Shown here: positions 1 through 64,000 of the stretch, piece after piece
How positions within the stretch are numbered: position 1 is the first letter of the stretch
How the letters are laid out: each line of letters starts with the position of its first letter
NCBI GenBank assembly: GCA_963733055.1
Contig: CAVTBR010000001.1
Coordinates: forward strand, 800,001-864,000
Direction of reading: 5' to 3'
From: Candidatus Bathyarchaeota archaeon
GTDB lineage: Archaea > Thermoproteota > Bathyarchaeia > 40CM-2-53-6
DNA: 64,000 nucleotides
Notes under the pieces: model-generated
Databases searched by the model: none
The model's input: the letters and a program-made list of their open reading frames with translations, nothing else
What the model was told of the DNA's origin: nothing
Position numbers and translations under genes: made by a program

Positions 1-695
1 TAGAGGATTCCAAGCGAGTCGCTCATGTACTTCATGACGTTGATGTCATGAGTTATGAAGAAGTAGGAGAGATGCAACTTTGACTTCAACTCCTTTAATG
101 TGTTCAAGACTTGTGCCTGTACCGAGACGTCCAATGAACTCGTGGGTTCGTCGAGCACCAACATTTTTCTTGGTATGGCAATCGCTCTAGCAAGACTTAC
201 TCTCTGTTTCTCACCACCACTGAGCTCCTTCGGATATGCATCCAGGCAGCTCTTTCTCAGACCTACCAAGTCGATGGTCTCTTCGATTCTGCTATCGTAA
301 TCTCGTCGGTCGAAGGTTTTCGCGGCCACTAGGGCCTCCTTTATGATATCTTTCACGCGTAAACGCGGGTTTAGCGAGCCGACCGGATCTTGAAAGACAA
401 TTCCGACATTTCGTCTGAGGTAGGTCACGTCCGCTTTCTTACGGAAGTTTATCTCCTTACCCAGTAACCTTACGGACCCTGCCCTAGGCTTGAACAGGCC
501 AACGAGAACCCAGGCGATTATGGATTTGCCGGAACCGGTCTCACCGGCGAGACCAAAGGTTTCGCCCTCCCTTACATTGAAAGTGACATCGTTAACAACG
601 TTCATCATTCCGGATCCTCTCTCGAACAACAGTAGGCTTCCTCCCCTGAGGATGAAGGAAACGGTGAGGTTGTTTACTTCGACAATGTTGTTCAT
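1..695 (-). CDS. Dipeptide/oligopeptide ABC transporter ATP-binding subunit (OppF/AppF-like), runs off the window end
   Basis: Manual translation from ATG 695 gives MNNIVEVNNLTVSF...FGLAGETGSGKS (Walker A), then ELSGGEKQRV and MLVLDEPTSSLDVSVQ. It overlaps the upstream ATPase stop (ATGA). Not in the ORF track because it is truncated. Confidence 0.9.
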   Translation of the reverse strand, partial: MNNIVEVNNLTVSFILRGGSLLLFERGSGMMNVVNDVTFNVREGETFGLAGETGSGKSIIAWVLVGLFKPRAGSVRLLGKEINFRKKADVTYLRRNVGIVFQDPVGSLNPRLRVKDIIKEALVAAKTFDRRDYDSRIEETIDLVGLRKSCLDAYPKELSGGEKQRVSLARAIAIPRKMLVLDEPTSSLDVSVQAQVLNTLKELKSKLHLSYFFITHDINVMKYMSDSLGIL

Positions 696-1708
696 TTTTT
701 CTCTAGCAACCAGCATAAGACGCCGCGGCCATCGTCGGTTTCAAAAACGGGTGGTTCATTCTCTTTGCATTTCTCCATCACCAATGGGCATCGGGGATGG
801 AATTTGCAGCCTGTGGGCAGTTTCCTGAGGTCGGGGGCTTCACCCGTGGGAGCGGGTAGCGGTGGAGAATCAACAAAGCCGTGAGGTATTGCAGCGAAGA
901 GTTTCTGAGTGTAAGGATGCGCGGGTGCGTTCAATATTCGCTCCGTACTGCCCTCCTCCATAACCCTCCCCGCGTACATCACGTATAATCTATCACAAAT
1001 CTGTGAAGCGACCATCAAGTCGTGAGTGATGAACATCATAGCTGTTCCCGTTCGCCGATTCAAATCCTTCAGAATGTTCAATATCCTATTCTGAACATAC
1101 ACGTCCAGCCCAGTGGTCACCTCATCCAATATCAGAAGCTTCGGTTTCTCCACAATGGCCATGGCTATCGAGACCCGTTGCCTCATCCCGCCCGAAAGTT
1201 CGTGGGGATATTTCTTCAGGACCCACTCAGGTTTGTCGAGGCGCAAATCGTTGAGGATCTCCACCATCATTTTCCATTCTTCTTTCGCTGAGAGATTCAA
1301 TTTCTGAGCTCGTTGAAGAACTTCAATCGATTCCTTAAGTTGTGAATCGGTTCTGTAGACCGGATTCAGGGCTGCCAGGGATTCTTGGAACACCATTCCT
1401 ATCCCCGGCCCCCTAAATTGTGAGAGTTCGATATCGTTCAGTTTGAGCAAGTCTTTGTCTTCGAAAGTTACGGAACCGCCAATGATGTCCGCCGGGGGCG
1501 AGTCTAAAAGGCCGATTATCGACAACCCGAGCGTTGTCTTCCCTGACCCGCTTTCGCCCACAACGCCTAGAATCTCCCCCTTCTTCACACGCAAAGAGAC
1601 GTTCTGAAGTACGCGTACTCTTCGGTCGACAGTTGCATAGTCTAGAGTTAGATCGTTAACCTTCAGAAGATCAGGATCGGCAACGTCACCCGACTGCGTC
1701 AACCCCAT
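692..1708 (-). CDS. Dipeptide/oligopeptide ABC transporter ATP-binding subunit (OppD/DppD-like)
   Basis: GESGSGKT, LSGGMRQRV, LILDE, HPYT and the C-terminal GCKFHPRCP...C...C motif. Confidence 0.92.
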   Translation of the reverse strand: MGLTQSGDVADPDLLKVNDLTLDYATVDRRVRVLQNVSLRVKKGEILGVVGESGSGKTTLGLSIIGLLDSPPADIIGGSVTFEDKDLLKLNDIELSQFRGPGIGMVFQESLAALNPVYRTDSQLKESIEVLQRAQKLNLSAKEEWKMMVEILNDLRLDKPEWVLKKYPHELSGGMRQRVSIAMAIVEKPKLLILDEVTTGLDVYVQNRILNILKDLNRRTGTAMMFITHDLMVASQICDRLYVMYAGRVMEEGSTERILNAPAHPYTQKLFAAIPHGFVDSPPLPAPTGEAPDLRKLPTGCKFHPRCPLVMEKCKENEPPVFETDDGRGVLCWLLEKK

Positions 1709-2350
1709 AGAGGATTGAGGGCTGATACTAATATGACATCCGCAAAATCAGGAAACTTCGCTAGACTCCAGAATCATCGACCGCAAGAAGGTCCTTTTGG
1801 GTTCAACATTCTTAGGGGCAGTTGTTTCGAGTAGTCAATTGCCGATCATCTTGATTTGTGCGAGCGGGAACGCACTGTGGTACAGTCCAGCCGCTATGTG
1901 AAAGCTCCAAGGATTTGGGTTAAGTCGCGTCTTACTGGTGGACCTCGCAGACCCTGGCGCTCAGTATTCTGGCGCGCACGCTTGGCGGGACCGAGGGGCT
2001 AGTTTTCTGGGGCTCATAGGTTGTGCGTGATTTTTTTTCGGCAACGTTTCATGCCGGAATATGTACCTATTCGCGCGCGGTCATGGTCATATCCCGCTGC
2101 GACTCGACGTGTCTGCCTTGTTTTCGGTGTGATCTGGCGGGGTTTCATGGCAATTGAGTTAAAGTATGTGTTTAATGGTTCAAGAAGTGGTTGATTTTGG
2201 TTTGTCGCTGTTTTCCTGCCCGGTTTTGACTCGAAAATCGCAGTTTTTCGTCAAGAAAACCCAGAAAACGAACAAGAATGCCGTAGTCTTGACTTATATG
2301 GTGGAATAAGGTAGAGAATGGTAGAGGAAGTATTTGGAGGAAGATTGGTC

Positions 2351-3592
2351 ATGCGAGTTCTAATAGTTGGTGCAGGCGCGATCGGATCCGTCATCGGTAA
2401 AATCCTACAAGCGCGTCCTGAATTCGAAGAAATCATCCTCGCCGACCTGAAGCAGGAAACCGCACAACGCATGATTGGAAATCTGAATGGTCCTGCCAAG
2501 CTGACCGCTATCGCCATGAATGCTAACAACATTGCCGACATGAAGAAAGTCATGAAGGACGTTCACGCCGATCTAGTAATCAACGCCACACTCCCACGCT
2601 TCTTCCTCAAAATCATGAGAGCAACCCTGGAGAGCGGCGCGAACTACATGGACATGGCAACCGACATAGGCGTAGCAAACTCAAGAGCCGGCCACAGAGT
2701 CCACAAAGTACCCATCGATTACCAGCTGGAACAGGACGCCGCCTGGAAGAACGCTGGGTTAGCCGCGATGGTCTGCTGGGGCGCTGACCCAGGAGCGGTA
2801 AACGTATTCGCGCGTTACGCCGCTGATCAACTGGATTCGGTAGACCGCATCCTAATCAGGGACGGAGACAACGCCAGCACCGGAGGCTTCGACGGACTAG
2901 TCTCCCTATGGTCTCCCGACACGTTCATAGAAGAAGTCGCCTACGCCGACGCCCTCGTCTGGACCAACGGCCACTACGAGAGGGTACCTTCGCTCTCAAG
3001 AAGCGAGGTATGGGACTTCCCGCAGCCAATTGGAAAGTTACGAGTTTGGGCGGTTGATCACGAGGAACCGCAAACATTAGGCCGGTACATCAAATGCAAC
3101 GAATGCAACTTCATGATATCCCTCAGCACCGAAACAGTCGAGACGATGAGAGTACTCAAGAAACTAGGCCTCGTCAACCCAGCCCCAATCAATGTTAAAG
3201 GGATCGAAGTCGCACCCCGCGACGTTGTAACCGCCTGTATGCCATCACCAAACGATCATCGACTTCAAAGCGGAACCAACGGCTACACATGCATAGGCAG
3301 CATGGTCATCGGCGAAAAAGCTGGAAAACGATACGGCCACTACATATACAACATGATGAGCCACGCCGAAGCCTACGCGAAATACGGCGTTACCGCAACA
3401 GCTTTGCAGACCGCCCTCCCGCCAGCCACCGCAGCAACCCTACTGGCCCGCGGGGAGATTAAGGAAAAAGGAGTATTCCCACCAGAAGCATTAGCCCCCA
3501 GCCCAATCATGAACGCCTTCACCGAACTCGGATTTCAATGGAAAGAAATTAGGAGAGAAGAAAAACCCCTTCTCCTTCCACTACTCGCCTAA
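2351..3592 (+). CDS. Saccharopine dehydrogenase / carboxynorspermidine dehydrogenase family oxidoreductase
   Basis: MRVLIVGAGAIG Rossmann motif, NYMDMA, GADPG, WSPDTFIEE, HEE and GVFPPE. The start is placed at ATG 2351. Confidence 0.8.
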   Translation: MRVLIVGAGAIGSVIGKILQARPEFEEIILADLKQETAQRMIGNLNGPAKLTAIAMNANNIADMKKVMKDVHADLVINATLPRFFLKIMRATLESGANYMDMATDIGVANSRAGHRVHKVPIDYQLEQDAAWKNAGLAAMVCWGADPGAVNVFARYAADQLDSVDRILIRDGDNASTGGFDGLVSLWSPDTFIEEVAYADALVWTNGHYERVPSLSRSEVWDFPQPIGKLRVWAVDHEEPQTLGRYIKCNECNFMISLSTETVETMRVLKKLGLVNPAPINVKGIEVAPRDVVTACMPSPNDHRLQSGTNGYTCIGSMVIGEKAGKRYGHYIYNMMSHAEAYAKYGVTATALQTALPPATAATLLARGEIKEKGVFPPEALAPSPIMNAFTELGFQWKEIRREEKPLLLPLLA

Positions 3593-3666
3593 GATAAGAG
3601 ACCGGGAAAGACCGTTAACGCTAACCCGCACGTTTCTTCATCGCGACCTCTAAGACGCAATGCGGG

Positions 3667-4053
3667 ATGGGATACTCATTGAGAGGCGAAGTTTGGACCG
3701 TAGAGAGACATCTTCGCGAAAAGCCCGAGTCCGTCGTTCGGTTGTATCATATTTTCGCGGCGCTTGTTGAATCCTGCGGACCAGTCAAGTATTCTGTTTC
3801 GAAAACAGCAATCACCTTCAAGGGCGCGCGGAGAGGATTCGCAGGTGCCAAGCCGAGGATGCACTCCTTGGACGGCTACCTTGACCTACAAGATCGAATA
3901 GAGGACCCTCGGATTCTCCGCTCATCACCCTATACCAAGAAGCTGTACGTCCATCAGTTCAGAGTCACGAATGTCGACCAGCTCGACGAGGAATTCACTT
4001 CGTGGGTCAGGAAGGCATACGAAGTGGGTGAAGGCAAACACTTGAACACCTAA
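3667..4053 (+). CDS. DUF5655-like small protein
   Basis: KTAITFKGARRGFAG and HQFRVTNVDQLDEEFTSWVRKAY pattern. Confidence 0.6.
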   Translation: MGYSLRGEVWTVERHLREKPESVVRLYHIFAALVESCGPVKYSVSKTAITFKGARRGFAGAKPRMHSLDGYLDLQDRIEDPRILRSSPYTKKLYVHQFRVTNVDQLDEEFTSWVRKAYEVGEGKHLNT

Positions 4054-4059
4054 GGAGTA

Positions 4060-4079
4060 TGCGGGGTTGGGATTCGAAC
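4060..4079 (-). repeat. tRNA 3'-end-like fragment (T-loop plus acceptor 3' strand, Leu-like)
   Basis: Minus strand reads GTTCGAATCCCAACCCCGCA. No D or anticodon arm is present. Confidence 0.55.
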
Positions 4080-4313
4080 GCGAAAAAGGACATTAGCGCT
4101 ATTTCATGCCCCTGTTTATCGGAGTTCGAAGAGCTACACAGACCCGTTTCGTGCGCGACTAACTCAACCGTAGTCTGAATTTGTGAAATGAACTCTATCC
4201 AGAGTTTTTCACCCCTCGAAAGGGGAGAGAAAAGGTCGGTTTATGGCTGATTATTGTTATTTTCAGTCATCTCTCATGCCTATATGGACGTGTATGTGTA
4301 AACATCTTGGTTA

Positions 4314-4478
4314 ATGATGGATAAGGTCGAAGGTGACGTCTGCCCAAGATGCGGGCAAAAGGCGTTGGACGTTTACTACGAGGAGGGTTCCGACCTTCAG
4401 CTGGGAGCCCATTGCGAGGAATGTGGGCTCAAAGGCTTCTTCACGAACGGTAAACTCGTACAGCTCGCCACAATGTAA
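4314..4478 (+). CDS. CPxCG-type zinc-finger microprotein (54 aa), absent from the ORF track
   Basis: MMDKVEGDVCPRCGQKALDVYYEEGSDLQLGAHCEECGLKGFFTNGKLVQLATM*, followed by a hairpin and T-tract. Confidence 0.8.
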   Translation: MMDKVEGDVCPRCGQKALDVYYEEGSDLQLGAHCEECGLKGFFTNGKLVQLATM

Positions 4479-4500
4479 TACACCCAATTCCTCACTGAAA

Positions 4501-4524
4501 CCTCTCCTTCGGAGAGGATTTTTT
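4501..4524 (+). terminator. Hairpin plus oligo-T terminator after the Zn-finger gene
   Basis: CCTCTCC-TTC-GGAGAGG followed by ATTTTTT. Confidence 0.6.
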
Positions 4525-4595
4525 CGATGAACGAATAGTCCACAACGCTGAAAAGTACCCGAAATCTGGTAAAGCTCAGTCGGATCTGAGCGCTA

Positions 4596-5219
4596 TTGGT
4601 TGGTCCTTCCTGGTTCTTTGGTTTCGACTCCTTGATGGAGTTCATTGCGTTCGTGATTGCGATCGCTGTCGCATACCAGGCCTTGAAGGGCTACAAGCTA
4701 TCGAAGGAGAAGACTCTTCTCTACCTTAATCTGAGCTTCGTTCTAATCGGGGCTGGGTTGCTGATCGACGGGCTCTCCAGCTTAATGGTTCTTCTCGCTC
4801 GTCTTCGCGGAGGGTCTCTGTATCTTTTTGGTGTCGGCTACTCGATCAACTTCCTCGCACAACTCCTTGCATACGGACTACTAGTGTACGCGTATATTCA
4901 CCAGGCTAGGAACGTAGCCGCTTCGACAGCTGCGATGGCAGCTGTCCCGATACTGTTCTTCGAACGCAACGCCGTAACGGAACTTATCCTAGTCTTTCTC
5001 CTCGTCTACATCGCAATTCAAACCGCGATTAACTATAGCATAAACAAGAACACGAACTCAATGCTGGTCTTCGGCGCATTTGCCTCACTCTCAGTAGCCC
5101 ACGTATTCTTTCTAATTTTCACCGTAGCCCCTATCTTCTTCCCGTTCGCTCAGATCGCGCAATTGTTTGGTTTCCTTCTATTGTTGGCCATGTTGCTTAG
5201 GGTGAATCAACCCGTATGA
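4596..5219 (+). CDS. Multi-pass (about 6-7 TM) membrane protein, putative sensor-type
   Basis: Alternating hydrophobic helices. Directly upstream of a wHTH gene. Confidence 0.7.
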   Translation: MVGPSWFFGFDSLMEFIAFVIAIAVAYQALKGYKLSKEKTLLYLNLSFVLIGAGLLIDGLSSLMVLLARLRGGSLYLFGVGYSINFLAQLLAYGLLVYAYIHQARNVAASTAAMAAVPILFFERNAVTELILVFLLVYIAIQTAINYSINKNTNSMLVFGAFASLSVAHVFFLIFTVAPIFFPFAQIAQLFGFLLLLAMLLRVNQPV

Positions 5220-5528
5220 TCCCGGACTGCGCAGAGCCAGGCCGCAAAGCCCACTGCAAAGTATCGATCCCAGTTCCGTATATACGTGGACATCATGTTA
5301 GTAATTCAACGCGAGAACAATCAAGCCAAACCCACCCGAATCCTTTACGGGGCAAATCTTTCACATGACAGGCTGATCAAATATCTTGAAGAGCTCAAGG
5401 CGCTCGGTGTCATTCAGGAGACGGGAACCGACGATAAAATCTACAGCCTAACACAGAAAGGAATTGAATTCATGAACAACTTCAGAAGAGTCGAGTCTTT
5501 CGCTTCAGCGTTCGGGTTCAAGATCTAG
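5216..5528 (+). CDS. Archaeal winged-helix transcription regulator (COG3432-like), 5' end disrupted or ambiguous
   Basis: KYRSQFRIYVDIM...PTRILYGANLSHDRLIKYLEELKALGVI...YSLTQKG. The conserved N-terminal motif lies upstream of GTG 5286, and ATG 5216 is out of frame by one base. Confidence 0.75.
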
Positions 5529-6817
5529 ACAGTGCGTTTCGTCAAGTAAATGTATCCCGCCGCTACAACGACTACTACGAGACTCGGGACAATCGCGAGA
5601 CCGATGAATGGAAGAACGATTAGCGAAATGGCCAAGGACGCTAATGGAAGGAAGAAGTTCATTCCACCCCGCTTCGGTCGACCAAGCAACTTCACTCCCG
5701 CAGCAGACCCCACCACGTAAAGAAGAATGAACGACCCGCTCGGGACCAAGATTGCCGTCGCCAAATCCATGTGCGAAAAATAGTATACGACAAGTACCAT
5801 AACAAATGTGCCGACTAGTGCAATCAGAATCCTGTCCGGGACTCCAGTCTTGGGATTAATGTGAGCTAACTCTCGCGGGAGTCCACCATCCCTTGCCACC
5901 GCAAACAACAGCCTTGACACGCCGGTCGTGTAAGCATTCACGGTCCCGAAAATTATGAAGACCGCAGCTAACGCCGTTCCCTCCCCAGCATACCTGCCCA
6001 GCACGTTTGACAAAATCGCAGCGAACGGCGCCACGCTCCCACCCGCCTCATAAGCGCGAGTTCCAATCGTGACAAAGGCGACGGCTATCTGGAGAAAACT
6101 GACCAACAATACGCTTAGTACAATGCTGCGATGAAAATCCTTCTTCGGATTCTCAAACTCCTCAGCCACGTTCGAAGTGTTCTCATACCCTATGTACGAC
6201 CAGAAAATCAACGCCGCGGCCGTTCCCACCGCCAGAGGACCAGCAGAAAAAAATGGTTCAAAGTTTTGCGCCTTGACTAAGAAGGCAGACGACGCGATTG
6301 TCGCGACGAGTAACGCAACTATGGAGACTACAATTGCTAATTGAATCCTAGTGCTGATCACAATTCCCCTGTAATTTATCGCGAAAGCTGAAGCAACAAT
6401 TCCGAACGCTATCAGGTAAGTCTCAGCACGGCTGAGGGGGAACGCGTAGCCGATGTAGGACGCCGCGATGAGGGTGACGGCAGGGGCGCCTGTAATTACG
6501 CAGAAAGCAAACAGCCACCCAACCACCGCGCCCACTCGAAATCCGAAACCTTCCCTTGTGAATGCATAGATTCCTCCAGACTCAGGACGGCGCGCCGATA
6601 GGGACGCAAAGGTGTAGGCGAAGGGATAACTGGCAACTGAGAGAAGCACCCAGGCCAGCAGGGAGGCAGGGCCCGCGATTTTTGCCGTGAGCCCCGGGAG
6701 AACTAGTATGCCGGACCCTAGGACAGAAGTTGCGTACAGCGCCACAGCGTGCCTTAATCGAATCGCCTTTCGTAGGTGGGCGTTCTGACTTGCATTCTGT
6801 GGTGTGCTCTCAGTCAA
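5525..6817 (-). CDS. APC-family amino acid permease (YjeH-like)
   Basis: LGSGILVLPG, GGIYAF, FWSYIGYE and AEEFENPKKD; about 12 TM helices. Confidence 0.88.
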   Translation of the reverse strand: MTESTPQNASQNAHLRKAIRLRHAVALYATSVLGSGILVLPGLTAKIAGPASLLAWVLLSVASYPFAYTFASLSARRPESGGIYAFTREGFGFRVGAVVGWLFAFCVITGAPAVTLIAASYIGYAFPLSRAETYLIAFGIVASAFAINYRGIVISTRIQLAIVVSIVALLVATIASSAFLVKAQNFEPFFSAGPLAVGTAAALIFWSYIGYENTSNVAEEFENPKKDFHRSIVLSVLLVSFLQIAVAFVTIGTRAYEAGGSVAPFAAILSNVLGRYAGEGTALAAVFIIFGTVNAYTTGVSRLLFAVARDGGLPRELAHINPKTGVPDRILIALVGTFVMVLVVYYFSHMDLATAILVPSGSFILLYVVGSAAGVKLLGRPKRGGMNFFLPLASLAISLIVLPFIGLAIVPSLVVVVVAAGYIYLTKRTV

Positions 6818-6943
6818 TCGCTGACAAACCCCAGACTTTCCGATTAGCCAAGTAGCCCTCCCTTATTACGTCGAAGGCGTGGCACCATGGGTCTTCATCG
6901 ACACAGCCCTGCCATTTTCGTAGCGACAGGACCACGCTTTGCT

Positions 6944-6969
6944 GAATGTATCACCCGGGTGATACATTC
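6944..6969. repeat. Perfect 26-bp palindrome
   Basis: GAATGTATCACCC|GGGTGATACATTC. Confidence 0.9.
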
Positions 6970-6986
6970 GCTCGTCAGCGCACGAA

Positions 6987-7026
6987 AGGGTGGGCCACAC
7001 CCCCTCCAAAAGGGTGAGCCACACCC
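6987..7026. repeat. Left copy of the palindromic direct repeat flanking RelBE (two 15-bp hairpin units, 24-bp period)
   Basis: GGGTGGGCCACACCC-cctccaaaa-GGGTGAGCCACACCC; matches 7955-7994. Confidence 0.85.
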
Positions 7027-7151
7027 ATTTCGGAAGGATTAGCGACGACGCTGTGGGCAAGTAGCGGAGCTGCCCAACCTGTTAAGTTGAAAGCGGCACC
7101 GCCTCTCCGGAAAAAGGTGCCGTTTTGCGCTCCTTTCAAGCTCAGAACGCA

Positions 7152-7173
7152 TGAGAGGGTGGAATTTGAACCC
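7152..7173 (-). repeat. Degenerate tRNA 3'-end-like fragment
   Basis: Minus strand GGGTTCAAATTCCACCCTCTCA, 35 bp downstream of the relE stop. Confidence 0.4.
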
Positions 7174-7208
7174 TAATGATACACCCAGTTTTCGGATGCC
7201 ATTTACCT

Positions 7209-7469
7209 CTATGGACCGTAGACTCGGCTTCGGTGGTCTATCTTTTCAACGAGCACTAGCCTGTCGCTGGTGAAAACTTCATACAGTATCCTATAATCGC
7301 CGACCCTTACTCTACAGACGCCCTCTCTGCCCTGAAGTTTCACTAGGCCTCTTGGAAAGGGGTCTTCGCCGAGTTCCTCTAACTTTGAGATGATTCTTCT
7401 CTTCATCGCGGATCCAAGTGAGTCTAGCTCACGGTCTGCCCTCTTTGAGAGCCTAACTTCATAAATCAA
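7209..7469 (-). CDS. relE: RelE/ParE family toxin
   Basis: YEVRLSKRADREL, KLQG, RVRVGDYRILY and IDHRSRVY. Confidence 0.9.
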   Translation of the reverse strand: MIYEVRLSKRADRELDSLGSAMKRRIISKLEELGEDPFPRGLVKLQGREGVCRVRVGDYRILYEVFTSDRLVLVEKIDHRSRVYGP

Positions 7470-7654
7470 CGGGAGTTTTTAGCTCGAGCGAGGGGTACGG
7501 TCTTTCCTTCCTTCAGGTCTTGGTGTGCTTCCTCGAGTGCTAGAAGGTCGTCTCTGGAGGCGATTGCGTCGTACGCCTTTTCGAGAGCGCTGATTCGCCT
7601 CTTCATTTCGTGCATCTCCTCCTTCAATTCCCCATAGCTTGCTTTCATAGTCAA
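7466..7654 (-). CDS. Cognate antitoxin (archaeal RelB-like)
   Basis: Small helical protein with LEEAHQDLKEGKTVPL; overlaps the relE start. Confidence 0.75.
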   Translation of the reverse strand: MTMKASYGELKEEMHEMKRRISALEKAYDAIASRDDLLALEEAHQDLKEGKTVPLARAKNSR

Positions 7655-7931
7655 GGCATTCGTTCCTTGTCTCCTTTAACTCCTCCTTCGAATCTCCTGC
7701 ACAAAGAAGGTCGAAAATCCCGAAAGTCGCCGAGCTCCTTGGCCTCAAATGCTTCGGTAATGCCAACTCGCACGTAGTCTCAGCCTGCTGATCTAGCCTA
7801 GATCGAATATTTTGACAAGTCGTGTTGCTCGCCTTGTTTCTGCATCCATACTCCGAAGTTCATGATTTTCCCAAGGAATGAGGATTCGACTTCTTAGGAC
7901 CAAAACCAGTAGGGTTGAACTGAAAGCGCCG

Positions 7932-7994
7932 GGGTGGACCCCACCTCCCGTCGCAGGGTGGGCCACACCCCCTTTCAAAGGATGAGCCACATCC
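7932..7994. repeat. Right copy of the palindromic direct repeat (three units, 24-bp period)
   Basis: GGGTGGACCCCACCT / GGGTGGGCCACACCC / GGATGAGCCACATCC at 7932, 7956 and 7980. Confidence 0.85.
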
Positions 7995-8065
7995 CCAACG
8001 GCTGAAAGCAAACCGTGGTACTCAGAGTTACCTAAGCAAAAGGTACAATTCGGAGCACTGACGAT

Positions 8066-9022
8066 TTGAGCTGGTCAGGTCCAGCGCGCATGCCTAGATA
8101 CTCGCACGTTATCCAAATTCAAGAGGCTGAGCCAAAAGGGAAACCGGATTGGCTGCGTGTGAGGGCTCCGTCGGGCGACAATTACGCGAAAATCAAAGAC
8201 CTCCTACGAAATCATAACCTCCACACCGTCTGTGAGGAAGCTCACTGCCCGAACGTGGCTGAATGTTGGGGCGGAGGAACGGCCACATTCATGCTCATGG
8301 GCGACACATGTACCCGCGGCTGCCGGTTCTGCATGGTCAAGACAGGAAACCCTCATGGTACCCTGGATGCCCTTGAACCTGTGAAGGTTGCGGAAGCGAT
8401 AGCGGACTTGGGCTTAAGGTATGTCGTGATAACTTCGGTTGATAGAGATGACATTCCAGACGGCGGGGCCGACCACTTCGCATCTACCATCAAAGCCATC
8501 AAACAGAGAGACCCCGAGGTAATCACCGAGGTCCTCATTCCTGATTTCCAAGGCGACTTCGCAAGCGTGGACAAGGTGATCGAGGCGGGACCCGAAGTCA
8601 TTGCGCATAACATCGAAACCACCGAACCATTAACGCCAAAAGTGCGAGACCCAAGGGCAACCTACGAACAGTCGCTTCGAGTTCTCAAGCACATCAAGGA
8701 GGTAGGCTCGTCAGTGTACTCGAAATCATCCATTATGCTCGGCTTGGGCGAGATCGAGAGCGATGTCGTCAAGACGATGGAGGACTTGCGGCGAGTAGAT
8801 GTCGACATCCTAACCCTCGGACAGTACCTTCGACCATCGAAGGGCCACATTCCAGTAAGCGAATACGTCAGCCCAGAGAGGTTCGAACACTACAAACATC
8901 TCGCCGACGACCTAGGATTCTTGTACGTCGCCTCCGGCCCGTTCGTCAGGAGCTCATACAGAGCCGGGGAGTTCTTCGTCGAGGCGCTAATTCGTAAGAA
9001 GAAAATGGAAGTTGTCAGCTGA
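8066..9022 (+). CDS. lipA: Lipoyl synthase
   Basis: KPDWL, CEEAHCPNVAEC, CTRGCRFC, SVDRDD and GPFVRSSY. Confidence 0.97.
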   Translation: MSWSGPARMPRYSHVIQIQEAEPKGKPDWLRVRAPSGDNYAKIKDLLRNHNLHTVCEEAHCPNVAECWGGGTATFMLMGDTCTRGCRFCMVKTGNPHGTLDALEPVKVAEAIADLGLRYVVITSVDRDDIPDGGADHFASTIKAIKQRDPEVITEVLIPDFQGDFASVDKVIEAGPEVIAHNIETTEPLTPKVRDPRATYEQSLRVLKHIKEVGSSVYSKSSIMLGLGEIESDVVKTMEDLRRVDVDILTLGQYLRPSKGHIPVSEYVSPERFEHYKHLADDLGFLYVASGPFVRSSYRAGEFFVEALIRKKKMEVVS

Positions 9023-9137
9023 GCTTTAACAAGCTTGACGCAAGCATCGTGTGAAACAGTCTAGTGTAAGAGCAAGCTTTACAAGCCCTAGTTCGGCTCT
9101 GCCTTCCGTTTCACGCAGCCTCAATAGGGGTTAAGGT

Positions 9138-10226
9138 TTGACTCTCGAGTTACTGCAGGTTATCAAGCCTAGCGGTGAGCCAATCGCGAATATGGAGCCA
9201 GACATCTCCAAAGACGAGTTGAGGCGGCTCTACCGTGTAATGGTTCTGACGAGAAACCTGGATACTCGCGGATTACAATTACAACGACAGGGGCGTATAG
9301 GGTTCTACATCGGGTGTTTAGGGCAGGAAGCAGCGCACATTGGAAGCGCCTATGCTTTGAAACCGGAGGACTGGGTTTTCCCCGCATACAGAGAAATAGG
9401 TTCAATGCTCCTGCGTGGCATTACACTCAATCAACTTCTCGACCAATACTTTGCGAACGCGGAAGATGTTCAGAAAGGTCGGCAGTTAACCAATCTCTTA
9501 GGCGTCAAGACCCTAAACTACGTTACAGGATCGGCACCTATAGCCACACAAATTCCACACGCCGTTGGCGCCGCCCTCGCAGCTAAGCTGAGAGGAGATC
9601 CGATCGTGACGCTAACCTATTTTGGAGATGGGGGGACATCTGAAAATGATTTCCACGCAGGAATGAATTTCGCCGGTGTATACAAGACCCCAACCGTATT
9701 CTTCTGCCTAAACAATCATTGGGCAATTTCCCTTCCGGTTGAGCGACAAACCGCCTCTGAAACTATAGCAATCAAGGCCCAGGCTTACGGTTTCGAAGGT
9801 GTTCGCGTCGACGGAAATGATATTCTCGCTGTCTATCGCACCACGAAAGAAGCGGTTGAAAAAGCCCGGAAGGGAGAAGGCCCAACTCTCATTGAAGCCG
9901 TCACCTACCGCATGGGCGCACACTCATCTTCGGATGATCCAAAACGCTACAGATCAGAACAAGAGCTCGAGGAATGGCAGAAACGGGATCCGCTTGTGCG
10001 ATTCCGAAAGTATCTGGAGAGGAAGGGAATTTGGAGCGAGGCAGACGAAAAGAAGACACAGGATGAGGCAAATCGCGAGATAGATCAAGCGGTTCAGCAC
10101 GCTGAGAAATTACCGAAACCCGCCCTCGAAACTCTATTCACCGACGTGTACGCCGAAATGCCGTGGCATCTCGAAGAACAATTGAAAGGGCTGCGGGAAG
10201 AGAAGCAGCAGAGGGACAATAGTTGA
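9138..10226 (+). CDS. pdhA: 2-oxoacid (pyruvate or branched-chain) dehydrogenase E1 alpha
   Basis: LQRQGRIGFY, GDGGTSENDFH...NN TPP motif and HSSSDDP. Substrate specificity cannot be determined from sequence. Confidence 0.9.
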   Translation: MTLELLQVIKPSGEPIANMEPDISKDELRRLYRVMVLTRNLDTRGLQLQRQGRIGFYIGCLGQEAAHIGSAYALKPEDWVFPAYREIGSMLLRGITLNQLLDQYFANAEDVQKGRQLTNLLGVKTLNYVTGSAPIATQIPHAVGAALAAKLRGDPIVTLTYFGDGGTSENDFHAGMNFAGVYKTPTVFFCLNNHWAISLPVERQTASETIAIKAQAYGFEGVRVDGNDILAVYRTTKEAVEKARKGEGPTLIEAVTYRMGAHSSSDDPKRYRSEQELEEWQKRDPLVRFRKYLERKGIWSEADEKKTQDEANREIDQAVQHAEKLPKPALETLFTDVYAEMPWHLEEQLKGLREEKQQRDNS

Positions 10227-11197
10227 CTGTTCTGAACGTGGTTCAAGCCGTCAACCACGCGTTACGGGAAGAGATGGCGCGAAATGACAAGGTCATAGTT
10301 CTCGGGGAAGACGTTGGCATCGACGGCGGTGTCTTTCGAGCAACTGAAGGATTAATCAAAGAATTTGGCCCAAACCGAGTCATCGACACCCCCCTCTCCG
10401 AGTCAGGAATCATAGGAGTCTCCATCGGGATGGCTCTCTTTGGATTGAGACCTGTATCAGAGATTCAGTTCATGGACTTCATTTATCCAGGGTTCGACCA
10501 AATCCAAAGCGAACTTTCAAAGTTCAGATACAGATCCGGAGGCCAATTCACAACCCCCGTCGTGATCAGAACTCCCTACGGGGGAGGTATCAGAGGCAGC
10601 CACTACCACTCTCAAAGCACTGAAGCATTCTTCGCCCACACGCCCGGGCTTAAAGTTGTGATTCCGGCAACACCCTACGACGCAAAAGGCCTCCTTACAT
10701 CCGCCATGCGCGATCCGGATCCTGTCATATTCCTTGAACCCAAGAAAATCTATCGGACAGTCCGCGGAGAGGTTCCCGATGAGGAATATACGGTCCCAAT
10801 AGGTAAGGCCAACATCGCCCGCGAGGGTAATGATGTAGTCGTGTTCGCGTATGGTGCTATGCTTCACGTGGCTATGGAAGCCGCGGAACTTGCGGCAGCA
10901 AAAGGCGTCAATGTAGAAGTGGTTGACATTAGAACCATCGCACCCTTCGACATTGAAACAATCATCAATTCGGCTAAGAAAACGGGAAGGGTAGTGATTC
11001 TGCACGAGGCATGCAAGACCGGCGGGTTCGGCGCTGAGATAGCGGCGCAGATTGCGGAACGTTGCATTCTAAGTTTGAAGGCGCCTATCCTACGGGTAGC
11101 AGGCTTCGACGTCCCATTCCCATACGTTCTCGAAGACGAATACATGCCCAACGCCAACCGCGTCCTAACAGCAATCGAAAAAGTCCACAACTTCTAA
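10223..11197 (+). CDS. pdhB: 2-oxoacid dehydrogenase E1 beta
   Basis: GEDVGIDGGVFRAT, DTPLSESGI, EIQFMDF and HSQS. Confidence 0.92.
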   Translation: MTVLNVVQAVNHALREEMARNDKVIVLGEDVGIDGGVFRATEGLIKEFGPNRVIDTPLSESGIIGVSIGMALFGLRPVSEIQFMDFIYPGFDQIQSELSKFRYRSGGQFTTPVVIRTPYGGGIRGSHYHSQSTEAFFAHTPGLKVVIPATPYDAKGLLTSAMRDPDPVIFLEPKKIYRTVRGEVPDEEYTVPIGKANIAREGNDVVVFAYGAMLHVAMEAAELAAAKGVNVEVVDIRTIAPFDIETIINSAKKTGRVVILHEACKTGGFGAEIAAQIAERCILSLKAPILRVAGFDVPFPYVLEDEYMPNANRVLTAIEKVHNF

Positions 11198-11217
11198 CCA
11201 GGAAATAGTGATACTGA

Positions 11218-12474
11218 TTGGTCTACGAGTTCCGCCTTCCAGACATAGGTGAAGGCGTAGCTGAAGGCGAAGTTGTAAAATGGCTGGTAAAGGAAGGAGA
11301 CTCGGTAAAGGAGAACCAGCCCCTCGTCGAAATCATGACCGATAAGGTCAACGTAGAAATCCCCTCCCCCAAGCAAGGAATAATCCAGAAACTCATGGCC
11401 AAAGAGGGCGAAGTCGTCAAGGTAGGACAAGCTCTCCTCGCAATAGAAGAAAAAGGTGGACAACCAAGCGCTCCGGGATCAGAAAAAGCACCCGCTCCCA
11501 CGAAAGCAGCTCCCACTATATCTGCGAAAACACCCACGGTTTCTAGGCCACAAGAAATCCAAACAACAACTCCCCCTCAAGTTTCACGAAAACCCTCAGA
11601 AGTCTTGGCGACGCCTGCGACTCGAAAGCTTGCGAGAGATCTTGGTGTAGACCTATCTGTTGTTCAGGGAAGTGGCCGCGGCGGCCGAATTACAGACGAA
11701 GATGTGCAACGCTTCAAACAGCTAGGGGGAGCGGTCGCCGCTATAGCTGTGACCACTTCTGGGCCGCGCGGCGTTGAGGAGCGAGTTCCGTTACGAGGAA
11801 TTCGACGAAAAGTTGCGGAACACATGCTCAAATCCAAGAATGCGGCGGCACAAGTAACCCATGTGGACGAAGTTGACATGACCGAAGTCGTCCATCTGAG
11901 AGAGAGGGCGAAAGCTTCAGCTGAGAAGCGTGGAGTAAAGTTGACTTACCTGCCTTTCGTCATGAAGGCCCTAATTCCGGCACTGAAGCAGTACCCGTAC
12001 CTTAACTCCAGCTTGGATGACGAGAAACAGGAGATAGTGCTCAAGAAATACTACAACATCGGTATAGCGACCGACACTGAGCAGGGGTTAATGGTTCCTG
12101 TGGTCAAGGACGCCGACCACAGATCGATAACGCAACTCGCCACAGAAATCGCGACCCTTAGCGAGAAAGCCCACACAGGACAGCTGGCTTTAAATGAAGT
12201 TCAGGGAAGCACCTTTACAATAACCAACGTAGGCGGAATCGGCGGAGTGTTCGCTACTCCAATAATCAATTACCCAGAAGTCGCCATACTCGGACTCCAT
12301 AAAATCACCAAACGCCCTATCGTCAAGGACAACCAAATCACAATCCGTGAGATGACCTACCTCTCCCTATCCTTCGACCATAGAGTACTAGACGGCGCAA
12401 TGGCAGCCCGGTTCGTAAACGCAATCAAACAATACCTAGAGGATCCGAAACTCCTTCTGCTCGAAACCGACTAA
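11218..12474 (+). CDS. pdhC: Dihydrolipoamide acyltransferase E2
   Basis: Single lipoyl domain (TDKV), E3-binding domain and catalytic FDHRVLDG. Confidence 0.93.
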   Translation: MVYEFRLPDIGEGVAEGEVVKWLVKEGDSVKENQPLVEIMTDKVNVEIPSPKQGIIQKLMAKEGEVVKVGQALLAIEEKGGQPSAPGSEKAPAPTKAAPTISAKTPTVSRPQEIQTTTPPQVSRKPSEVLATPATRKLARDLGVDLSVVQGSGRGGRITDEDVQRFKQLGGAVAAIAVTTSGPRGVEERVPLRGIRRKVAEHMLKSKNAAAQVTHVDEVDMTEVVHLRERAKASAEKRGVKLTYLPFVMKALIPALKQYPYLNSSLDDEKQEIVLKKYYNIGIATDTEQGLMVPVVKDADHRSITQLATEIATLSEKAHTGQLALNEVQGSTFTITNVGGIGGVFATPIINYPEVAILGLHKITKRPIVKDNQITIREMTYLSLSFDHRVLDGAMAARFVNAIKQYLEDPKLLLLETD

Positions 12475-12537
12475 ACGACAGTTGTACGTGCGAGTTTCGT
12501 CTTCTCATCACGATTATATAGTGCTCATCTCGGAGCG

Positions 12538-12798
12538 GTGGACAGCGAAGTGAGCGTCTTGTCAAGGAGACCTGAGGGGATGGGTTGGAGAGTGGCAGTG
12601 TCTATCGTCGCCTTCTTCGGCTCAATAATAGCTGTTATACTGTGGCTATTCTTCTACGCAGGGAGCTTCAACGTGTATCAGAACCTCGCTGTCGTTGTTG
12701 TGATCTTCCTAGCCTTCATCGCAGTGATGGGCGCAACATGGGCCCCCTGGGGCATGAAGCAAGCAGCCTGGTGGACCGACAGAACCAACACTCCGTAA
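12538..12798 (+). CDS. Small 2-TM membrane protein
   Basis: GWRVAVSIV...WLFFYA...YQNLAV...GATWAPWG; two hydrophobic helices. Confidence 0.65.
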   Translation: MDSEVSVLSRRPEGMGWRVAVSIVAFFGSIIAVILWLFFYAGSFNVYQNLAVVVVIFLAFIAVMGATWAPWGMKQAAWWTDRTNTP

Positions 12799-12912
12799 AG
12801 ACAGAAACGACTGTCCAACCCAGATAACCACTAGCTCGTTCCAGCGAAGGCAGTAGCATACTTGTTGCTTGCAATGGTTGCTTAATCGAGAACACGATGA
12901 GGAACGAACGCC

Positions 12913-12937
12913 TCGCGTGTGGGGGTCTAGTGGTGCG
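12913..12937 (-). repeat. tRNA-CCA-end plus flank repeat (truncated copy)
   Basis: Plus strand TCGCGTGTGGGGGTCTAGTGGTGCG; nearly identical to 14582-14610. Confidence 0.75.
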
Positions 12938-13017
12938 CACACACACAAAACTCCACCTACAATTACCGTGGCCCAACAGGCCAATAGATTTGTTAGTCGC
13001 ATAGATTCGACGAAAAC

Positions 13018-13443
13018 ATGGAAGATATCATCAAGAGATTTAACGAGTGTTCATGGACATATGCAACCGCAACTCTGCACAGAATACATTTTTCGCCGCC
13101 TTCAGAAACATTTACGAGTCACCAATCGTGCCTGGTTATGGAGAGAGTGGATGGAGGGAAAGAAATGGTGCTCCCCCGCTATATTGGACGCGACGTCAAT
13201 CTCAAAGAAGTTCGCGCCGTTGCAGATCTGGCAAGGTTCGAGAATTGGGATGACATATTGCATTTCGTGTTACCGAGACTCCAAGACGAAACTCCACGTC
13301 ATGAAGCTGCCTCTAAAGAAAGCATGAGGCGCATCGTATCAAGAAAGTTAGCCAAACTGTCACCTTGCCTAGCATTGATCGGATTAGTCAGCGTCGTTTT
13401 AGCAGCTGTTGCGTTTAGACGCCGAAAGTCTAGTCGACAATAG
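13018..13443 (+). CDS. Hypothetical tail-anchored membrane protein
   Basis: 141 aa with a C-terminal TM helix followed by RRRK. Confidence 0.55.
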   Translation: MEDIIKRFNECSWTYATATLHRIHFSPPSETFTSHQSCLVMERVDGGKEMVLPRYIGRDVNLKEVRAVADLARFENWDDILHFVLPRLQDETPRHEAASKESMRRIVSRKLAKLSPCLALIGLVSVVLAAVAFRRRKSSRQ

Positions 13444-13683
13444 TCTGCTTTTTCGATTTTGATACGACTGCTTGCCTAACTCCTTCTAGAGGAGACGAGA
13501 GAAGATCTCGATGAACGAAACCGTGGAATTACCAGCAATACAGCGTCAATGAAATTCAAGAGCAAACTAAGCAATGAAATCTTATCATTCACGTATCGCG
13601 TCACACAGTCGTGTATCGTTCTGCTAGGTATATTTGCGGGTGGGTAATACGCAGAATCTGTTTTCTGGGGGGGGGGGTGGTAT

Positions 13684-13711
13684 TAGTGGTGCGAGCACCG
13701 CAATTTGAACC
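13684..13711 (-). repeat. tRNA 3'-end-like repeat (Gly-like) with CCA
   Basis: Minus strand GG-TTCAAAT-TGCGG-TGCTCGC-A-CCA-CTA, with canonical 7+5+7+1+3 spacing. Confidence 0.75.
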
Positions 13712-13787
13712 ATCGTTTTTCACGCATAAAGGTCAAATCGAAAGCCTTAGGTTGTTGAATACAGGATTCCCCATAGAGCAAGAAGAG

Positions 13788-14522
13788 TTGTCCAGTCCTC
13801 TAGCTGTGCCAATCATAGAGCAGCTCGTCCCAGGCGGATTTGGTTATGGCATGAACATGCTAATCGAATTTGATCCTAAATCCATATGGTACGAAACATC
13901 GCTAACGATCGCGGCCCATGCATTGCGTAGCGGCATAAGGACCGACTACCATACCTTTCAGCATTACCCGACCGAGGTTCTGGAAAGCCTAACCAAGTTT
14001 GGGGTAGACATTGAGAAATTGCAGAAAGAGGGTACACTGAGCATAATTGACAGCTACACAATCCAGCTTGGATTGGGAGCACCCAAGACCCCCACGGGCC
14101 GAGTCCAATTCCCTACTCAATCAGTAAAACTGTCGGATTGGAGTATTTCGCTCTCACAAGAAATGAAAACTGGAGCCCCTGAGGCTGAGAAGAGACGGTT
14201 GCATATTGATGATAATACTTCCGTTCTGCTTCAATATAACGATGAGAAACAATTCATAGATGTGTGGCGAACCCGCGCCGTTCCCATGGCTAGAGGTCGC
14301 CAACTTGCATTGTTGCATTCCTTGGTAACTGGAGTTTACTCGGAAGCATTCTCTCGCCAGTTCGAATCCATCGCGGACGGAATCATTGAACTAAAGAGCG
14401 AAGATAAGGGCGGCGAAATCGAACATTCCATTAGAGTTAGGGCGGTTCGTGGCAAGAATTACGATTCGCGATGGCATAAGCTCCAACGACTGGATAACGG
14501 CGAAGTCACATTAGCCAAATAG
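13788..14522 (+). CDS. RAD55/KaiC-like RecA-fold protein with degenerate Walker A
   Basis: LVPGG..G.NMLIEFDPKSIWYE, IIDSY, FESIADGIIELK and RVRAVRG. Start placed at TTG 13788 because the track's longer 5' extension crosses a repeat. Confidence 0.8.
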   Translation: MSSPLAVPIIEQLVPGGFGYGMNMLIEFDPKSIWYETSLTIAAHALRSGIRTDYHTFQHYPTEVLESLTKFGVDIEKLQKEGTLSIIDSYTIQLGLGAPKTPTGRVQFPTQSVKLSDWSISLSQEMKTGAPEAEKRRLHIDDNTSVLLQYNDEKQFIDVWRTRAVPMARGRQLALLHSLVTGVYSEAFSRQFESIADGIIELKSEDKGGEIEHSIRVRAVRGKNYDSRWHKLQRLDNGEVTLAK

Positions 14523-14537
14523 GTTTCTAGAAGTAAC

Positions 14538-14629
14538 CTAGATGGTGCGGTGCGGCAAGCAAATTCGATCTGGACTGGTTTTCGCGTGTGTGTGTGGGTC
14601 TAGTGGTGCGGGCGACTGAATTTGAACTC
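14538..14629 (-). repeat. Two tandem tRNA 3'-end-like repeats
   Basis: Minus strand GAG-TTCAAAT-TCAGT-CGCCCGC-A-CCA-CTAGACCCACACACACACGCG (14582-14629), plus a more degenerate GATCGAATTTGCTTGCCGCACC..GCACCATCTAG (14538-14570). Confidence 0.7.
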
Positions 14630-14816
14630 GTCTTCTTAAGACTGCAATTAAACTAAGTGGACCAGAGTAACGTAGCTTTGTCATCCGTCGATATTTCTGC
14701 GTGCAATCGAGTAGGTTGAAGGTAGTCCATAGTACGGGCGATTCTATCTCCTATCTTCAGGAACATTAATTTTAATCCATGATTTCGCTTCATAAATCTG
14801 AATTTAGGGGTTAAGA

Positions 14817-16208
14817 ATGGCACAGAAGTCCGAAGCGGTTGTGCTTGGGAGTGGGCCAGGAGGCTACGTTGCGGCCATTAGACTTGGGCAGCTCGGAAAG
14901 GAAACGGTTCTCATAGAGAGAGAGAAACTAGGCGGGGTATGCCTAAACATCGGATGCATACCCTCGAAGGCACTGATCCGCATCGCGAAGTTAAAACAGC
15001 GGGTAGAGGCTGCGAAACAGATTGGCTTAGAGGCAACTGGAGTCCATGTAGATTTTCCTAAAGTGCAAGCGTGGAAACAGGGGGTAGTAGATCGACTAGT
15101 ATCCGGTATCGATTACCTACTCAAAGGAAACAATGTCAAGCTCGTGAAAGGAACCGGGAAATTCATTGACGCTCACCAGCTCGAAATCAAGAGCGAGAGT
15201 GGGACAGAAGTCATTGAAGCGAAGGACATAATCATAGCAACGGGTTCGCGTTACTTCGATCTTCCCGCTTTCAAGTTCAACGGAACCAGCATAATCAGCT
15301 CAACCGAAGCGCTTTCGCTTCAAGAAGTCCCCAAGAAGTTGGCCATAATCGGAGGGGGCGTGTCTGGGTTGGAGATGGGAACTATGTACGCCCAACTTGG
15401 GACGAAGGTAACCGTAATTGAAATGTTAGACCAACTCCTCCCCGGAACCGACATCGACCTAGTCAGGATCGTCGAAAGGTCACTTCGAAAACTTGGCATC
15501 GAATACCACGTCAAATCCAAGGCCAAGGAGTTCCACGACGGGAAGATCTACGCAACCCTAGAGGACGGAAAGGAAGGCGCATTTGACGCTGACAAGGTCT
15601 TGGTCACCGTGGGCAGACGCCCAAACAGCGACGATATCGGTTTGGAGAAGGTTGGGGTCCAGCTTGATTCGCACGGGTTCATTCAAGTCAACAAGAAAAT
15701 GCAAACCAACGTACCGGGGGTCTACGCGATAGGGGACGTGGTAGGTCCTCCCATGCTCGCGCACAAAGCCTCCAAAGAAGGAATAGTGGCCGCGGAGGTT
15801 ATTGCGGGAATGAGCAGTGAAGCTGACTTTCACGCAATCCCAGGAGTCATATTCACCGATCCCGAAATCGCAACCGTCGGCCTCACCGAGTCACAAGCGA
15901 AAGAAAAAGGGTACGATCCAATCGTTGGAAAGTTTCCATTCACAGCCCTGGGACGCGCACTCCTAGCTGGCGAAACTGAAGGATTCGCCAAGATAGTGGC
16001 GGACAAGAGCTCTGATCTGGTTCTCGGCGTCCACATAGTTGGCTCGGAAGCCTCAGACCTAATCAGCGAAGCAGCTCTCGCTATAGAAATGGGAGCAACA
16101 CTAGAAGACATTGGACTCACAGTTCACCCCCACCCCACTTTACCGGAAGGCGTGATGGAGGCGGCGGAAGCAGCAAAAGGAAAAGCGATTCACATCCTAC
16201 AAAAATGA
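14817..16208 (+). CDS. lpdA: Dihydrolipoamide dehydrogenase E3
   Basis: GSGPGGY, GGVCLNIGCIPSK and HPHPTLPE. Confidence 0.96.
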   Translation: MAQKSEAVVLGSGPGGYVAAIRLGQLGKETVLIEREKLGGVCLNIGCIPSKALIRIAKLKQRVEAAKQIGLEATGVHVDFPKVQAWKQGVVDRLVSGIDYLLKGNNVKLVKGTGKFIDAHQLEIKSESGTEVIEAKDIIIATGSRYFDLPAFKFNGTSIISSTEALSLQEVPKKLAIIGGGVSGLEMGTMYAQLGTKVTVIEMLDQLLPGTDIDLVRIVERSLRKLGIEYHVKSKAKEFHDGKIYATLEDGKEGAFDADKVLVTVGRRPNSDDIGLEKVGVQLDSHGFIQVNKKMQTNVPGVYAIGDVVGPPMLAHKASKEGIVAAEVIAGMSSEADFHAIPGVIFTDPEIATVGLTESQAKEKGYDPIVGKFPFTALGRALLAGETEGFAKIVADKSSDLVLGVHIVGSEASDLISEAALAIEMGATLEDIGLTVHPHPTLPEGVMEAAEAAKGKAIHILQK

Positions 16209-16869
16209 CAACGAAAGGAAACCTACTCGACCTCGGCCAACGAGAGTACAATGAAGTATGGAAACTCCAGCGCAAGCTCGTTGATCTCCGCCGAGGAAAC
16301 TGATCCCAGACAGCCTAATCCTTGTGGAGCACCCACACGTCTTCACAGTAGGCAAAGCCGTGTCTGGCGATATTCCTCCACAAATCGATGGCGTCCCAGT
16401 AATCCGAGTAGAGCGGGGTGGTCAGTGGACATATCACGGTTTGGGACAGATCGTGGGCTACCCAATTCTCGACTTGAATGAGAGAGAGCGAGACATTCAT
16501 AGATTCCTGAGAAACATCGAACAAACACTGATTCTGACAATTGGCGAGTTCGGCATAGCCGGGGGGCGAGGGGAGCAGACTGGTGTGTGGGTTGGTAGCA
16601 AGAAGATTGCTTCGATTGGGGCGGCGATTAGAAACTGGGTAAGCTTCCATGGCTTCGCGCTCAACGTGAACACGGACTTGAGTTACTTCTACAAGATTAA
16701 CCCGTGCGGGTTCTCTGGTTCAACCATGACCTCGATGAAAGCCCTGCTTGGCAGAGAACTGAAGCTCCGTGAGGTAAAAGAACAAGTTCGAAGAAGGTTT
16801 GAGGAAATCTTCCATCTTGACCTAGATGAAGCGAGTGTCGATACCCTAGAACAAACTGTGGTTACGTAG
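16205..16869 (+). CDS. lipB: Octanoyltransferase, one base missing near 16290
   Basis: ATG 16205 gives MTTKGNLLDLGQREYNEVWKLQRKLV; the other frame continues IPDSLILVEHPHVFTVG...RGGQWTYHG...KIASIG...HGFALNV...PCG. Confidence 0.9.
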
Positions 16870-16888
16870 CTCTCCTATTGAATTACAA

Positions 16889-17140
16889 TTACGCTACGTG
16901 ACCGAACTTGTAACTCGCGATTGCCCTACAGTTACCGCATGTCGCGTAACCAAACTTATCAACGGTGAATTTCGTGCGAGATCCACAGGCCTGGCAGATC
17001 CCAGTAAATCCTTTTAGCTTTCCCGAATCCGGGTCCTTTGGCTCCAGCTTCTTTTCCGCGGCTTTCTCCGCGAAAACTTTGGATCGTTTCTGTTCTTCGT
17101 TCAATTTCCGCAGGTATGAGGACGGAAGCTTTCTAGGCAT
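16889..17140 (-). CDS. Small basic zinc-ribbon protein
   Basis: CQACG...CGNC motifs and a Lys-rich N-terminus. Confidence 0.65.
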   Translation of the reverse strand: MPRKLPSSYLRKLNEEQKRSKVFAEKAAEKKLEPKDPDSGKLKGFTGICQACGSRTKFTVDKFGYATCGNCRAIASYKFGHVA

Positions 17141-17212
17141 GGTTATATCATCACCATAACCGTGCCAATATATTGTTTCGATTGCTCCGTCAAACTAAGC
17201 TGAGATCCACGG

Positions 17213-17644
17213 CTAAGCGTGGGCATCTAGTCGACTCAATATGCTGGTATTTGCAGGGAACTTATTGAGAAGTTCCTTGTCCTCGGTAACGAGTCTTGTG
17301 CTTAGCCTTTTGGCGAGAGCCACATAGCAAGCGTCATAGACGGTTATGTCTTCTCTGAGGCTCAGTTGGGCCGACAGCTCAAGTAGTTTCCCTCTAGGCC
17401 TCCATATTTCGAAACGGTACTTACTTAGAGACTTGGCCGCCAACGCGAGATCTGTTTCGTTGAATACGCCGCTGAATCGTAAAGCGTTCGTTACTTCATA
17501 GAATAGGAGCGTTGGGACGGCCAGTCTGAGGCGCCCTGTAGCGAATTCATCTCTCAACCTGATGGCTTGATTGGAGTTCGCTTCAACTAGGAACCATTTG
17601 GTGACGACAGATGAGTCGACTACGTACTCGTCCTTCTTCGCCAC
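17213..17644 (-). CDS. vapC: VapC PIN-domain toxin
   Basis: YVVDSSVVTKWF, YEVTNAL, TVYDACYVALA and LVTED. Confidence 0.92.
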   Translation of the reverse strand: MAKKDEYVVDSSVVTKWFLVEANSNQAIRLRDEFATGRLRLAVPTLLFYEVTNALRFSGVFNETDLALAAKSLSKYRFEIWRPRGKLLELSAQLSLREDITVYDACYVALAKRLSTRLVTEDKELLNKFPANTSILSRLDAHA

Positions 17645-17871
17645 TGCTTTATCACTCGCAAGCTGTTCCAGTCCTTGGGCGCCGCGCGTTTCACCCTTTC
17701 ATTCAGAATGATCGCTTCCGCCATGTCGCTCTGACCTTCCTCCTCAATCCTCTGACGTATCATCTCCCTGATTACTTGGCTCCAGTTCTCCTCGGACTTG
17801 GTCATCTTTTCCTTTAACGCCGAAGGGAGAGTTATCGTAGTTCTGACGAGTTTTTCAGTTCCCATTATCAT
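17620..17871 (-). CDS. vapB: VapB-type RHH antitoxin
   Basis: RTTITLPSALKEKM..ENWSQVIREMI; overlaps vapC; AT-rich repeat (AGTAATA x2) upstream. Confidence 0.82.
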   Translation of the reverse strand: MIMGTEKLVRTTITLPSALKEKMTKSEENWSQVIREMIRQRIEEEGQSDMAEAIILNERVKRAAPKDWNSLRVIKQWRRRTST

Positions 17872-17911
17872 ACCAGTAATACTAGTAATATTATTTGGTA
17901 CTTAAGCAACT

Positions 17912-17934
17912 CGGCCGGGGGATTCGAACCCACC
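17912..17934 (-). repeat. tRNA T-arm-like fragment upstream of vapBC
   Basis: Minus strand GGTGGG-TTCGAAT-CCCCC-GGCCG. Confidence 0.5.
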
Positions 17935-17971
17935 AATATCTTAGGTACAATCACTTTTCGGGCATGAGAAA

Positions 17972-19021
17972 TCATCCGAAGATGAATTCTTCCTTCCGGG
18001 GGAGTTTTTCAAGTACTTCACGGGGGAGGGAGAGATTGGTTTCTAGCAACTGTGTAGGGTTTGAAGAAAGCCAGCCGCTTAGGCTGATCTCTTGGTATTC
18101 GCCGTTGTTGAAGACGAGTAGAACGCGACTTTTCTCTTTACCATTGTTTTGAAGCGAGTGGCCGTAACCCATAGGTGCGAAGCCTACATCCTCCTCGCCC
18201 AGTTCCACAGCTGTTGCTCTTCCAGAGGATGCGAATACCGTTGTGCGCATCTTGCCGGACAGAACGAATTGCCATTCGTCAGCGTTAGGATGCCAATGAA
18301 GCTCGCGCAGAGCGCCGGGCTCAAGCTCAAGCAATGCCCCAGTCATGGTAGTGGAGATGGGAAACTCGCTGGATGAAGCCATCCAGAGCGAGCTACCGCG
18401 ATAACGTCTAGGTTCTTGGCTTAGCAGCTCGTACTTGTGGGTAAGCGGTGGAGAATGTAAAGTATCCACCGGCGTCTCAGGAGTTGCGGGAGGGGTCGGA
18501 CCGACGACGATGTAAACCTCTTTCTTGGGGAGGCTCCTGAGGTCTTCTGAGCTAACACGTAGGTTCTGTGCTAGGAGGTCTTTCGGTGTGTGTCCCAACC
18601 AGTCGGTTAGGCTAAACGTGGCGAATTCAGAAAAATATCCATTATCAAAGACAAGAAGGAACTTAGTCTCCTTATTCCCGATACCTTGAATCGAATGCCC
18701 GTGGCCTCGTGGGAAATACCAGACATCCCCGGGCCCAAAGTCATTGATCTCCGAGCAGCCTTGAGGGTCAAAAATGGTCGTACGTACGTTGCCATCTATT
18801 ACGTAACCCCATTCGGCGGCGTTAGCATGCCAATGCAACTCTCGCAAACCGCCCGGCTTAAGCGTCATCAACACCCCTGCAATGCTCTTTGATGTTGGAA
18901 ATCGGACTGCAGTGGCTTCCTTGGCCGTGCCGCCCGGGAGTGTGCGGGGTTTCTGCCGTCCCATCGGGAACCGAAACTCTTCTGGCTTCAATTTGTCGGT
19001 TTTCTTGCGGGATGCCTTCAT
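17972..19021 (-). CDS. Oxalate decarboxylase family bicupin
   Basis: Two cupin Mn sites (RELHWHANAAEW...GHGHS and RELHWHPNADEW...GYGHS) and lid FSEFATF with Glu retained. Confidence 0.85.
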   Translation of the reverse strand: MKASRKKTDKLKPEEFRFPMGRQKPRTLPGGTAKEATAVRFPTSKSIAGVLMTLKPGGLRELHWHANAAEWGYVIDGNVRTTIFDPQGCSEINDFGPGDVWYFPRGHGHSIQGIGNKETKFLLVFDNGYFSEFATFSLTDWLGHTPKDLLAQNLRVSSEDLRSLPKKEVYIVVGPTPPATPETPVDTLHSPPLTHKYELLSQEPRRYRGSSLWMASSSEFPISTTMTGALLELEPGALRELHWHPNADEWQFVLSGKMRTTVFASSGRATAVELGEEDVGFAPMGYGHSLQNNGKEKSRVLLVFNNGEYQEISLSGWLSSNPTQLLETNLSLPREVLEKLPRKEEFIFG

Positions 19022-19043
19022 GCTTTCACTTGCCCTTTAGTAA

Positions 19044-19298
19044 GGAAAATTAGCCTTTAAATGATGCATTTTCTGCATGCTACATAGTCGGCTTTAGGTC
19101 TGGTTACCGCATAGCGAGATTCTCAGCTATGAGGAGATTCGGCGTGTCGCATCCCTCTGCGTAGATATGGGCATAGAGAACATTTGACTCAGTGGCGGCG
19201 AACCCCTGAACATTTCATTCGTCCTCGGGGAAAAGGACGGACCTAAAGCCGTTCGAGCGATTCACGACGAATTTGGACTTGACAAGGATGGGAGTTGA
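19044..19298 (+). pseudogene. Chimeric scar: moaA promoter and internal fragment fused to an aspartate kinase C-terminal fragment
   Basis: 19044-19207 matches 36571-36632 plus 36736-36845. 19206-19298 encodes LNISFVLGEKDGPKAVRAIHDEFGLDKDGS*, the end of a LysC ACT domain. Confidence 0.85.
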
Positions 19299-19398
19299 GG
19301 CATACCGAGCCCCTCAAATAACTGGTCTTTGAAGTTCCAAACGTTTGCTTAATCCTTTGAAACTCCGGTCCAATTAGATTGAAAATGGTGCATGAAGT

Positions 19399-20232
19399 CT
19401 AGGCCGCTTGAGGATATGACCCTAGGACTCTTAGGAAGGTTGCCGACTTGGCTAGGGCTTCGAGCGCCTCAAAACAAGCAGGATCTGTCTTATGGCCCTC
19501 AATGTCTACGAAGAAATGGTACTCCCAAGGCGTCCCTCTGATCGGTCGCGACTCTATTTTCGTGAGATTGATTCCACGCTTCGCTAGTTCGCTAAGCGTC
19601 GTGTAAAGCGAACCTGGAACGTGTTTCGTGCCAAAGACGATCGACGTTTTGTCCTTCCCGGTTCTTGATTTTTCCTCCCTTCCGATCACGAAGAATCGGG
19701 TGAAGTTTTCGGGGGAATCTTCAATGTGTCTACTCAATATCTTCAATGCGTAAAGGGTCCCTGCCTTTTCGCTTGCTATGGCGGCTGCATCGCGGATGTT
19801 ATTCTCTTTTATCAGCTTAGCACTGCCAGCCGTGTCATACGTTGGTTGAAGTAGCACCGAAAGACGTTCGAGAAAAGCAGAACACTGGGCGAGCGCCTGT
19901 GGATGTGAATACACTGTGCGAATTTCATCAATTTGGACTCCAGGCAGCGCCAGTAGGCAATGGCTGACCCTGATTTTCACTTCGCCATTGATCTTTAGAG
20001 GTGACTGAAGTAAGAGATCATACGTCTGATTGACGCTACCCTCAATGGAGTTTTCGGCGGGAACAACCCCATGATCAGCAGACCCATCTTCAACCATCTT
20101 GAAAACCTGTTTGAGGGTATTGTTGGGTGTTGTTATGACCGATGCTCCGAAGAAGGATTGAGCTGCTTGCTCGCTGTACGCCCCGTGTTCGCCCTGAAAG
20201 GACACGCTAGGGCGACCGGCCTTGTTGCTCAA
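19399..20232 (-). CDS. pheA: Prephenate dehydratase
   Basis: GAYSEQA, ENSIEGSV, SHPQALAQC, NFTRF and LTKIESRP. Confidence 0.95.
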   Translation of the reverse strand: MSNKAGRPSVSFQGEHGAYSEQAAQSFFGASVITTPNNTLKQVFKMVEDGSADHGVVPAENSIEGSVNQTYDLLLQSPLKINGEVKIRVSHCLLALPGVQIDEIRTVYSHPQALAQCSAFLERLSVLLQPTYDTAGSAKLIKENNIRDAAAIASEKAGTLYALKILSRHIEDSPENFTRFFVIGREEKSRTGKDKTSIVFGTKHVPGSLYTTLSELAKRGINLTKIESRPIRGTPWEYHFFVDIEGHKTDPACFEALEALAKSATFLRVLGSYPQAA

Positions 20233-20265
20233 TTTGTCAACCTCATGAAACCGGCGGGCAACTCC

Positions 20266-21096
20266 CTAGAGTTCTTGGCAATGAATGCTATGAAAGTCGT
20301 TTGATTGTTTCAAAACTGGTAGTTTTTTCCTCGCTTCATCGACACGGCTGTCCTCAACGTCATAGAATCCGATGCGTTGTCCGGATCCCAAATCGAGAAC
20401 TTTCACTCCCAACGGATCAATCACCATGCTACGACCAACGAATGTATCATTTGCGTTGTCCACACCAATCACGTAACTTGTGATCTCCTGCGCCCGCGCC
20501 ATCAGAAGAGTCTGCCACTGTTCCTCTTTAAGAGGCCCGCGATACCAAGCTGACGGCACGATAATCACCCGCACTCCAGACATTACTTCACTCTTTGTCA
20601 ATTCAGGAAAGCGGATGTCGTAGCAGATGACGACACCCAACGATGTGTCACCTATCTTGAACAGAACCGGACTCGATCCCGCACGGAAGTATTCCGATTC
20701 CTTGTAGCCCAAAGCATCGAAGAGATGGATCTTGCGATAACCACCCTTAACCTCACCACGATCAATGATTACGGCGGTGTCGAAAATTCCGTCGTCGGCT
20801 TTCTCGAAGATCGGTACTACAGTGGCTACTTCCTTTTCCTTGCTCTTCTCTGCAACGAGAGTGATGAACTCGCCGTCTAGCGGTTCAGCCATCTCTTCCA
20901 CATAATTCCTGGATAGTCCTTCGTGCGGGTATCCCATACAGTATTCAGGGAATACAAGAAGGTCGGAGGTTTCCCCTGCCGATTCAATAACATCAACTGT
21001 GCGTTGTAGGTTTTCCTTCTTGGACGAAGTAACGTCCAGTTGAACCAGACCGATTCTCATTACTCCTTGCTTCAAAACAAATTCACGTGCCGGCAA
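20266..21096 (-). CDS. Carbon-nitrogen hydrolase (Nit/YafV-like)
   Basis: FPE, YRKIHLFD and ICYDIRFPE triad. Confidence 0.88.
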   Translation of the reverse strand: MPAREFVLKQGVMRIGLVQLDVTSSKKENLQRTVDVIESAGETSDLLVFPEYCMGYPHEGLSRNYVEEMAEPLDGEFITLVAEKSKEKEVATVVPIFEKADDGIFDTAVIIDRGEVKGGYRKIHLFDALGYKESEYFRAGSSPVLFKIGDTSLGVVICYDIRFPELTKSEVMSGVRVIIVPSAWYRGPLKEEQWQTLLMARAQEITSYVIGVDNANDTFVGRSMVIDPLGVKVLDLGSGQRIGFYDVEDSRVDEARKKLPVLKQSNDFHSIHCQEL

Positions 21097-21257
21097 ACCT
21101 CTTCACAACTGGCCTTGTACATCTACCTAGCTTTTGGAATACTACCAGTATAATCAATTTACCTTCACGAGAGCCACTGAGAATTGCTATCAGGTACACA
21201 CCTAGCAAGAACCTTAGATTGAGGAAGTGTAACTTACACAACAGGAAACTTTCGAAA

Positions 21258-22088
21258 TTGTTGGACTCGATTTCATTCATCGGTGGCGGAGTTATGGGGG
21301 AAGCAATGATCCAAGGACTGCTGTCTAGGAAGACCGTGAAACCTAATGGAATAATCGCCAGCGAACCAAGGAAGGAACGCCGCGAGGAACTGAAACGAAA
21401 GTATGGCGTCAAAGTCACTTCGGATAATCGTGAAGCTATCAAGTCCTGTGAGGTCGTTGTACTCGCACTCAAACCTCAAGACTTAGAGGCAGCCATCACC
21501 GAGTTGAAAGGTTCCTTGCTGCCGAACCAAATGGTCATGTCGATCGTCGCGGGTGCGCGCCTCAAGACGATCAGTAAGGGATTAGCACATGAGGTTGTTG
21601 TACGAGTGATGCCTAATACGCCGGCTCAGATTGGCGAGGGGATGAGCGTATGGACAGCGACACACGGCGTGAGCCATGGGCAGCTTGACCAAGCAAAAAC
21701 AATCTTGCAAGCCTTAGGTAAGGAGCGTTACATGAATGACGAGAAGTTCCTGGATATGGCGACAGCGGTCAGTGGCACGGGTCCCACATACGTCTTTCTA
21801 GTTATGGAGGCCATGATCGATGCAGCAGTCCATCTCGGGTTTCCTAGACACATAGCTTACGAGTTAGTTACAGAGACTATGAGAGGCTCCATCAACTTCG
21901 CTATGAAATCGACCAAGCACCCGGCAGAGCTACGTAACATGGTCACATCCCCGGGAGGCACCAGCGCCGCGGCCCTTTACCAGTTGGAGAAAGGAAGTCT
22001 GCGCACGGTCCTTTCAAAAGCCATCATGGCCGCCTACGAGCAAAGCAAGTCGCTAGGAGGAGAAAGTGGCTCTTCGGTTAAGGCTTAG
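21258..22088 (+). CDS. proC: Pyrroline-5-carboxylate reductase
   Basis: FIGGGVMG, VMPNTP, SGTGPTY and VTSPGGT; start placed at TTG 21258. Confidence 0.93.
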   Translation: MLDSISFIGGGVMGEAMIQGLLSRKTVKPNGIIASEPRKERREELKRKYGVKVTSDNREAIKSCEVVVLALKPQDLEAAITELKGSLLPNQMVMSIVAGARLKTISKGLAHEVVVRVMPNTPAQIGEGMSVWTATHGVSHGQLDQAKTILQALGKERYMNDEKFLDMATAVSGTGPTYVFLVMEAMIDAAVHLGFPRHIAYELVTETMRGSINFAMKSTKHPAELRNMVTSPGGTSAAALYQLEKGSLRTVLSKAIMAAYEQSKSLGGESGSSVKA

Positions 22089-22152
22089 AAAAGAAACTCA
22101 GCTAGGTAAAAGCTAGACTTTACGTGTTGAGATCATACATGAAAGTAAAGAG

Positions 22153-23137
22153 TCAGGGTTTCTGCGGCTGGTGAACGTGCGTCGCAGGAATATCGTACTG
22201 AAGGACGCCATAAACGGGCGTCAAATACTTGCGATACTTATCGTTGGCACCGATTACGACTCGGTCGTACTCTTCGCCCAATCGTAGTGTTATTCGGCCT
22301 GGCCTTCCATTTCCTACTGGTTTGCGATCAATGTTCAGAATCGGAGCTACTTCAGCAGCGGTGCCAGTGAAAAAGGCCTCCTCACAGGTGTACAGTTCAG
22401 CTCGGGCGATTGTACGTTCCTTGAAAGGCACGTCATCGTCCTTGATTAGATCTATGACGGTTTGACGTGTTATACCGTTCAGGATGCCAGAGGAGGAAGT
22501 TGGCGTAGAAATGATCCCATCTTTAATTATGAAGATGTTTTCTCCCGTGCCTTCAGAAACGTCCCCTTTATTGTCGAGGAACAATGCCTCGTCGAAACCT
22601 GCCTCAGCTGCTTCAGTTCTAGCGAGGACAGAATTGATGTAATGGCCACAAGCCTTAGCCATGCCGGGCACGGCTGGTTCGCCAATACGGCGCCACGTTG
22701 AGACACAAATATCCAGTCCTGGTTTGTTTTCGTCGAAATATTTCTCATATGGAAAAGCGATGATGCTGACCGAGGTTGGTGTCGCTCTTGCGTCAAGGTT
22801 TATTCCTCCAACACCCTTGAAGGCGATAGGCCTGATGTACAAAGATGAATGGAAATCATTCTTCTCTATAAGACCCGAAACCGCTTCACAAATTTCTTCT
22901 TCACTATAAGGTAGGTCGAAGCTGTATATCTTCGCAGGATTCGGCCATGCGTCTAATGTGGTCCCTAAGTCTGAATACGAGAACCTCGTCCCCCGATTTG
23001 TACGCTCTTATACCTTCGAAGACCCCCGTCCCATAGTGTAGGGCATGTGTAAACACGTGCACGGTGGCCTTCTCCCAAGGAACAATTTCCCCATCTAGCC
23101 AAACGAATTTCGCTGGAGGCTTGAACAAAGTCTTCAA
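22153..23137 (-). CDS. ilvE: Branched-chain amino acid aminotransferase, +1 indel near 22938
   Basis: [12 protein letters not shown] in the 5' ORF and [24 protein letters not shown] in the 3' ORF. Confidence 0.92.
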
Positions 23138-23757
23138 CTCCTCGCAACATCAACTAATTGAAACGGACGCAGGCTGCGTTCATACGAACGAATCTCTTGT
23201 TCATGTAGTAGCGTCAGGGATATCTCATCGAGACCTTCCAAGAGACATTTTTTCCTGAATGCGTCCACATCGAAACGTAGGTCGTGTCCGTCAGGTTTTC
23301 CGATTGTCTGCGTTTCTAAGTCTACCCGCAAGGAGTAACCCTCATGTTTTGAGGTCTCCTCGAAGAGTTGACTTACCGTTGTTTCGTCGAGGGTGATCGG
23401 AAGAATTCCGTTCTTGAAGCAGTTGTTGTAGAATATGTCGGCGTACGATGGTGCGATTAAGACCTTGAACCCGTAGTCCGAGAGAGCCCACACAGCGTGT
23501 TCGCGGGAGCTTCCGCAGCCGAAATTTGCTCGCGTCAGCAGGATTTTGCCATCTTTGTAACGTGGATGGTTCAAGATGAAATCCGTCGTTAGGGTCCCGT
23601 CTGGATGAAAACGCCAGTCGTAGAATAGATAGTGACCAAACCCTGTTCTCTCCGTTAGTTTGAGGAATTGTTTGGGAATGATCTGGTCTGTGTCAACGTT
23701 TACTCGATCTAACGGTACGACAACTCCAGTCTGTGGTTTGAAGGGATCCATAATCAA
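23134..23757 (-). CDS. leuD: 3-isopropylmalate dehydratase small subunit
   Basis: [13 protein letters not shown] and [11 protein letters not shown]. Confidence 0.96.
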
Positions 23758-25170
23758 TCAGCTTGCTACGTCCCACTCACGTACATCTACAAAATGACCA
23801 GCAACTGCGGCTGCCGCAGCCATAATCGGACTCACCAAATGTGTTCGTCCTCCCCGACCCTGCCTTCCCTCGAAATTTCGGTTCGAGGTACTCGCGCACC
23901 GATCGCCCGACGCGAGTATGTCAGGATTCATTCCCAAGCACATGCTGCATCCAGACTCCCTCCATTCGAAGCCCGCTTCTTTGAAGTCGCGATCTAATCC
24001 CTGCTTCTCCGCTTGATACTTGACTAGCTGGGAACCTGGCACAACCATAGCGCGCAGTCCCGGAGCCACTTTCTTTCCCTTGATCATCTTCGAAGCCGCA
24101 ACGAGATCCGTGAGGCGAGAATTGGTGCAGGAGCCGATGAACACTCTATCGAGTTTGATTGACTGTATGGCTGTACCCGGTTGTAGGTCCATATACTCCA
24201 AAGCACGAGTGGCAGCCTCTCTCATCTGTGAATTTTCGAATTCTTCTGGGTGTGGGACAGAACCTGTAACGTCGGTAACCATCGCTGGGGTAGTTCCCCA
24301 AGTCACCTGAGGCTTCATCCTACCTGCGTCCAATTCCACACTCTTATCAAACGAGGCGCCCGAATCCGTTCGGAGTTCGCGCCATTGTTTCTCCGCCTCT
24401 TCGAAAACTTCCCCTCCTGGCGCGTACTTCCGGCCCCGAACGTAACGAAACGTGGTTTCATCGGGGGCGATCAGGCCAGCTCTCGCCCCACCCTCTATGG
24501 TCATGTTGCATATCGTCATGCGTTCTTCCATAGACAATGATGTAATTGCTTCGCCTCGGTACTCGATGATCGAACCTGTTCCACCAGCGGTCCCAATGCG
24601 GCCAATTATCGAGAGGATTATGTCCTTGGCCGTGACTCCGTTAGGAGGATTGCCATCAACACGAACTTCGAAGGATTCTGGTTTCTCGAGCGAAAGACAC
24701 TGCGTAGCTAAGACATGCTCAACTTCACTCGTCCCGATTCCTAAGGCTAAAGCCCCAAATGCTCCGTGAGTCGATGTGTGACTGTCACCACAGACGATTG
24801 TTAGTCCGGGAAGCGTTATTCCGAGTTCTGGTCCAATTACGTGAACGATTCCTTGGTTTGGGCTTGCCAAATCAAAGAACGTGATTCCGAAATCCACACA
24901 ATTTCGAGCCAACGCTTCAATTTGTTTTTTGGAGACTGGGTCTTGTATTGGGATCGAACGATCGGTGGTTGGAACGTTATGATCAACGGTCGCGAATGTC
25001 AGGTCTGGTCTCCTAGCACGCCTTCCTGCTGATCGTAGTCCCTCGAAAGCTTGCGGTGAGGTTACCTCGTGGACTAGGTGTCTGTCAATCCAAATTAGGC
25101 TTGGCCGACCTTCCTCCTCGTATACGAGGTGGTCTTCCCAGATTTTTTCAAAAAGTGTTCGAGGAGGCAT
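23758..25170 (-). CDS. leuC: 3-isopropylmalate dehydratase large subunit
   Basis: [29 protein letters not shown] and [12 protein letters not shown]. Confidence 0.97.
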
Positions 25171-25195
25171 TGTTCATCAACTTTGGATTATTGGG

Positions 25196-26876
25196 TCACT
25201 CACAAACCGCACCTTCGGCCGCGGAATGCACCAGTTTCGCGTACCTGAACAAAACACCTCGCTTGTACTTGGGTTCGGGTTGCTTCCATTGTTTTCAATC
25301 GTGCCGCGAATTCTTCGTCGCTTACGTCCGCTTCAAGGTGACGAAGTTTCGCGTCAACCGTGACCACATCGTCGTCCCTCAGAAGAGCCAGTGGTCCGCC
25401 AACCTGAGCCTCAGGTGAAACATGACCTATCATCAATCCGCGGGTGGCACCAGAGAACCTTCCGTCCGTCACTAACGCTACCTCTTCCCCAAGTCCTTGA
25501 CCTACGATTGCAGCAGTAATCGAAAGCATCTCACGCATGCCCGGTCCCCCTTTGGGACCCTCGTAGCGTATGACGACCACATCGCCAGCTTTGATTCCTC
25601 CTTCGCTCACAGCTCGGAAGGCCTCCTCCTCAGAATCGAAAAGTCTTGCTGGGCCACGATGCGTAAGCCTAGATGAACTCGAAATTTTTGCAACTGCACC
25701 GTCTGGCGCCAAATTTCCCTTGAGGACCACTAGGCCGCCCTCTTGCGAGAATGGGTTGGAAACGTCTCTCACAACGTCCTGTTGTCCGTCGTCGAAATGG
25801 ATTTCTTCAATATTCTGGCGAATGGTTTTACCCGTGACCGTAAGTGTTTCTCCGTTCAATGCCCCCTTCTCTAGCAGTTTTTTCATTATGAGAGGAACCC
25901 CGCCGGCGCGGTCTAGGTCATACATCACATACCTGCCACCCGGTCTCAGATCCGCGATCTTGGGAGTCCTTCGGCCTACGCGTTCGAAATCGTCTAAGGT
26001 GACCTTGATTCCTGCCTCATACGCGATGGCCGGGATGTGCAGAAAAGCATTCGTTGAACCTCCCATCGCTTGAACGACAGCAATGGCGTTTTCGAATGCT
26101 TCGAAAGTTAGGATGTCGCTCGGGCGAATCCCATTCTCAATGAGTCGCATGACGGCTAGACCGCTTAGATATGATGCTTGGTAACGTCGCTGATCAATTG
26201 CTGGGGGTGAAGCTGTACCCGGGAGAGACAGACCTAAGGCCTCCATGGCTGAGGCCATCGTGTTAGCCGTGTAGAGCCCTCCGCACGAGCCTTCACCTGG
26301 ACAGGCTGAGCACTCAAGGTTGTTGAGCTGCTCCGAAGTCATTTTGCCCGCAGCATATGACCCCACGGCCTCGAAGACGTCTTGAATTGTCACATCGCGG
26401 CCTTCGAACCTTCCGGGCATTATTGTTCCTCCGTACAAGAAGACTGATGGAATATTCAGTCTCGCTGACGCCATCGCTGATCCTGGAAGACTTTTGTCGC
26501 AACCTGCTACGGTAACGAGACCATCTAGGCTTTGCCCAATTGCCATAACCTCAATTGAATCGGCGATGATCTCTCGACTTACGAGTGATGCTTTCATGCC
26601 TTCGGTTCCCATTGAAACGCCATCGCTGACTGCGATAGTTCCAAACTCAAATGGAGTTCCTTTCGCACTCCGTACACCTTCTTTGACTTTCTTCGTGAGT
26701 TTGTTCAAGTGAAAATTGCATGGCGTGACCTCGTTCCATGTGCTTGCAACACCCACGAATGGTTGACCGAAGTCCTCAGTTGTGTAGCCGATGGCTCGGA
26801 GCATTGAGCGATTTGGGGCCCGCTGGGGACCTTCGGTTATGTCCCTGCTTCTCAGGCGGGAGTCTTTGGAAACCAT
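25196..26876 (-). CDS. ilvD: Dihydroxy-acid dehydratase, +1 indel near 25293
   Basis: [21 protein letters not shown] and TDGRFSG. The canonical end [30 protein letters not shown] lies in the neighbouring frame. Confidence 0.95.
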
Positions 26877-26938
26877 CCATCAAATCCTTCTTGTGTGTTC
26901 TGATTGCTTGACTTTTGAGAGTATCATCTTGGCCTCAT

Positions 26939-28474
26939 CTATCCCTCTTTCAAGAGAGGGGCACTTGGGACTTCTGAGAGCCGTCGTCGGAGCAAGATTT
27001 TGTTTATTGCTTCAATCATGGCTTCGACGCTCGCGACGACCACGTCTTCCCTTGCAGCACTTGCCGAAACCGTCGTCCCATTCGAGTCTTCGACCTTAAC
27101 CAGAGCTTCGGCTAGAGCGTCCGATCCTCCGGTAATTGCTTTGAGGCGATATTCTTTCAAGGTGACCTGCACAGACGGGTCGGTAATCTTCTGAACCGCG
27201 CGAATTGCTGCATCAACGGGGCCGAGGCCTGTCTCTGCAGAGGTGTATTCTTTCTTGTTTAATCGTAAGCGTACTGAGGCCGTTGGAACTAATCCCTTCC
27301 CGGTTACAACGGCGAGATCGACTAAGTCTAGGATGCGTTCTGCTCCTTTTGTTTTCCCTAATACTGCCTCGGCAATTGCGCCTAGGTCGGCATCAGTTAC
27401 GGTCTTCCCTTTGTCACCGACGTCTTTGACTCTCGTAACTATCTCGGCGAGTTGATTTTTGTCAGGGAAAAGACCTTCTTCCGCCAGCTGAGCTGCGATT
27501 CCATGTGCTCCAGCGTGCTTGCCTGCTTGGAACCAGCGGCGGCGGCCGACCAGGCTAGGGTCGTACGGTTCGTATGTAAGCGGCATTTCGGTTATGCCGT
27601 GGGTGTGAATTCCGGATTCATGCCCGAAAGCATTCTCGCCCACAACGGCTTTGTTGGGTTGAACTCGGATCCCAGTTAGTGTTGCGACCAGTTTCGATGT
27701 TTCAGTCAAGAGCTCCGTTTTGATGTTCGTTTTTTGATTGTATAGCCTATGAAGCGACATCACCAATTCTTCCAAAGAAGTGTTTCCTGCTCTTTCCCCG
27801 AGTCCATTTACAGTCACGTGCGCTTGAACCGCTCCCACCTCAATAGCGGCGAGGCTGTTCGCTACCGCAAGGCCAAAGTCATCGTGACAGTGAATACTAA
27901 CGGGGACGCTGGTTGACGAGACAAGTTCTCTCGTAATCATGGCGATATTTTGCGGTGAAGAAATCCCGACCGTGTCCGGGATGTTTATGCGGTCCGCGCC
28001 GGACTGTTCCGCGGTTTTGTAGGCTTCCTTCAGGAAGCCAATTTCAGTTCGCGTTGCGTCTTCAGCGGAGAACTCGACGATTTGAGCGTGTTGTTTGGCG
28101 TAAGAAACAGAATCGGCTATGCGACTGAGCACTTGGTCTCTGTTCAGTTTGAGTTTGTATTTTAGGTGAAGGTCTGAGGTAGCTATGAATACGTGCACGG
28201 ACCTCACACCCGTGCTTAACGCGGTGTCGATGTCGTTCTTGTTCGCCCGGGCTAAAGCTACGACTTCGCATGATAGACCTGCTTTCGCAACTGCCCCAAC
28301 CGATTCGCATTCACCTGCTGAGCTTATTGGAAAACCTGCTTCGATCGCGTCGACACCGAGTTTATCGAGCTGTCGGGCGATTCTGACTTTCTCGTCTGGC
28401 GTTAGGGATACGCCCGGTGTTTGTTCTCCATCCCTAAGAGTAGTGTCGAAAATCCGAACATGGTTTGAGTTCAT
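26939..28474 (-). CDS. leuA: 2-isopropylmalate synthase
   Basis: [30 protein letters not shown] and a regulatory domain with GPVDA. Confidence 0.88.
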
Positions 28475-29516
28475 TCGAAGATCACCTCACCTAATTCCGT
28501 CTTGATCGCTCTGCCCATTTCGAGAGTGCTGAGTCTCCCTCCGAGATCCGGAGTAACTGCTCCTCTGGCCAAGCAGCTTTCTACAGCTCTTTGGATCGCT
28601 CTTGAAGAACGCCTGGCGTCGTCGTCATGTTTCTGTAGTCCGAGCCAGTCCAACATCATGGCTGCGGAGAGAATAAGGGACGTGGGATTTGCAATGTTTT
28701 TGCCTGCGATATCGGGTGCGCAACCGTGTACCGGTTCAAAGATAGCGAAATCTTGACCGATGTTTGCCGATGGAGCTAGGCCGAGACCGCCTACTACTTG
28801 AGCTGCTTCGTCAGAGAGAATGTCGCCGAACATGTTTGTTGTCACTATGACGTCGAATTGTTGTGGATTTCTGATCAGGTTCATCGCGGCAGCGTCCACT
28901 AGCATGTCGGAGAAATGAATGTCAGGGTAGTTCGAAGCTACCTCTCTGCAAATAGATAGGAACAAGCCGTCAGTTTTCTTCATGACATTGGCTTTGTGTA
29001 CTCCAGTAACTGAGTTCCTTCGCTCTCGGGCGAGTTTGAACGCATACCTAGCGATGCGCTCGCACGCCTTCCGTGTGATCACGCGCGTTGCGGTGGCCCT
29101 TTCGTTATCCCCGGCCTCCAAACCCGAGTACAGATCCTCCGTGTTCTCCCTGACGATGACTAAGTCCGTCAATGGATTCAGGCATGGAACGTTCGGAAAT
29201 GATTTTGCGGGTCGTATGTTCGCGTAAAGATCGCATAGCTGTCGCAGACGGATAATGACTTCGTAGGCGGACTGCCCAATGGGGCCCTTAAGACAACAGT
29301 CGCTCTTCCTGATTGCGTCAACAGTCCCTTCTGGCAACGCTTGTCCATGTTTCTCCAAAGCTCGATCACCGGCTTCGACTGAAACAAGGTCCAGTGAGAC
29401 GCCGAAAGCGTTCTCAACCTCAGCAAGGACTTCCTTTGTCGCAGCAGATTGCTCCGGACCTATACCATCTCCCTCTACGAGGGTTACTGTGTAAGTCGTA
29501 TCGCTTCACCAGCCAT
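28471..29516 (-). CDS. leuB: 3-isopropylmalate dehydrogenase, one base missing near 29500
   Basis: The frame extends upstream to [16 protein letters not shown]; also [20 protein letters not shown] and EPVHG. Confidence 0.9.
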
Positions 29517-29521
29517 TGGTT

Positions 29522-30511
29522 CTAATTCTCGAGGCCCGAGAGCTTTCGAATGTCCTTACCCACTTTTTCGATGGAGTGGTTCGATAACTCCGTTAACATC
29601 TCGTCTAGCTCCTGGGCGCTTTTTTCTCGGTCCCCGGTCCATGTCTTGGCGAAAGCTCCCGATCGAATTTCCTTCAGAATCGCTGTCATGTTGTCTCGAA
29701 CTTTTTTGTCTACGACTTTGGGTCCTACCGTCAGGCCTCCGAATTTGGCAGTGTCCGATATTCGTCGGAGCATTCCTACGAAGCCGTACTGGTAGACTAG
29801 ATCCATTATGAGTTTCATTTCATTGCAGGTTTCGTAATAGGCGAGTTCTGGGGCGTACCCAGCGCCGACCAGGGTTTCGTATCCGTTGATGATAAGTCGC
29901 ATTAATCCTCCCACGAGGACTGCTTGCTCACCGAAGAGGTCGGTTTCGGTTTCATCCTTGAATGTTGTTTCGATCACGCCCGCCCTAGACGCACCGATCC
30001 CTTTACACATCGCGAGAACAAAATCACGGGCCCGTCCTGATGGGTTCTGGTAAACAGCGAAAAGAGCGGGTACACCAAAGCCGGTTACGTAGAGTTCACG
30101 TAATCTCTGGCCAGGGCTTTTGGGAGCGACCATTATTACGTCTACATTCTTGGGGGGGACAATGTCGCCAAAGTGAATGTTGTAGCCATGTGAGAAACTG
30201 AGTGTTTTGCCAGCTTTTAGATTCGGCTCAATTTCTGCTTTGAAAACAGCTGGCTGCTGTGGGTCAGGAATCAAGACCAAGATGGTGTCGGCTTTGGCAG
30301 ATGCATCCGTGACGGTTACCGGTTGGAAGCCGTCACTCTCTGCCAACTTCCATGATTTGCCGTCCTTGCGTAGACCCAAAAAGACTTCGGCACCCGAATC
30401 CCGCAGGTTTAGTGCCTGGGCTCGGCCTTGGCTCCCGTAGCCGATAACGCCGATCTTCGCTCCAACTATAGGGGAAACGTCGATTTCTTTATCGTAGTAT
30501 ACTTTCACCAT
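29522..30511 (-). CDS. ilvC: Ketol-acid reductoisomerase
   Basis: GYGSQG, APKSPG and ETETDLFGEQ. Confidence 0.96.
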   Translation of the reverse strand: MVKVYYDKEIDVSPIVGAKIGVIGYGSQGRAQALNLRDSGAEVFLGLRKDGKSWKLAESDGFQPVTVTDASAKADTILVLIPDPQQPAVFKAEIEPNLKAGKTLSFSHGYNIHFGDIVPPKNVDVIMVAPKSPGQRLRELYVTGFGVPALFAVYQNPSGRARDFVLAMCKGIGASRAGVIETTFKDETETDLFGEQAVLVGGLMRLIINGYETLVGAGYAPELAYYETCNEMKLIMDLVYQYGFVGMLRRISDTAKFGGLTVGPKVVDKKVRDNMTAILKEIRSGAFAKTWTGDREKSAQELDEMLTELSNHSIEKVGKDIRKLSGLEN

Positions 30512-30512
30512 T

Positions 30513-31025
30513 TCAAGTCACTCTCTGAGTTATCATTTCGCGAGCGAGCGCTGCTGCACCTGTCCGGGCCACTTTCTTGAGTCCGAAGTTTCGGGCAAGG
30601 TTTACGAAAGCGTTGACCTTGTCGGAGTCACCTGAAACCTCAACCGTCAAAGTGTCTGAGGAAATATCGACGATATCCCCCCGGAAAGTTTCAATAAAGT
30701 TCATGACCTCGGGCCTTGTCACCGGTGCCCCAGGCGAGAATTTGACGAGCGCCAGTTCACGAACAGTCGCATTTCTCTCCTCGAGGGTTTCGACGTTTCT
30801 AACATCGATAAGGCCGTCAATGGTCTTCATCACCTGGTCGAATCTGGCGTAGTCTGAGAACATCGTGAAGGTCATTCTTGCCACTCCAGGTATCTCGGCT
30901 GGGCCCACGGCTATGCTTTCAATGTTGAATGACTTTCTGCGAATCAGGTTGGAGATACGGTAGAGAACGCCTGGCCTGTTCTCAACTAAGGCTGATATGA
31001 TTCGTAGTTGCGAATCGTTATTCAT
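30513..31025 (-). CDS. ilvN: Acetolactate synthase small (regulatory ACT) subunit
   Basis: VENRPGVL..FNIESI, RELALVK and ARTG. Confidence 0.93.
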   Translation of the reverse strand: MNNDSQLRIISALVENRPGVLYRISNLIRRKSFNIESIAVGPAEIPGVARMTFTMFSDYARFDQVMKTIDGLIDVRNVETLEERNATVRELALVKFSPGAPVTRPEVMNFIETFRGDIVDISSDTLTVEVSGDSDKVNAFVNLARNFGLKKVARTGAAALAREMITQRVT

Positions 31026-32770
31026 CCTACAATCATCTCTTTGATTCCAGCTCCGGGCGGCAGCATTGGCAGAACGTTCTCCTCCGGTGAGATTGGGACA
31101 TCGATAACAGTCGTAACTGGAGACCGCATTGCCGTATCGATGGCAGTTTCAAGATCCAGCAGGGTTTCTACTCGAATCCCTTCAGCCCCGTATGATTGAG
31201 CTAGTTTCACGAAGTCCGGTGACTTGCCGAGGTTGGTAGCTGAATATCGTCGATTGTAAAAGAACCGTTGCCACTGAGCCACCATACCAAGCATACGATT
31301 ATTCAGAATAATCACCGTGACAGGAATTTGCTCCTCGATACTCGTAGCGAGCGAGTTTTCCGTCATCTGGAAACTTCCGTCACCGGCAATGTCGAAGACA
31401 GGAAGATCCGGCCTAGCAACCTTGGCGCCTAGCGCTGCGGGAAACCCAAAACCCATTGTGCCCAGTCCACCTGAGCTGAAGAACGTTCTCGGTTCGATCA
31501 CTTGAAAATACTGCTCGCACCACATCTGATGTTGGCCGACCTCGGTCGTTACAATAGCTTCCTTTGGGAGAAATCTGCGTAACATCCTAATTGTTTCGGC
31601 TCCGCTTAGGCACGAGCCGTTTCCATCAAGCTCGGTCTTCGCCATCACCACCACTTCTTGAGCGCGTTTGACCCAAGCATCGCGCTCCCCGCGCAGTGCC
31701 CCCGCTTCGATTTCGCGGATCAGAGCCTGCAAAGCCTTCTTCGCGTCAGCGACCAAGCTGATTACTGTAAGCTTGTGATTCTTTCCGACCTCGGACTTGT
31801 CTGCGTCAATGTGAATGACCTTGGTGTTCGGTGCGAATTTCTCGATCTTACCGGTTGTCCTGTCGGAGAGCCGCGAGCCTATCACTAACAACACATCGCA
31901 TTCGGGGATGAGTTTGTTCGTGCGCTCGGACCCATGCATACCCATGCAGCCGAGTGAGAGAGGATGGTTCTCTGGAAACGCCCCCTTTCCCATGAAAGAG
32001 GTTACAACTGGTGCCGCTAGGAATTCAGCTAAGGCTTGGAGTTCGCGGTAAGCATTAGCCATCTTTACTCCACCTCCCGCGAGGATGACGGGACGTTGTG
32101 CGTTGAGAATCGCACGTGCGATGGTTTTCACGGCCACGGGGTCCGGGTCGAGCAGTGGTTGGTAGTTTGGAAAATCGACCCGCTCCGGGAATTCGACTTC
32201 GTCTTCACCCTGCTGAACGTCTTTTGGAATGTCCACTAAAACCGGTTGAGGCCTTCGAGTTGTCGCCAAATAGAAGGCCGCCTTAATTGAGTAGGGCACG
32301 TCGCGGACGCGGAGTGGTTGAAAGGTGTATTTTGTTACGGATGTAGCCATCCCAACGATATCGGTCTCTTGGAAAGCGTCCGTTCCAATCATGTAGGACG
32401 GAACTTGACCTGTGACTGCCACAACGGGAGATGAATCCATGTACGCAGTAGCCAAACCAGTCAGGAGGTTGGTAGCACCAGGGCCCGAGGTTGCCATACA
32501 AACCCCGACCTTCCCAGAAGCACGCGCATAACCGTCGGCCATATGGGCCGCGGACTGTTCATGCCTTGCAAGAATGTGTCTCAGACTCTTTTCATTCAGC
32601 GGAGTGTATCTAAACGAATCACAATCGTACAGGGCATCGTAGATTGGCATGTTCGCTCCGCCGGGATGCCCAAAAACGACTTCCACTCCCTCCCGTAGTA
32701 GCGCTTCCACAGCCGCATGGGCTCCGGACATTCTTGTCAAGTTTAGAGTCAACTCTTGTTTTTTATGCAC
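31022..32770 (-). CDS. ilvB: Acetolactate synthase large subunit
   Basis: RHEQSAAH, TSGPGATN, DAFQETD, GMHG, VGQHQMW and GDGSFQM. GGAGG lies 6 nt before GTG 32770. Confidence 0.96.
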   Translation of the reverse strand: MHKKQELTLNLTRMSGAHAAVEALLREGVEVVFGHPGGANMPIYDALYDCDSFRYTPLNEKSLRHILARHEQSAAHMADGYARASGKVGVCMATSGPGATNLLTGLATAYMDSSPVVAVTGQVPSYMIGTDAFQETDIVGMATSVTKYTFQPLRVRDVPYSIKAAFYLATTRRPQPVLVDIPKDVQQGEDEVEFPERVDFPNYQPLLDPDPVAVKTIARAILNAQRPVILAGGGVKMANAYRELQALAEFLAAPVVTSFMGKGAFPENHPLSLGCMGMHGSERTNKLIPECDVLLVIGSRLSDRTTGKIEKFAPNTKVIHIDADKSEVGKNHKLTVISLVADAKKALQALIREIEAGALRGERDAWVKRAQEVVVMAKTELDGNGSCLSGAETIRMLRRFLPKEAIVTTEVGQHQMWCEQYFQVIEPRTFFSSGGLGTMGFGFPAALGAKVARPDLPVFDIAGDGSFQMTENSLATSIEEQIPVTVIILNNRMLGMVAQWQRFFYNRRYSATNLGKSPDFVKLAQSYGAEGIRVETLLDLETAIDTAMRSPVTTVIDVPISPEENVLPMLPPGAGIKEMIVG

Positions 32771-32804
32771 CCCGCCCCTCCGAACAACTAAGCTGGAGGA
32801 CGGG
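32771..32804 (-). promoter_or_regulatory. Hairpin sequestering the ilvB Shine-Dalgarno (candidate translational attenuator)
   Basis: Minus strand CCCGTCCTCC-agcttagttgttc-GGAGGGGCGGG-GTG. Confidence 0.7.
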
Positions 32805-32879
32805 CTATTGAAGGACGATAATGTCTACAAGCGAAGTCAGTAAGTTCAGAATGCTAAACTGAGGCGAATGGTTTGTCAA
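32805..32879 (-). CDS. Putative ilv-leu operon leader peptide (24 aa)
   Basis: TTG start, MTNHSPQFSILNLLTSLVDIIVLQ*. 10 of codons 10-23 are Ile/Leu/Val, and the stop abuts the hairpin. Confidence 0.65.
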   Translation of the reverse strand: MTNHSPQFSILNLLTSLVDIIVLQ

Positions 32880-33024
32880 CGCACTCGTAGACCTTGAATT
32901 CAGCCACCATCCGAGGAGCCTCTAATAAGATTATCGAGGGTTCTCGTCAGTCTCACGTCGCTACTAGAACCTGAGTAACCATTTCGTCCCATCTAGTTCC
33001 TTAGCTGTAGTAGGCATGAACTTG

Positions 33025-34695
33025 TCAGTTGACCAAACGACGATTTGCTTGCACTTGTTTCAATGGTGTTTTCTTGGCCGATCCCGTTCTTAGCGCATAG
33101 TTGTAACCATCGACTAGCGCTTCTACACTTGCTTCGATAATGTTTGTCGATGACGCGACCGTCGTCCATGTTCTGCGCTTGTCGAAGAAGTCTATGTACA
33201 CAGCAACTCGGGCCGCTGTTCCCGCTTCCGAGTCGACCTCCCGGACCCTGTAACCAATAAGCATCGCTGAAAACTTCGAACCGAACTTTTCTCTCAACAC
33301 AACGCGAAGACCTTGGTCCAGAGCGTTGACTGGCCCATTGCCTACGGCAGTAGTCTCCAGCACCTTACCCTTGACCTCAACCGCCAGTTTACAGTGTGAT
33401 AATGACTCCTTACTTTGGTTCTGCACAGCAGCGTTCCAATAAAGAACCCTGAAAGGGTCAGATCGCCGAGTCAAAGCGCGCAAGAAGAGAAGCTCTACAG
33501 AAGCTTCCGCGAACTCGAGGTTGCAGCCCAAGGCTTCGAGATGTTTGACGTCCCGAAGGAGGTCTGAGAGTCTTTTGTCAGTCTTGGAGAGGCGGAATCC
33601 AAATCTTTGTGCGGCAGAGAGCAGGCTAGAGCGGCCGGCTTGTGAGGAGACTGTAATGGCTCGTGTATTGCCGAAGGCTTTCGGATCGAAGAATTCGTAC
33701 GCCGCTTCTGTCTTCAGCACCGCGTCCCCATGGACGCCCCCCTTGTGCGAGAAAGCATGTCTTCCGACAAAAGGCTTGTACCTGTCCTCCCGAACGCCGC
33801 TCATCTCGTACGTGAAACTCGACAACGAGGCTAATTTTGAGGTGTCCAGCCCCGTCTTAACGCCCAGCAGGTGAAGGTTCGCAACAACCTCGATTAAGTT
33901 GGCATTACCAACCCTCTCGCCCAAGCCATTCACAGTTCCCTGTATGTGCGAGGCTCCGGCCATCAGAGCGAAAAGTGAGTTAGCTGTGGCAATGCCGCGG
34001 TCGTTATGCGCATGGATCCCAACTGGAACTCCAACTTGACCCACCACGAGTCTAGTTGACTCGTAGATTTCTGATGGGTAGGTCCCCCCTCGCGTATCGC
34101 ACAGAACAAGCGTGGAGGCTCCCGCGTCTTGTGCTGCCTCCAAAGTCGAGAGGGCGTACTCAGGGTCTGCCCTGAAACCATCAAAGAAATGTTCAGCGTC
34201 ATAGATCACGTTCCGTTCGTGCGAAAGTAGAAACTCCACGGAATCACGAATCATTCTTCTATTCTCTTCCAAGGTTGTCCTTAGAACTTTCTCAACTTGA
34301 AAGGTCCAAGACTTGCCGAAGATTGTGACCGTTTCGGTTCCGGCTCTTAGAAGATGCTCGAGGTTACGATCTTCGGACGGATGCGTATCTGCGCGGCGCG
34401 TCATTCCGAAAGCGGTGACGTGAGAGAAATCTTTTTTGTTCAACGATTGCGCGAGTTTGAAAAATTCGCTATCAGTCGGATTCGTTTCGTTGGGCCAACC
34501 AGCTTCAACGTAATCAACTGCGGCAGCAATGAAAGCTCGTGTAACTCTAAGTTTCTGGGTTGAGGTAAAGTTTACACCTACTGATTGATTCCCATCACGG
34601 AGTGTTGTATCGTAAACTTCTACGGATTCAGGGAAATGTCGGGGGAAACTACACTGTTCGGCGACGGCTGTTTTGGATATCGATAAAACGATCAC
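33025..34695 (-). CDS. cimA: (R)-citramalate synthase, bacterial type
   Basis: DTTLRDGNQ, IFGKSW, DAEHFFDG, HAHND, HKGGVH and GNGPVNALD. Confidence 0.88.
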   Translation of the reverse strand: MIVLSISKTAVAEQCSFPRHFPESVEVYDTTLRDGNQSVGVNFTSTQKLRVTRAFIAAAVDYVEAGWPNETNPTDSEFFKLAQSLNKKDFSHVTAFGMTRRADTHPSEDRNLEHLLRAGTETVTIFGKSWTFQVEKVLRTTLEENRRMIRDSVEFLLSHERNVIYDAEHFFDGFRADPEYALSTLEAAQDAGASTLVLCDTRGGTYPSEIYESTRLVVGQVGVPVGIHAHNDRGIATANSLFALMAGASHIQGTVNGLGERVGNANLIEVVANLHLLGVKTGLDTSKLASLSSFTYEMSGVREDRYKPFVGRHAFSHKGGVHGDAVLKTEAAYEFFDPKAFGNTRAITVSSQAGRSSLLSAAQRFGFRLSKTDKRLSDLLRDVKHLEALGCNLEFAEASVELLFLRALTRRSDPFRVLYWNAAVQNQSKESLSHCKLAVEVKGKVLETTAVGNGPVNALDQGLRVVLREKFGSKFSAMLIGYRVREVDSEAGTAARVAVYIDFFDKRRTWTTVASSTNIIEASVEALVDGYNYALRTGSAKKTPLKQVQANRRLVN

Positions 34696-34877
34696 TCATT
34701 AGAACTAGCCTTTTTCGTCGATAGCTATGGCGGTAATAAAAACGTTCGCCATACGCTCTGGGACGAATTGAACCATCCCTTAGAGTGGAATAATCGTGGA
34801 TTCCTTTTCGGACTCGAACACAAACGAGGTCAAGGTCTTCTCGATGCCTCCAATGAGTCTTAGCTTACGCCACCGCC

Positions 34878-35261
34878 CTAGCCACGCAGATAATTGTCTT
34901 TACCTGTAAGCCAATCTTCTCGAGGAGGGCTGAAACAGTCGAGGTCTAGGGAATCCTCAATCGCAACTGCAGCGTGCTCAATGTTCGATGGGATTACTAA
35001 AACCTCGCCTTCTTTCACAATGGTATCTCTTCCGTTTATTGTGAATTTCAGCGCTCCCTTCAGAATAATTGTGATTTGTTCACTCACATGCTTGTGGGGC
35101 GGGACAATACACCCCTTCAATAGGACGATATAGCCGAGCATCTCATTATTTCCCGAGATAATCCTCCTCGAAAGCTTTGGATTTAGCCATTCTTCCTTTA
35201 GATCCGAAAGTTTACAGAATTTGACTTCGTCTTTCACAAATGGTTTTGCATCAGACCCCAA
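34878..35261 (-). CDS. Cupin domain protein
   Basis: PPHKHVSEQ...IPSNIEH...FSPPRED. Confidence 0.85.
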   Translation of the reverse strand: MGSDAKPFVKDEVKFCKLSDLKEEWLNPKLSRRIISGNNEMLGYIVLLKGCIVPPHKHVSEQITIILKGALKFTINGRDTIVKEGEVLVIPSNIEHAAVAIEDSLDLDCFSPPREDWLTGKDNYLRG

Positions 35262-35503
35262 GAAACTAACCTAACTTGAAATGACTGCTCCCACGATATG
35301 TTAGTTTTTCTTTTTCTGGGCTATTCAAGAATAATTCTCTGGCATCACGGACCTTCCAAACCAATGACCGTGATTGCTGATCTTAGAATTAATCAAAGGA
35401 CGATCTTGGGGTTCGGAAAAGACTACGAGTGCCATAGATGATTTTATTTGCTCTTGTCTCAACCCTTCTCCAAACATTACCATTATTCTGCTGGTGTGGA
35501 AGA

Positions 35504-36469
35504 GTGAAGACGATTCTGGTGCATGAGTTTGGGCCTCCTGAAGTTATGCAACTTGAGGAGGTCGAAGATCTTCGTCCGAGGGCAAACCAGGTCGTTGTCC
35601 GTGTGAAAGCCGCGGGGGTCAATCCTATGGATACTTACGTTCGGTCGGGAGGTTATGCAACCATGCCTTCGCTTCCTTATACACCCGGCATCGAGGCTGC
35701 GGGGATTGTCGAAAAGGTCGGCGAGGACGTCAAGAACGTTTCGGTGGGGACGCGAGTTTACACCTCCGGGATTTTCAGTCTTTCATCCTATGCAGAGCAA
35801 ATAGTTTGTGAAGTAGGTGATGTGCACCTTTTGCCGGGCCATTTATCATTCTCAGATGGAGCCGCCGTTGGTGTCGCTTATGCAACAGCTTATAGAGCGT
35901 TGTTTCAACGTGGCCATGCCGCCCCAGGGGAAACGGTGCTGATCCACGGTGCTTCAGGCGGCGTTGGCATAGCCGCCATACAGCTCTCAAGAGCATCGGG
36001 GATGCAGGTGATCGCATCAGCCGGTACTGAAAAAGGCCGAAAGCTCATCCTCGATCAAGGTGCGCCTCACGTTCTCGATCACACAGTATCGGGGCATCTG
36101 GATCAGGTTTTGGAATTAACGGCCGGTCAAGGTGCCGACATCATACTCAAGATGCTGGCAAACGTAAACCTTGGATTTGACCTAAGAGCTCTGGCAAAGG
36201 GTGGACGCGCCCTGATTGTGGGGAGTCGAGGAAAGGTCGACATTGATCCTAGAGATACTATGACTCGAGAAGCCACGATTCTTGGAGTCTATCTCTTCAA
36301 CATGGCAAATCGCGAAAAGGCCATTGCCTATTCCGCTCTCGGCGCAGGGCTGGAGAACAGAAGCTTGCATCCGGTTGTGGGAAAGGAATTTCCTCTAACA
36401 GAAGCACCGCGGTCTCACCGTGAAGTCATGCAACCGGGTGCCTATGGCAAGATCGTGTTGATTCCGTAA
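35504..36469 (+). CDS. NADPH:quinone reductase (zeta-crystallin family)
   Basis: AGVNPMD, YTPG, HGASGGVG and GKIVL; start placed at GTG 35504. Confidence 0.9.
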   Translation: MKTILVHEFGPPEVMQLEEVEDLRPRANQVVVRVKAAGVNPMDTYVRSGGYATMPSLPYTPGIEAAGIVEKVGEDVKNVSVGTRVYTSGIFSLSSYAEQIVCEVGDVHLLPGHLSFSDGAAVGVAYATAYRALFQRGHAAPGETVLIHGASGGVGIAAIQLSRASGMQVIASAGTEKGRKLILDQGAPHVLDHTVSGHLDQVLELTAGQGADIILKMLANVNLGFDLRALAKGGRALIVGSRGKVDIDPRDTMTREATILGVYLFNMANREKAIAYSALGAGLENRSLHPVVGKEFPLTEAPRSHREVMQPGAYGKIVLIP

Positions 36470-36630
36470 CCTATTTGTCAACGTTTCAACGCAGCTCCAA
36501 TAGTTGACTCGCTTTAGCCCTGTTATTTGCATCCAGTAGGCGTGTTCAGTTATCGCGGATTGTGGGGGAGGGAAAATTAGCCTTTAAATGATGCATTTCT
36601 CAGCATGCTACATAGGCGGCTTTAGGTCTG

Positions 36631-37621
36631 GTGTCGGTTCTAACCGATTCTTTTGGGCGCATTGCGCGTAAGCTTCGGATTTCGGTTACGGACCGCTGTA
36701 ACTTCCGTTGCCAGTTTTGCATGCCTATACACCCAGTCTGGTTACCGCACAGCGAGATTCTCAGCTATGAGGAGATTCGGCGTGTCGCATCCCTCTGCGT
36801 AGATATGGGCGTAGAGAACATACGACTCAGTGGCGGCGAACCCCTAATGCGCCGCGACATCGAGGACCTTGTCGCTCTCTTGGCTGACATCCCTAACCTT
36901 CGCCAGCTCAGCATGACAACCAACGGATTCCTCCTATCTGAGAAAGCCGTAGGCCCTAAGACAAGCCGGGTTGAAGGGAATCACAGTAAGCCTTCACAGC
37001 CTCAAGCCCGAAAGATTTAGCCAGATAACGGGAGGCGGAGTCCTCGAAACCGTCGTCGCCGGAATAAAAGCCGCGAAATCAAACGGCTTCAAGCCTCTCA
37101 AAATAAACGCCGTGATCATCCGGGGATGCAACGAAGACGAGGTAGCGGATCTAGCATCGCTCGCCAGGGCGGGCGACGTAACAGTTAGGTTCATTGAGTA
37201 CATGCCTTTCGACGGCCAGCACCATTGGGGCATGGATAAAGTAGTCAGCGGAAACGAGATAATCTTGAGAATTCGAGAACAATACGAATTGGATCCAATC
37301 CCGCGACAAGCCGGCAGCACAGCAAAGCTCTACAAATTCCAAGACGGAAAAGGGGAGATCGGAGTAATCACTTCCATAACCCAACCATTCTGCTCAGATT
37401 GCGACAGAATACGCATCTCCGCGGACGGCAAAATAGTCCCTTGCCTCTTTGACAAAACCGGATTCGATCTTAGGCCCCTGCTCAGAGGCGGAGCCACCGA
37501 TGAAGCCGTCATTAATTTCATGCGCGACGCGATCCTCCGTAAGGCGCCTGGTGTTGAAACATTGCTCAAGAAATATGAACGGCTTGAACACATTCGCCCA
37601 ATGCATACCATTGGCGGTTAG
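36631..37621 (+). CDS. moaA: GTP 3',8-cyclase, +1 indel near 36951
   Basis: LRISVTDRCNFRCQFC, SGGEP, RFIEYMP, FCSDCDRIR...CL and C-terminal IGG. Confidence 0.94.
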
Positions 37622-37750
37622 AAAGCACAGACTATTTTAATAGTGGATTATTCGTCGAACAATCTTAATAGAACGCGAGAGGTTCTTCCCCAGAAAACCA
37701 AAGACAACGTCCTTCACGAGTAATCCAACAATCTTGTTATGGTATGTTCA

Positions 37751-38086
37751 ATGAGTCAGCCGAACCTTGTTCGAATTGGCAAGAAACCCATTATGAACTA
37801 CGTGACAGCCTGCGTGACACTCTTCAATTCGGGCAACGGACAGGTCATGGTCAGGGCAAGAGGCCAAGCAATAGAGAAAGCCATCGACACCGTACAAATG
37901 CTAAAGCACAGCTTCCTCAAAGACGTACGCGTCAAAAGCATAAACCTTGGGTCAGAAGATGTGACCCGCTACGACGGCACTCGAGGCAATATTTCAACGA
38001 TCGAAATCACACTCTCACAAGGAGATGACGAAGAGGAATTTGAGGAAGACGAGAACGTCGAGGTTGAACAAACCACACCCCCTTAG
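37751..38086 (+). CDS. albA: Alba DNA/RNA-binding protein with an acidic C-terminal tail
   Basis: IGKKPIMNYV, RARGQAIEKAID and STIEI. Confidence 0.9.
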   Translation: MSQPNLVRIGKKPIMNYVTACVTLFNSGNGQVMVRARGQAIEKAIDTVQMLKHSFLKDVRVKSINLGSEDVTRYDGTRGNISTIEITLSQGDDEEEFEEDENVEVEQTTPP

Positions 38087-38151
38087 CTTTTCGGCAAAAT
38101 ACTAGCCTTCTCACACTCACTATTGTAGTCACGGAGCGTTATTCCGACTAA

Positions 38152-39162
38152 TCAGAATTTCTCGTCCAGTTGTGCGATATAGCTCTGTTTGACGTTCTCT
38201 TCTAAGAAAGAAGCCTTGAATGAGTTCTTCAAGAGTATGAGAATATCCTGCTCGGTGAGCCTAAGTGCATCAGCAACCGCCTTGTAATTTTCAGCCACAT
38301 ATCCTCCGAAATAAGCTGGGTCGTCGGAATTTATCATCACAAGCAAGCCTAGGTTGAGCATTTTCTTGACTGGGAACTTGTCCATGGAATCAAAGTAGCG
38401 GACTCCGACGCTGGCTAATGGGCAGGCGGTGAGGGGGATTTGTTGCTTCACGAGCTTTTCGACTAGCTTCGGGTCCTCGAGGGAGTGGTATCCATGATCG
38501 ACGCGGGACACTCCCAATAGCTCCAGAGCCTCCCAAACATATGCGGGTGGTGCTTCTTCTCCTGCATGTGCGACGGCCACGAAGCCTGCGTCCCGGGCTT
38601 TCTTGAACACTTCTTGAAACTTACTGGGAGGATTACCAAGCTCTTTCGAGTCCAAACCCACAGCGAAAATCTTGTCCTTGTACGAGAAAGCGTTCTCGAG
38701 CGTTTGCATCGCGGAAGCTGCAGAGAGGTCTCTTAGGAAGCACATTATCAGCTTGGACGTCATTCCCATAGTCTTCTGGCCGTCACTGAGAGCGTGACTT
38801 ATTCCATTGACCGCAGTCTCGAATGGTACTTTCCGGTCGGTGTGTGCTTGGGGGTCGAAGAAGATTTCAGCGTGACGCACTCCTTGGGATGAGGCACGCT
38901 TGAGGTAAGCCATGGTTAGCTCGTAAAAGTCTCGCTCGTGAAGAAGGACGCTCATCGCGTTGTAGTAAATGTCCAAGAATGATTGGAGGTCCGTGAACCT
39001 GTAAGCCTTTCGAACCTCATCCACGGTCTTGTAGGGAAGTTTAACCTTGTTTCGCTGAGCGATCTCAAACATGAGTTCGGGTTCGAAAGTGCCCTCGATG
39101 TGAAGATGTAACTCAGCCTTTGGAAACTCGTAGATCATCCGGTCAATTCTGCTACTTAACAA
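38152..39162 (-). CDS. add: Adenosine/adenine deaminase (ADA family)
   Basis: KAELHLHIEG, FFDPQ, HAGEE, RVDHG and NSDDPAYFGG. Confidence 0.88.
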   Translation of the reverse strand: MLSSRIDRMIYEFPKAELHLHIEGTFEPELMFEIAQRNKVKLPYKTVDEVRKAYRFTDLQSFLDIYYNAMSVLLHERDFYELTMAYLKRASSQGVRHAEIFFDPQAHTDRKVPFETAVNGISHALSDGQKTMGMTSKLIMCFLRDLSAASAMQTLENAFSYKDKIFAVGLDSKELGNPPSKFQEVFKKARDAGFVAVAHAGEEAPPAYVWEALELLGVSRVDHGYHSLEDPKLVEKLVKQQIPLTACPLASVGVRYFDSMDKFPVKKMLNLGLLVMINSDDPAYFGGYVAENYKAVADALRLTEQDILILLKNSFKASFLEENVKQSYIAQLDEKF

Positions 39163-39292
39163 GGCTGCCTCCGGGTTTTGTTTGGAGTGCGTTCATAAAT
39201 CTTTGTCAGGATGGGTTCCGCCGTTCTCCGTAAGTGTCGACAAAGTCTTTTATGCGAACGGCCGTCAAGCATGGCGTTCTAGGGAAGACTGA

Positions 39293-40855
39293 TTGGCTAA
39301 AGGTGCCGTTTTCGTTCGTGAAGCTACCGGCCTGATAAAGAACGTCTCTCTCTTTGACGCCGTCGCTCTAAACATAGCCGACATGTCGGCGGGGGCCGCG
39401 CTTGCCGTTGTAGGTTTCACTATGGTTCTGCTGCCAACCATATCTGGCGTAAACCTCGTGTATGGATCAATCATCGCATTCCTACTTTCTATTCCACAAA
39501 TCATCGTCTACACAATGATGACCCAACGAATACCCAGAACGGGCGGAGATTATGTCTGGCTCTCACGAACCTTTGGCGGATGGTTAGGAGGGTCCCTAGC
39601 ATTCATGGGTCCGGCCCTCAAGACGATGGCGTACTTGGCGCTAATTACGCTTTCAACAATCTTCGCGATTGGTTCGGTAGGCGCCTCTTTGGGTTACACG
39701 AGTTGCGGAATCACCAGCTGCCTTGGTCTCGCTTTGCCTGGAAATATTCAGGGGGCTGATGTAGTGTCCCAGTTTATTCTTGGAGTCATCATCTTCGCCG
39801 TGATGATAGGCGTGAATATTTGGAGGCCTAAATTCGGATACAAACTAGTATCAATATGCACCATAATCGGTGTCGTCACCATAATTGCTGCTAACCTCAC
39901 ACTCCTCTCAGCCGGTAGGACAGGGGTGTCAAGTTACATGGACTTCCTCAACAGCATCGGCGCAAATACGACCTATGCGAAGGTCGCTGCATCTTATACG
40001 GGGTCTACGTTCGACTTCAACGCCACAATTATGATGCTTCCATTCTTCGCAATCTTCGTTTACCCATGGATCTTTGCGGGCCCAGCCGTTGCATCTGAAC
40101 TCAAAGGCGGAAATAAGACTCTGAAATGGAATATCCCAATCGCAGCCCTCATCATATTCTTACTCGTGACGGGCTCCTTCGCAACAATGTACTATGTAGG
40201 AGGATTCGAATTCATTACGGCTGCCCTTGCCAACTCTACTTTGGTGTATACATACTCGTTCAATTTCTGGACTCTAGCGATGGGCGTCGCCAACAACGTC
40301 GCCTTGGCTTGGTTCATCGGGCTGGGATGGATTCTCTGGAACGTCGCCATCCTCGCATACGGAATAATTCTTGTTTCTCGGTATCTATTTGCTGAAGCAT
40401 TCGACCGATTCCTACCATCAAAAATCGCCTACGTAACTCCCAAGTGGGGTTCTCCGGTGGTCGCACACCTGATCGATCTCATCGTAGTAGTATTCCTAAT
40501 CGGTGGCGCCTCCTTCCTCTATGGAACTTTAGTATCCCTTTACGGAAGCGTCATCGCCTCGATGATTTACTTCGCATGCATCGGAGTAGCAGGGGCGGTG
40601 TATGGGGTTAGGAAAGAAAAGGGACAAGCGAAATGGTTGCTAGTATCCTGCGGAACCTTCACCGCACTCGTATTTCTATACCTGCTTTACCAGTTCCTAG
40701 CGTTTCCCTCGGTCTGGGGTGGAAACCCGTTCGCCTACTCCTACGTGGCCGCTTCATTTCTAACGGGGTTGGTTCTTTACGGGGTTTCTAAGTACTACCA
40801 CGGAAAACGAGGAATCGACATATCGCTCGCCTACAAAGAAATCCCGCCAGAATGA
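39293..40855 (+). CDS. Archaeal APC-family permease
   Basis: FVREATGL, PRTGGDYVW, FDRFLP and C-terminal EIPPE. Confidence 0.88.
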   Translation: MAKGAVFVREATGLIKNVSLFDAVALNIADMSAGAALAVVGFTMVLLPTISGVNLVYGSIIAFLLSIPQIIVYTMMTQRIPRTGGDYVWLSRTFGGWLGGSLAFMGPALKTMAYLALITLSTIFAIGSVGASLGYTSCGITSCLGLALPGNIQGADVVSQFILGVIIFAVMIGVNIWRPKFGYKLVSICTIIGVVTIIAANLTLLSAGRTGVSSYMDFLNSIGANTTYAKVAASYTGSTFDFNATIMMLPFFAIFVYPWIFAGPAVASELKGGNKTLKWNIPIAALIIFLLVTGSFATMYYVGGFEFITAALANSTLVYTYSFNFWTLAMGVANNVALAWFIGLGWILWNVAILAYGIILVSRYLFAEAFDRFLPSKIAYVTPKWGSPVVAHLIDLIVVVFLIGGASFLYGTLVSLYGSVIASMIYFACIGVAGAVYGVRKEKGQAKWLLVSCGTFTALVFLYLLYQFLAFPSVWGGNPFAYSYVAASFLTGLVLYGVSKYYHGKRGIDISLAYKEIPPE

Positions 40856-40963
40856 ACACCAAACGATAAGGCGTCCCTCCCAAATTATTACACGGAATCG
40901 CTTCGCACTAACGCCGTTTGCGCGATTCCGTTAACTTCTCTCATAACTCACAGAAACCGACAG

Positions 40964-41323
40964 GTGGCTTCTTTGACAAACAGCGAAGAATTAGCGAACA
41001 AGATCCGGGAAGCGTTCTCACGGATTCGAAACGTCGAAGAGAAGAAAATGTTTGGCGGCGTGGCTTTCATGGTCAACGGGAAGATGTGCGTGACCGTACG
41101 AGATTCCAGAATAATGTGTCGCGTCGACCCTATGAAGCACGCGGAATTGATCCGCAGGAAGGGATGCCGCACCATGACGATGAGAGGTCGAGAGTACAAA
41201 GGTTACGTCTTGGTTGAAGAGAGAGCGTTAAAAACACGAAACGCCCTTCACTATTGGGTGCAGCTCGCGCTCGACTTTAACGAAAGAGCAAAAGCATCTA
41301 AGAAGAAGATAAAGACGAAATAG
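40964..41323 (+). CDS. TfoX/Sxy N-terminal domain protein
   Basis: EKKMFGGVAFMVNGKM...GYVLV...WVQLA. Confidence 0.85.
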   Translation: MASLTNSEELANKIREAFSRIRNVEEKKMFGGVAFMVNGKMCVTVRDSRIMCRVDPMKHAELIRRKGCRTMTMRGREYKGYVLVEERALKTRNALHYWVQLALDFNERAKASKKKIKTK

Positions 41324-41618
41324 CGATCAAACCCCACCCCCGCCAACAGTAATCCCTAAGCAGTTACCCCAACCCAACCTCACCTCCAAAAAATCCACCA
41401 AACAACCCAGATCAACACCAATACACGCTAGAAAACCCCGAAACAACACGACCCAGAACCCCAACTACCAGTATCCCCCAATCTGGAATACCGCACGTTT
41501 ACGCGCCAAACCAGCAATGCCGAAGCAATGCCGACTAAACAGAGTTCATTTGCCTGAATCATGGACTACGGTCCACAGAAGCCAAATCTCAGGAGTACTA
41601 GAATCAGGTGATGAGAAC

Positions 41619-43368
41619 TTGAGTTATGAAAAATTAGTGCAAACCGCACGCGGAGATGTCCCGTTCGACCTAGTACTAAGAAACGTGCAGCTTGTGAACG
41701 TTTACACGCGCGAACAATACGAGACGAGCATAGGGATTTGTGGTGACAAAATCTCCTACGTTGGAGATCTAGAAGCAGTCAAGTCGAAAAATGTCATCGA
41801 CGCAAAAGGGATGTACGCCATTCCAGGCCTGATCGATTCCCATTTGCACATTGAGAGTAGTATGGTGACCCCACCACGATTTGCTGAGGCAGTTTTGCCA
41901 CACGGGACAACTACTGTAGCAATTGACCCTCATGAAATTGGGAACGTGTTAGGGAAAACTGGGGTGAGAATGATGCTTGACTCCAGCGCGGGTATGCCAT
42001 TGAAAGTTCTGGTTCTCGTTCCCACATGCGTCCCTGCAGTCTTGAATGCGGACACGGCCGGTGCTGAAATTCAGGCGTCGGATGTTAGAGAGATGTTGGG
42101 TTGGGAGAGGGTTATCGGCCTAGCGGAAGTAATGGATTACAGCGGCGTGGTTAACCTCGACAAACGGATGACTGAGATAGTCAAGGCTGGCAGGGAGGCA
42201 GGAGTCGTTATCGATGGTCACTGCATGAATCTAGACGAAAAGGGAACGAACGCTTACGCCGCAGCAGGAATTGAAGCAAACCATGAATACTTCCCGGTAG
42301 ATGCAGAGCATGGGTACAAAGCCGATTTTGACATAATCCTTCGCGAAATGCGGCTGGGAATGTTCGCGAAACTAAGGAAATTCTCCCTAGTTCCCGGCTT
42401 AGTCAAACTGCTGGCTACGCTTCCAAGCAAGCAAGGTCTGCTATTTGTTACCGACGACACAATGCCCGACGATCTCGTGCGGGATGGACATTTGGACGAT
42501 GTTGTGCGCAAAGCGATACGGAACGGGTTCGATCCCATAGACGCAGTCTGCTCAGCAACCCTCTTCCCAGCCAAACACCTTCGACTATTCGACCGCGGCG
42601 CCATAGCCCCAGGAAAGATCGCTGACATTCTACTGCTCAAAGACTTGAACGAGTTCAGAGTGAGCCTGGTTGTCGCGAACGGGAGAATCGTAGCAGAGAA
42701 CGGCGTGCTCACAACAGAACTTGCAGCGGCTCGTTTCCCGAATGAAGCAACACACACAGTGAAACTTCAAAGCGTGACACCGAACGATTTCAAGGTGCGC
42801 AGTCCAACAGGAGACCGGCTCTATCAGAGTTCGAACGATAACTATGCAGGGTTTCTTAACGAACTTTGAAGAGAAAGATGTGATTGTGAAGAACCATGTT
42901 GTGCAGCACGAAGGCGCAACCGTCGCCGTTTTGGAAAGACACGGAAAGACCAGAAACAAATCCCTTGGCTTCTTGGATAGATTCGGCCTGAAAGAAGGAG
43001 CCTTAGCTACAACAATTTCACACGATTCACACAACCTTACCGTCGTAGGGAATAACTCGTCAGATATGGCGGTGGCAGCAAACACTCTAATCCAATGCCA
43101 AGGTGGGCTGGTTGCGGTGAACGGAGGAAAAGTGTTGGCTAAGGTTGAGCTGCCGGTAGCAGGTCTGATGTCGGAAGAAAAAGCTGAGATAATCGCAGGC
43201 AAACTGTTGGCATTCAGGAAGGTCGAGGAGCAACTCGGACTCGTCGATTACGGAACCATACTGATAATCTCCACGCTTGCACTTCCGGTAATATCTCACG
43301 CAAGAATTACCGACAAAGGGCTGTTCGACGTTGATAGCCAAAGGATCGTGCCTCTAATCATAAACTGA
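41619..43368 (+). CDS. ade: Adenine deaminase, +1 indel near 42814
   Basis: DSHLHIESSM, DPHEIGNV, AEVMD and TDD, followed in the next frame by ERHG, SHDSHN and LPVAGLMS. Confidence 0.92.
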
Positions 43369-43505
43369 TAGCGATCACACCATGGCTCTGTCATGAACCT
43401 ACGAGTTTTGTCTTTCAATGCATCAGTGTTATGCACGAGATATGAACGGAAGCCTTTTACAATTCATGGACTACGTCTCTCGTTGCGACAAGTTAGTGAC
43501 TCGTA

Positions 43506-44855
43506 ATGGTAACCAAAGTTCAGCACCATAAGATCGTTGCTACTCCGCCTGGACCTAAGGCGAGGGAATTGCTTCAGAAAGATGCGAACGTCTTGTCGCA
43601 ATCGGTTATTCGCTGGTATCCGCTCGTTGCAGAGTCTGGTTCGGGATGCGTCGTTAAGGATGTGGACGGTAACGAGTTCATAGATTTCAATTCGGGGCTA
43701 GTGGTTTTGGCCGTAGGCCATTCACACCCACGTGTCGTCAAAGCGATCAAAGATCAAGCTGAGAAACTAATTCACTATTCTTGGACCGATTTCTACTATA
43801 AGCCAATCGTCGACCTAGGGGAACAACTCACTAAGATAACGCCCGGCTCATTTCCGAAGAAAGTGTTCTTCTGTAATAGCGGCTCGGAGGCAAACGAGGC
43901 CGCGATGAAAATGGCGCGGTGGCACACTCGCAAACCGCTATTCCTAGCGTACACCGGCGCATTTCATGGAAGAAGTTTCGGAACGATGGCCCTCACCGCC
44001 AGCAAACCCGTTCAGAGAAGACACTTCTTCCCTCTCGTTCCGGAAGTAACCCATGTTCCTTATCCTTACTGCTACCGCTGCCCATTCGGGCTGAAGTATC
44101 CGGAGTGCGACATGTGGTGCGTCGACTTCATCGAAGAAGAGGTCCTCAAGAAATTTCATCCCCCTGAAGACACGGCTGCAATGTTCGTGGAACCAATCCA
44201 GGGAGAGGGAGGGTATGTGGTTCCTCCCGACGATTACTTCCAGCGCTTGAAGAAAATTCTTGACAAGTATGACATTCTGCTGGCTGACGACGAGATACAA
44301 TCCGGGATGGGACGGACCGGTAGATGGTTTGCTTTAGAGCACTGGGGAGTAACTCCTGACATTCTGACCACCGCCAAGGCTCTAGCATCCGGACTCCCAA
44401 TCGGCGCCGCCGTAGCTAGACAGGAACTCATGGATTGGGAAGGGGGTTCTCATGCCAACACCTTTGGAGGTAATCCAGTAGCATGCGCCGCCGCATTACA
44501 GGTAATTGGCATCATAAAGGAAGAGAAGCTGATGGAGAACGCGATCCATCAAGGGTCGTACCTAATGAAGCGACTGAAAGAAATGCAACAGCAATACCCC
44601 ATAATGGGCGACGTGCGCGGCAAAGGTTTGATGATTGGAGTGGAATTCGTCAAAGACCCCGAAACCAAGGAACCCGCAGCTGAGGAAGTGGAGGACATAA
44701 CGAACAAGTGCTTCAAACGAGGATTGGCAATCATCACCGCGGGAAAATCCTCGATGCGCTTCGCACCACCACTCATCATAACCCGCGACATCATCGACGA
44801 AGGACTGGAAATCTTCGAAGGCGCCGTAAAGGAAGTAGCAGCTCAGCTTCGATAG
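43506..44855 (+). CDS. Class III PLP aminotransferase (4-aminobutyrate/acetylornithine type)
   Basis: NSGSEANE, FHGRS, EPIQGEGG, DEIQSGMGRTG and AKAL. Confidence 0.9.
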   Translation: MVTKVQHHKIVATPPGPKARELLQKDANVLSQSVIRWYPLVAESGSGCVVKDVDGNEFIDFNSGLVVLAVGHSHPRVVKAIKDQAEKLIHYSWTDFYYKPIVDLGEQLTKITPGSFPKKVFFCNSGSEANEAAMKMARWHTRKPLFLAYTGAFHGRSFGTMALTASKPVQRRHFFPLVPEVTHVPYPYCYRCPFGLKYPECDMWCVDFIEEEVLKKFHPPEDTAAMFVEPIQGEGGYVVPPDDYFQRLKKILDKYDILLADDEIQSGMGRTGRWFALEHWGVTPDILTTAKALASGLPIGAAVARQELMDWEGGSHANTFGGNPVACAAALQVIGIIKEEKLMENAIHQGSYLMKRLKEMQQQYPIMGDVRGKGLMIGVEFVKDPETKEPAAEEVEDITNKCFKRGLAIITAGKSSMRFAPPLIITRDIIDEGLEIFEGAVKEVAAQLR

Positions 44856-44971
44856 TTTCAACGGCTCTACGTGCTTGTTGAACGCCAAGCGTTCCTCATG
44901 ATTCTTGACGTTCACTCCGTATGGGAAAGCATATCTCGTTTGAAAAACGGACTATGTAGTCGTGGTTCAGT

Positions 44972-45844
44972 ATGGATGTGAAGCGAGTATGTGTGTTAGG
45001 CGCGGGTCTAATGGGGCATGGCATAACTCAAGTCTGCGCTCAAACTGGCAAATTCGAAGTTAACATGCGCGATATCGAACAACGATTCGTCGATAACGGC
45101 ATGAAGATGATCAAAGACAGCCTCCAAAGATTCGTCAAGAAAGGAACCATAAGCGAAGCCGAATCGAAAGAAATTCTCAACAGAATCCACCCCACCTTAG
45201 ACCTGAAACAGGCCGTTCAGAATGCGGATCTCGTCATCGAAGCAGTCACTGAGAATCCACCACTCAAGAAAGCCGTCCTCGCTGAGGCGGACAAGTACGC
45301 TCCCCCACACGCAATAATCGCATCGAACACCTCTTCGATCAGCATTACCGAGATTGGAGCCGCTACGACAAGGGCTGAGAAGGTTTGTGGTATGCATTTC
45401 TTCAACCCACCACAACTCATGCGCCTCATCGAGATTGTCCGCGGCCTGAAAACCTCGGATGAGACAGTAGAGACGATCAAGCAAGTTTCTGCTAAGCTCG
45501 GAAAAGAGTCGGTTCTAGTCAAGAAGGATACGCCCGGATTCATCGTAAACCGTATCCTAGTTCCCGCTCTCAACGAGGCCGTATTCCTGGTTGCGGAAGG
45601 GGTTGCAGATCCGGAGGATATTGACAAAGCAATTACATTGGGCTTGAATTGGCCTATGGGCCCGCTGAAGCTGGTTGACTACGTAGGTGCGGATACACAC
45701 CTTTTCATCACGGACGTGATGGTGAATGAGACTGGGGATCCAAAATTCCGCCCGAGCAACTTGCTCAAACAAATGGTGCGGGCCAACTTACTAGGAAGGA
45801 AAACTGGGAAAGGTTTCTACGACTGGCCTGAAAAGAAACAGTAA
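44972..45844 (+). CDS. 3-hydroxyacyl(butyryl)-CoA dehydrogenase
   Basis: GAGLMGHG, SNTSS, GMHFFNP, PGFIVNR and GRKTGKGFY. Confidence 0.92.
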   Translation: MDVKRVCVLGAGLMGHGITQVCAQTGKFEVNMRDIEQRFVDNGMKMIKDSLQRFVKKGTISEAESKEILNRIHPTLDLKQAVQNADLVIEAVTENPPLKKAVLAEADKYAPPHAIIASNTSSISITEIGAATTRAEKVCGMHFFNPPQLMRLIEIVRGLKTSDETVETIKQVSAKLGKESVLVKKDTPGFIVNRILVPALNEAVFLVAEGVADPEDIDKAITLGLNWPMGPLKLVDYVGADTHLFITDVMVNETGDPKFRPSNLLKQMVRANLLGRKTGKGFYDWPEKKQ

Positions 45845-45858
45845 GCTAGGTCTATCCC

Positions 45859-46236
45859 TTGAGCGAGCATTCTAATCCTGAGAAAGTGAACATCGCTCAG
45901 AAGTTTGCTCGATTCAGCGAATATTGGGCGCCACATATTGTAGGAGAACTCAACGATTCGTACGTCAAGGCTGCCAAACTGAAGGGCGAATTCGTGTGGC
46001 ACAAGCACGAGGCTGAGGATGAATTATTCCTCGTCAGCAAGGGGAAGCTGCTCATCAAACTGAGGGACAAAGACGTTTGGTTGGAGGAGGGAGAGTTCAT
46101 CATAATTCCGAAAGGAGTTGAACATAAGCCGGTCGCTAATGAAGAAGTACACGTCTTGCTGATAGAACCGAAGTCAACTCTTAACACTGGTAACGTTAAG
46201 AACGAAAAAACTCTCAACCAACTTAAGAGAATTTGA
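45859..46236 (+). CDS. Cupin domain protein
   Basis: GEFVWHKHEAEDE...PKGVEHKP. Confidence 0.85.
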   Translation: MSEHSNPEKVNIAQKFARFSEYWAPHIVGELNDSYVKAAKLKGEFVWHKHEAEDELFLVSKGKLLIKLRDKDVWLEEGEFIIIPKGVEHKPVANEEVHVLLIEPKSTLNTGNVKNEKTLNQLKRI

Positions 46237-46259
46237 GCTCACCGGTCGAGCTCTTCTTC

Positions 46260-46931
46260 TTAGAAGTCGGTTGTTGAGGTGCCAAAGGTTCCGAATCCTA
46301 CGTTGAATCCTGCCTGTTGAGCTTTGAACTGCGCGTGGTCCATGGCAATTGCGTATGCGAGAATAACGTACGGGTCGATTTCTTGGCTTGAGATTTCGAC
46401 GCCGTAGGAGTCGCGAATGCTCACCCATTTCTTGTGGATCTGAGCTATCGTGCTTCCCGATGGGTTTTGAATGGAAAACTCGTGTGCGGTTATGTTCCCC
46501 TTGATTCTCGCAATCTCCTTCCCTGTCGAGTCCTCGAGCCACCATTCCGAGCCCAGTAGCTTCAGGACCTTCTTTTTGACAACTGCTACGAGTCCTTGCT
46601 GATCGTAGATTTCGAAGGTAGGTCTGACCGTTAGGACTTTCCCCCTCATTTCACCTAACCTGCCGCCGTCCGGCGTTTCGAAATAGAATTGCGGCCCCCA
46701 GCTGACCAGTTTCCTCTTCACGTATGCGAGCAGGTTACCGTTTCTGTCTTTGATTCCAAACGTATCGCGTAGAGCTGCAATCTTCTGCTCGATGATGTAC
46801 TCTCTGCCCGAAAAAGTAGAAGTGGGATTAGCGGTTGGAGTTTGTGGGAGGGCACCTTCCAGTTTGTACCCACAGCTAGTACAGAATTTGGTATCTCCTG
46901 TTATCTCATTACCGCAAGACGGACACTTCAC
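46260..46931 (-). CDS. Zinc-ribbon plus LURP-one/scramblase-like protein
   Basis: CPSCG..FCTSCG, IEQKI...DTFGIKD and KKWVSIRDSYGVEI. Confidence 0.82.
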   Translation of the reverse strand: MKCPSCGNEITGDTKFCTSCGYKLEGALPQTPTANPTSTFSGREYIIEQKIAALRDTFGIKDRNGNLLAYVKRKLVSWGPQFYFETPDGGRLGEMRGKVLTVRPTFEIYDQQGLVAVVKKKVLKLLGSEWWLEDSTGKEIARIKGNITAHEFSIQNPSGSTIAQIHKKWVSIRDSYGVEISSQEIDPYVILAYAIAMDHAQFKAQQAGFNVGFGTFGTSTTDF

Positions 46932-47093
46932 AACAAAACAACTCAGTGAGCAACACGCGTAAAGACAGTAATATTTGTAACCAATTCAGGGCATCAGGCA
47001 CCAGGGCTCGTCGTAACACAGTACATTCGAAATGGTCGAGACGGAAAATTAATCATGATCGACGATATGCGAGCCATGGACGGCGTTTAGTGA

Positions 47094-48035
47094 ATGGAGT
47101 TCAATATCCGACCTTTGAGTGAAGAAGATTTGCAGAAAGCGGATCATATCATGCGTTTAGCTTTTGGAACATTCGTTGGGGTTCCTGATCCCGCGAGTTT
47201 CGGTGAAGGGATGGATCACGTAAAGACTCGTTGGCGGGCTGATCCGAAGGCGGCTTTCGGGGCTGAAAGAGATGGTGAGCTTGTAGGGTCTAACTTTGCC
47301 ACGAGATGGGGGAGCTTCGGTTTCTTCGGACCATTAACTGTACGCCCAGATTTATGGGACAAAGGAATTGCTAAACTTCTCCTCGAACCCACAATGGACC
47401 TTTTCAAAAAGTGGGGTGTCAGCCATGTGGGCCTCTTCACGTTCGCTCAGAGCCCGAAACACATAGGCTTGTACCAGAAATTCGGATTTTGGCCAAGATT
47501 TCTGACACCACTGATATCGAAGACCGCGCAAAGTGGAGGCGTTCCCGGGAAGTGGTCCAAGTTTTCCGATGTACCTGACAATGAAGTGAGACGAATCTTG
47601 GCGAAGTGTCGAAGCCTGACCAATTCAGTCTACAAAGGCTTGGATTTAGAGAAAGAAATCATGTCTGTCCGGCAGCAAAAACTTGGCGACACAATCCTGT
47701 TGTGGGAAGGCGAAACAGTTGTTGGCGTCGCCGCCTGTCACTGTGGTGCAGGGACTGAGGCTGGACGGGATACATGCTATGTCAAGTTCGGAGCCGTCCG
47801 CAGCGGAGATGGTGCGGAGGGTTTCTTTGATCGACTGCTGAGCGCGTGCGAGGAGCTAGCTACTATGAGAGGAATGACACATGTGTCGGCCGGCGTAAAC
47901 TCCGGATGTCATAATGCCTATCGAAGAATGATTGCAAGAGGTTTCCGCGCTGAGTTTCAGGGGGTCTTGATGCTCAAACCAAATGAGCCGGCGCTTGATC
48001 TGCCTGATCGTTACGTTCTATGTGACCTACGCTAG
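47094..48035 (+). CDS. GNAT family acetyltransferase (tandem GNAT)
   Basis: GPLTVRPDLWDKGIAKLL and LYQKFGF. Confidence 0.82.
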   Translation: MEFNIRPLSEEDLQKADHIMRLAFGTFVGVPDPASFGEGMDHVKTRWRADPKAAFGAERDGELVGSNFATRWGSFGFFGPLTVRPDLWDKGIAKLLLEPTMDLFKKWGVSHVGLFTFAQSPKHIGLYQKFGFWPRFLTPLISKTAQSGGVPGKWSKFSDVPDNEVRRILAKCRSLTNSVYKGLDLEKEIMSVRQQKLGDTILLWEGETVVGVAACHCGAGTEAGRDTCYVKFGAVRSGDGAEGFFDRLLSACEELATMRGMTHVSAGVNSGCHNAYRRMIARGFRAEFQGVLMLKPNEPALDLPDRYVLCDLR

Positions 48036-48062
48036 GATCAGATCCATCCATCGTGGCTACCC

Positions 48063-48950
48063 TTGAGTAGTAATCGCGAAGGAACAATTCTAGTTTTTGT
48101 GTCAGCCGTCGCGTTTGGCTTCCAGCCCATCTTCGCTAAGCTTGCCTACATTCAAGGAGTTGGTGTTGACGAGCTTCTCTTCATCAGATTCCTTCTTGCC
48201 TTCCTGATCATGGGAACGCTTCTCGCCGCTACCCATAGGCTGGTTATTCCCAAGAGAATGGATCTCTTGGCGTTGATTGTACTCGGCGCTCTGGTCTACT
48301 TCTTGCAATCCACCTTTTACTTCAGTGCTCTCCTCTTTTCGCCAGTTGCGATCGTCGCGCTACTTCTTTACACTTACCCAGTCTTCGTTACATTGGGCGC
48401 ATACATGCTAGGTTGGGAGCGGGTTCCGCGCCGACTCGCGGGCGTTTTCATAATAGCATTGATTGGACTGATCCTGGTTGCAAACCCGTTCGGAACAGCG
48501 ATCGGCCTTGGCGTGTTTCTCGCATTTGCTTCTTCGATAATATACACGATCTACATTCTAAGCAGCTCGAGGGTTCTTAGAAGGGTCAAGGGAGACGTAG
48601 CCGCTTTCTACGTGATGGGAGCCGCGTCAGCAACCTTTGGCTTAACCGGAGCATTGACCGGTTCGATTCATTTGAACTGGAGCGTTGCCGGATGGTTCTG
48701 GGTGCTGACCATTACACTCGTTTGCACGGTTCTCGCAGCAACTACATTCTTCATCGGCATTTCGAAAATAGGACCCTCAAGGGCTGCATTGATTAGCCTC
48801 ATCGAACCGGTCACCTCAGTACTTCTTTCGTTAGCCCTCTTCGGAAACAAACTCACCATACCACAGTGGTTCGGCGGCATCTTGATACTCGTATCAACGG
48901 CCATCACGACCGTCTACGGCAAACCTCTCGAACGCGAGCTCCATCCATAA
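48063..48950 (+). CDS. EamA/DMT family transporter
   Basis: About 10 TM helices, LLYTYP and LIEPV. Confidence 0.88.
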   Translation: MSSNREGTILVFVSAVAFGFQPIFAKLAYIQGVGVDELLFIRFLLAFLIMGTLLAATHRLVIPKRMDLLALIVLGALVYFLQSTFYFSALLFSPVAIVALLLYTYPVFVTLGAYMLGWERVPRRLAGVFIIALIGLILVANPFGTAIGLGVFLAFASSIIYTIYILSSSRVLRRVKGDVAAFYVMGAASATFGLTGALTGSIHLNWSVAGWFWVLTITLVCTVLAATTFFIGISKIGPSRAALISLIEPVTSVLLSLALFGNKLTIPQWFGGILILVSTAITTVYGKPLERELHP

Positions 48951-48975
48951 GCCGATAAGCGTATTCGGGGTCGTT

Positions 48976-49382
48976 TCACTCCAGCCAAACGGTCTTGCAA
49001 GGTCGCTTGATTTGGTAATGAGAGAAGTTCTTTTCTTTCTGGGCCCCGCGCCAGTGCCATGAGAAGGCAGGAATGCAGACGAAGTCCCCCCTCTTCAAAT
49101 GCTAGACCTCGCCGAAGGTCACTTGCGCTTTCCCATCTTCCCCCAGCCTGACTTGGGTATGCACGGCCAAGAGACCTTCACCCTCATGCGTCATCAATAC
49201 CTAGTCGGGTCGGAGTCATGATAGTGCACCTTAGTCCGGGTGCCGTCCTCGAAACTCACTAGGAAAACTTCAACGTCCTTGGTAATTGAGTCGTTGATTA
49301 CGGCTCGAATCTGGACTTTCCAACGAAATAAGTCTCAGGTCCTGGGGTCGGGGGAAGTTTCGTCAATGTTGAATTTCGGCAT
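48976..49382 (-). pseudogene. Decayed cupin gene
   Basis: Fragments GPETYFVG, VSFEDGTRTKVHYHDSD, EGEG, GDFVCIPAFSWHWRGA and TVWLE*, broken by several frameshifts and an in-frame TAG. Confidence 0.7.
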
Positions 49383-49579
49383 AGTGTTTACCTCTACCTG
49401 CACCCTAATCAGTGATCGGCTGGTCTTCAACGTTCGTGAGCAGTCAATAAGCTAGGCAGTTCCTTGCAGATGTGCAATACCGCCAACCCACACTCTGAAG
49501 TTGAGGTGACGTAGAATTCTCGCCTCGCGGGTGGAAATTTTCGACTCACGTTTAACCCATCGGGGAGTGGTGAATTGTT

Positions 49580-49938
49580 GTGAGCGAATTGAAGTTCAAA
49601 CGTAAGTGGTTCAAGCAAAGTCATGCGACTGGTCACGGAACCGCTTGGAAGCTAGGTTATGTCCTTGCATTCGTTGGCGGCGTTGTGATTATCATACTTA
49701 GTTTGGCGAAGCTTGCGAATTTTCCTCTGTACGTGCCGATCAATGTACCTCTCGCGGGTATTTCGGAATAGGCGTGATCAGCTTGATACTTGGCGTAGTG
49801 GCTGTGTTTGGATCTAAGCGCGTAAATGAGTTGGTCTGGGGAATCGTTTTGATGATCGTCGGCTTCGTCGTCGGCGGAGTCGGTGGGCTACTCGCTTTAG
49901 TCGGGGGCCTGGTTGGATTGCTTTCGAGGTATGTCTAA
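49580..49938 (+). CDS. Small membrane protein, one base missing near 49762
   Basis: AWKLGYVLAFVGG... continues in another frame as FGIGVISLILGVVAVFGSK...GGVGGLLALVGGLVGLLSRYV*. Confidence 0.65.
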
Positions 49939-50375
49939 TGGACAACGCGCCCGGATCCATCAATCCCTCCGCGGCGTCCGTTAAACCTCTCCAGAACACC
50001 TTTCTCTTCGATCTCGAAGGCCACTCCATTCTCGCGGCAAAAGTCGCGAGTAAAGTTGCAAAGGAGATTTCAGGGCAGGATATGAAATCCTCAGGGGGCA
50101 TAATTTCGAAGCTCAAGGCGAAACTCGGTCTCACCAAAGAAACTGAACGATGGTTCGTCGTTACAAGCGTCGACAATCCTCTTCTCGCGGAACCTGACAA
50201 GTTCGGACTCCAGGTTGCAGAGAGACTCACGAAAGCAACAGGCACTGCGGTCTCAAAAACGGACCTATCTATCTCTGCCAGCGCACCCGTTGCCGGAATC
50301 AAAGAGAAGGACGAGCCATCAGCTACGGTCAGAGACGACCGAGAAGGGCTTGTCACGCAACCAATCACTGCCTAA
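49938..50375 (+). CDS. Hypothetical protein
   Basis: 145-aa ORF coupled to the upstream stop (TAATG). Confidence 0.55.
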   Translation: MDNAPGSINPSAASVKPLQNTFLFDLEGHSILAAKVASKVAKEISGQDMKSSGGIISKLKAKLGLTKETERWFVVTSVDNPLLAEPDKFGLQVAERLTKATGTAVSKTDLSISASAPVAGIKEKDEPSATVRDDREGLVTQPITA

Positions 50376-50387
50376 ACGAGCCTCGAC

Positions 50388-51095
50388 TTAGGACGATCTC
50401 TCAAGACTGACTTCCAAGCTCTCGCGCAGTCTCAATAGGTGCCATCGCGCATCGTATACGACCTTACGCATGTTCCTAATTCTCATGGTATTCCGAAGTT
50501 CTTCCCCCGATTCGTCGAGTTTGAAATCGATGGTACCATCGGCGCCGGCTTCAAGGGTCTTGTAGACAGATTCAGGATGAACGCCCCTTACAATGCCAAG
50601 AATCTGGGTTGAGTCTCTTACGACAGAGGAGGGGAAACTCCTGGTTAGTAGAAATTCGGTCCAAGCTTTGTCGTCATTGAACCTGGCTAGGGTTGAAACG
50701 TTGTCGCCGATCCTCAGCAGGTCAGGGTTAGGTGTTTCGTGCATGGCTTCTTTCGCGAAATGTATGCTGAGGTCGTGGATCCGCAGTGAATCAATCGCGA
50801 ATTTCTCCCTCGACTTCTGACCCAAAGTAGCTGTATACCAATCGTAAATCATCAACTTGCCTGCGCTTTCCAACTCCTCGACATTGACTGAAAGCTGTCC
50901 AAGTGTAGCCCGAATGTCATTTGGTGTTTGACCGCCGGCATTGTAGATTAGAGCGCCGCCCTGCTTCAGCCAGCCCGCAGCGATGCTGAGGGAAGCGTTG
51001 TACCACTGCGATGATGGGTCGAACTCAACTAGGATGTTTGATCCTGTCGGAATGGGTGCTTTAGTCAAGTCTCCGATTAACTGAATTTGTGGCAT
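50388..51095 (-). CDS. RAD55/KaiC-like RecA-fold protein with degenerate Walker A (paralogue of 13788-14522)
   Basis: IPTGSNILVEFDPSSQWYN, IYDWY, ADGTIDFK and RIRNMR. Confidence 0.8.
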   Translation of the reverse strand: MPQIQLIGDLTKAPIPTGSNILVEFDPSSQWYNASLSIAAGWLKQGGALIYNAGGQTPNDIRATLGQLSVNVEELESAGKLMIYDWYTATLGQKSREKFAIDSLRIHDLSIHFAKEAMHETPNPDLLRIGDNVSTLARFNDDKAWTEFLLTRSFPSSVVRDSTQILGIVRGVHPESVYKTLEAGADGTIDFKLDESGEELRNTMRIRNMRKVVYDARWHLLRLRESLEVSLERSS

Positions 51096-51248
51096 GAGAA
51101 TACAGAACCATTTTGAGGTGACTTAGTTGCTGTTACGGCTTTGTTTCCTGTGTATGGGTTTAATGGCACGCACGAGGTAAGTCTACTCTAGTTGGTCGTA
51201 ATATAATGGGAATGCTAGGAGAGCATCTCGGAGATGCGGTTCTCCCAG

Positions 51249-51668
51249 CTACTTCATCTTCGTGTTCAGATAGCGTAGGTCCTCTTCAAAGCCCTTGTTG
51301 AGGTTCTGTCTAACTGCGCCTTCGAGTTGCTTGTCGTCCATCATCTGCGATTTCATATCAACCTCACTCACTACCTTTGTTCCTCCCGATACCTCTGTGT
51401 AGGTGTTGACGATCTTGCCGGTCATTGGTCCCTCTAGGAATTCGAGGGTTAGCTTGTCGGGTGGGCTTGGCGTGATTTTGAGGACGGTCTTTATGGTTCG
51501 GCCGTTCATCTCGCGTGTTTGCTCGAATGTTGTCATCTCCTTGTCTAGTGGCTTGCTTGACTTGGTGTCTGGATGAATGCCTTGCACGTCCGTCCCGTGA
51601 GCTTCGATGAGTCGCCAGACTTTATCGCGTGACACTGGAAAGAGTCCTTCGTCGGTTACTTTCACCAT
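51249..51668 (-). CDS. SRPBCC/START-fold protein
   Basis: DEGLFPVSRDKVW...LEFLEGPMTG...FEED. Confidence 0.7.
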   Translation of the reverse strand: MVKVTDEGLFPVSRDKVWRLIEAHGTDVQGIHPDTKSSKPLDKEMTTFEQTREMNGRTIKTVLKITPSPPDKLTLEFLEGPMTGKIVNTYTEVSGGTKVVSEVDMKSQMMDDKQLEGAVRQNLNKGFEEDLRYLNTKMK

Positions 51669-51760
51669 TTTCTTTTCTCACCTCCTATTGCTTTCATTCT
51701 TTGCTTGTCTTCACCGTCTTAGAAAAACGGAAGGGAAAAGATGGGAATATGTGGCCTCGT

Positions 51761-52183
51761 CTACATTTTTGCTAGATTTGCCTGATCTTCGTCAAATACG
51801 GTCTGAAGGAAGCCCATGACTGCTTTTTTCAGCTGATCGTCTGGCATTGCTGAGGATTTCCATTCCCCAACCACTGTTACGCCAGTTTCCTTTCCCTTTG
51901 GTGTATAGTACTGTAACGATTTCGAACCTGCGAAAGGCCCATCTAAGATATCGAAGAACAGGCCTAACGGAGGCAGGGGCGTGAGCTTAGTTCTGACGGT
52001 TGCCAGCTTACTCCCCATATCTACGTCATAGGTGAGGATCATGCCGCCCTCGCTTTGTTCACTTCTAAGATTCTTCAGGCTAGGATGATTGTGCTGTCCT
52101 TCGGACAGATTCAATTTCCAAATCTTGTCCAAGGATGCTTTGAATGTGCTTCCTTCATCCATTATGAATACCACATACTTCAC
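51761..52183 (-). CDS. SRPBCC/START-fold protein (paralogue of the preceding gene)
   Basis: DEGSTFKASLDKIW...LDGPFAGS...FDED. Confidence 0.7.
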   Translation of the reverse strand: MKYVVFIMDEGSTFKASLDKIWKLNLSEGQHNHPSLKNLRSEQSEGGMILTYDVDMGSKLATVRTKLTPLPPLGLFFDILDGPFAGSKSLQYYTPKGKETGVTVVGEWKSSAMPDDQLKKAVMGFLQTVFDEDQANLAKM

Positions 52184-52196
52184 CTCCCACTGTTTG

Positions 52197-52766
52197 TCAT
52201 CGTGTACTAGATGACGACTTCACGCGTGTGTCCATTGCTCTCTGCCAGCGTTGCATCCAGGCTGTTTCGTTCTCCTTCCACCATCTGTCGAACTCGTCCT
52301 TTGGGTGTTCGAGATAGTATTTCAGAACCTCACCGGCTAACATTTCCCAACCGACTTCGGTCCCCCAGTATGATTCGTCGCGTTCCGGGAAGCCCTGGTG
52401 TGTTATCGTTACCTTGGTGCCTCTCCCGGCTTTTTCGAACTTGACCGTAACCTTCGTCGGGCTCGTATCCATCCAGCTAGGAACTTTCTTGCCGGTTTCA
52501 GCGTCGTAATCGTTCATTTGCCACGTATAGACGAGAAGTTCGTTTGGGACAACATCTAGTAGCTCGCCGGTGGCAACGTATCCATCTGTTTCACGTCCCA
52601 TTTTCCATTTTCCGCCTTTCCGAGGCTCAATCTCATAATGGTCCGCCATCCACTCTTGCACATCCTCCTTATTCGTAAACGCCTTGAAGACTCGTTCAGG
52701 CGGAGCTTCGATCTGTAGAACCTTAACAATAGTACCCTTCATTGAATCCGTATCAGGTTGAGGCAT
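52197..52766 (-). CDS. SRPBCC Aha1-like protein
   Basis: IEAPPERVFKAFT...W, LVYTW, TKVTITH and GW. Confidence 0.82.
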   Translation of the reverse strand: MPQPDTDSMKGTIVKVLQIEAPPERVFKAFTNKEDVQEWMADHYEIEPRKGGKWKMGRETDGYVATGELLDVVPNELLVYTWQMNDYDAETGKKVPSWMDTSPTKVTVKFEKAGRGTKVTITHQGFPERDESYWGTEVGWEMLAGEVLKYYLEHPKDEFDRWWKENETAWMQRWQRAMDTRVKSSSSTR

Positions 52767-52829
52767 CTATCTTACCGATGGTTAAATGGGGAATTAACTA
52801 CTTATACCGTTGGCTAGTTAAAATCAAAC

Positions 52830-53759
52830 ATGCCCAGACCAAAACCAACCGTTCTAGCCCGCCAGCTGTGGGGAAGGCGCGTCGCCGTTGAGGTAAAGAT
52901 AGATTCCGGCGAGAATCTTCGACGTCAAATAACCACCGTACGCAGAGCCCTAAACTCCCCCACTTTGGCTGAAATCTTTCTCTTAATGGTAAAGGGTGCC
53001 AGTTCCCCGAGCGAGTTGGCGCGGGAGACGAGGAAATCCAAGTATGCCGTGAGCATTCAATTGGCAGCCTTGAAACGAGTCGGTCTCGTGAAGACCTCCA
53101 ACCTGATAGTCGTGGACATGCGCCGTAAGAGTTACGAAATCGTTTGGGAAAAATTCGGAGAAATCTTCAAACAAGATCACGCGCTAGAATTAGAAATCTA
53201 TGCAAATCAGCTCAGCGTGGTGGGGCTGAATGAAGTTCAAGGAGACATATCACGAGTCGGGCTCGCGATTACTGGGAATGGGAAACTTGGGCTGGTGAGG
53301 GAAATTCTGCCGCGAGATGTCTTAGTTCCCAATATGAATCAAGTTGGGCCGCAAGTAAATCAGCTGATTTGGGAATTCGTCGAGTTCTTCAAAGGCTACA
53401 TGAAAGAACGTCGCTTCAATACAATCCACGAATACCTTCTCGGTGTTTATGAGGAACTTTCCGAGCGCCATTCCAGGCTGCCAAGGAATTCAGAACTCTC
53501 ACGGTTCTTTGAATTCAATGACCGTGCCTTCAAGAGAATAATGCCCGTCGAACAAATTTGGAGAAAATACCTGCCCAAGAAACCGAAGGCTAACTTCCTT
53601 CTCTACAAGGAAAAACCCGTGAAGGAATTTGCCATCAAATTGTTCGCGGAGGCGGGAAGCGCCGACCCCTCAGGCCGTTACATATTGAATGCTGAGGCAC
53701 AAGCGGCCATCAAGCCAGGAGTGCCCCTCAGAATCTATCCAGCATATACCTACTCGTAG
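52830..53759 (+). CDS. ArsR-like winged-helix regulator with a C-terminal extension
   Basis: ALNSPTLAEIF...SPSELARETRKSKYAVSIQLAALKRVGLV...RRKSY. Confidence 0.72.
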   Translation: MPRPKPTVLARQLWGRRVAVEVKIDSGENLRRQITTVRRALNSPTLAEIFLLMVKGASSPSELARETRKSKYAVSIQLAALKRVGLVKTSNLIVVDMRRKSYEIVWEKFGEIFKQDHALELEIYANQLSVVGLNEVQGDISRVGLAITGNGKLGLVREILPRDVLVPNMNQVGPQVNQLIWEFVEFFKGYMKERRFNTIHEYLLGVYEELSERHSRLPRNSELSRFFEFNDRAFKRIMPVEQIWRKYLPKKPKANFLLYKEKPVKEFAIKLFAEAGSADPSGRYILNAEAQAAIKPGVPLRIYPAYTYS

Positions 53760-53804
53760 CCCGAAATCTCAAGCTGTTGAAAAGTAAGATAGTTCTCGAA
53801 TGTT

Positions 53805-54917
53805 TCAGATGGTCAGTTTGCCGTTTTGAACGATGGTGTTTCCGTTGACGGATAGTGTGGCCTTTGTGAGGATGCCTGGGAAATAGAAATCGGTCTTGTT
53901 CGCTCCACCGATGTCGTCGTTGCCGCCAATTGCAACTGTAATTGCGCCCGCAGTTATACCATCCTGCAGAAAACCTATTCTTGCCTTAGGATTCAAGCCC
54001 ACACCAACAACTGCTATCCTGTTCTTTTCGCCGGATGCTTTATCGTAACTCGCCTTGAAATGCCCAAAGTTCTGTGTCCCTCGGTAGTTGGTGACTATGC
54101 CGTCTTTGAAATCCAGACGGATTCCACCTACCCACTTGCCCATGTACGCGGTTGGTCTATCAAAGACAACCCTTCCCTCCGCAAACGTTTCATCCGGGCA
54201 AACAAAGACGTGACCGCCAGGGATGTTGGCTACGTTCCTTCCGTGGTCTAGATCGGCATCATCGACTATGCAATCCTCTGAGTCCGCATCTCGGCCTGCC
54301 AGCCGGAGGTTCAAGTTTGTTCCGTTGGGAGACGTAATCTTAACGTCGCCGTTCTTCAATGAGGGAGTTAGTTTCGTTACTTGGTCTCTCAACGCAGCGA
54401 AATCAACAGTAGATGCTGCGATTAGCATTCGCTGCCACGCGGCTAATGGGAGCCTGTATAAGCGAGCCCGATTGGGGCTGGCATAGCCTAAACCGATCCG
54501 GGCCCCTTTCAGCCGGTACCGTTTAGCTCTCTCATACCATTCCTCATTATAGCTTGTAGCCGCTCTGAACTTTGAAGGGTTCTTCCAGACCTTAGAGAAC
54601 TCGGCCGGTCCGGGGATGAAGATGTATCCCTTAGCTTTCTCAATCGCCGCCCACTCATGCACACCTACTTTACCCAGCTTATCTTCCGAAAGCGATTCAA
54701 CTGACTGCCAGAACGTTCTCTCATGCTCAAACAATAACATCGGGCGCACGCCTAACTCACGCAGTCGATAAATGAAATTCGTGGCGATAGGCAGGCCATG
54801 ATCCCAAGTTTCGACAATTACATCATCGCCTGAGTGAATCGCGAGCGTTTTGGAAAGAACGTTATCAACGAGATGATCATAATTGGCTAAGGCCATGATC
54901 CGCAAGCAAGCGAACAC
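53805..54917 (-). CDS. M29 (thermophilic aminopeptidase) family homologue lacking canonical metal ligands
   Basis: ITSPNGTNL, NIPGG, P...AEGRVVFD, LDFKDG and GVGLNP. Confidence 0.78.
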   Translation of the reverse strand: MFACLRIMALANYDHLVDNVLSKTLAIHSGDDVIVETWDHGLPIATNFIYRLRELGVRPMLLFEHERTFWQSVESLSEDKLGKVGVHEWAAIEKAKGYIFIPGPAEFSKVWKNPSKFRAATSYNEEWYERAKRYRLKGARIGLGYASPNRARLYRLPLAAWQRMLIAASTVDFAALRDQVTKLTPSLKNGDVKITSPNGTNLNLRLAGRDADSEDCIVDDADLDHGRNVANIPGGHVFVCPDETFAEGRVVFDRPTAYMGKWVGGIRLDFKDGIVTNYRGTQNFGHFKASYDKASGEKNRIAVVGVGLNPKARIGFLQDGITAGAITVAIGGNDDIGGANKTDFYFPGILTKATLSVNGNTIVQNGKLTI

Positions 54918-55057
54918 CCCTCATTAAAGATTGGCCATGAACAGTTTTCGATTCCGGATCAAGTCTGGAGCGCAGAAGACTTTCTTCTACTTTGTCTCTT
55001 CAGGAAGCAGCATGAAATACTGAAGATGAGATGTATTAGTTTGCAAGGTGCTGCGAA

Positions 55058-55633
55058 TTGAGTGATCTGATTCTAAACAAAGAGAACACATCCCTAGTAG
55101 TCATCGACCTCCAAAAAGGAGTCACATCGATGTCGACTGAGCCGTATGACACGAAGACTGTAATATCCAACGCCGCGAAGTTGGCTAACGCTTTCAGAGA
55201 AAACAAGATGTCTGTCTTCCTCGTCCATGTATCCCACTCGAAAGGAACCGCTCTTCAACCGATGGCCGACACCGCAATGCCATCAAATGGAGAGATGCCT
55301 GCGGATTGGGCGGATATAGTACCGGAGTTGGGCCCTGCGCCTTCTGACGTGGTGATAACCAAGAGGCAGTGGGGAGCGTTCTTCGGAACTGACCTTGATC
55401 TTAGGCTCAGACGCGGAGGAATCAACACAATTGTGCTCGCGGGCATCGCAACGACTTACGGTGTCGAAAGCACCGCCAGGTTCGCGTATGAGTATGGCTA
55501 CCAGCAAGTCTTCGCCGAAGACGCCATGTCAGACCGTTCCACGGAAGCCCATAAAAGTTCCATCGAGTTCGTCCTGAAAAGGATTGGAAGAGTGAGGAAG
55601 ACAGCGGAGATTCTGCAAGCATTGAAAGGGTGA
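55058..55633 (+). CDS. Isochorismatase-family hydrolase (YecD-like)
   Basis: VIDLQKG, KRQWGAF and GIATTYGVESTAR. Confidence 0.88.
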   Translation: MSDLILNKENTSLVVIDLQKGVTSMSTEPYDTKTVISNAAKLANAFRENKMSVFLVHVSHSKGTALQPMADTAMPSNGEMPADWADIVPELGPAPSDVVITKRQWGAFFGTDLDLRLRRGGINTIVLAGIATTYGVESTARFAYEYGYQQVFAEDAMSDRSTEAHKSSIEFVLKRIGRVRKTAEILQALKG

Positions 55634-55769
55634 CACATCATTCCAACTGAGTTCGATGATTCGGGTTGGCGAGAGCTTCCCGATTAACTCGTTTTCAGGT
55701 AGGTCGACATTTCTTTGGGTAGGCAAAAGTTTTCATTTTGATTTGCCGTAATAACACATTGAATCTTCA

Positions 55770-56618
55770 ATGTCCTGGAAATATACGGACGAATATTACA
55801 AGAATTATACACGTGAAACTTGGGACGCCTGCGCAGAACAGTACGTTCCTATCTCAAAACAATTGGCTCCATTTCAGAAATCCATACTGGACTTGGTCAA
55901 ACCTGGTCAAGGAGAAACTGTCTTAGATATCTGCACTGGTCCTGGCGAACCGGCAATGAGTATCGCTTCGATCATAGGGCCAAGTGGTCGTGTGGTCGGA
56001 ATAGATCTCTCTTCAAGTATGACGGATATCGCGAAGAAAAATGCTGAGAAGAGAGGGCTGGTGAACGTTGATTTCCTAACAATGGATGCCGAGAAGCTCG
56101 AGTTTCCATCGAACAGTTTCGATGTCGCTGTCTCGTGTTTTGGTTTCCAAATCGTAACGCAACCCGAAGCAGCGGCAAAGGAAATATTTCGTGTCCTTAA
56201 GCCAAGTGGTCGCGCAGGCTTCACAATTTGGAGCACGGGAGACCAATCACCTGCACTCCACGTGCTCGTGGGTCCAATGTTAGAACACGCGACACCTGAT
56301 GAAGATGGATACTTACCCACACCATACGAGCTCGGAGGGCCAGGGGAGCTTACGGCAATGTTGGATGGGTTAGGCTTTGTGGACTCGAAGGAGTTCAGGA
56401 TGAGAGGAAATTTCGAAGCGGAGTCCGCTGAGGCTTACCTAACCATGTTTATGGATGGTTCACCGCTCGGCCACTCGTTGAGTGAAGAGTCCAGAGAAGT
56501 TCAAGATGAGGTGTTAAAGGACGCAAGGGAACGTATAGGGCGGTATGCGTCCGATGGGAAGATTTCTATTCCTGCCGAATGCGTCATGGTTGTAACCCGG
56601 AAACCAAACGTCTCTTAG
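55770..56618 (+). CDS. Class I SAM-dependent methyltransferase
   Basis: VLDICTGPGEP, GIDLS, DAEKL and RVLKPSG. Confidence 0.9.
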   Translation: MSWKYTDEYYKNYTRETWDACAEQYVPISKQLAPFQKSILDLVKPGQGETVLDICTGPGEPAMSIASIIGPSGRVVGIDLSSSMTDIAKKNAEKRGLVNVDFLTMDAEKLEFPSNSFDVAVSCFGFQIVTQPEAAAKEIFRVLKPSGRAGFTIWSTGDQSPALHVLVGPMLEHATPDEDGYLPTPYELGGPGELTAMLDGLGFVDSKEFRMRGNFEAESAEAYLTMFMDGSPLGHSLSEESREVQDEVLKDARERIGRYASDGKISIPAECVMVVTRKPNVS

Positions 56619-56647
56619 AGTCGGATGATCCGACAGTATTCTAATCT

Positions 56648-57226
56648 TTACAGTGCCTTCAAGTCTTCTGGCGTGTCGATATCCTTCAGAGTACTTGGCG
56701 AGCCAGTTTCAACGAGACAAACCTCCCCTTTGTGTTTCTGAACCACGGCTTTCAAGCCGAAAGTCTGTTCATTAATACGCTCTATCTCAGGGAAGAGTTG
56801 TTTATCGAAGAGAATTGGGTGTCCAGATTGGTCCTTATGGGCTGCGATAACTATCGAATGTTTCCCGCGTCCGTATTCCTCTATGACCAAATTGATTGAC
56901 CGAAAGTCTACCATCGCAACATCACCAGGCAAAACCAACATGGCGCGTGTCATTGGACTAACTTCGCCAAGCCCGATCTTAACGGAGCTGCTCTGCCCTT
57001 TCTCGTAGTTCTTATTGACAATCAATCGGCAAGGGAGATCTGTGAGCACTTTCTGAACCTTACTCGCTTCGAAGCCGAGTACGACGATGACCTCGTCCAC
57101 TTTTGATTCCAGTGTTGCTTGAACAACTCTTCGAATCATCGGAGTCCCTTGAATCTTGGTGAGGAGTTTGTTCTTGCCGTGCATCCGAGCGGATTTTCCA
57201 GCGGCTAATACGATCATTGATAACAT
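56648..57226 (-). CDS. mocA: Molybdenum cofactor cytidylyltransferase (MocA-like NTP transferase)
   Basis: LAAGKSARM..NKLL, GQSSS, GHPILF and DIDTPED. Confidence 0.82.
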   Translation of the reverse strand: MLSMIVLAAGKSARMHGKNKLLTKIQGTPMIRRVVQATLESKVDEVIVVLGFEASKVQKVLTDLPCRLIVNKNYEKGQSSSVKIGLGEVSPMTRAMLVLPGDVAMVDFRSINLVIEEYGRGKHSIVIAAHKDQSGHPILFDKQLFPEIERINEQTFGLKAVVQKHKGEVCLVETGSPSTLKDIDTPEDLKAL

Positions 57227-57229
57227 AGC

Positions 57230-58584
57230 TTACGTCACCCCATCTACAGGAGCCATGGGTAAGAACTCTGCACTGCCGGGTGTACCTACTAGTTGTTGGT
57301 CTTGGTAGATTATTTGGCCGCGCCGCATAGTAAGGATGGGCCAGCCTTTCAGTGTCCAGCCCTCGTATGGTGTCCAGTCAACCTTCTGGTGAAGGTCTTC
57401 ACCTCTGACCTTTCTTTTCATCTTCAAGTCGATTACTACGAGGTCGGCATCGGCTCCTTCCTTTATGATGCCCTTTCTTGGGTAGTTGCCGAAGATTTTG
57501 GCTGGGCTCTCACAGCAGACTCTTTGGAGTGTTGGCAGGGTTAGGCGGTTTTTGTTTACTCCTTCGCTCAACAGGACGGGTAGCATTGTTTCAATGGCTG
57601 GAACACCTCCCCAAGCTTTCCAAATATCGGACCACCCCACTTCCTTCTCCTCTCTAGTACCCGGAGCATGTTCCGAGGTAACGATGTCGACGGTCCCATC
57701 CCGAAGGCCCTTCCAGAGGGCGTCGACATCCTTTGGGCTCTTGAGTGACGGGTTCATCTTCAGGTAGGGTCCCTGCTTCTTCATGTCTTTACGGGTAAAT
57801 GTAAGATAGTGAGGGCAGGTTTCCGTTGTCACCCTTACGCCATCCTTCTTCGCTTTCTTGACGGCGGCAACTCCTTCACGAGTTGACATGTGCGAGATGT
57901 GGAGGCGGGCGCCTATTCCCCGAGCAAATTCAATCACCTTCTTCACCGCCCGTTCCTCGACGACGTTCGGCTTCCATTCCGCGTGCGCCAAGGGCTCCTT
58001 CCTACCTTCTGACAACAGTTTCTGTAGGTTGTCGTTCGCGAGCTGTTCATCTTCGGCGTGAACGTTCAAAATTGAATGCTGCATTGCTGTTTCCCGCATG
58101 AGCGACATGAGTGTGTGGTCGTCGGCGTAGTAGGGTTTGCAAGTGAAAGTCTTGAACGAACGCACGCCCAGCTGTGCAATTTCGGCAATGTTTGGCAGGT
58201 TGCTCAAATTCATCATCCCTGCGTGAAAGGAGAAATCAATCAATGAGCTCCGCCGTCCCTCCTCAATCTTGACCCGGACCCGTTCGGCTGAATCGACCGG
58301 AGTTGAGAGAACCATCTCAATCACCGTGGTGACACCTCCTGCAGCCGCTGCAGACGTCCCACTTGTGAAATCTTCCCGGTTCGTGAAAGCGGGATCATAA
58401 AGGTGGGCATGCCCGTCCACCAAGCCAGGCATGACGAATCGCCCCTTGGCATCAATTCTCTGATCCGTGCTCGGTTTCTTTGAGACGGTGACGGACTTGA
58501 TTTTTCCTTCTTCGATCAAAATGTTTGCGCGCGTAAGTTTGTTCGCGGCAGAATTCTTGCGTTTTCAACGAGAGTAGTCGACAA
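57230..58584 (-). CDS. Cyclic amidohydrolase (allantoinase/dihydropyrimidinase/dihydroorotase family), one base missing near 58550
   Basis: DGHAH, GGVTT, SFK, HAED, HISH, ETCPHYL, KMNPSL and SEHAP. The N-terminus MSTTLVENARI from TTG 58584 is in another frame. Confidence 0.88.
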
Positions 58585-58654
58585 AGCGTCCTACCTTGAC
58601 GAATCTTCGAATCGAATTATATCAAGGAACTGTATCAAATAGCCTCTGAATAGG

Positions 58655-59602
58655 TTGAAGATTATGGAGCTCTCCACTCGAAGTTGCACGTTGGCTGTTC
58701 TGATCGGGTGTGCCCTCTGCATCGGCTTCACTCCCACAGCACAGGCCGCCCCCGGACCGAACACTGTTCTTGTCGGAATTTACGTGCTTAACGTCGGAGA
58801 AATCGATCTTAGGACGGGGTCCTACACAATGGATTTTTACTTATCCATGCGTTGCCCAACCGTCGCCCCCTGCAACTTTGGATCATTCGAATTCATGAAT
58901 GGACGGGCCTCGTCAATTAGTTTACAGGAGAACACAACCACTGAGAGGTTCTGGCGAATTCAAGCGAACCTTTACGAGAACTTAGACCTACATAAGTATC
59001 CTTTCGATTCACACAATTTGCTCATTCAGATTGAAGACCAATCGCTAACGAAGCAGAACCTCACTTACCAACCTGATCCGAACTATAGTGCACTCGCGCC
59101 TTCTATCGTGGTTGTTGGTTGGTCGGTGACTGGATGGAGTCAATCTGTCGTAGACGATTATTACCAGGTTTACAATGAAACCTATTCGCGATACACGTTC
59201 TCTCTAACCTTGGAGAGGGAGCCGACATCAGCGGTGGCGATCTTCATTCCAGTCCTACTGTTGACAATCATCGCGCTGATGGCGACGCTGATGTATGGAG
59301 ACGTCAGTTCGGTCTTTGAGAATCGAATTCTCCTGTCCGCATCACTTCTAATTGCGGCAGTTTTGTTCCAATTCAGCCTGGACAGTAACCTGCCACCGCT
59401 TGGTTATCTGACGTTCGCGGATTGGTTTATGATAGCGACGTACTTTGTTATGATGGCAGGATTGATTAGCGGCATTTTGGTTCTTAACTACCATCACCGA
59501 AAGGAGGCCGCCAAGGTCGAGAAAATCCGCCGCTACTCCACATGGCTGTTGCCTGGGCTCGCTATCATCCTGTACTTGCTTGTCTTTCTATTACTTGCCT
59601 AG
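58655..59602 (+). CDS. Pentameric ligand-gated ion channel (prokaryotic Cys/Pro-loop family)
   Basis: Signal peptide, VGIYV..ID...SYTMDFYL, HKYPFDSH Pro-loop, pre-M1 LER, four TM helices and the M2-M3 LPPLGYLTFAD. Confidence 0.82.
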   Translation: MKIMELSTRSCTLAVLIGCALCIGFTPTAQAAPGPNTVLVGIYVLNVGEIDLRTGSYTMDFYLSMRCPTVAPCNFGSFEFMNGRASSISLQENTTTERFWRIQANLYENLDLHKYPFDSHNLLIQIEDQSLTKQNLTYQPDPNYSALAPSIVVVGWSVTGWSQSVVDDYYQVYNETYSRYTFSLTLEREPTSAVAIFIPVLLLTIIALMATLMYGDVSSVFENRILLSASLLIAAVLFQFSLDSNLPPLGYLTFADWFMIATYFVMMAGLISGILVLNYHHRKEAAKVEKIRRYSTWLLPGLAIILYLLVFLLLA

Positions 59603-59636
59603 TTCCGGTGGTCAAACTAAGGAAGTAAGAAAAATG

Positions 59637-60245
59637 CTAGCGTTCAGTATCAGCTTCTATTACTCGCGCGAGTGACTCGGCCATGTTCCGATAGCTTGTA
59701 ACGTCTGGATGATATCCGTCTGGCGAAACACGCAAACGGTCTCTGTTTTCCGGATCTGCAACTGCAAGGTTTGTGTCGCAGAACGGGATTTCTAGTCGGT
59801 TGGCAGTATACTCTATCCAACTGTTCAGATCCCTGATTGCCGTGACTTCTGCGCGAGAAGCTGTGTTGTACGGGAGTACGGAAGCCGATACAGGTCGGAT
59901 TCCAGCCGAAATTGAATTCTGGTACATGAGAAGGAGGTTATTTTTGGTAGATTCCAGTGGCGCGCCCTGAAAGATATCGTTCACACCCGCGAGAATAATT
60001 ACATAGTTTGGCTTATCCTCGGTTACGTCACGATCAAACCTTGCTAAGATTTCATCTGACCTCTGGCCATCAATCCCCCTATTCAGGACTGTCCATTCAG
60101 GGTGTGTCTTCATCATCCAATACGCGTACTGGCTTTCAGGATTACCGCGTCCCTCCGGTGGGGCTTCGAGGGGAGAGAGGAAGCCCGGTGTCCCAGCAGT
60201 GGTGGAATCGCCTAACCCAACTATTCGAAGCTTCACCGGCAACAA
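59637..60245 (-). CDS. SGNH/GDSL hydrolase
   Basis: GDSTT, NRGIDG, GVND and DGYHP. Confidence 0.9.
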   Translation of the reverse strand: MLPVKLRIVGLGDSTTAGTPGFLSPLEAPPEGRGNPESQYAYWMMKTHPEWTVLNRGIDGQRSDEILARFDRDVTEDKPNYVIILAGVNDIFQGAPLESTKNNLLLMYQNSISAGIRPVSASVLPYNTASRAEVTAIRDLNSWIEYTANRLEIPFCDTNLAVADPENRDRLRVSPDGYHPDVTSYRNMAESLARVIEADTER

Positions 60246-60286
60246 CCTATTCTATCCGATAGCTCCACCATGGGACGGTTTCAGTT

Positions 60287-61651
60287 TTGGTTGATCTCCT
60301 CATAAAGAATGGCGTTCTAGTCACAATGGACGCGAAACGACGAATTCTAGAAGGCCACGCCATAGCCGTTGAGTCAGGTCGAGTCGTTGAAATTGGCAGG
60401 ACTGCCGACTTAGAGAAGGAGCACGGTCGGGCCGAGGTTATCGACGCCGCAGGAAGAATCGTTATGCCGGGGATAGTTTGCAGCCACTCCCACCTTTACG
60501 GCATGTTGCTTCGAGGAGCATCCCTAAACATAGAGCCGCCTTCCGATTTCACTCAAATCCTCCAGCGAGTCTGGTGGCCAGTTGACGAGGCGATGAATTT
60601 TGAGGACGCCTACGCAAGCGCTCTCGTAGCCTGCCTGGAGTTCGCGAAATCAGGCGTAACTACATTCGCCGACACCTATTCCGGCCCTAATTCGATCTCC
60701 GGCGTGCTAGATCACATAGCGAGGGCGGTTGGGGAGGTCGGGATAAGGGGATTCATCGCTTACGAAGCTACTGAACGTCACTCAGCAGAGGAGGGCAACA
60801 GTGGGGTTCAGGAGAACGTTCGGTTCGCGGAGAGCGTCAAACCTGAGAGTAAAGCAAGGCCCCTCTTCAGCATCCACGCCTCCTTCACGGTCTCCGACGC
60901 CCTCATACGCCGCGTCAAACAGTCGGCCCAAAAATATCATGCGCCGATTACAATTCACGCATCAGAAGGGTTAGGTGATTTGCATCATAATATGGAGAAC
61001 TACGGCAAACGAACAGTAGAACGTCTCCGCGACGTAGGATTGCTTGGCCCCGATGTTGTCCTTGCACATTGCGTCAATCTCGATGAGAAGGAGATTGATA
61101 TTCTCAAGGAAACTGAGACCGGGGTCGCACATAACCCCATGAGTAACATGTTAAACGCGGTTGGTGTTGCGCCTCTTCTTCAAATGCTTAGGCGAAACGT
61201 TAGGGTTGGGCTAGGAAACGACGGTTACATTTTCGATATGTTCGAGAACATGCGATCAGCATTCCTGCTACACCGGGTGCACCACAAGGATCCTAACGCG
61301 ATCGACCCGTACACAATTCTAGAAATGGCGACTGTAAACGGGGCAGGGCTTTACGGTGTGAGAAAAGAGGTAGGTTCGATTGAGATTGGGAAGAAGGCTG
61401 ACATAATTCTAATCAAACCAAGCGTTCTCCCCACACCCCTCAACCCGAGCAGCGTCGTCGGACATTTAATCAATACAGTGGACGGGGACGACGTAGAAAC
61501 GGTCCTCGTCGACGGAAAACCGATCGTTATGAATCACAAGCTAGTTAGCTTCGACGAAGAGAAGGCCCAAGCTATATCACAGGCAGCGGCCGCAAAACTC
61601 TGGGCCCGACTGAAAACCGCCAAGCCAGAAATCGATCCACTCAGAAAATAG
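60287..61651 (+). CDS. Amidohydrolase (SsnA/MtaD-like deaminase)
   Basis: CSHSH, HASF, HASE, LAHC, HNPMSN and LGND. Confidence 0.88.
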   Translation: MVDLLIKNGVLVTMDAKRRILEGHAIAVESGRVVEIGRTADLEKEHGRAEVIDAAGRIVMPGIVCSHSHLYGMLLRGASLNIEPPSDFTQILQRVWWPVDEAMNFEDAYASALVACLEFAKSGVTTFADTYSGPNSISGVLDHIARAVGEVGIRGFIAYEATERHSAEEGNSGVQENVRFAESVKPESKARPLFSIHASFTVSDALIRRVKQSAQKYHAPITIHASEGLGDLHHNMENYGKRTVERLRDVGLLGPDVVLAHCVNLDEKEIDILKETETGVAHNPMSNMLNAVGVAPLLQMLRRNVRVGLGNDGYIFDMFENMRSAFLLHRVHHKDPNAIDPYTILEMATVNGAGLYGVRKEVGSIEIGKKADIILIKPSVLPTPLNPSSVVGHLINTVDGDDVETVLVDGKPIVMNHKLVSFDEEKAQAISQAAAAKLWARLKTAKPEIDPLRK

Positions 61652-61682
61652 CCGATCCAATCGGAAACCCTCGTGTAGCTCG

Positions 61683-62978
61683 TTGAATTACCGGGAAGTC
61701 GTCACATCCTTTCTGAAAACCGGCGAAAGAATTCTCATTCTACGACGCAGCCAGAAAGTTGGAACACACAGAGGGCAATGGTCTGCAGTTAGCGGTTACC
61801 TGGAAGGAGATGAGCAACCGCTTACACGCGCTACGACTGAGATACGGGAGGAGGTCGGCCTTCCCGCCAATCAAATCAACCTCCTCAGGGAGGGCGAAGT
61901 CCTGCGGGCCTTTGACGAGGCAACCGACACTGTCTGGGTGATCCACCCTTTCCTATTCGAAGCAAAATCCAGCACAATCCGCCTCGATTGGGAGAACAGC
62001 GAATACCGGTGGATCGAACCAAATCAACTAGCGTCCTACGAGACTGTCCCTAAACTGAGGGAGACCTTCGACCGCGTCCGCTACGATCTCCAAACAAATC
62101 CTGAATCACTCGCAGCGGTTTTACGTGGGGTAGGAGAGGTGTCCCGTGACATAGTTCACGGAGCAAACTTCCTAGGCCGCCAATCTCTTGAATTGTTGTC
62201 AACGACCGCACAGTCTTCAGACGCGAAAAATGCGGACGAGCTATTCTATCATCTATTACTCGTCTTCTTAAGACTGCGAAGAACCCAGCCAGCGATGGCC
62301 AACCTGTGGAACCTGACGGGAAAACTACTACAGATCGTTGATGGAGAGAGGGGAAGGATTACCTCAGTAGACAATCTCAGGACACGAATCAAAGAGGTTG
62401 GCCAGCGAATTTTGGAAGAAGCTGCCGCAGCTTCGGAGGATGCGTCCCGAAATACAGCCCACAGTCTCCCTCAGGATGGCGTGGTACTGACCCACAGTTA
62501 CAGCAGCACGATCCTAAGATCGTTAGAGTTAGGCCTCAAGAGCGGAAAGAGTTTCCAGGTATTCGCCACGGAATCCTATCCAGGAATGGAAGGCAAACAG
62601 CTGGCAAAGGATTTGATAGTCGTAGGAATACCTGTCAGGCTCATACCGGACTCTGTTCTAGACTCGATCATTCCACGCGTTAACCTTGTTTTGGTTGGGG
62701 CGGACAGCGTGCTCAAGGATGGCTCTCTAATCCACAAGGTTGGGACGAGGAATATTGCGATCGCAGCAAAGAGACATGGCATACACTTCATTAGCAGCTG
62801 CGAAACTGCAAAGTTCAGTACACAGGATTTACTCGGAGAAACTCCCACACTCCCCCAACGACTCTTCGACTTGACTCCAGCGGAATTTGTATCGAACTAT
62901 GTTACCGAGAGTGGGCAAGTGGGTCCTAGCGGTGTGGACAAGGTAACGAAGAATATGTTGAAGGAAATCTACTCCTAG
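61683..62978 (+). CDS. NUDIX hydrolase fused to an eIF-2B alpha/R15P-isomerase-like domain
   Basis: Nudix box GYLEGDE...EIREEVG, then HGA, QPAMA, THSYSS, ESYPGMEG, GADS and KVGT. Confidence 0.85.
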   Translation: MNYREVVTSFLKTGERILILRRSQKVGTHRGQWSAVSGYLEGDEQPLTRATTEIREEVGLPANQINLLREGEVLRAFDEATDTVWVIHPFLFEAKSSTIRLDWENSEYRWIEPNQLASYETVPKLRETFDRVRYDLQTNPESLAAVLRGVGEVSRDIVHGANFLGRQSLELLSTTAQSSDAKNADELFYHLLLVFLRLRRTQPAMANLWNLTGKLLQIVDGERGRITSVDNLRTRIKEVGQRILEEAAAASEDASRNTAHSLPQDGVVLTHSYSSTILRSLELGLKSGKSFQVFATESYPGMEGKQLAKDLIVVGIPVRLIPDSVLDSIIPRVNLVLVGADSVLKDGSLIHKVGTRNIAIAAKRHGIHFISSCETAKFSTQDLLGETPTLPQRLFDLTPAEFVSNYVTESGQVGPSGVDKVTKNMLKEIYS

Positions 62979-62998
62979 CTCACCACATAATAACAACC

Positions 62999-63406
62999 TT
63001 GGCCTCTAAACGGACAGGTACGATAGCCTTGAGCGGCATTCCCGAAGTTGACATGAGGATAAGACGCCTTGTCCAGGCAGTATTTCGATCGCAAGGAATG
63101 CTTAGGGAATACTTCACCGACCTCTTCCCTTACATGCGGGAAACCGTTCGCCAATTCAACCTAGAAGACCAATGGAACAAAGTGTACAGCGAGGTTGTCA
63201 CCGGTGACTACGAATTGGATCGATTATCCATATTCCTCGATCGCCTCTACAAAGAGAAGAGGGAACTCTTCGCATCATTCCTAGGTTACGTTATAGGCCA
63301 AGTTCTCAATAAGTTTCATGAACCCAAGGAAAATCTGACCTGGTTCTTCCAGGAGCTGAAGGAACTAGGGTTCCGTTGGGACGGCAAGAAACTAGTCTCA
63401 AACTAA
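62999..63406 (+). CDS. Hypothetical protein
   Basis: 135-aa ORF directly after the NUDIX fusion. Confidence 0.55.
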   Translation: MASKRTGTIALSGIPEVDMRIRRLVQAVFRSQGMLREYFTDLFPYMRETVRQFNLEDQWNKVYSEVVTGDYELDRLSIFLDRLYKEKRELFASFLGYVIGQVLNKFHEPKENLTWFFQELKELGFRWDGKKLVSN

Positions 63407-64000
63407 TCAAGGCAGGCCTGACGCTGGCGCTCTAAAGGCTTCCTTCCTAAACAGTAGCCTTTCTTCAGGCGGAGCGATTTTCCGGAAGAAGTAGTAGAAG
63501 CTAATCGCGGAGGCGAGGTAGATCGCGCCGCCGATTGCGACGGGCGCAGAGATGGAAAGGTAGGTTGTACCGCTAAGGAAGTAGCCTGCTAAAATCGGGC
63601 TAATGGAACTCCCCACTCCCCAGACGGTATATGTTATCGCCGATGCGGACGCCCGCTCCTTAGGGCTCACGGTTCCCATGAGATAGGATTGCTGAATGGG
63701 CCATGACGCATTCATGAAGAAGTTTCGCGCGATCAGGAGTACGGCCTCGATTTCGTAGGTGGGAGCAAAGATCATCGACATTAGGAGAAGTGCTGATAAG
63801 GCTTGGGTGAGAAAAGCGCTTCTCGGGCTACCCAAACTCCCTGCTAATTTCGGGACGAGGGGGATGACGATTAATGAAGTCGCTTCTGCCGCTGCATACC
63901 AGGGCCCCAAAACTGTTTCGCTAGTTCCATACATTCTGTTGAACCAAAGCGAAAGTAACTGTATCCCAAGGCCTGACGCAAAACCAACTAGGCCAATGCT
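63407..64000 (-). CDS. MFS transporter (5' part outside the window)
   Basis: The frame is open to the window end; RNFFMNASWPIQQSYLMGTVSPKERASA and SPILAG. Confidence 0.85.
   Translation of the reverse strand, partial: SIGLVGFASGLGIQLLSLWFNRMYGTSETVLGPWYAAAEATSLIVIPLVPKLAGSLGSPRSAFLTQALSALLLMSMIFAPTYEIEAVLLIARNFFMNASWPIQQSYLMGTVSPKERASASAITYTVWGVGSSISPILAGYFLSGTTYLSISAPVAIGGAIYLASAISFYYFFRKIAPPEERLLFRKEAFRAPASGLP

Follow-up and report, generated by a model that had tools for sequence, protein, structure and literature searches.

tRNA 3'-end-like repeats in an insertion between two dehydrogenase genes

The window analyzed here, a stretch of 64,000 nucleotides from the genome of a Candidatus Bathyarchaeota archaeon, contains a 2-oxoacid dehydrogenase operon whose E2 and E3 genes are separated by 2.3 kb of DNA. 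This DNA is an insertion that is missing from the closest relatives; the E2 and E3 genes lie only 3-20 bp apart in L072, L087, L086, L130, L128, L077, and G016. The insertion contains three cassette genes and a set of short repeats resembling the 3' ends of tRNA genes, and related or similar fragments occur elsewhere in the window:

4060..4079, minus strand: isolated T-loop/acceptor-like fragment, not a family member
7152..7173, minus strand: isolated T-loop-like fragment adjoining a ParE/RelE toxin gene, not a family member
11218..12474: E2 gene of the 2-oxoacid dehydrogenase operon
12475..14816, no strand: whole 2.34-kb insertion between E2 and E3
12538..12798, plus strand: cassette gene for a small membrane protein (86 aa)
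12916..12949, minus strand: class B junction; GT tip (12946-12938), 14-nt segment CGCACCA-CTAGACC (12937-12924), CA-type tip (12923-12917)
13018..13443, plus strand: cassette gene orf141, no family match
13611..14522, plus strand: cassette gene, KaiC-like paralogue (Pfam PF06745)
13675..13715, minus strand: class A-like unit; GTTCAAAT (13710-13703), 9 nt, CGCACCA-CTAATAC (13693-13680)
14538..14570, minus strand: decayed second tRNA-end-like copy beside that at 14588; GATCGAAT..GCACCGCACCATCTAG, lacking a CA tip
14586..14634, minus strand: class A unit, matched by the family profile and the core pattern, with the spacing of the real tRNA-Arg(TCT) 3' end; T-loop-like GTTCAAAT (14627-14620), 9 nt, 14-nt segment CGCA-CCA-CTAGACC (14610-14597), CA-repeat tip (14596-14586)
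14635..14712, minus strand: stretch of some 80 nt lying upstream of the class A unit, from pairwise alignment with G013
14817..16208: E3 gene of the 2-oxoacid dehydrogenase operon
17912..17934, minus strand: isolated T-arm-like fragment adjoining vapBC, not a family member
50388..51095, minus strand: second KaiC-like paralogue
51142..51174, minus strand: weak, degenerate family copy, 47 nt upstream of the second KaiC-like paralogue

The open reading frame of the first KaiC-like paralogue is probably over-extended at its 5' end, and its product falls into a subfamily of 23 members that lack a Walker A motif. The class A-like unit at 13675..13715 carries a C-run in place of the CA tip. The gene for the small membrane protein is also the first one after E2 in G013, the closest species, and in the metagenome contig L105. 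The stretch at 14635..14712 is conserved with G013 as well, next to a spacer that cannot be aligned; it is not a recognizable tRNA (no tRNA match in Rfam), and we read it as the putative remainder of a pseudo-tRNA landing pad.

A preliminary description of this DNA had listed eight tRNA-end-like stretches, and all of them exist on the minus strand as described. It had treated seven as one group. Those starting at 12913, 13684, and 14582 belong to a family when judged with a profile built from copies across the genome, that at 14538 is a decayed copy of the family, and those at 4060, 7152, and 17912 are isolated T-loop look-alikes. The eighth stretch (51150-51170), noted as a weaker copy of the flank only, is a weak member of the family. 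The observation of tRNA 3'-end-like repeats is thus partly confirmed, with most of the repeats being real.

The repeats are members of a genome-wide family

The genome-wide profile scan that had been proposed for determining copy number yielded 41 copies in this Bathyarchaeia genome. Within the window, the profile recovered 12916-12949 (nhmmer E 2e-8), 14588-14634 (E 8e-4), 51142-51174 (E 0.026-0.2), and 13675-13715 (E 0.08-0.43). Each unit is composed of either a tRNA T-arm-like segment or GTGTGTG, followed by 14 nt starting with CGCA-CCA and then by CACACAC, so that the 14 nt positioned between GT and CA tips begin with CGCA. The most conserved part of the family is the non-tRNA flank CTAG/A..CACAC, which bears out the shared CTA(G/A) flank seen earlier. 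Thirty-seven of the 41 copies are intergenic; copies may lie only 2 nt from a stop codon, and all keep a distance of at least 38 nt from start codons.

Could such a family reflect no more than a chance resemblance of unrelated intergenic sequence to tRNA ends? The T-loop octamer GTTCRAAT by itself is not above chance: the window contains 8 copies where 6.08 +/- 2.36 are expected, a count that 25 of 100 shuffles attain, and three of the seven fragments rest mainly on this octamer. The core pattern CGCACCA-N7-CACAC (at most one mismatch), in contrast, occurs four times against 0.19 expected, a number reached in 0 of 100 shuffles; one of these four matches, at 44103, is probably fortuitous. The frequency comparison with shuffled sequence that had been put forward as a check therefore comes out positive for the core and negative for the T-loop. 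Chance is a most improbable source of the family as a whole, and it is refuted by the core-pattern excess, the 41 genomic copies, and a reversed-pattern control that gave 0 matches in all 105 genomes searched.

An order-wide pattern search of these 105 genomes found the motif in 21/22 and 10/10 genomes of two genera and in 0/22 of a sister genus; overall it is present in 22 of the 23 genomes of the genus. Allowing at most two mismatches per arm, the sites of this genome fall into four classes: both arms (17; reversed-genome control 0), a tRNA-like left part plus right arm (7; control 0), left arm only (32; control 11), and right arm only (2; control 2). In view of these counts, the CA tip is almost always preceded either by a pad or by the end of another element.

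The variable part of the 14-mer (N7) differs widely from locus to locus. By eye, 12-14 of the 14 positions are common to the 14-mers of seven neighboring same-strand pairs, and in two other neighboring pairs only 9-10 positions match. The 14-mers at 14610-14597 and 12937-12924 are identical (14/14). Successive copies in the C2 array are oriented -,+,+,+,+,+,-,-, and the single-gene units have tips of 7-9 nt of CA/GT, beyond which the inverted repeats are short and imperfect (by eye).

Connection of the repeats to tRNA genes

A parent-like tRNA-Arg(TCT) gene at C1:343231-343392 bears the same flank as the repeats, and its 14-mer matches that of the next copy at 13 of 14 positions. In both tRNA-Arg(TCT) and tRNA-Gly(TCC), the CCA is followed directly by N7 and CA(C/T)ACAC, that is, by the right half of a unit as a trailer. 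The tRNA-Gly(TCC) gene has an unusual GTCCGAAT T-loop, and a pseudo-copy located behind it carries the same variant. The preliminary description had noted an exact spacing in two copies, and class A units do keep the T-loop at the tRNA-correct spacing; their CGCACCA corresponds to the acceptor end plus CCA. Collectively, these sequence comparisons support a derivation of the repeats from tRNA 3' ends, the origin that had been proposed for them.

The window itself is devoid of an intact tRNA, as had been noted: ARAGORN found 0, and Rfam gave no tRNA match at E values up to 10, either for the whole window or for 12400-14900. By eye, the T-stems of the repeat copies do not pair. A tRNA gene or a split tRNA half was considered as well and is not supported, given the missing covariance-model match, the absence of a cloverleaf, and the unpaired T-stems.

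The repeats border single accessory genes

Each cassette of a second array recurs in other species with 89-96% identity at scattered loci, and the similarity stops at the repeats. Together with the juxtaposed E2 and E3 genes of the closest relatives, this supports the view, put forward earlier, that the repeats lie at the borders of accessory genes, which are exchanged one by one among related soil archaea. The segment 12928-13511, which includes orf141, is duplicated at C1:1569317-1569876, with similarity stopping exactly after CGCACCACTA inside the repeat. Stacked units in this genome carry KaiC-like paralogues, small enzymes, and hypothetical proteins, mostly as single genes. The relBE, vapBC, and DUF5655 genes, also named earlier as cargo, were not shown to be bounded by family members. 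The motif can serve as a practical annotation marker for cassette borders.

A probable casposon-type origin of the junctions

According to the accessible text of PMC6977970, family 2 casposons of Methanosarcina mazei are located where tRNA-Leu ends on its 3' side. Their 14-bp duplication overlaps the last tRNA bases and starts with a conserved 5'-CGCA, and integration requires about 30 bp of upstream tRNA sequence. The repeats appear to share these traits, namely a position behind a tRNA, a presumed role of the upstream tRNA sequence in target choice, and a putative 14-15 bp target duplication with conserved 5'-CGCA. We regard it as fairly likely that the family members are scars left at the junctions of casposons of the family 2 type and of derivatives that lack Cas1. 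A Cas1-family transposase (casposase) would insert DNA directly behind the 3' end of a tRNA or behind a tRNA-end-like pad, the latter consisting of the T-arm-like GTTCAAAT plus 9 nt, and would thereby duplicate a 14-bp target starting with CGCA (here CGCA-CCA-N7). The inserted units would start with CACACAC and finish with GTGTGTG. A class A site (pad, 14-mer, CACACAC) would then represent the near end of a stack, a class B site (GTGTGTG, 14-mer, CACACAC) the junction of two stacked units, and GTGTGTG plus 14-mer plus unrelated DNA its far end. Accordingly read, 14610-14597 is a presumed target-site duplication and 14596-14586 the tip of the next element. Counting against this reading, a pad is missing from the empty E2|E3 junction of the relatives, and no repeat is present at the insertion's left border, so that the pad itself would have come by another route.

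The stacked units of this genome are short and Cas1-less; no match to Cas1 (PF01867) was detected in the genome (completeness 96%). Consequently, the units of the window can at most be non-autonomous derivatives or scars, and the copies are relics or are mobile only with an enzyme supplied from elsewhere. Casposase genes do co-occur with the motif in the genus: Cas1 (PF01867) is present in 12 of the 22 other genomes, with up to 10 matches in one of them, in 4/10 genomes of the second motif-bearing genus, and in 0/22 of the motif-less sister genus. For the Cas1 protein of G015 (L212:9180-10391), the M. mazei casposase structure 6OPM gives a full-length match at E 8e-77, compared with E 2e-22 or weaker for CRISPR Cas1. 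The G015 protein is encoded, together with an HNH nuclease, in a 9-kb stretch between 55-nt inverted repeats whose outer 21-23 nt are the motif. This element carries its 14-mers as inverted rather than direct copies and has outward-pointing CA tips, a polarity opposite to that of the stacking model. It is the only casposase-bearing element found with the motif at its ends; two other casposase loci showed no motif-bearing ends, and no polymerase family, family B included, was detected among the 11 ORFs of the element. Further points counted against a casposon origin are the mixed orientation of the C2 array, the short, imperfect inverted repeats of the single-gene units, and a tyrosine integrase gene 260 bp from a class A unit in one viral contig (L153). 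The odd T-loop common to tRNA-Gly and its pseudo-copy would likewise be expected if a longer part of the tRNA had been duplicated in the manner of an integrase.

Alternative explanations

The last two observations belong to the main rival, unlikely in our judgment, in which a tyrosine recombinase uses the repeats as attachment or dif-like sites, with cassettes being captured and shuffled by site-specific recombination in the manner of integron cassettes or Acinetobacter dif modules. The 28-bp core would consist of imperfect 11-bp inverted arms, GTGTGTGCGCA and GACCCACACAC, around a 6-bp center CCAYTA, and the consensus indeed follows an 11-6-11 arrangement in which 8 of the 11 positions of the arms are symmetric; yet the proposed centers differ between adjacent array sites. 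The end of the orf141 duplication coincides with the proposed center/arm border, and the hybrid site classes resemble attP, attL, and attR. Six Xer-like tyrosine recombinases are encoded in the genome, and classical tRNA 3'-end duplications adjoin some of them, but none is found near any repeat cluster of this genome and none reaches the XerA or integron-integrase cut-offs (39-63 bits against TIGR02249, cut-off 265). No Pfam PF00589 match falls in the window, in keeping with the earlier statement that it holds no integrase; all matches are located in other parts of the genome. The analysis identified no single chromosomal dif. All three unit-bearing viral records carry the unit only near one end, at 874, 882, and 4659 nt from it, which is a further point for this rival. 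The L153-type integrase, however, has no homologue in the present genome, occurs in only 22 of 105 genomes of the order, some in genera without a match to the motif pattern, and in the 12 homologues examined no motif was present within 1.5 kb. The CGCA start and the 14-nt length moreover fit casposon biology, as given in the accessible part of PMC6977970, more specifically. Taking the 14-nt CGCA segment and the co-occurrence of casposases together, a Cas1 casposase is a more likely enzyme than the archaeal tyrosine integrase proposed initially, and the initial interpretation is partly supported.

A REP/MITE-like hairpin or protein-binding site, spread or maintained for a role in transcript 3' end formation or regulation, is a still less probable explanation; cassette shuffling would here be a side effect of homologous recombination between dispersed copies. 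It would account for the intergenic position near stop codons and the lack of a fixed orientation to genes (tandem spacers: 9 same strand, 10 opposite). Class B sites could form a 7-9 bp GT/CA stem, in relatives there are composite copies whose 21-bp inverted arms are separated by about 55 nt, and REP-like elements are reported from archaea generally, according to the portion of PMC12306157 available. Stem variants, on the other hand, do not co-vary (by eye, uncounted), there is no consistent T-run, and the genome has 0 matches each to Y1/RAYT transposases (PF01797) and TnpB (PF07282). The site-class asymmetry and the tRNA trailers would be left unexplained, and the patchy spread across the order fits a mobile element better than a host signal.

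Comparison with known systems and possible significance

The casposon origin favored here is closest to the family 2 casposons of M. mazei and Aciduliprofundum boonei, with which the repeats share a location of the insertion exactly where a tRNA gene ends on its 3' side and, following the available text of PMC6977970, the 14-bp duplication with 5'-CGCA and a presumed dependence on upstream tRNA sequence. The HNH nuclease and the casposase structure match of the relatives' element are further likenesses. The units described here differ in being mostly 0.3-1.6 kb in size, single-gene, without Cas1 and polymerase, and in forming stacked arrays on pseudo-tRNA pads that are dispersed and occur even within an operon. 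Since the tRNA genes here encode CCA, seven rather than four tRNA bases fall within the 14-mer, and the sole casposase-bearing element differs in having the motif inside inverted repeats with the opposite polarity and no PolB.

Integron cassettes, including those of archaeal integrons, are alike, as the accessible text of PMC9668308 depicts them, in forming arrays of short, mostly single-gene units with a conserved imperfectly palindromic site after each unit, in their typical small accessory cargo (glyoxalase, cupin, DoxX, DinB), and in the many arrays without a nearby recombinase and their patchy taxonomic spread. No canonical integron feature was found, however, contrary to the integron-like system suggested previously: no recombinase reaches the IntI cut-off, the site is 28-34 bp long and tRNA-end-derived and does not look like an attC with R''/R' boxes (GTTRRRY/RYYYAAC boxes are absent from the motif by eye), orientation is mixed, and the sites are dispersed rather than gathered on one platform with attI and Pc. 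Acinetobacter dif modules, in the accessible portions of PMC6449649 and PMC13141974, likewise consist of accessory genes between 28-bp 11-6-11 sites, without a recombinase gene, and are shuffled between replicons; they reside, however, on bacterial plasmids, their sites resemble the host dif, and site orientation alternates in them but not in the present repeats. Tyrosine-integrase attL/attR sites in archaeal tRNA genes also duplicate tRNA 3' ends, and clear cases exist elsewhere in this genome (C1:1423419/1428508 beside an integrase; C3:527889/546747). Those are near-exact copies of 28 nt or more with intact T-arms and an adjacent integrase, whereas in the family described here the tRNA part is reduced to CGCACCA and the T-loop heptamer, CA/GT tips are present in addition, and no integrase is encoded in the vicinity.

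As a tentative extension, which we hold possible though doubtful, Bathyarchaeia of this and a few other genera might practice a casposase-driven, integron-like gene capture, in which pseudo-tRNA pads spread round the chromosome, even into operons, and one-gene Cas1-less mini-casposons are inserted, stacked, and exchanged by casposases acting in trans. A relative of the CRISPR integrase would in that case serve as a general cassette recombinase. Known casposons are a small number of large transposons that replicate themselves, and CRISPR adaptation is presumed to descend from them. If the casposon reading of the repeats is right, casposon integration chemistry would also have yielded dozens of tiny single-gene units per genome, as well as portable tRNA-like landing pads, in a widespread class of soil and sediment archaea. 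Casposases would then shape the accessory gene content of these archaea to a large extent, much as integrons do in bacteria, and the tRNA-like debris at the borders of variable genes in these genomes would be explained. The accessible text of the literature searched contained no description of casposons or of such repeats in Bathyarchaeia.

Isolated T-loop-like fragments

The fragments at 4060-4079, 7152-7173, and 17912-17934 give longer alignments to real tRNA 3' ends with scores of 15-17, values that are reached by 0.3-0.4% of 3000 sampled intergenic 56-nt windows in a null that includes real tRNAs and repeats. Judged by these alignments, they may be old tRNA-end fragments, and chance is possibly their source; 4060..4079 in particular is possibly an old tRNA-end scar or a chance match. 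The fragment at 17912..17934 resembles the 3' end of a tRNA that serves elsewhere in the genome as an integrase attachment site.

The repeat family and its tRNA-like anatomy

The intergenic fragments previously likened to the T-loop and acceptor 3' strand of a tRNA were each found on the minus strand. The T-loop resemblance did not hold up as a signal in its own right, the octamer GTTCRAAT being at chance level in the window (8 seen against 6.08 +/- 2.36 expected). The pattern CGCACCA-N7-CACAC (at most 1 mismatch) is enriched there, with 4 occurrences seen and 0.19 expected. With a profile built from genome-wide copies, we recovered 41 copies at E-values up to 0.01 in the genome studied (G000), located on its contigs C1 and C2. 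The matches in the window are:

12916-12949, minus strand, repeat copy, among the 41 profile matches
14588-14616, minus strand, repeat copy, among the 41 profile matches
13677-13704, minus strand, repeat copy, weaker E-value
51148-51173, minus strand, repeat copy, weaker E-value

The fragments at 4060, 7152 and 17912 of the preliminary description do not belong to this family. When aligned to real tRNA 3' ends, these three reached scores of 15-17, a level attained by 0.3-0.4% of the intergenic windows sampled, which hints at a tRNA-end-like character but falls short of proof.

Conservation within the family is highest at CGCACCA and at CCACACAC(A), with a variable stretch between the two. In class A units, a T-arm-like pad carries the T-loop-like GTTCAAAT exactly 9 nt upstream of CGCACCA, which is the spacing of a tRNA; in class B units, GTGTGTG lies on the left of CGCACCA; and in a third form unrelated sequence replaces the CA run on the right. 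With up to 2 mismatches allowed per arm, the sites in G000 number 17 of class B, 7 of class A, 32 with the left arm only and 2 with the right arm only (0, 0, 11 and 2, respectively, in the reversed-genome control). Neighbouring same-strand copies share, as judged by eye, 12-14 of the 14 nt that begin with CGCA (the 14-mer) in seven pairs and 9-10 in two.

G000 (2.88 Mb, 3 contigs, 50.5% G+C; the window is C1:800001-864000) has heavily interrupted tRNA genes: ARAGORN reported 7 without introns versus 33 with introns allowed, and the Rfam tRNA model found 20. A scan for perfect T-arms indicated that CCA is encoded at essentially all real tRNA 3' ends. Two real tRNAs, tRNA-Arg(TCT) and tRNA-Gly(TCC), are among the seven class A sites; each is followed by N7 and a CA-type tip. 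The multi-intron tRNA-Arg(TCT) gene (C1:343231-343392) ends in CGGCCGCACCA, followed by CCAGACA-CATACAC. The tRNA-Gly(TCC) gene, on contig C3, has the unusual T-loop GTCCGAAT; 3' of it lie ACACATC-CACACAC, an ACGACG run and then a pseudo-3'-end that again carries GTCCGAAT. In Rfam searches of the whole window and of two sub-regions, no class A copy was recognised as a tRNA by the covariance model, and weak matches at 14159-14245 in a KaiC-like ORF (TPP riboswitch, 20.9 bits; sR23, 13.7 bits) fell far below gathering scores and were taken as chance. Two classical integrated elements with near-exact duplicated tRNA 3' ends and intact T-arms are also present in G000, one at C1:1423419-1428532 (tyrosine integrase at C1:1427652-1428236) and one at C3:527889-546771 (tyrosine integrases at C3:530362-531324 and 545835-546695).

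Distribution of the repeats

Thirty-seven of the 41 copies are intergenic with reference to a gene set of crude ORFs covering 87% of the genome; they occupy 19 tandem, 11 convergent and 7 divergent spacers. In tandem spacers the distance from a copy to the stop codon is 2-356 nt and that to the next start at least 38 nt, with random orientation in respect of the genes (9 same, 10 opposite). Of the 23 genomes of the genus, 22 contain the pattern GTGCGCACCA-N6-9-CACACAC, as do 40 of 105 in the order; its reversed control occurs in none. Its spread is patchy: two genera of the family carry it in 21/22 and 10/10 genomes, a third in 0/22, and other families in a few genera. Exact matches in the species collection stem mostly from soil and peat MAGs labelled Candidatus Bathyarchaeia/Bathyarchaeota, apart from three small contigs binned elsewhere.

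Four DNA runs showed depth spikes and loose contig ends exactly at 12917-12950 and 14588-14627, as befits a multi-copy repeat. They gave no evidence of excision, the contig 'joints' comprising only 20-35 nt a side, on repeat sequence, and uncovered parts being uninformative. No RNA evidence was found for 11000-16000. In run X2, one contig spans 13719-14592 with 8 differences, and the pieces with the small membrane protein gene memb86 and the cassette gene orf141 differ by about 9-10%; this difference is suggestive only, as the pieces may stem from different organisms.

An insertion within the 2-oxoacid dehydrogenase operon

The 2-oxoacid dehydrogenase operon of the window reads LipA, E1a, E1b, E2, 2.34 kb, E3 and LipB. 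E2 and E3 are separated by just 3-20 bp in the metagenome relatives closest to G000 (89-90% identity in E2) as well as in several further ones, which identifies the 2.34 kb as inserted DNA. On the minus strand the order within it is a pad (14712-14611), the 14-mer CGCACCACTAGACC, a CA tip, a KaiC-like gene, a pad-like unit with CGCACCACTAATAC, orf141, a GT tip, CGCACCACTAGACC again, a CA-type tip and the small membrane protein gene. This order accounts for the co-orientation of the repeats noted in the preliminary description.

The closest species (G013) has this pad as well, about 200 bp ahead of E3; between G013 and the window the alignment is good over the pad and a further 80 nt or so, but not in the surrounding spacer. 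The cargo in G013 is a different, larger one, with two HNH nuclease ORFs among its genes. Between E2 and E3, further species of the genus (stretches L030, L031 and L032) have an amino-acid permease, accompanied in one of them by CobS and neighbouring genes, and the repeat is absent from these junctions. The E2-E3 junction is a general insertion hot spot.

Shuffled cassettes and their cargo

An array at C2:518-526 kb holds eight consecutive single-gene units with one repeat copy between each. Every unit gave its own BLASTN matches in the genus (89-96% identity); these are scattered in location and occur in both orientations, and none of them spans a repeat. The homologous units in relatives are likewise flanked by copies; in G013 they map to a pair of motif-rich islands with 200 kb between them. 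G000 itself has a second copy of the orf141 segment at C1:1569 kb, and the match between the two breaks off precisely after CGCACCACTA. Together with the E2-E3 insertion, this ending of cassette similarity at copies bears out the proposal that the repeats mark borders of accessory genes. Since E2 is 88.6% identical between G000 and G013, the cassettes are not markedly better conserved than the core, and these data document rearrangement rather than recent transfer. At the vapBC border, the alignment with L073 diverges just after the promoter of the neighbouring gene and is uninformative on the fragment at 17912.

KaiC-like genes are taken as the commonest cargo. Paralogues of about 240 aa lie at 13611-14522 and 50388-51095 in the window, with 21 more on C1 and C2. 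We rejected an obligatory partnership with the repeat: in G000 such a gene is found within 400 bp of half the copies (22 of 44), but in relatives within 1.2 kb of only 3 of 29 loci. The Walker A motif GxxGxGK[ST] is found in none of the 23 best-scoring paralogues and in 12 of 25 more distant family members, and the cassette-borne subfamily is, judging from its sequence, probably not an active ATPase. PADLOC gave no match among the cassette proteins. Within the array, a stretch of about 184 nt (L001:7122-7440; C2:522192-522510) shows 92-94% identity among eight or more genomes of the genus, far exceeding core-gene identity, with more than one copy in some; the peptide specified by its 38-codon ORF is very basic.

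Origin of the junctions

We consider it likely that the repeats mark cassette borders and are the junctions formed where mobile DNA entered tRNA-end-like sites. Casposase, a Cas1-family transposase, may well have made them, a reading that we favour with some reserve. According to the M. mazei study (PMC6977970), the casposons of that species, which encode PolB and HNH, are located at the tRNA-Leu 3' end and flanked by a 14-bp duplication that overlaps the last 4 bp of the tRNA and has a conserved 5'-CGCA; integration requires this duplication and, upstream of it, about 30 bp of the tRNA. In target anatomy the repeats described here correspond exactly: they share the 14 nt starting with CGCA and the tRNA-like segment upstream, with 7 rather than 4 tRNA bases within the 14 nt, because CCA is encoded in G000 tRNAs. 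No Cas1 match was obtained in G000. Among the 22 other genomes of the genus, 12 contain Cas1, often as several copies and fragments, and the counts are 4/10 in the second motif-bearing genus and 0/22 in the motif-less one; by coordinates, the motif lies within 8 kb of a casposase gene at 6 of the about nine loci present in both listings. In another genome of the genus (G015), a 404-aa Cas1 aligns along its entire length with the M. mazei casposase structure (E = 8e-77; CRISPR Cas1s, 2e-22 or weaker). Its gene, together with those of an HNH nuclease and a TIR-domain protein, is enclosed by 55-nt inverted repeats whose outer part is the motif. In this one casposase-bearing element the 14-mers are inverted with CA tips outward, opposite to a stacking of units; it has no polymerase, and no direct duplication was seen outside it. 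Inverted-repeat scans found no element ends around the further casposase loci L211 and L213, nor around L210. The mixed orientations in the C2 array also count against casposon stacking, and the empty E2-E3 site of relatives lacks a pad, so that targeted insertion leaves the arrival of the pad unexplained.

A tyrosine recombinase acting on att- or dif-like sites would suit the 11-6-11 layout, the hybrid site classes, the presence on one viral contig of an integrase beside a class A unit, and the position of the unit near the record end in all three viral records; yet none of the six paralogous Xer-like tyrosine recombinases of G000 lies near a repeat cluster or reaches XerA or IntI cut-offs, and we regard this alternative as rather unlikely. 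The viral integrase (L153:2656-4764, IMG/VR) has 363 aa and a C-terminal zinc ribbon, and is encoded 260 bp from the class A unit, which has a KaiC-like ORF on its other side and lies near the end of a 51.7-kb record. It was rejected as the trans-acting enzyme: G000 has no homologue, the phyletic fit is poor and no motif lies near its homologues. The class B pattern had no match in viral contigs. We regard a REP-like element as unlikely; no Y1 (RAYT) transposase, TnpB or serine recombinase gene was found in G000. It is the inverted 14-mers, the casposase loci without ends, the mixed orientations, the pad-less empty site and the viral integrase that set our confidence, high for insertion at tRNA-end-like sites and more guarded for casposase.

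Since the elements in the window are relics without an enzyme of their own, the interest of this locus is limited. We found no published description, in the main texts searched, of stacked Cas1-less single-gene units at dispersed pseudo-tRNA pads, and the available part of a Bathyarchaeia virus study (PMC10848311) makes no mention of such sites. Casposons, dif modules and integrons, among them archaeal ones (PMC9668308), are known systems. The casposase genes of G015 have defence-type neighbours: a gene for an AIPR abortive-infection protein in L210:9660-12641, and genes for a TIR-domain protein and an HNH nuclease in L212:8404-11157.

Follow-up and report, generated by a model that had tools for sequence, protein, structure and literature searches.

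Upstream of a nine-gene ilv-leu operon on the minus strand of a Bathyarchaeia chromosome, and preceding ilvB as the operon's first element, lies a leader that we regard, on balance, as probably a cis-regulatory device in which the pace of the ribosome on a short open reading frame (ORF) reports how much charged tRNA-Val, tRNA-Ile and tRNA-Leu is available. A sequence-only reading of the window (the whole 64,000-nucleotide stretch analysed here) had proposed a leader-peptide element tied to this operon, and in this it is borne out: an ORF with an end rich in Ile, Leu and Val (ILV) codons, a hairpin abutting it and a promoter are all conserved. Leader-peptide attenuation is a textbook bacterial mechanism resting on coupled transcription and translation, and full-text literature searches turned up no archaeal leader peptide with an amino-acid-sensing role; passages of the archaeal ribosome-profiling literature raise upstream ORFs merely as a possibility. 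With 42 natural variants, a clear codon signature and a two-helix anatomy, the element would make the notion of archaeal ribosomes as metabolite sensors directly testable. It would also probe how a eukaryote-like transcription machinery without hairpin terminators relays a signal, and it furnishes an annotation rule for unannotated leader ORFs in Bathyarchaeia genomes.

The ilv-leu operon and its leader region

Pfam assigns all nine of the downstream genes, ilvB to ilvE, that the sequence-only reading had named, and together they make all three branched-chain amino acids. An archaeal 16S gene is found on the same contig as the leader. The region is composed of the following features.

22153-32740, minus strand: operon presumed to be controlled, ilvB-ilvN-ilvC-leuB-leuA-ilvD-leuC-leuD-ilvE (nine ORFs, Pfam)
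32922-32936, minus strand: archaeal promoter, with BRE-like CGATAAT (32936-32930) and TATA-like CTTATTAG (32929-32922), from sequence reading
32884-32898, minus strand: 5' UTR block TTCAAGGTCTACGAG, holding the SD-like AAGGT (32895-32891), from the alignment of genus sequences
32883-32892, minus strand: 5' strand of helix P1, GUCUACGAGU, between the SD-like site and the leader start, from the minimum free energy (MFE) fold of the leader
32805-32879, minus strand: leader ORF, TTG start, 24 codons plus TAG, peptide MTNHSPQFSILNLLTSLVDIIVLQ, from sequence reading and the ORF listing
32823-32832, minus strand: 3' strand of helix P1, GCUUGUAGAC, covering the codons S-L-V-D that open the ILV run, from the leader MFE fold
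32811-32831, minus strand: L-V-D-I-I-V-L, codons 17-23, the putative regulatory run; Gln (32810-32808) and the stop come next
32771-32804, minus strand: hairpin P2, 34 nt, CCCGTCCTCC (32804-32795), a 13-nt loop and GGAGGGGCGGG (32781-32771), from folding
32741-32770, minus strand: A/U-rich, C-poor spacer with the degenerate SD AGAGTTGA and a non-conserved GTG (32770-32768), from composition
32729-32740, minus strand: likely ilvB start, TTG (32740-32738) or ATG (32731-32729), from conservation, in-frame stops and Pfam

The TATA-like element claimed for this region is present and has a BRE-like CGATAAT beside it, although the position first given for it was one base off. The archaeal promoter, which belongs to the leader unit itself, is also conserved in the order and in most of its loci takes the form of a (C/G)GATA-N2-3-(C/T)TTAT(T/A)A(G/A) block 117-146 nt 5' of the leader stop. 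Transcription would start at about 32898-32902, and the 5' UTR block that follows is almost invariant in the genus alignment. The SD-like AAGGT noticed ahead of the leader ORF does lie there, 11 nt 5' of the leader start; genome-wide, 6-12 nt separate the end of GAGGT-type SDs from the start codon. The leader has a weak SD, and TTG makes up half of the leader starts. Upstream of the leader Pfam identifies a second LeuA/CimA-like gene (33025-34695), the upstream region of which was examined and carries no leader. The host organisms are uncultured.

Distribution of the leader

Of the 46 non-identical regions upstream of ilvB that were folded, 42 show the layout of ORF plus hairpin, and an equivalent of both elements is conserved in relatives over eight of the ten families of the order, with altered hairpin sequences. 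The leader frame is open in all 42 loci, and its stop is kept at the hairpin base. The four misses (L013, L024, L061 and L063) have no convincing leader; L063 seems to come from the contig that also holds L170, which lies outside the order. Records dropped beforehand were L019 (only 75 nt upstream), L026 (no N-terminal match), L027-L030 (paralogues, 32-38% identity), L059 (a duplicate of L037) and L050-L053, L055-L058, L060, L064 and L065 (repeats of earlier records); L066 was left out of the analysis.

A uniform rule recovered 39 of 42 order loci, but among the 2631 upstream windows taken from this genome it scored only 17 hits. Outside the order it matched three of 45 loci from other Bathyarchaeia families and one of 60 bacterial loci, this sole bacterial match sitting at -393. 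As a positive control, a classic bacterial ilv leader was picked up in Terriglobia (L069). A horizontal origin of the leader together with the operon was rejected: the IlvB proteins that come next in similarity (about 45-47% identity), for the most part from Anaerolineales and other Chloroflexota, with some from Armatimonadetes and Terriglobia, are mostly without a leader. Scans of this genome for stop-abutting hairpins or single-amino-acid runs in short upstream ORFs yielded nothing convincing for any other amino acid, and thus lend no generality to the principle within this organism.

Codon composition of the leader ORF

The TTG-initiated ORF of 24 codons (32879-32805, with TAG at 32807-32805) and its ten Ile, Leu or Val residues among codons 10-23 both read as had been claimed. 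The start column is TTG or ATG in all 13 sequences of the genus alignment, and an equivalent ORF is found in 40 loci with a median length of 29 codons; this length (15-36 codons) and the N-terminal part of the peptide vary freely. Over 42 loci, 338 of the 420 codons in the last ten positions specify Ile, Leu or Val (80%; genome frequency 24%), rising to 98-100% at codons -5 to -2, where positions -4, -3 and -2 are chiefly Val, Ile and Leu respectively, for a consensus of V-I-L-x-stop. All three residues are present in 37 of the 42 loci, and they swap for one another between species. Codon position 2 is T in those same 338 of 420 codons, whereas positions 1 and 3 are variable; Phe and Met are also encoded by NTN codons, yet neither occurs once in the terminal codons, nor do Trp, Cys or Tyr. 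Judged from this codon pattern, the terminal bias is a coding-level constraint specific to the branched-chain amino acids. Clustered codons for the end products, in a short ORF between a promoter and the first biosynthetic gene, are one mark of a transcription attenuator of the trp/his/ilv type, and they are found here. Six or more of the terminal nine codons are ILV in 208 of the 57,363 small ORFs counted over every frame of this genome, and the leader ORF is second among these 208 for the stability of its hairpin; the element exceeds chance.

The same pattern makes it scarcely credible that the ORF is incidental to a structured non-coding RNA or to a site where a protein binds. Two helices do exist, but the three-base periodicity (T fixed at codon position 2, the other two free), the frame open in every locus, a start that toggles between TTG and ATG and a stop held at the hairpin base, over loops and arms that are unconserved, all speak for a coding sequence; Rfam, moreover, gave no match at E up to 10 in 32500-33300 of the window, nor at E up to 1 in ten related loci.

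Very unlikely, too, is an independent role for the encoded peptide as a small hydrophobic product, in which the hairpin would end or stabilise a short transcript while ilvB is expressed from a separate promoter in the spacer. The unit does carry its own promoter, the hydrophobic C-terminus reaches 14-15 residues in family f2, and TATA-like strings occur in some spacers (CATAAAAAAC here, TTATAAAAAC in L012). Against this, the run is usually of 7-10 residues, below membrane-span length, and consists of Ile, Leu and Val alone, without enrichment of Phe, Met, Trp, Ala or Gly; the remainder of the peptide is unconstrained; and the unit always adjoins ilvB at a fixed distance (25-55 nt from the end of the hairpin). 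The conserved ilvB SD, furthermore, lies just 3-8 nt past the A-rich stretch, upstream of the start site that such a TATA would dictate, which implies read-through transcription. A small membrane protein gene in the ordinary sense, with a span of about 18-20 mixed hydrophobic residues, was rejected on the ILV-only run of mostly 7-10, the zero count of Phe, Met and Trp and the unconserved N-terminus.

The hairpin abutting the leader stop

Hairpin P2 begins on the first base past the leader stop and, folded alone, reaches -20.9 kcal/mol (z -3.31; none of 200 shuffles was equally good), so that the GC-rich hairpin seen beside the stop holds up on folding, with a gap of 0 nt. Across 42 loci its mean z is -3.46, with 34 loci below -2, and it is offset from the stop by 0 nt in 34 loci and by at most 3 nt in 41. 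The median stem is 13 bp, and the 5' arms comprise 31 distinct 8-mers; neither loop nor arm sequences are conserved. Folded whole, the 201 nt from 32740 to 32940 are no better than shuffles (z -0.98), and only sub-elements are significant. The 0-nt offset sets the first base of P2 12 nt 3' of the first base of codon -3, and when that codon occupies the P site the always-ILV codon -2 occupies the A site. In E. coli ribosomes, stem-loops at a 12-nt distance are reported to hinder the binding of tRNA at the A site (PMC7282821), and the ribosome is described as preventing hairpin closure within a zone of 10-15 nt (PMC4824070), inside which the last three or four leader codons fall.

P2 is followed by an A-tract (CATAAAAAAC) rather than a U-tract, as had been noted, and an intrinsic terminator (hairpin plus U-tract) before ilvB is absent from the window. 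P2 as a terminator of general type was rejected, gene ends of this genome showing no enrichment in hairpins: 17.5% of gene 3' ends reach -15 kcal/mol or lower, against 23.7% inside genes, and runs of five or more T occur at 6% of gene 3' ends. These figures bear on a transcript-level output, in which the position of the leader ribosome would decide whether polymerase or nascent RNA is lost before ilvB, whether through FttA/aCPSF1 termination on ribosome-free RNA, hairpin-assisted pausing or termination in the weak A/U-rich hybrid past P2, or 5'-to-3' decay blocked by the stall. Such an output seems to us unlikely, though deserving of a minor share of belief. The initiation region of ilvB, A/U-rich and poor in C, has a constitutively open look, which argues against translational masking, and the 13 nt past P2 would give a weak RNA-DNA hybrid. 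An oligo-T run is the archaeal intrinsic termination signal, and in a second lineage, f27 (loci L165, L166), a T5-T6 run stands 5 nt past the stop of an ILV-rich ORF that is preceded by a good SD. Coupling-dependent quality control by FttA, too, has been put forward as a hypothesis for archaea (PMC11616081). Transcript-level control is opposed, besides the hairpin-poor gene ends, by the scarcity of runs of at least four T after P2 (six of 42 loci, none in the window), by the lack of an antiterminator alternative in the pairing tests described below, and by its sign, since simple coupling would have starvation uncouple polymerase and increase termination.

The ilvB start and its accessibility

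The ilvB start most likely lies at TTG 32740 or ATG 32731, by comparison with related loci, and not at GTG 32770-32768 as the sequence-only reading had it; the analysis thereby corrects the likely start in this genome. A TTG or ATG conserved three codons 5' of the Pfam-aligned N-terminus (ATG 32731) corresponds to TTG 32740, and AGAGTTGA lies 8 nt 5' of it. Downstream of P2, over 42 loci, the bases from +8 to +13 are 0.4-0.57 A and those from +14 to +17 are 0.4-0.5 G, the conserved ilvB SD peaking 14-17 nt past the hairpin. In many loci in-frame stops separate P2 from ilvB, which in relatives places the ilvB start about 30 nt past P2 and none in or beside the hairpin. In this genome the frame of ilvB stays open back into the end of the leader, but the relatives' in-frame stops exclude frameshifting or read-through into ilvB.

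It is distinctly unlikely that even in this genome alone translation begins at GTG 32770 with its GGAGG locked in the 3' arm of P2 until a stalled ribosome melts the 5' arm. The GGAGG does lie 6 nt before an in-frame GTG, with the frame open from there, as had been observed; the downstream SD is degenerate here, so that the start may have moved; and the last codons fall inside the hairpin-blocking zone reported for E. coli (PMC4824070). Conservation speaks against the masking proposal, however: GGAGG within the 3' arm is restricted to L001-L003, the nearest relative, L002 (89% IlvB identity), reads GTA in place of the GTG, many loci have the in-frame stops that rule out such a start, and the proposed alternative pairing is not conserved. 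The 6-nt spacing is also below the 8-11 nt usual for GGAGG in this genome, and the TPP_enzyme_N domain starts at residue 14 of the GTG-started ORF.

As a general mechanism, the freeing of the ilvB SD by a stalled ribosome finds no consistent counterpart in the modelled folds. The ilvB initiation region is not sequestered (mean unpaired probability 0.46-0.47), and in a model with a 30-nt ribosome footprint at 13 positions, which ignores sterics and kinetics, its mean accessibility stays level, at 0.47 in the free leader, 0.50 with a ribosome at codons -5/-4 and 0.48 at the stop. Accessibility with a leader ribosome rises in L003, L010, L021 and L035 and falls in L040, L025 and L022; consistent ribosome-dependent unmasking was not found across loci in this model.

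Helix P1 and alternative pairings

The folds lend moderate support across loci to a predicted helix P1 between the leader's 5' region and the proximal ILV codons. Between -27 and -15 nt relative to the stop, mean unpaired probability falls to 0.23-0.31 (41 loci), and RNAduplex pairing of the two regions gives a mean z of -1.46, with nine of 39 loci below -2 and averages of -22.3 kcal/mol for cognate as against -18.5 kcal/mol for non-cognate combinations. The P1 pairing test and the 5'-end tests exclude L021, L032 and L046, in which the TATA call is unreliable. Helix support here means per-locus folds rather than column covariation: RNAalifold on a MAFFT alignment of the 13 genus sequences returned no pairs, since the arms are misplaced in that alignment and subclades differ in the register of P1, and per-locus folds with shuffle controls were used in its stead. 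The leader's initiation region is less often unpaired than that of ilvB (0.38 vs 0.46), and in the model it would rise to 0.47 with a ribosome at codon -6.

The suggestion that the Val-Leu codons could pair alternatively with the hairpin was not upheld, pairing between the ILV tail and the P2 3' arm having a mean z of 0.0 with none of 42 loci below -2. The MFE fold of the window's leader contains a long-range helix between a conserved 5' TTCAAG and CTTGA at the ilvB start, which was rejected as a general feature (mean z +0.13, one of 39 below -2). Neither of these two pairing tests revealed a mutually exclusive antiterminator dependent on ribosome position, and with mean z values such as these the step leading from stalling to ilvB is invisible in the sequence.

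Proposed mode of action

From this organization we infer that the leader is translated and that ribosomes stall on it when a branched-chain amino acid is short. The BRE/TATA promoter would give rise to a transcript whose 5' UTR measures about 20 nt and which bears the 24-codon ORF and its stop, continuing through the 13-bp P2, a 13-nt A/U-rich spacer and the SD into ilvB. With all three amino acids plentiful, the ribosome would complete the peptide and depart, and the leader would fold into P1 and P2, the earliest ILV codons being paired in the closed P1 with the initiation region of the leader itself. With one of them scarce, the ribosome would linger on the terminal V-I-L codons, keeping P1 open, and, pressed onto the base of P2, it would bring about a rise in operon expression. 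We favour a post-transcriptional output (more ilvB initiation or a stabler message) over premature termination, since neither a terminator nor an alternative antiterminator structure is present. The sign of hairpin-based models becomes uncertain under a stricter helicase geometry, in which the channel reaches 11 nt beyond the P site: stalled at codons -4 to -2, the ribosome would abut P2 without melting it, whereas on terminating it would melt more of the hairpin.

More tentatively, and with less than even confidence, it may be proposed that archaea possess ribosome-stalling amino acid sensors of their own design, without terminator, antiterminator or masked SD and with an output of a kind that bacteria are not known to use. 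In the sensor of this order the base of P2 would stand at the mRNA entrance just while the V-I-L triplet, one codon before the stop, is decoded, and P1 would allow the leader, after the ribosome's departure, to close off the site at which it is itself initiated. A stalled ribosome might then hold the leader open, with a ribosome relay re-initiating at the weak ilvB start (often TTG), which P2 would bring close; or it might shield the sole exposed U-rich stretch from FttA/aCPSF1.

Relation to known systems

In E. coli, ilvL and ivbL are short Ile/Leu/Val-rich ORFs between promoter and acetolactate synthase gene. The archaeal leader resembles such bacterial ilv leaders (ilvL, ivbL and here L069) in its ILV-packed ORF before acetolactate synthase, covering all three amino acids; it differs in having neither a U-tract terminator nor a mutually exclusive antiterminator, in an ILV run that ends one codon before a stop abutting the only strong hairpin, and in its archaeal promoter and host. 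In erm/cat-type translational attenuators the downstream ribosome-binding site is base-paired and the stall frees it, whereas for the initiation region of the archaeal ilvB no pairing partner is detected. The tnaC/Rho and secM-type sensors perceive tryptophan or secretion through the nascent chain. They share with the leader a stall site at the end of the ORF, adjoining the element of downstream control, but the archaeal signal would be hungry codons instead of the nascent chain.

Among leaders of branched-chain operons, ilvBNC of Corynebacterium glutamicum is reported to have a leader peptide and a three-hairpin transcriptional attenuator (PMC11857589); a leader peptide likewise stands ahead of the archaeal operon, which in contrast to that account has two helices and no terminator. 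Leader-peptide elements are described for actinobacterial amino acid genes (PMC1262725) and polycysteine short ORFs for mycobacteria (bioRxiv 10.1101/834739), and with these and the erm/cat type the archaeal leader would share a proposed terminator-less control of the next gene by stalling on a short upstream ORF with clustered sensed codons. It is also like frameshift-type stem-loops, as reported (PMC7282821), in that the hairpin base lies 12 nt past the first base of the P-site codon with codon -2 being decoded; it is unlike them in having no slippery sequence and alternative frames that are not conserved open. The effect of a stem-loop on A-site tRNA, if relevant here, would sharpen the pause and not shift the frame.

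In other Bathyarchaeia lineages, ilvB is preceded by tandem MGY(R/C)F(I/V) mini-ORFs, and in another lineage by an ILV ORF followed by oligo-T. These upstream ORF designs appear to be independent ones; if so, control of the ilvB operon by upstream ORFs would be a class-wide theme.

Anatomy of the ilvB leader

The minus-strand region ahead of ilvB carries an element that is probably a leader open reading frame (ORF) sensing branched-chain amino acids (BCAA); for any one output step we have little confidence. The element lies in a 254-nt minus-strand gap between a LeuA/CimA-like gene and the GTG-started ilvB ORF, and its components are arranged as follows:

33025-34695, minus strand: LeuA/CimA-like gene, upstream of the leader
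32936-32922, minus strand: promoter, with BRE-like CGATAAT and TATA-like CTTATTAG
Between promoter and leader ORF, minus strand: 5' block TTCAAGGTCTACGAG, including the SD-like AAGGT
32892-32883 with 32832-32823, minus strand: probable helix P1, GUCUACGAGU with GCUUGUAGAC
32879-32805, minus strand: leader ORF, TTG start, 24 codons, peptide MTNHSPQFSILNLLTSLVDIIVLQ and stop
32804-32771, minus strand: hairpin P2, CCCGTCCTCC, 13-nt loop, GGAGGGGCGGG; its first base lies directly after the leader stop
After the gap, minus strand: nine-gene operon ilvB, ilvN, ilvC, leuB, leuA, ilvD, leuC, leuD and ilvE, from Pfam domains

Direct reading of the window confirmed every detail of the sequence-only reading's description of the leader, the hairpin and the SD-like site; the TATA-like motif is likewise present, one base away from where it had been placed. 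Folded alone, the window's P2 reaches -20.9 kcal/mol, a stability equalled by none of 200 shuffles. The same contig bears an archaeal 16S rRNA gene, and the records holding close IlvB relatives are titled Bathyarchaeia or Bathyarchaeota. The LeuA/CimA-like gene has a TATA-like TTTTTATTA of its own and a short untranslated region (34696-34745, minus strand) in which no leader ORF was found, and it appears to be under control separate from that of the nine-gene operon.

Conservation across the order and departure from chance

The recurrence of an ORF rich in Ile, Leu and Val (ILV) with an adjoining hairpin, which the sequence-only reading had put forward as a check, was observed in 42 of the 46 non-identical upstream regions inspected among ilvB loci gathered from relatives. 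These 42 loci span eight of the ten families distinguished by genome search in the order, and the one genome sampled from each of the other two lacks the element. Leader-region sequences cannot be aligned between families, though the same features recur: the BRE/TATA block lies 117-146 nt upstream of the leader stop, and the ORF measures 15-36 codons. Among the last ten codons of the 42 leaders, 338 of 420 encode I, L or V, as against 24% in the genome's proteins, and Phe, Met, Trp, Cys and Tyr do not occur at all. Codon position 2 is T in 338 of the 420, with positions 1 and 3 variable. Counting back from the last sense codon (-1), codons -5 to -2 are I, L or V in 98-100% of loci, the most frequent residues being V at -4, I at -3 and L at -2, while Gln occupies codon -1 in 16 loci; all three amino acids are present in 37 leaders. 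The start column is TTG or ATG in every sequence of the genus, and the peptide is unconstrained over its N-terminal two thirds. Taken together, these features are what regulatory codons would be expected to show; neither a peptide with a function nor an element acting as RNA alone would be expected to look like this. As for the hairpin, in 34 of 42 loci its first base is 0 nt past the stop, and in 41 the distance is at most 3 nt. The median stem has 13 base pairs, and the 5' arm takes the form of 31 different octamers. Against dinucleotide shuffles its mean z is -3.46 (z < -2 in 34/42 loci).

Short ORFs with a comparable tail are uncommon in the window's genome, where 208 of the 57,363 drawable in all frames have at least six I/L/V among their nine terminal residues; for stability of the 45 nt past the stop, the leader ranks second among these 208. 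A uniform rule was then applied anywhere within 450 nt upstream of a gene, demanding at least six I/L/V among the last ten codons with no in-frame stop inside them, and 45 nt past the stop folding to -10 kcal/mol or lower with the first pair at most 3 nt from the stop. It is matched by 17 of 2631 upstream windows of the window's genome, 39 of 42 ilvB upstream regions in genomes of the same order, 3 of 45 in other Bathyarchaeia families and 1 of 60 of the closest bacterial IlvB loci. Two of the order's three non-matching loci lack a leader (L013, L024) and the third (L036) has the ORF with a hairpin that fails the cut-off. The most stable post-stop structure of the ILV-tail scan (-26.7 kcal/mol) follows another short ORF, at 3459-3506 on the minus strand, which ends in LGWGLMLLVGILLFP and has a mixed hydrophobic, not ILV-specific, composition.

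Neither the window nor ten related loci gave an Rfam match, and full-text literature searches, which returned bacterial attenuators and archaeal small-ORF surveys, yielded no amino-acid-sensing leader peptide in an archaeon. In the consulted passages of archaeal ribosome-profiling papers, upstream ORFs are raised only as a possibility. The principle is that of the bacterial attenuators. Host domain, promoter type and architecture set the Bathyarchaeia element apart: it lacks a terminator, an antiterminator and a masked SD.

Initiation at ilvB and a probable second helix

The leader-peptide interpretation of the sequence-only reading is upheld as to kind, since an ILV leader ORF is conserved at ilvB; the mechanism proposed with it, in which a stalled ribosome melts the hairpin and frees a GGAGG for initiation at GTG 32770, is unsupported. 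GGAGG is found in the 3' arm only in the three closest sequences, the nearest relative has GTA in place of GTG 32770, and the 6-nt spacing compares poorly with the genome's normal 8-11 nt before the start. What is kept across the order is a TTG or ATG located three codons before the aligned IlvB N-terminus; in the window it corresponds to TTG 32740, three codons upstream of ATG 32731. Many loci have an in-frame stop just upstream of this conserved start, making an ilvB start in or beside the hairpin impossible. P2 is followed by some 13 nt of A/U-rich, C-poor RNA, with an SD peak 14-17 nt past P2 and the ilvB start about 10 nt further. The alternative structure that had been suggested, with the Val-Leu codons bound to the 3' arm, scores no better than shuffles (mean z 0.0, 42 loci), and modelled accessibility of the ilvB initiation region is unchanged by a ribosome footprint at 13 positions on the leader.

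A tally by eye of the conserved start across 42 loci (32738-32740 in the window) gives TTG in more than half and ATG in most others. The order-wide retention of a weak start hints that ilvB initiation may be meant to depend on something. In some loci (L011, L037, L006, L009, L015) a start-stop (ATG TAA) or a mini-ORF of 3-4 codons overlaps the ilvB start. Only a small minority of genes in the window's genome have an SD motif ahead of them, and its distance to the start exceeds that in E. coli: most GGAGG motifs end 7-12 nt before the start (peak 10), and most GGTGA motifs 6-7 nt before it (peak 6).

In the window, as in many relatives, the minimum-energy fold of the leader joins its own initiation region to the codons that open the ILV run. 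The sequences of this helix, P1, differ in other families and often take in the leader ATG, as in GACGATGAGTG with CACTCATCGTC or GAAAGGAC with GTCCTTTC. Its statistics are moderate (mean z -1.46; z < -2 in 9/39 loci); cognate partners average -22.3 kcal/mol against -18.5 for non-cognate ones, and mean unpaired probability is lowest around -27 to -15 nt from the leader stop. Modelled unpaired probability is 0.38 for the leader initiation region versus 0.46 for that of ilvB, the former rising to 0.47 with a ribosome modelled on codon -6. These predictions make P1 a probable, though not proven, helix.

Proposed working and output

The safe part of the proposal is that the quantity read is ribosome speed on the terminal V-I-L codons. 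Two points of geometry are suggestive. When P2 begins directly after the stop, its first base lies 12 nt past the first base of codon -3, which puts it at the mRNA entrance of a ribosome whose A site holds codon -2, always I, L or V. For E. coli, PMC7282821 describes A-site tRNA binding as hindered by stem-loops 11-12 nt from the P-site codon, and by analogy P2 could sharpen the pause on precisely those codons decoded with its base at the entrance. Also for E. coli, section 10 of PMC4824070 states that a ribosome with its A site within 10-15 nt of a hairpin base blocks hairpin closure, and that a terminator 5 bp past a stop drops from ~90% to <10% efficiency; the final three or four leader codons fall inside that 10-15 nt zone. 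Wherever it stood in the ILV run, a ribosome would moreover cover the 3' strand of P1. In this reading, starvation would keep the leader open by breaking P1 and leaving a ribosome on the base of P2, and after unhindered translation the leader would close.

The sequence does not show how an open leader would raise IlvB, and simple models run into a difficulty over the sign of the response. A post-transcriptional output is favoured, because a U-tract is missing (T-runs of at least four in 6/42 loci), because pairing tests across loci found no alternative, antiterminator-like leader structure, and because the window's genome makes no use of hairpins at its gene ends. Output at the transcript level is nonetheless a serious rival, to which the ILV-rich ORF and ensuing oligo-T run of family f27 lend some weight. 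Gene 3' ends of the window's genome show no hairpin enrichment and no strong oligo-T enrichment (T5+ in 6%).

Other upstream ORFs ahead of ilvB

Outside the order the element is rare, and the class Bathyarchaeia presents further upstream-ORF arrangements ahead of ilvB (families f27, f12 and f22/f25/f28). Oligo-T runs are the archaeal intrinsic termination signal, and in L165 and L166, from two of the three f27 genomes, a T5-T6 run lies 5 nt past the stop of an ILV-rich 16-codon ORF, some 150-200 nt upstream of ilvB. This ORF encodes MSIRVVVSEVLVLTVL and MSIQVVVIKVSLLTVL, respectively, each with its stop; it has a good SD (GGAGG, 7-10 nt, GTG), and the VL(T) codons pair with the region of its start. 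One f12 locus, L130, has an ORF ending ...VPDVVVLIL (...LRLVPDVVVLIL) whose stop lies 43 nt before the aligned IlvB N-terminus; a weak hairpin of 5 bp, its loop rich in C and U, comes next, and an SD-less ATG lies 9 nt beyond it. This locus may be a compact, coupling-type version.

The scan for ILV tails had an unplanned positive control in L069, a record titled Terriglobia bacterium, where what looks like a classic bacterial ilv leader peptide, ending in ...AIIRISSVIIIVVGVPGPG and stop, lies ~100 nt upstream of ilvB. Four loci (L051, L054, L057, L058) place an archaeal-type ilvB (77-84% identical) on contigs of records titled as bacterial (Acidiferrales, Chloroflexota, Methylomirabilota, Acidoferrum); the leader is present in L054 and in duplicate loci of the other three, and the labels or binning of these records look wrong.

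Mini-ORFs starting MGY(R/C)F(I/V), in one to three copies, lie ~100-245 nt upstream of ilvB in L151-L159 (f22), L163 (f25) and L167 (f28), for example MGYRFVNPQGEGK then MGYRFILREAQN, each with its stop; the strict motif occurs in 10 of 175 loci. Tandem copies in f22 are spaced by 42-45 nt. Each copy has its own SD. The last part of a copy encodes the SD of the copy after it, and its stop adjoins the start of that copy. The mini-ORF of L163, MGYSFINLPYVLLQQVIILL and stop, unites the MGY(R/C)F(I/V) and ILV themes.
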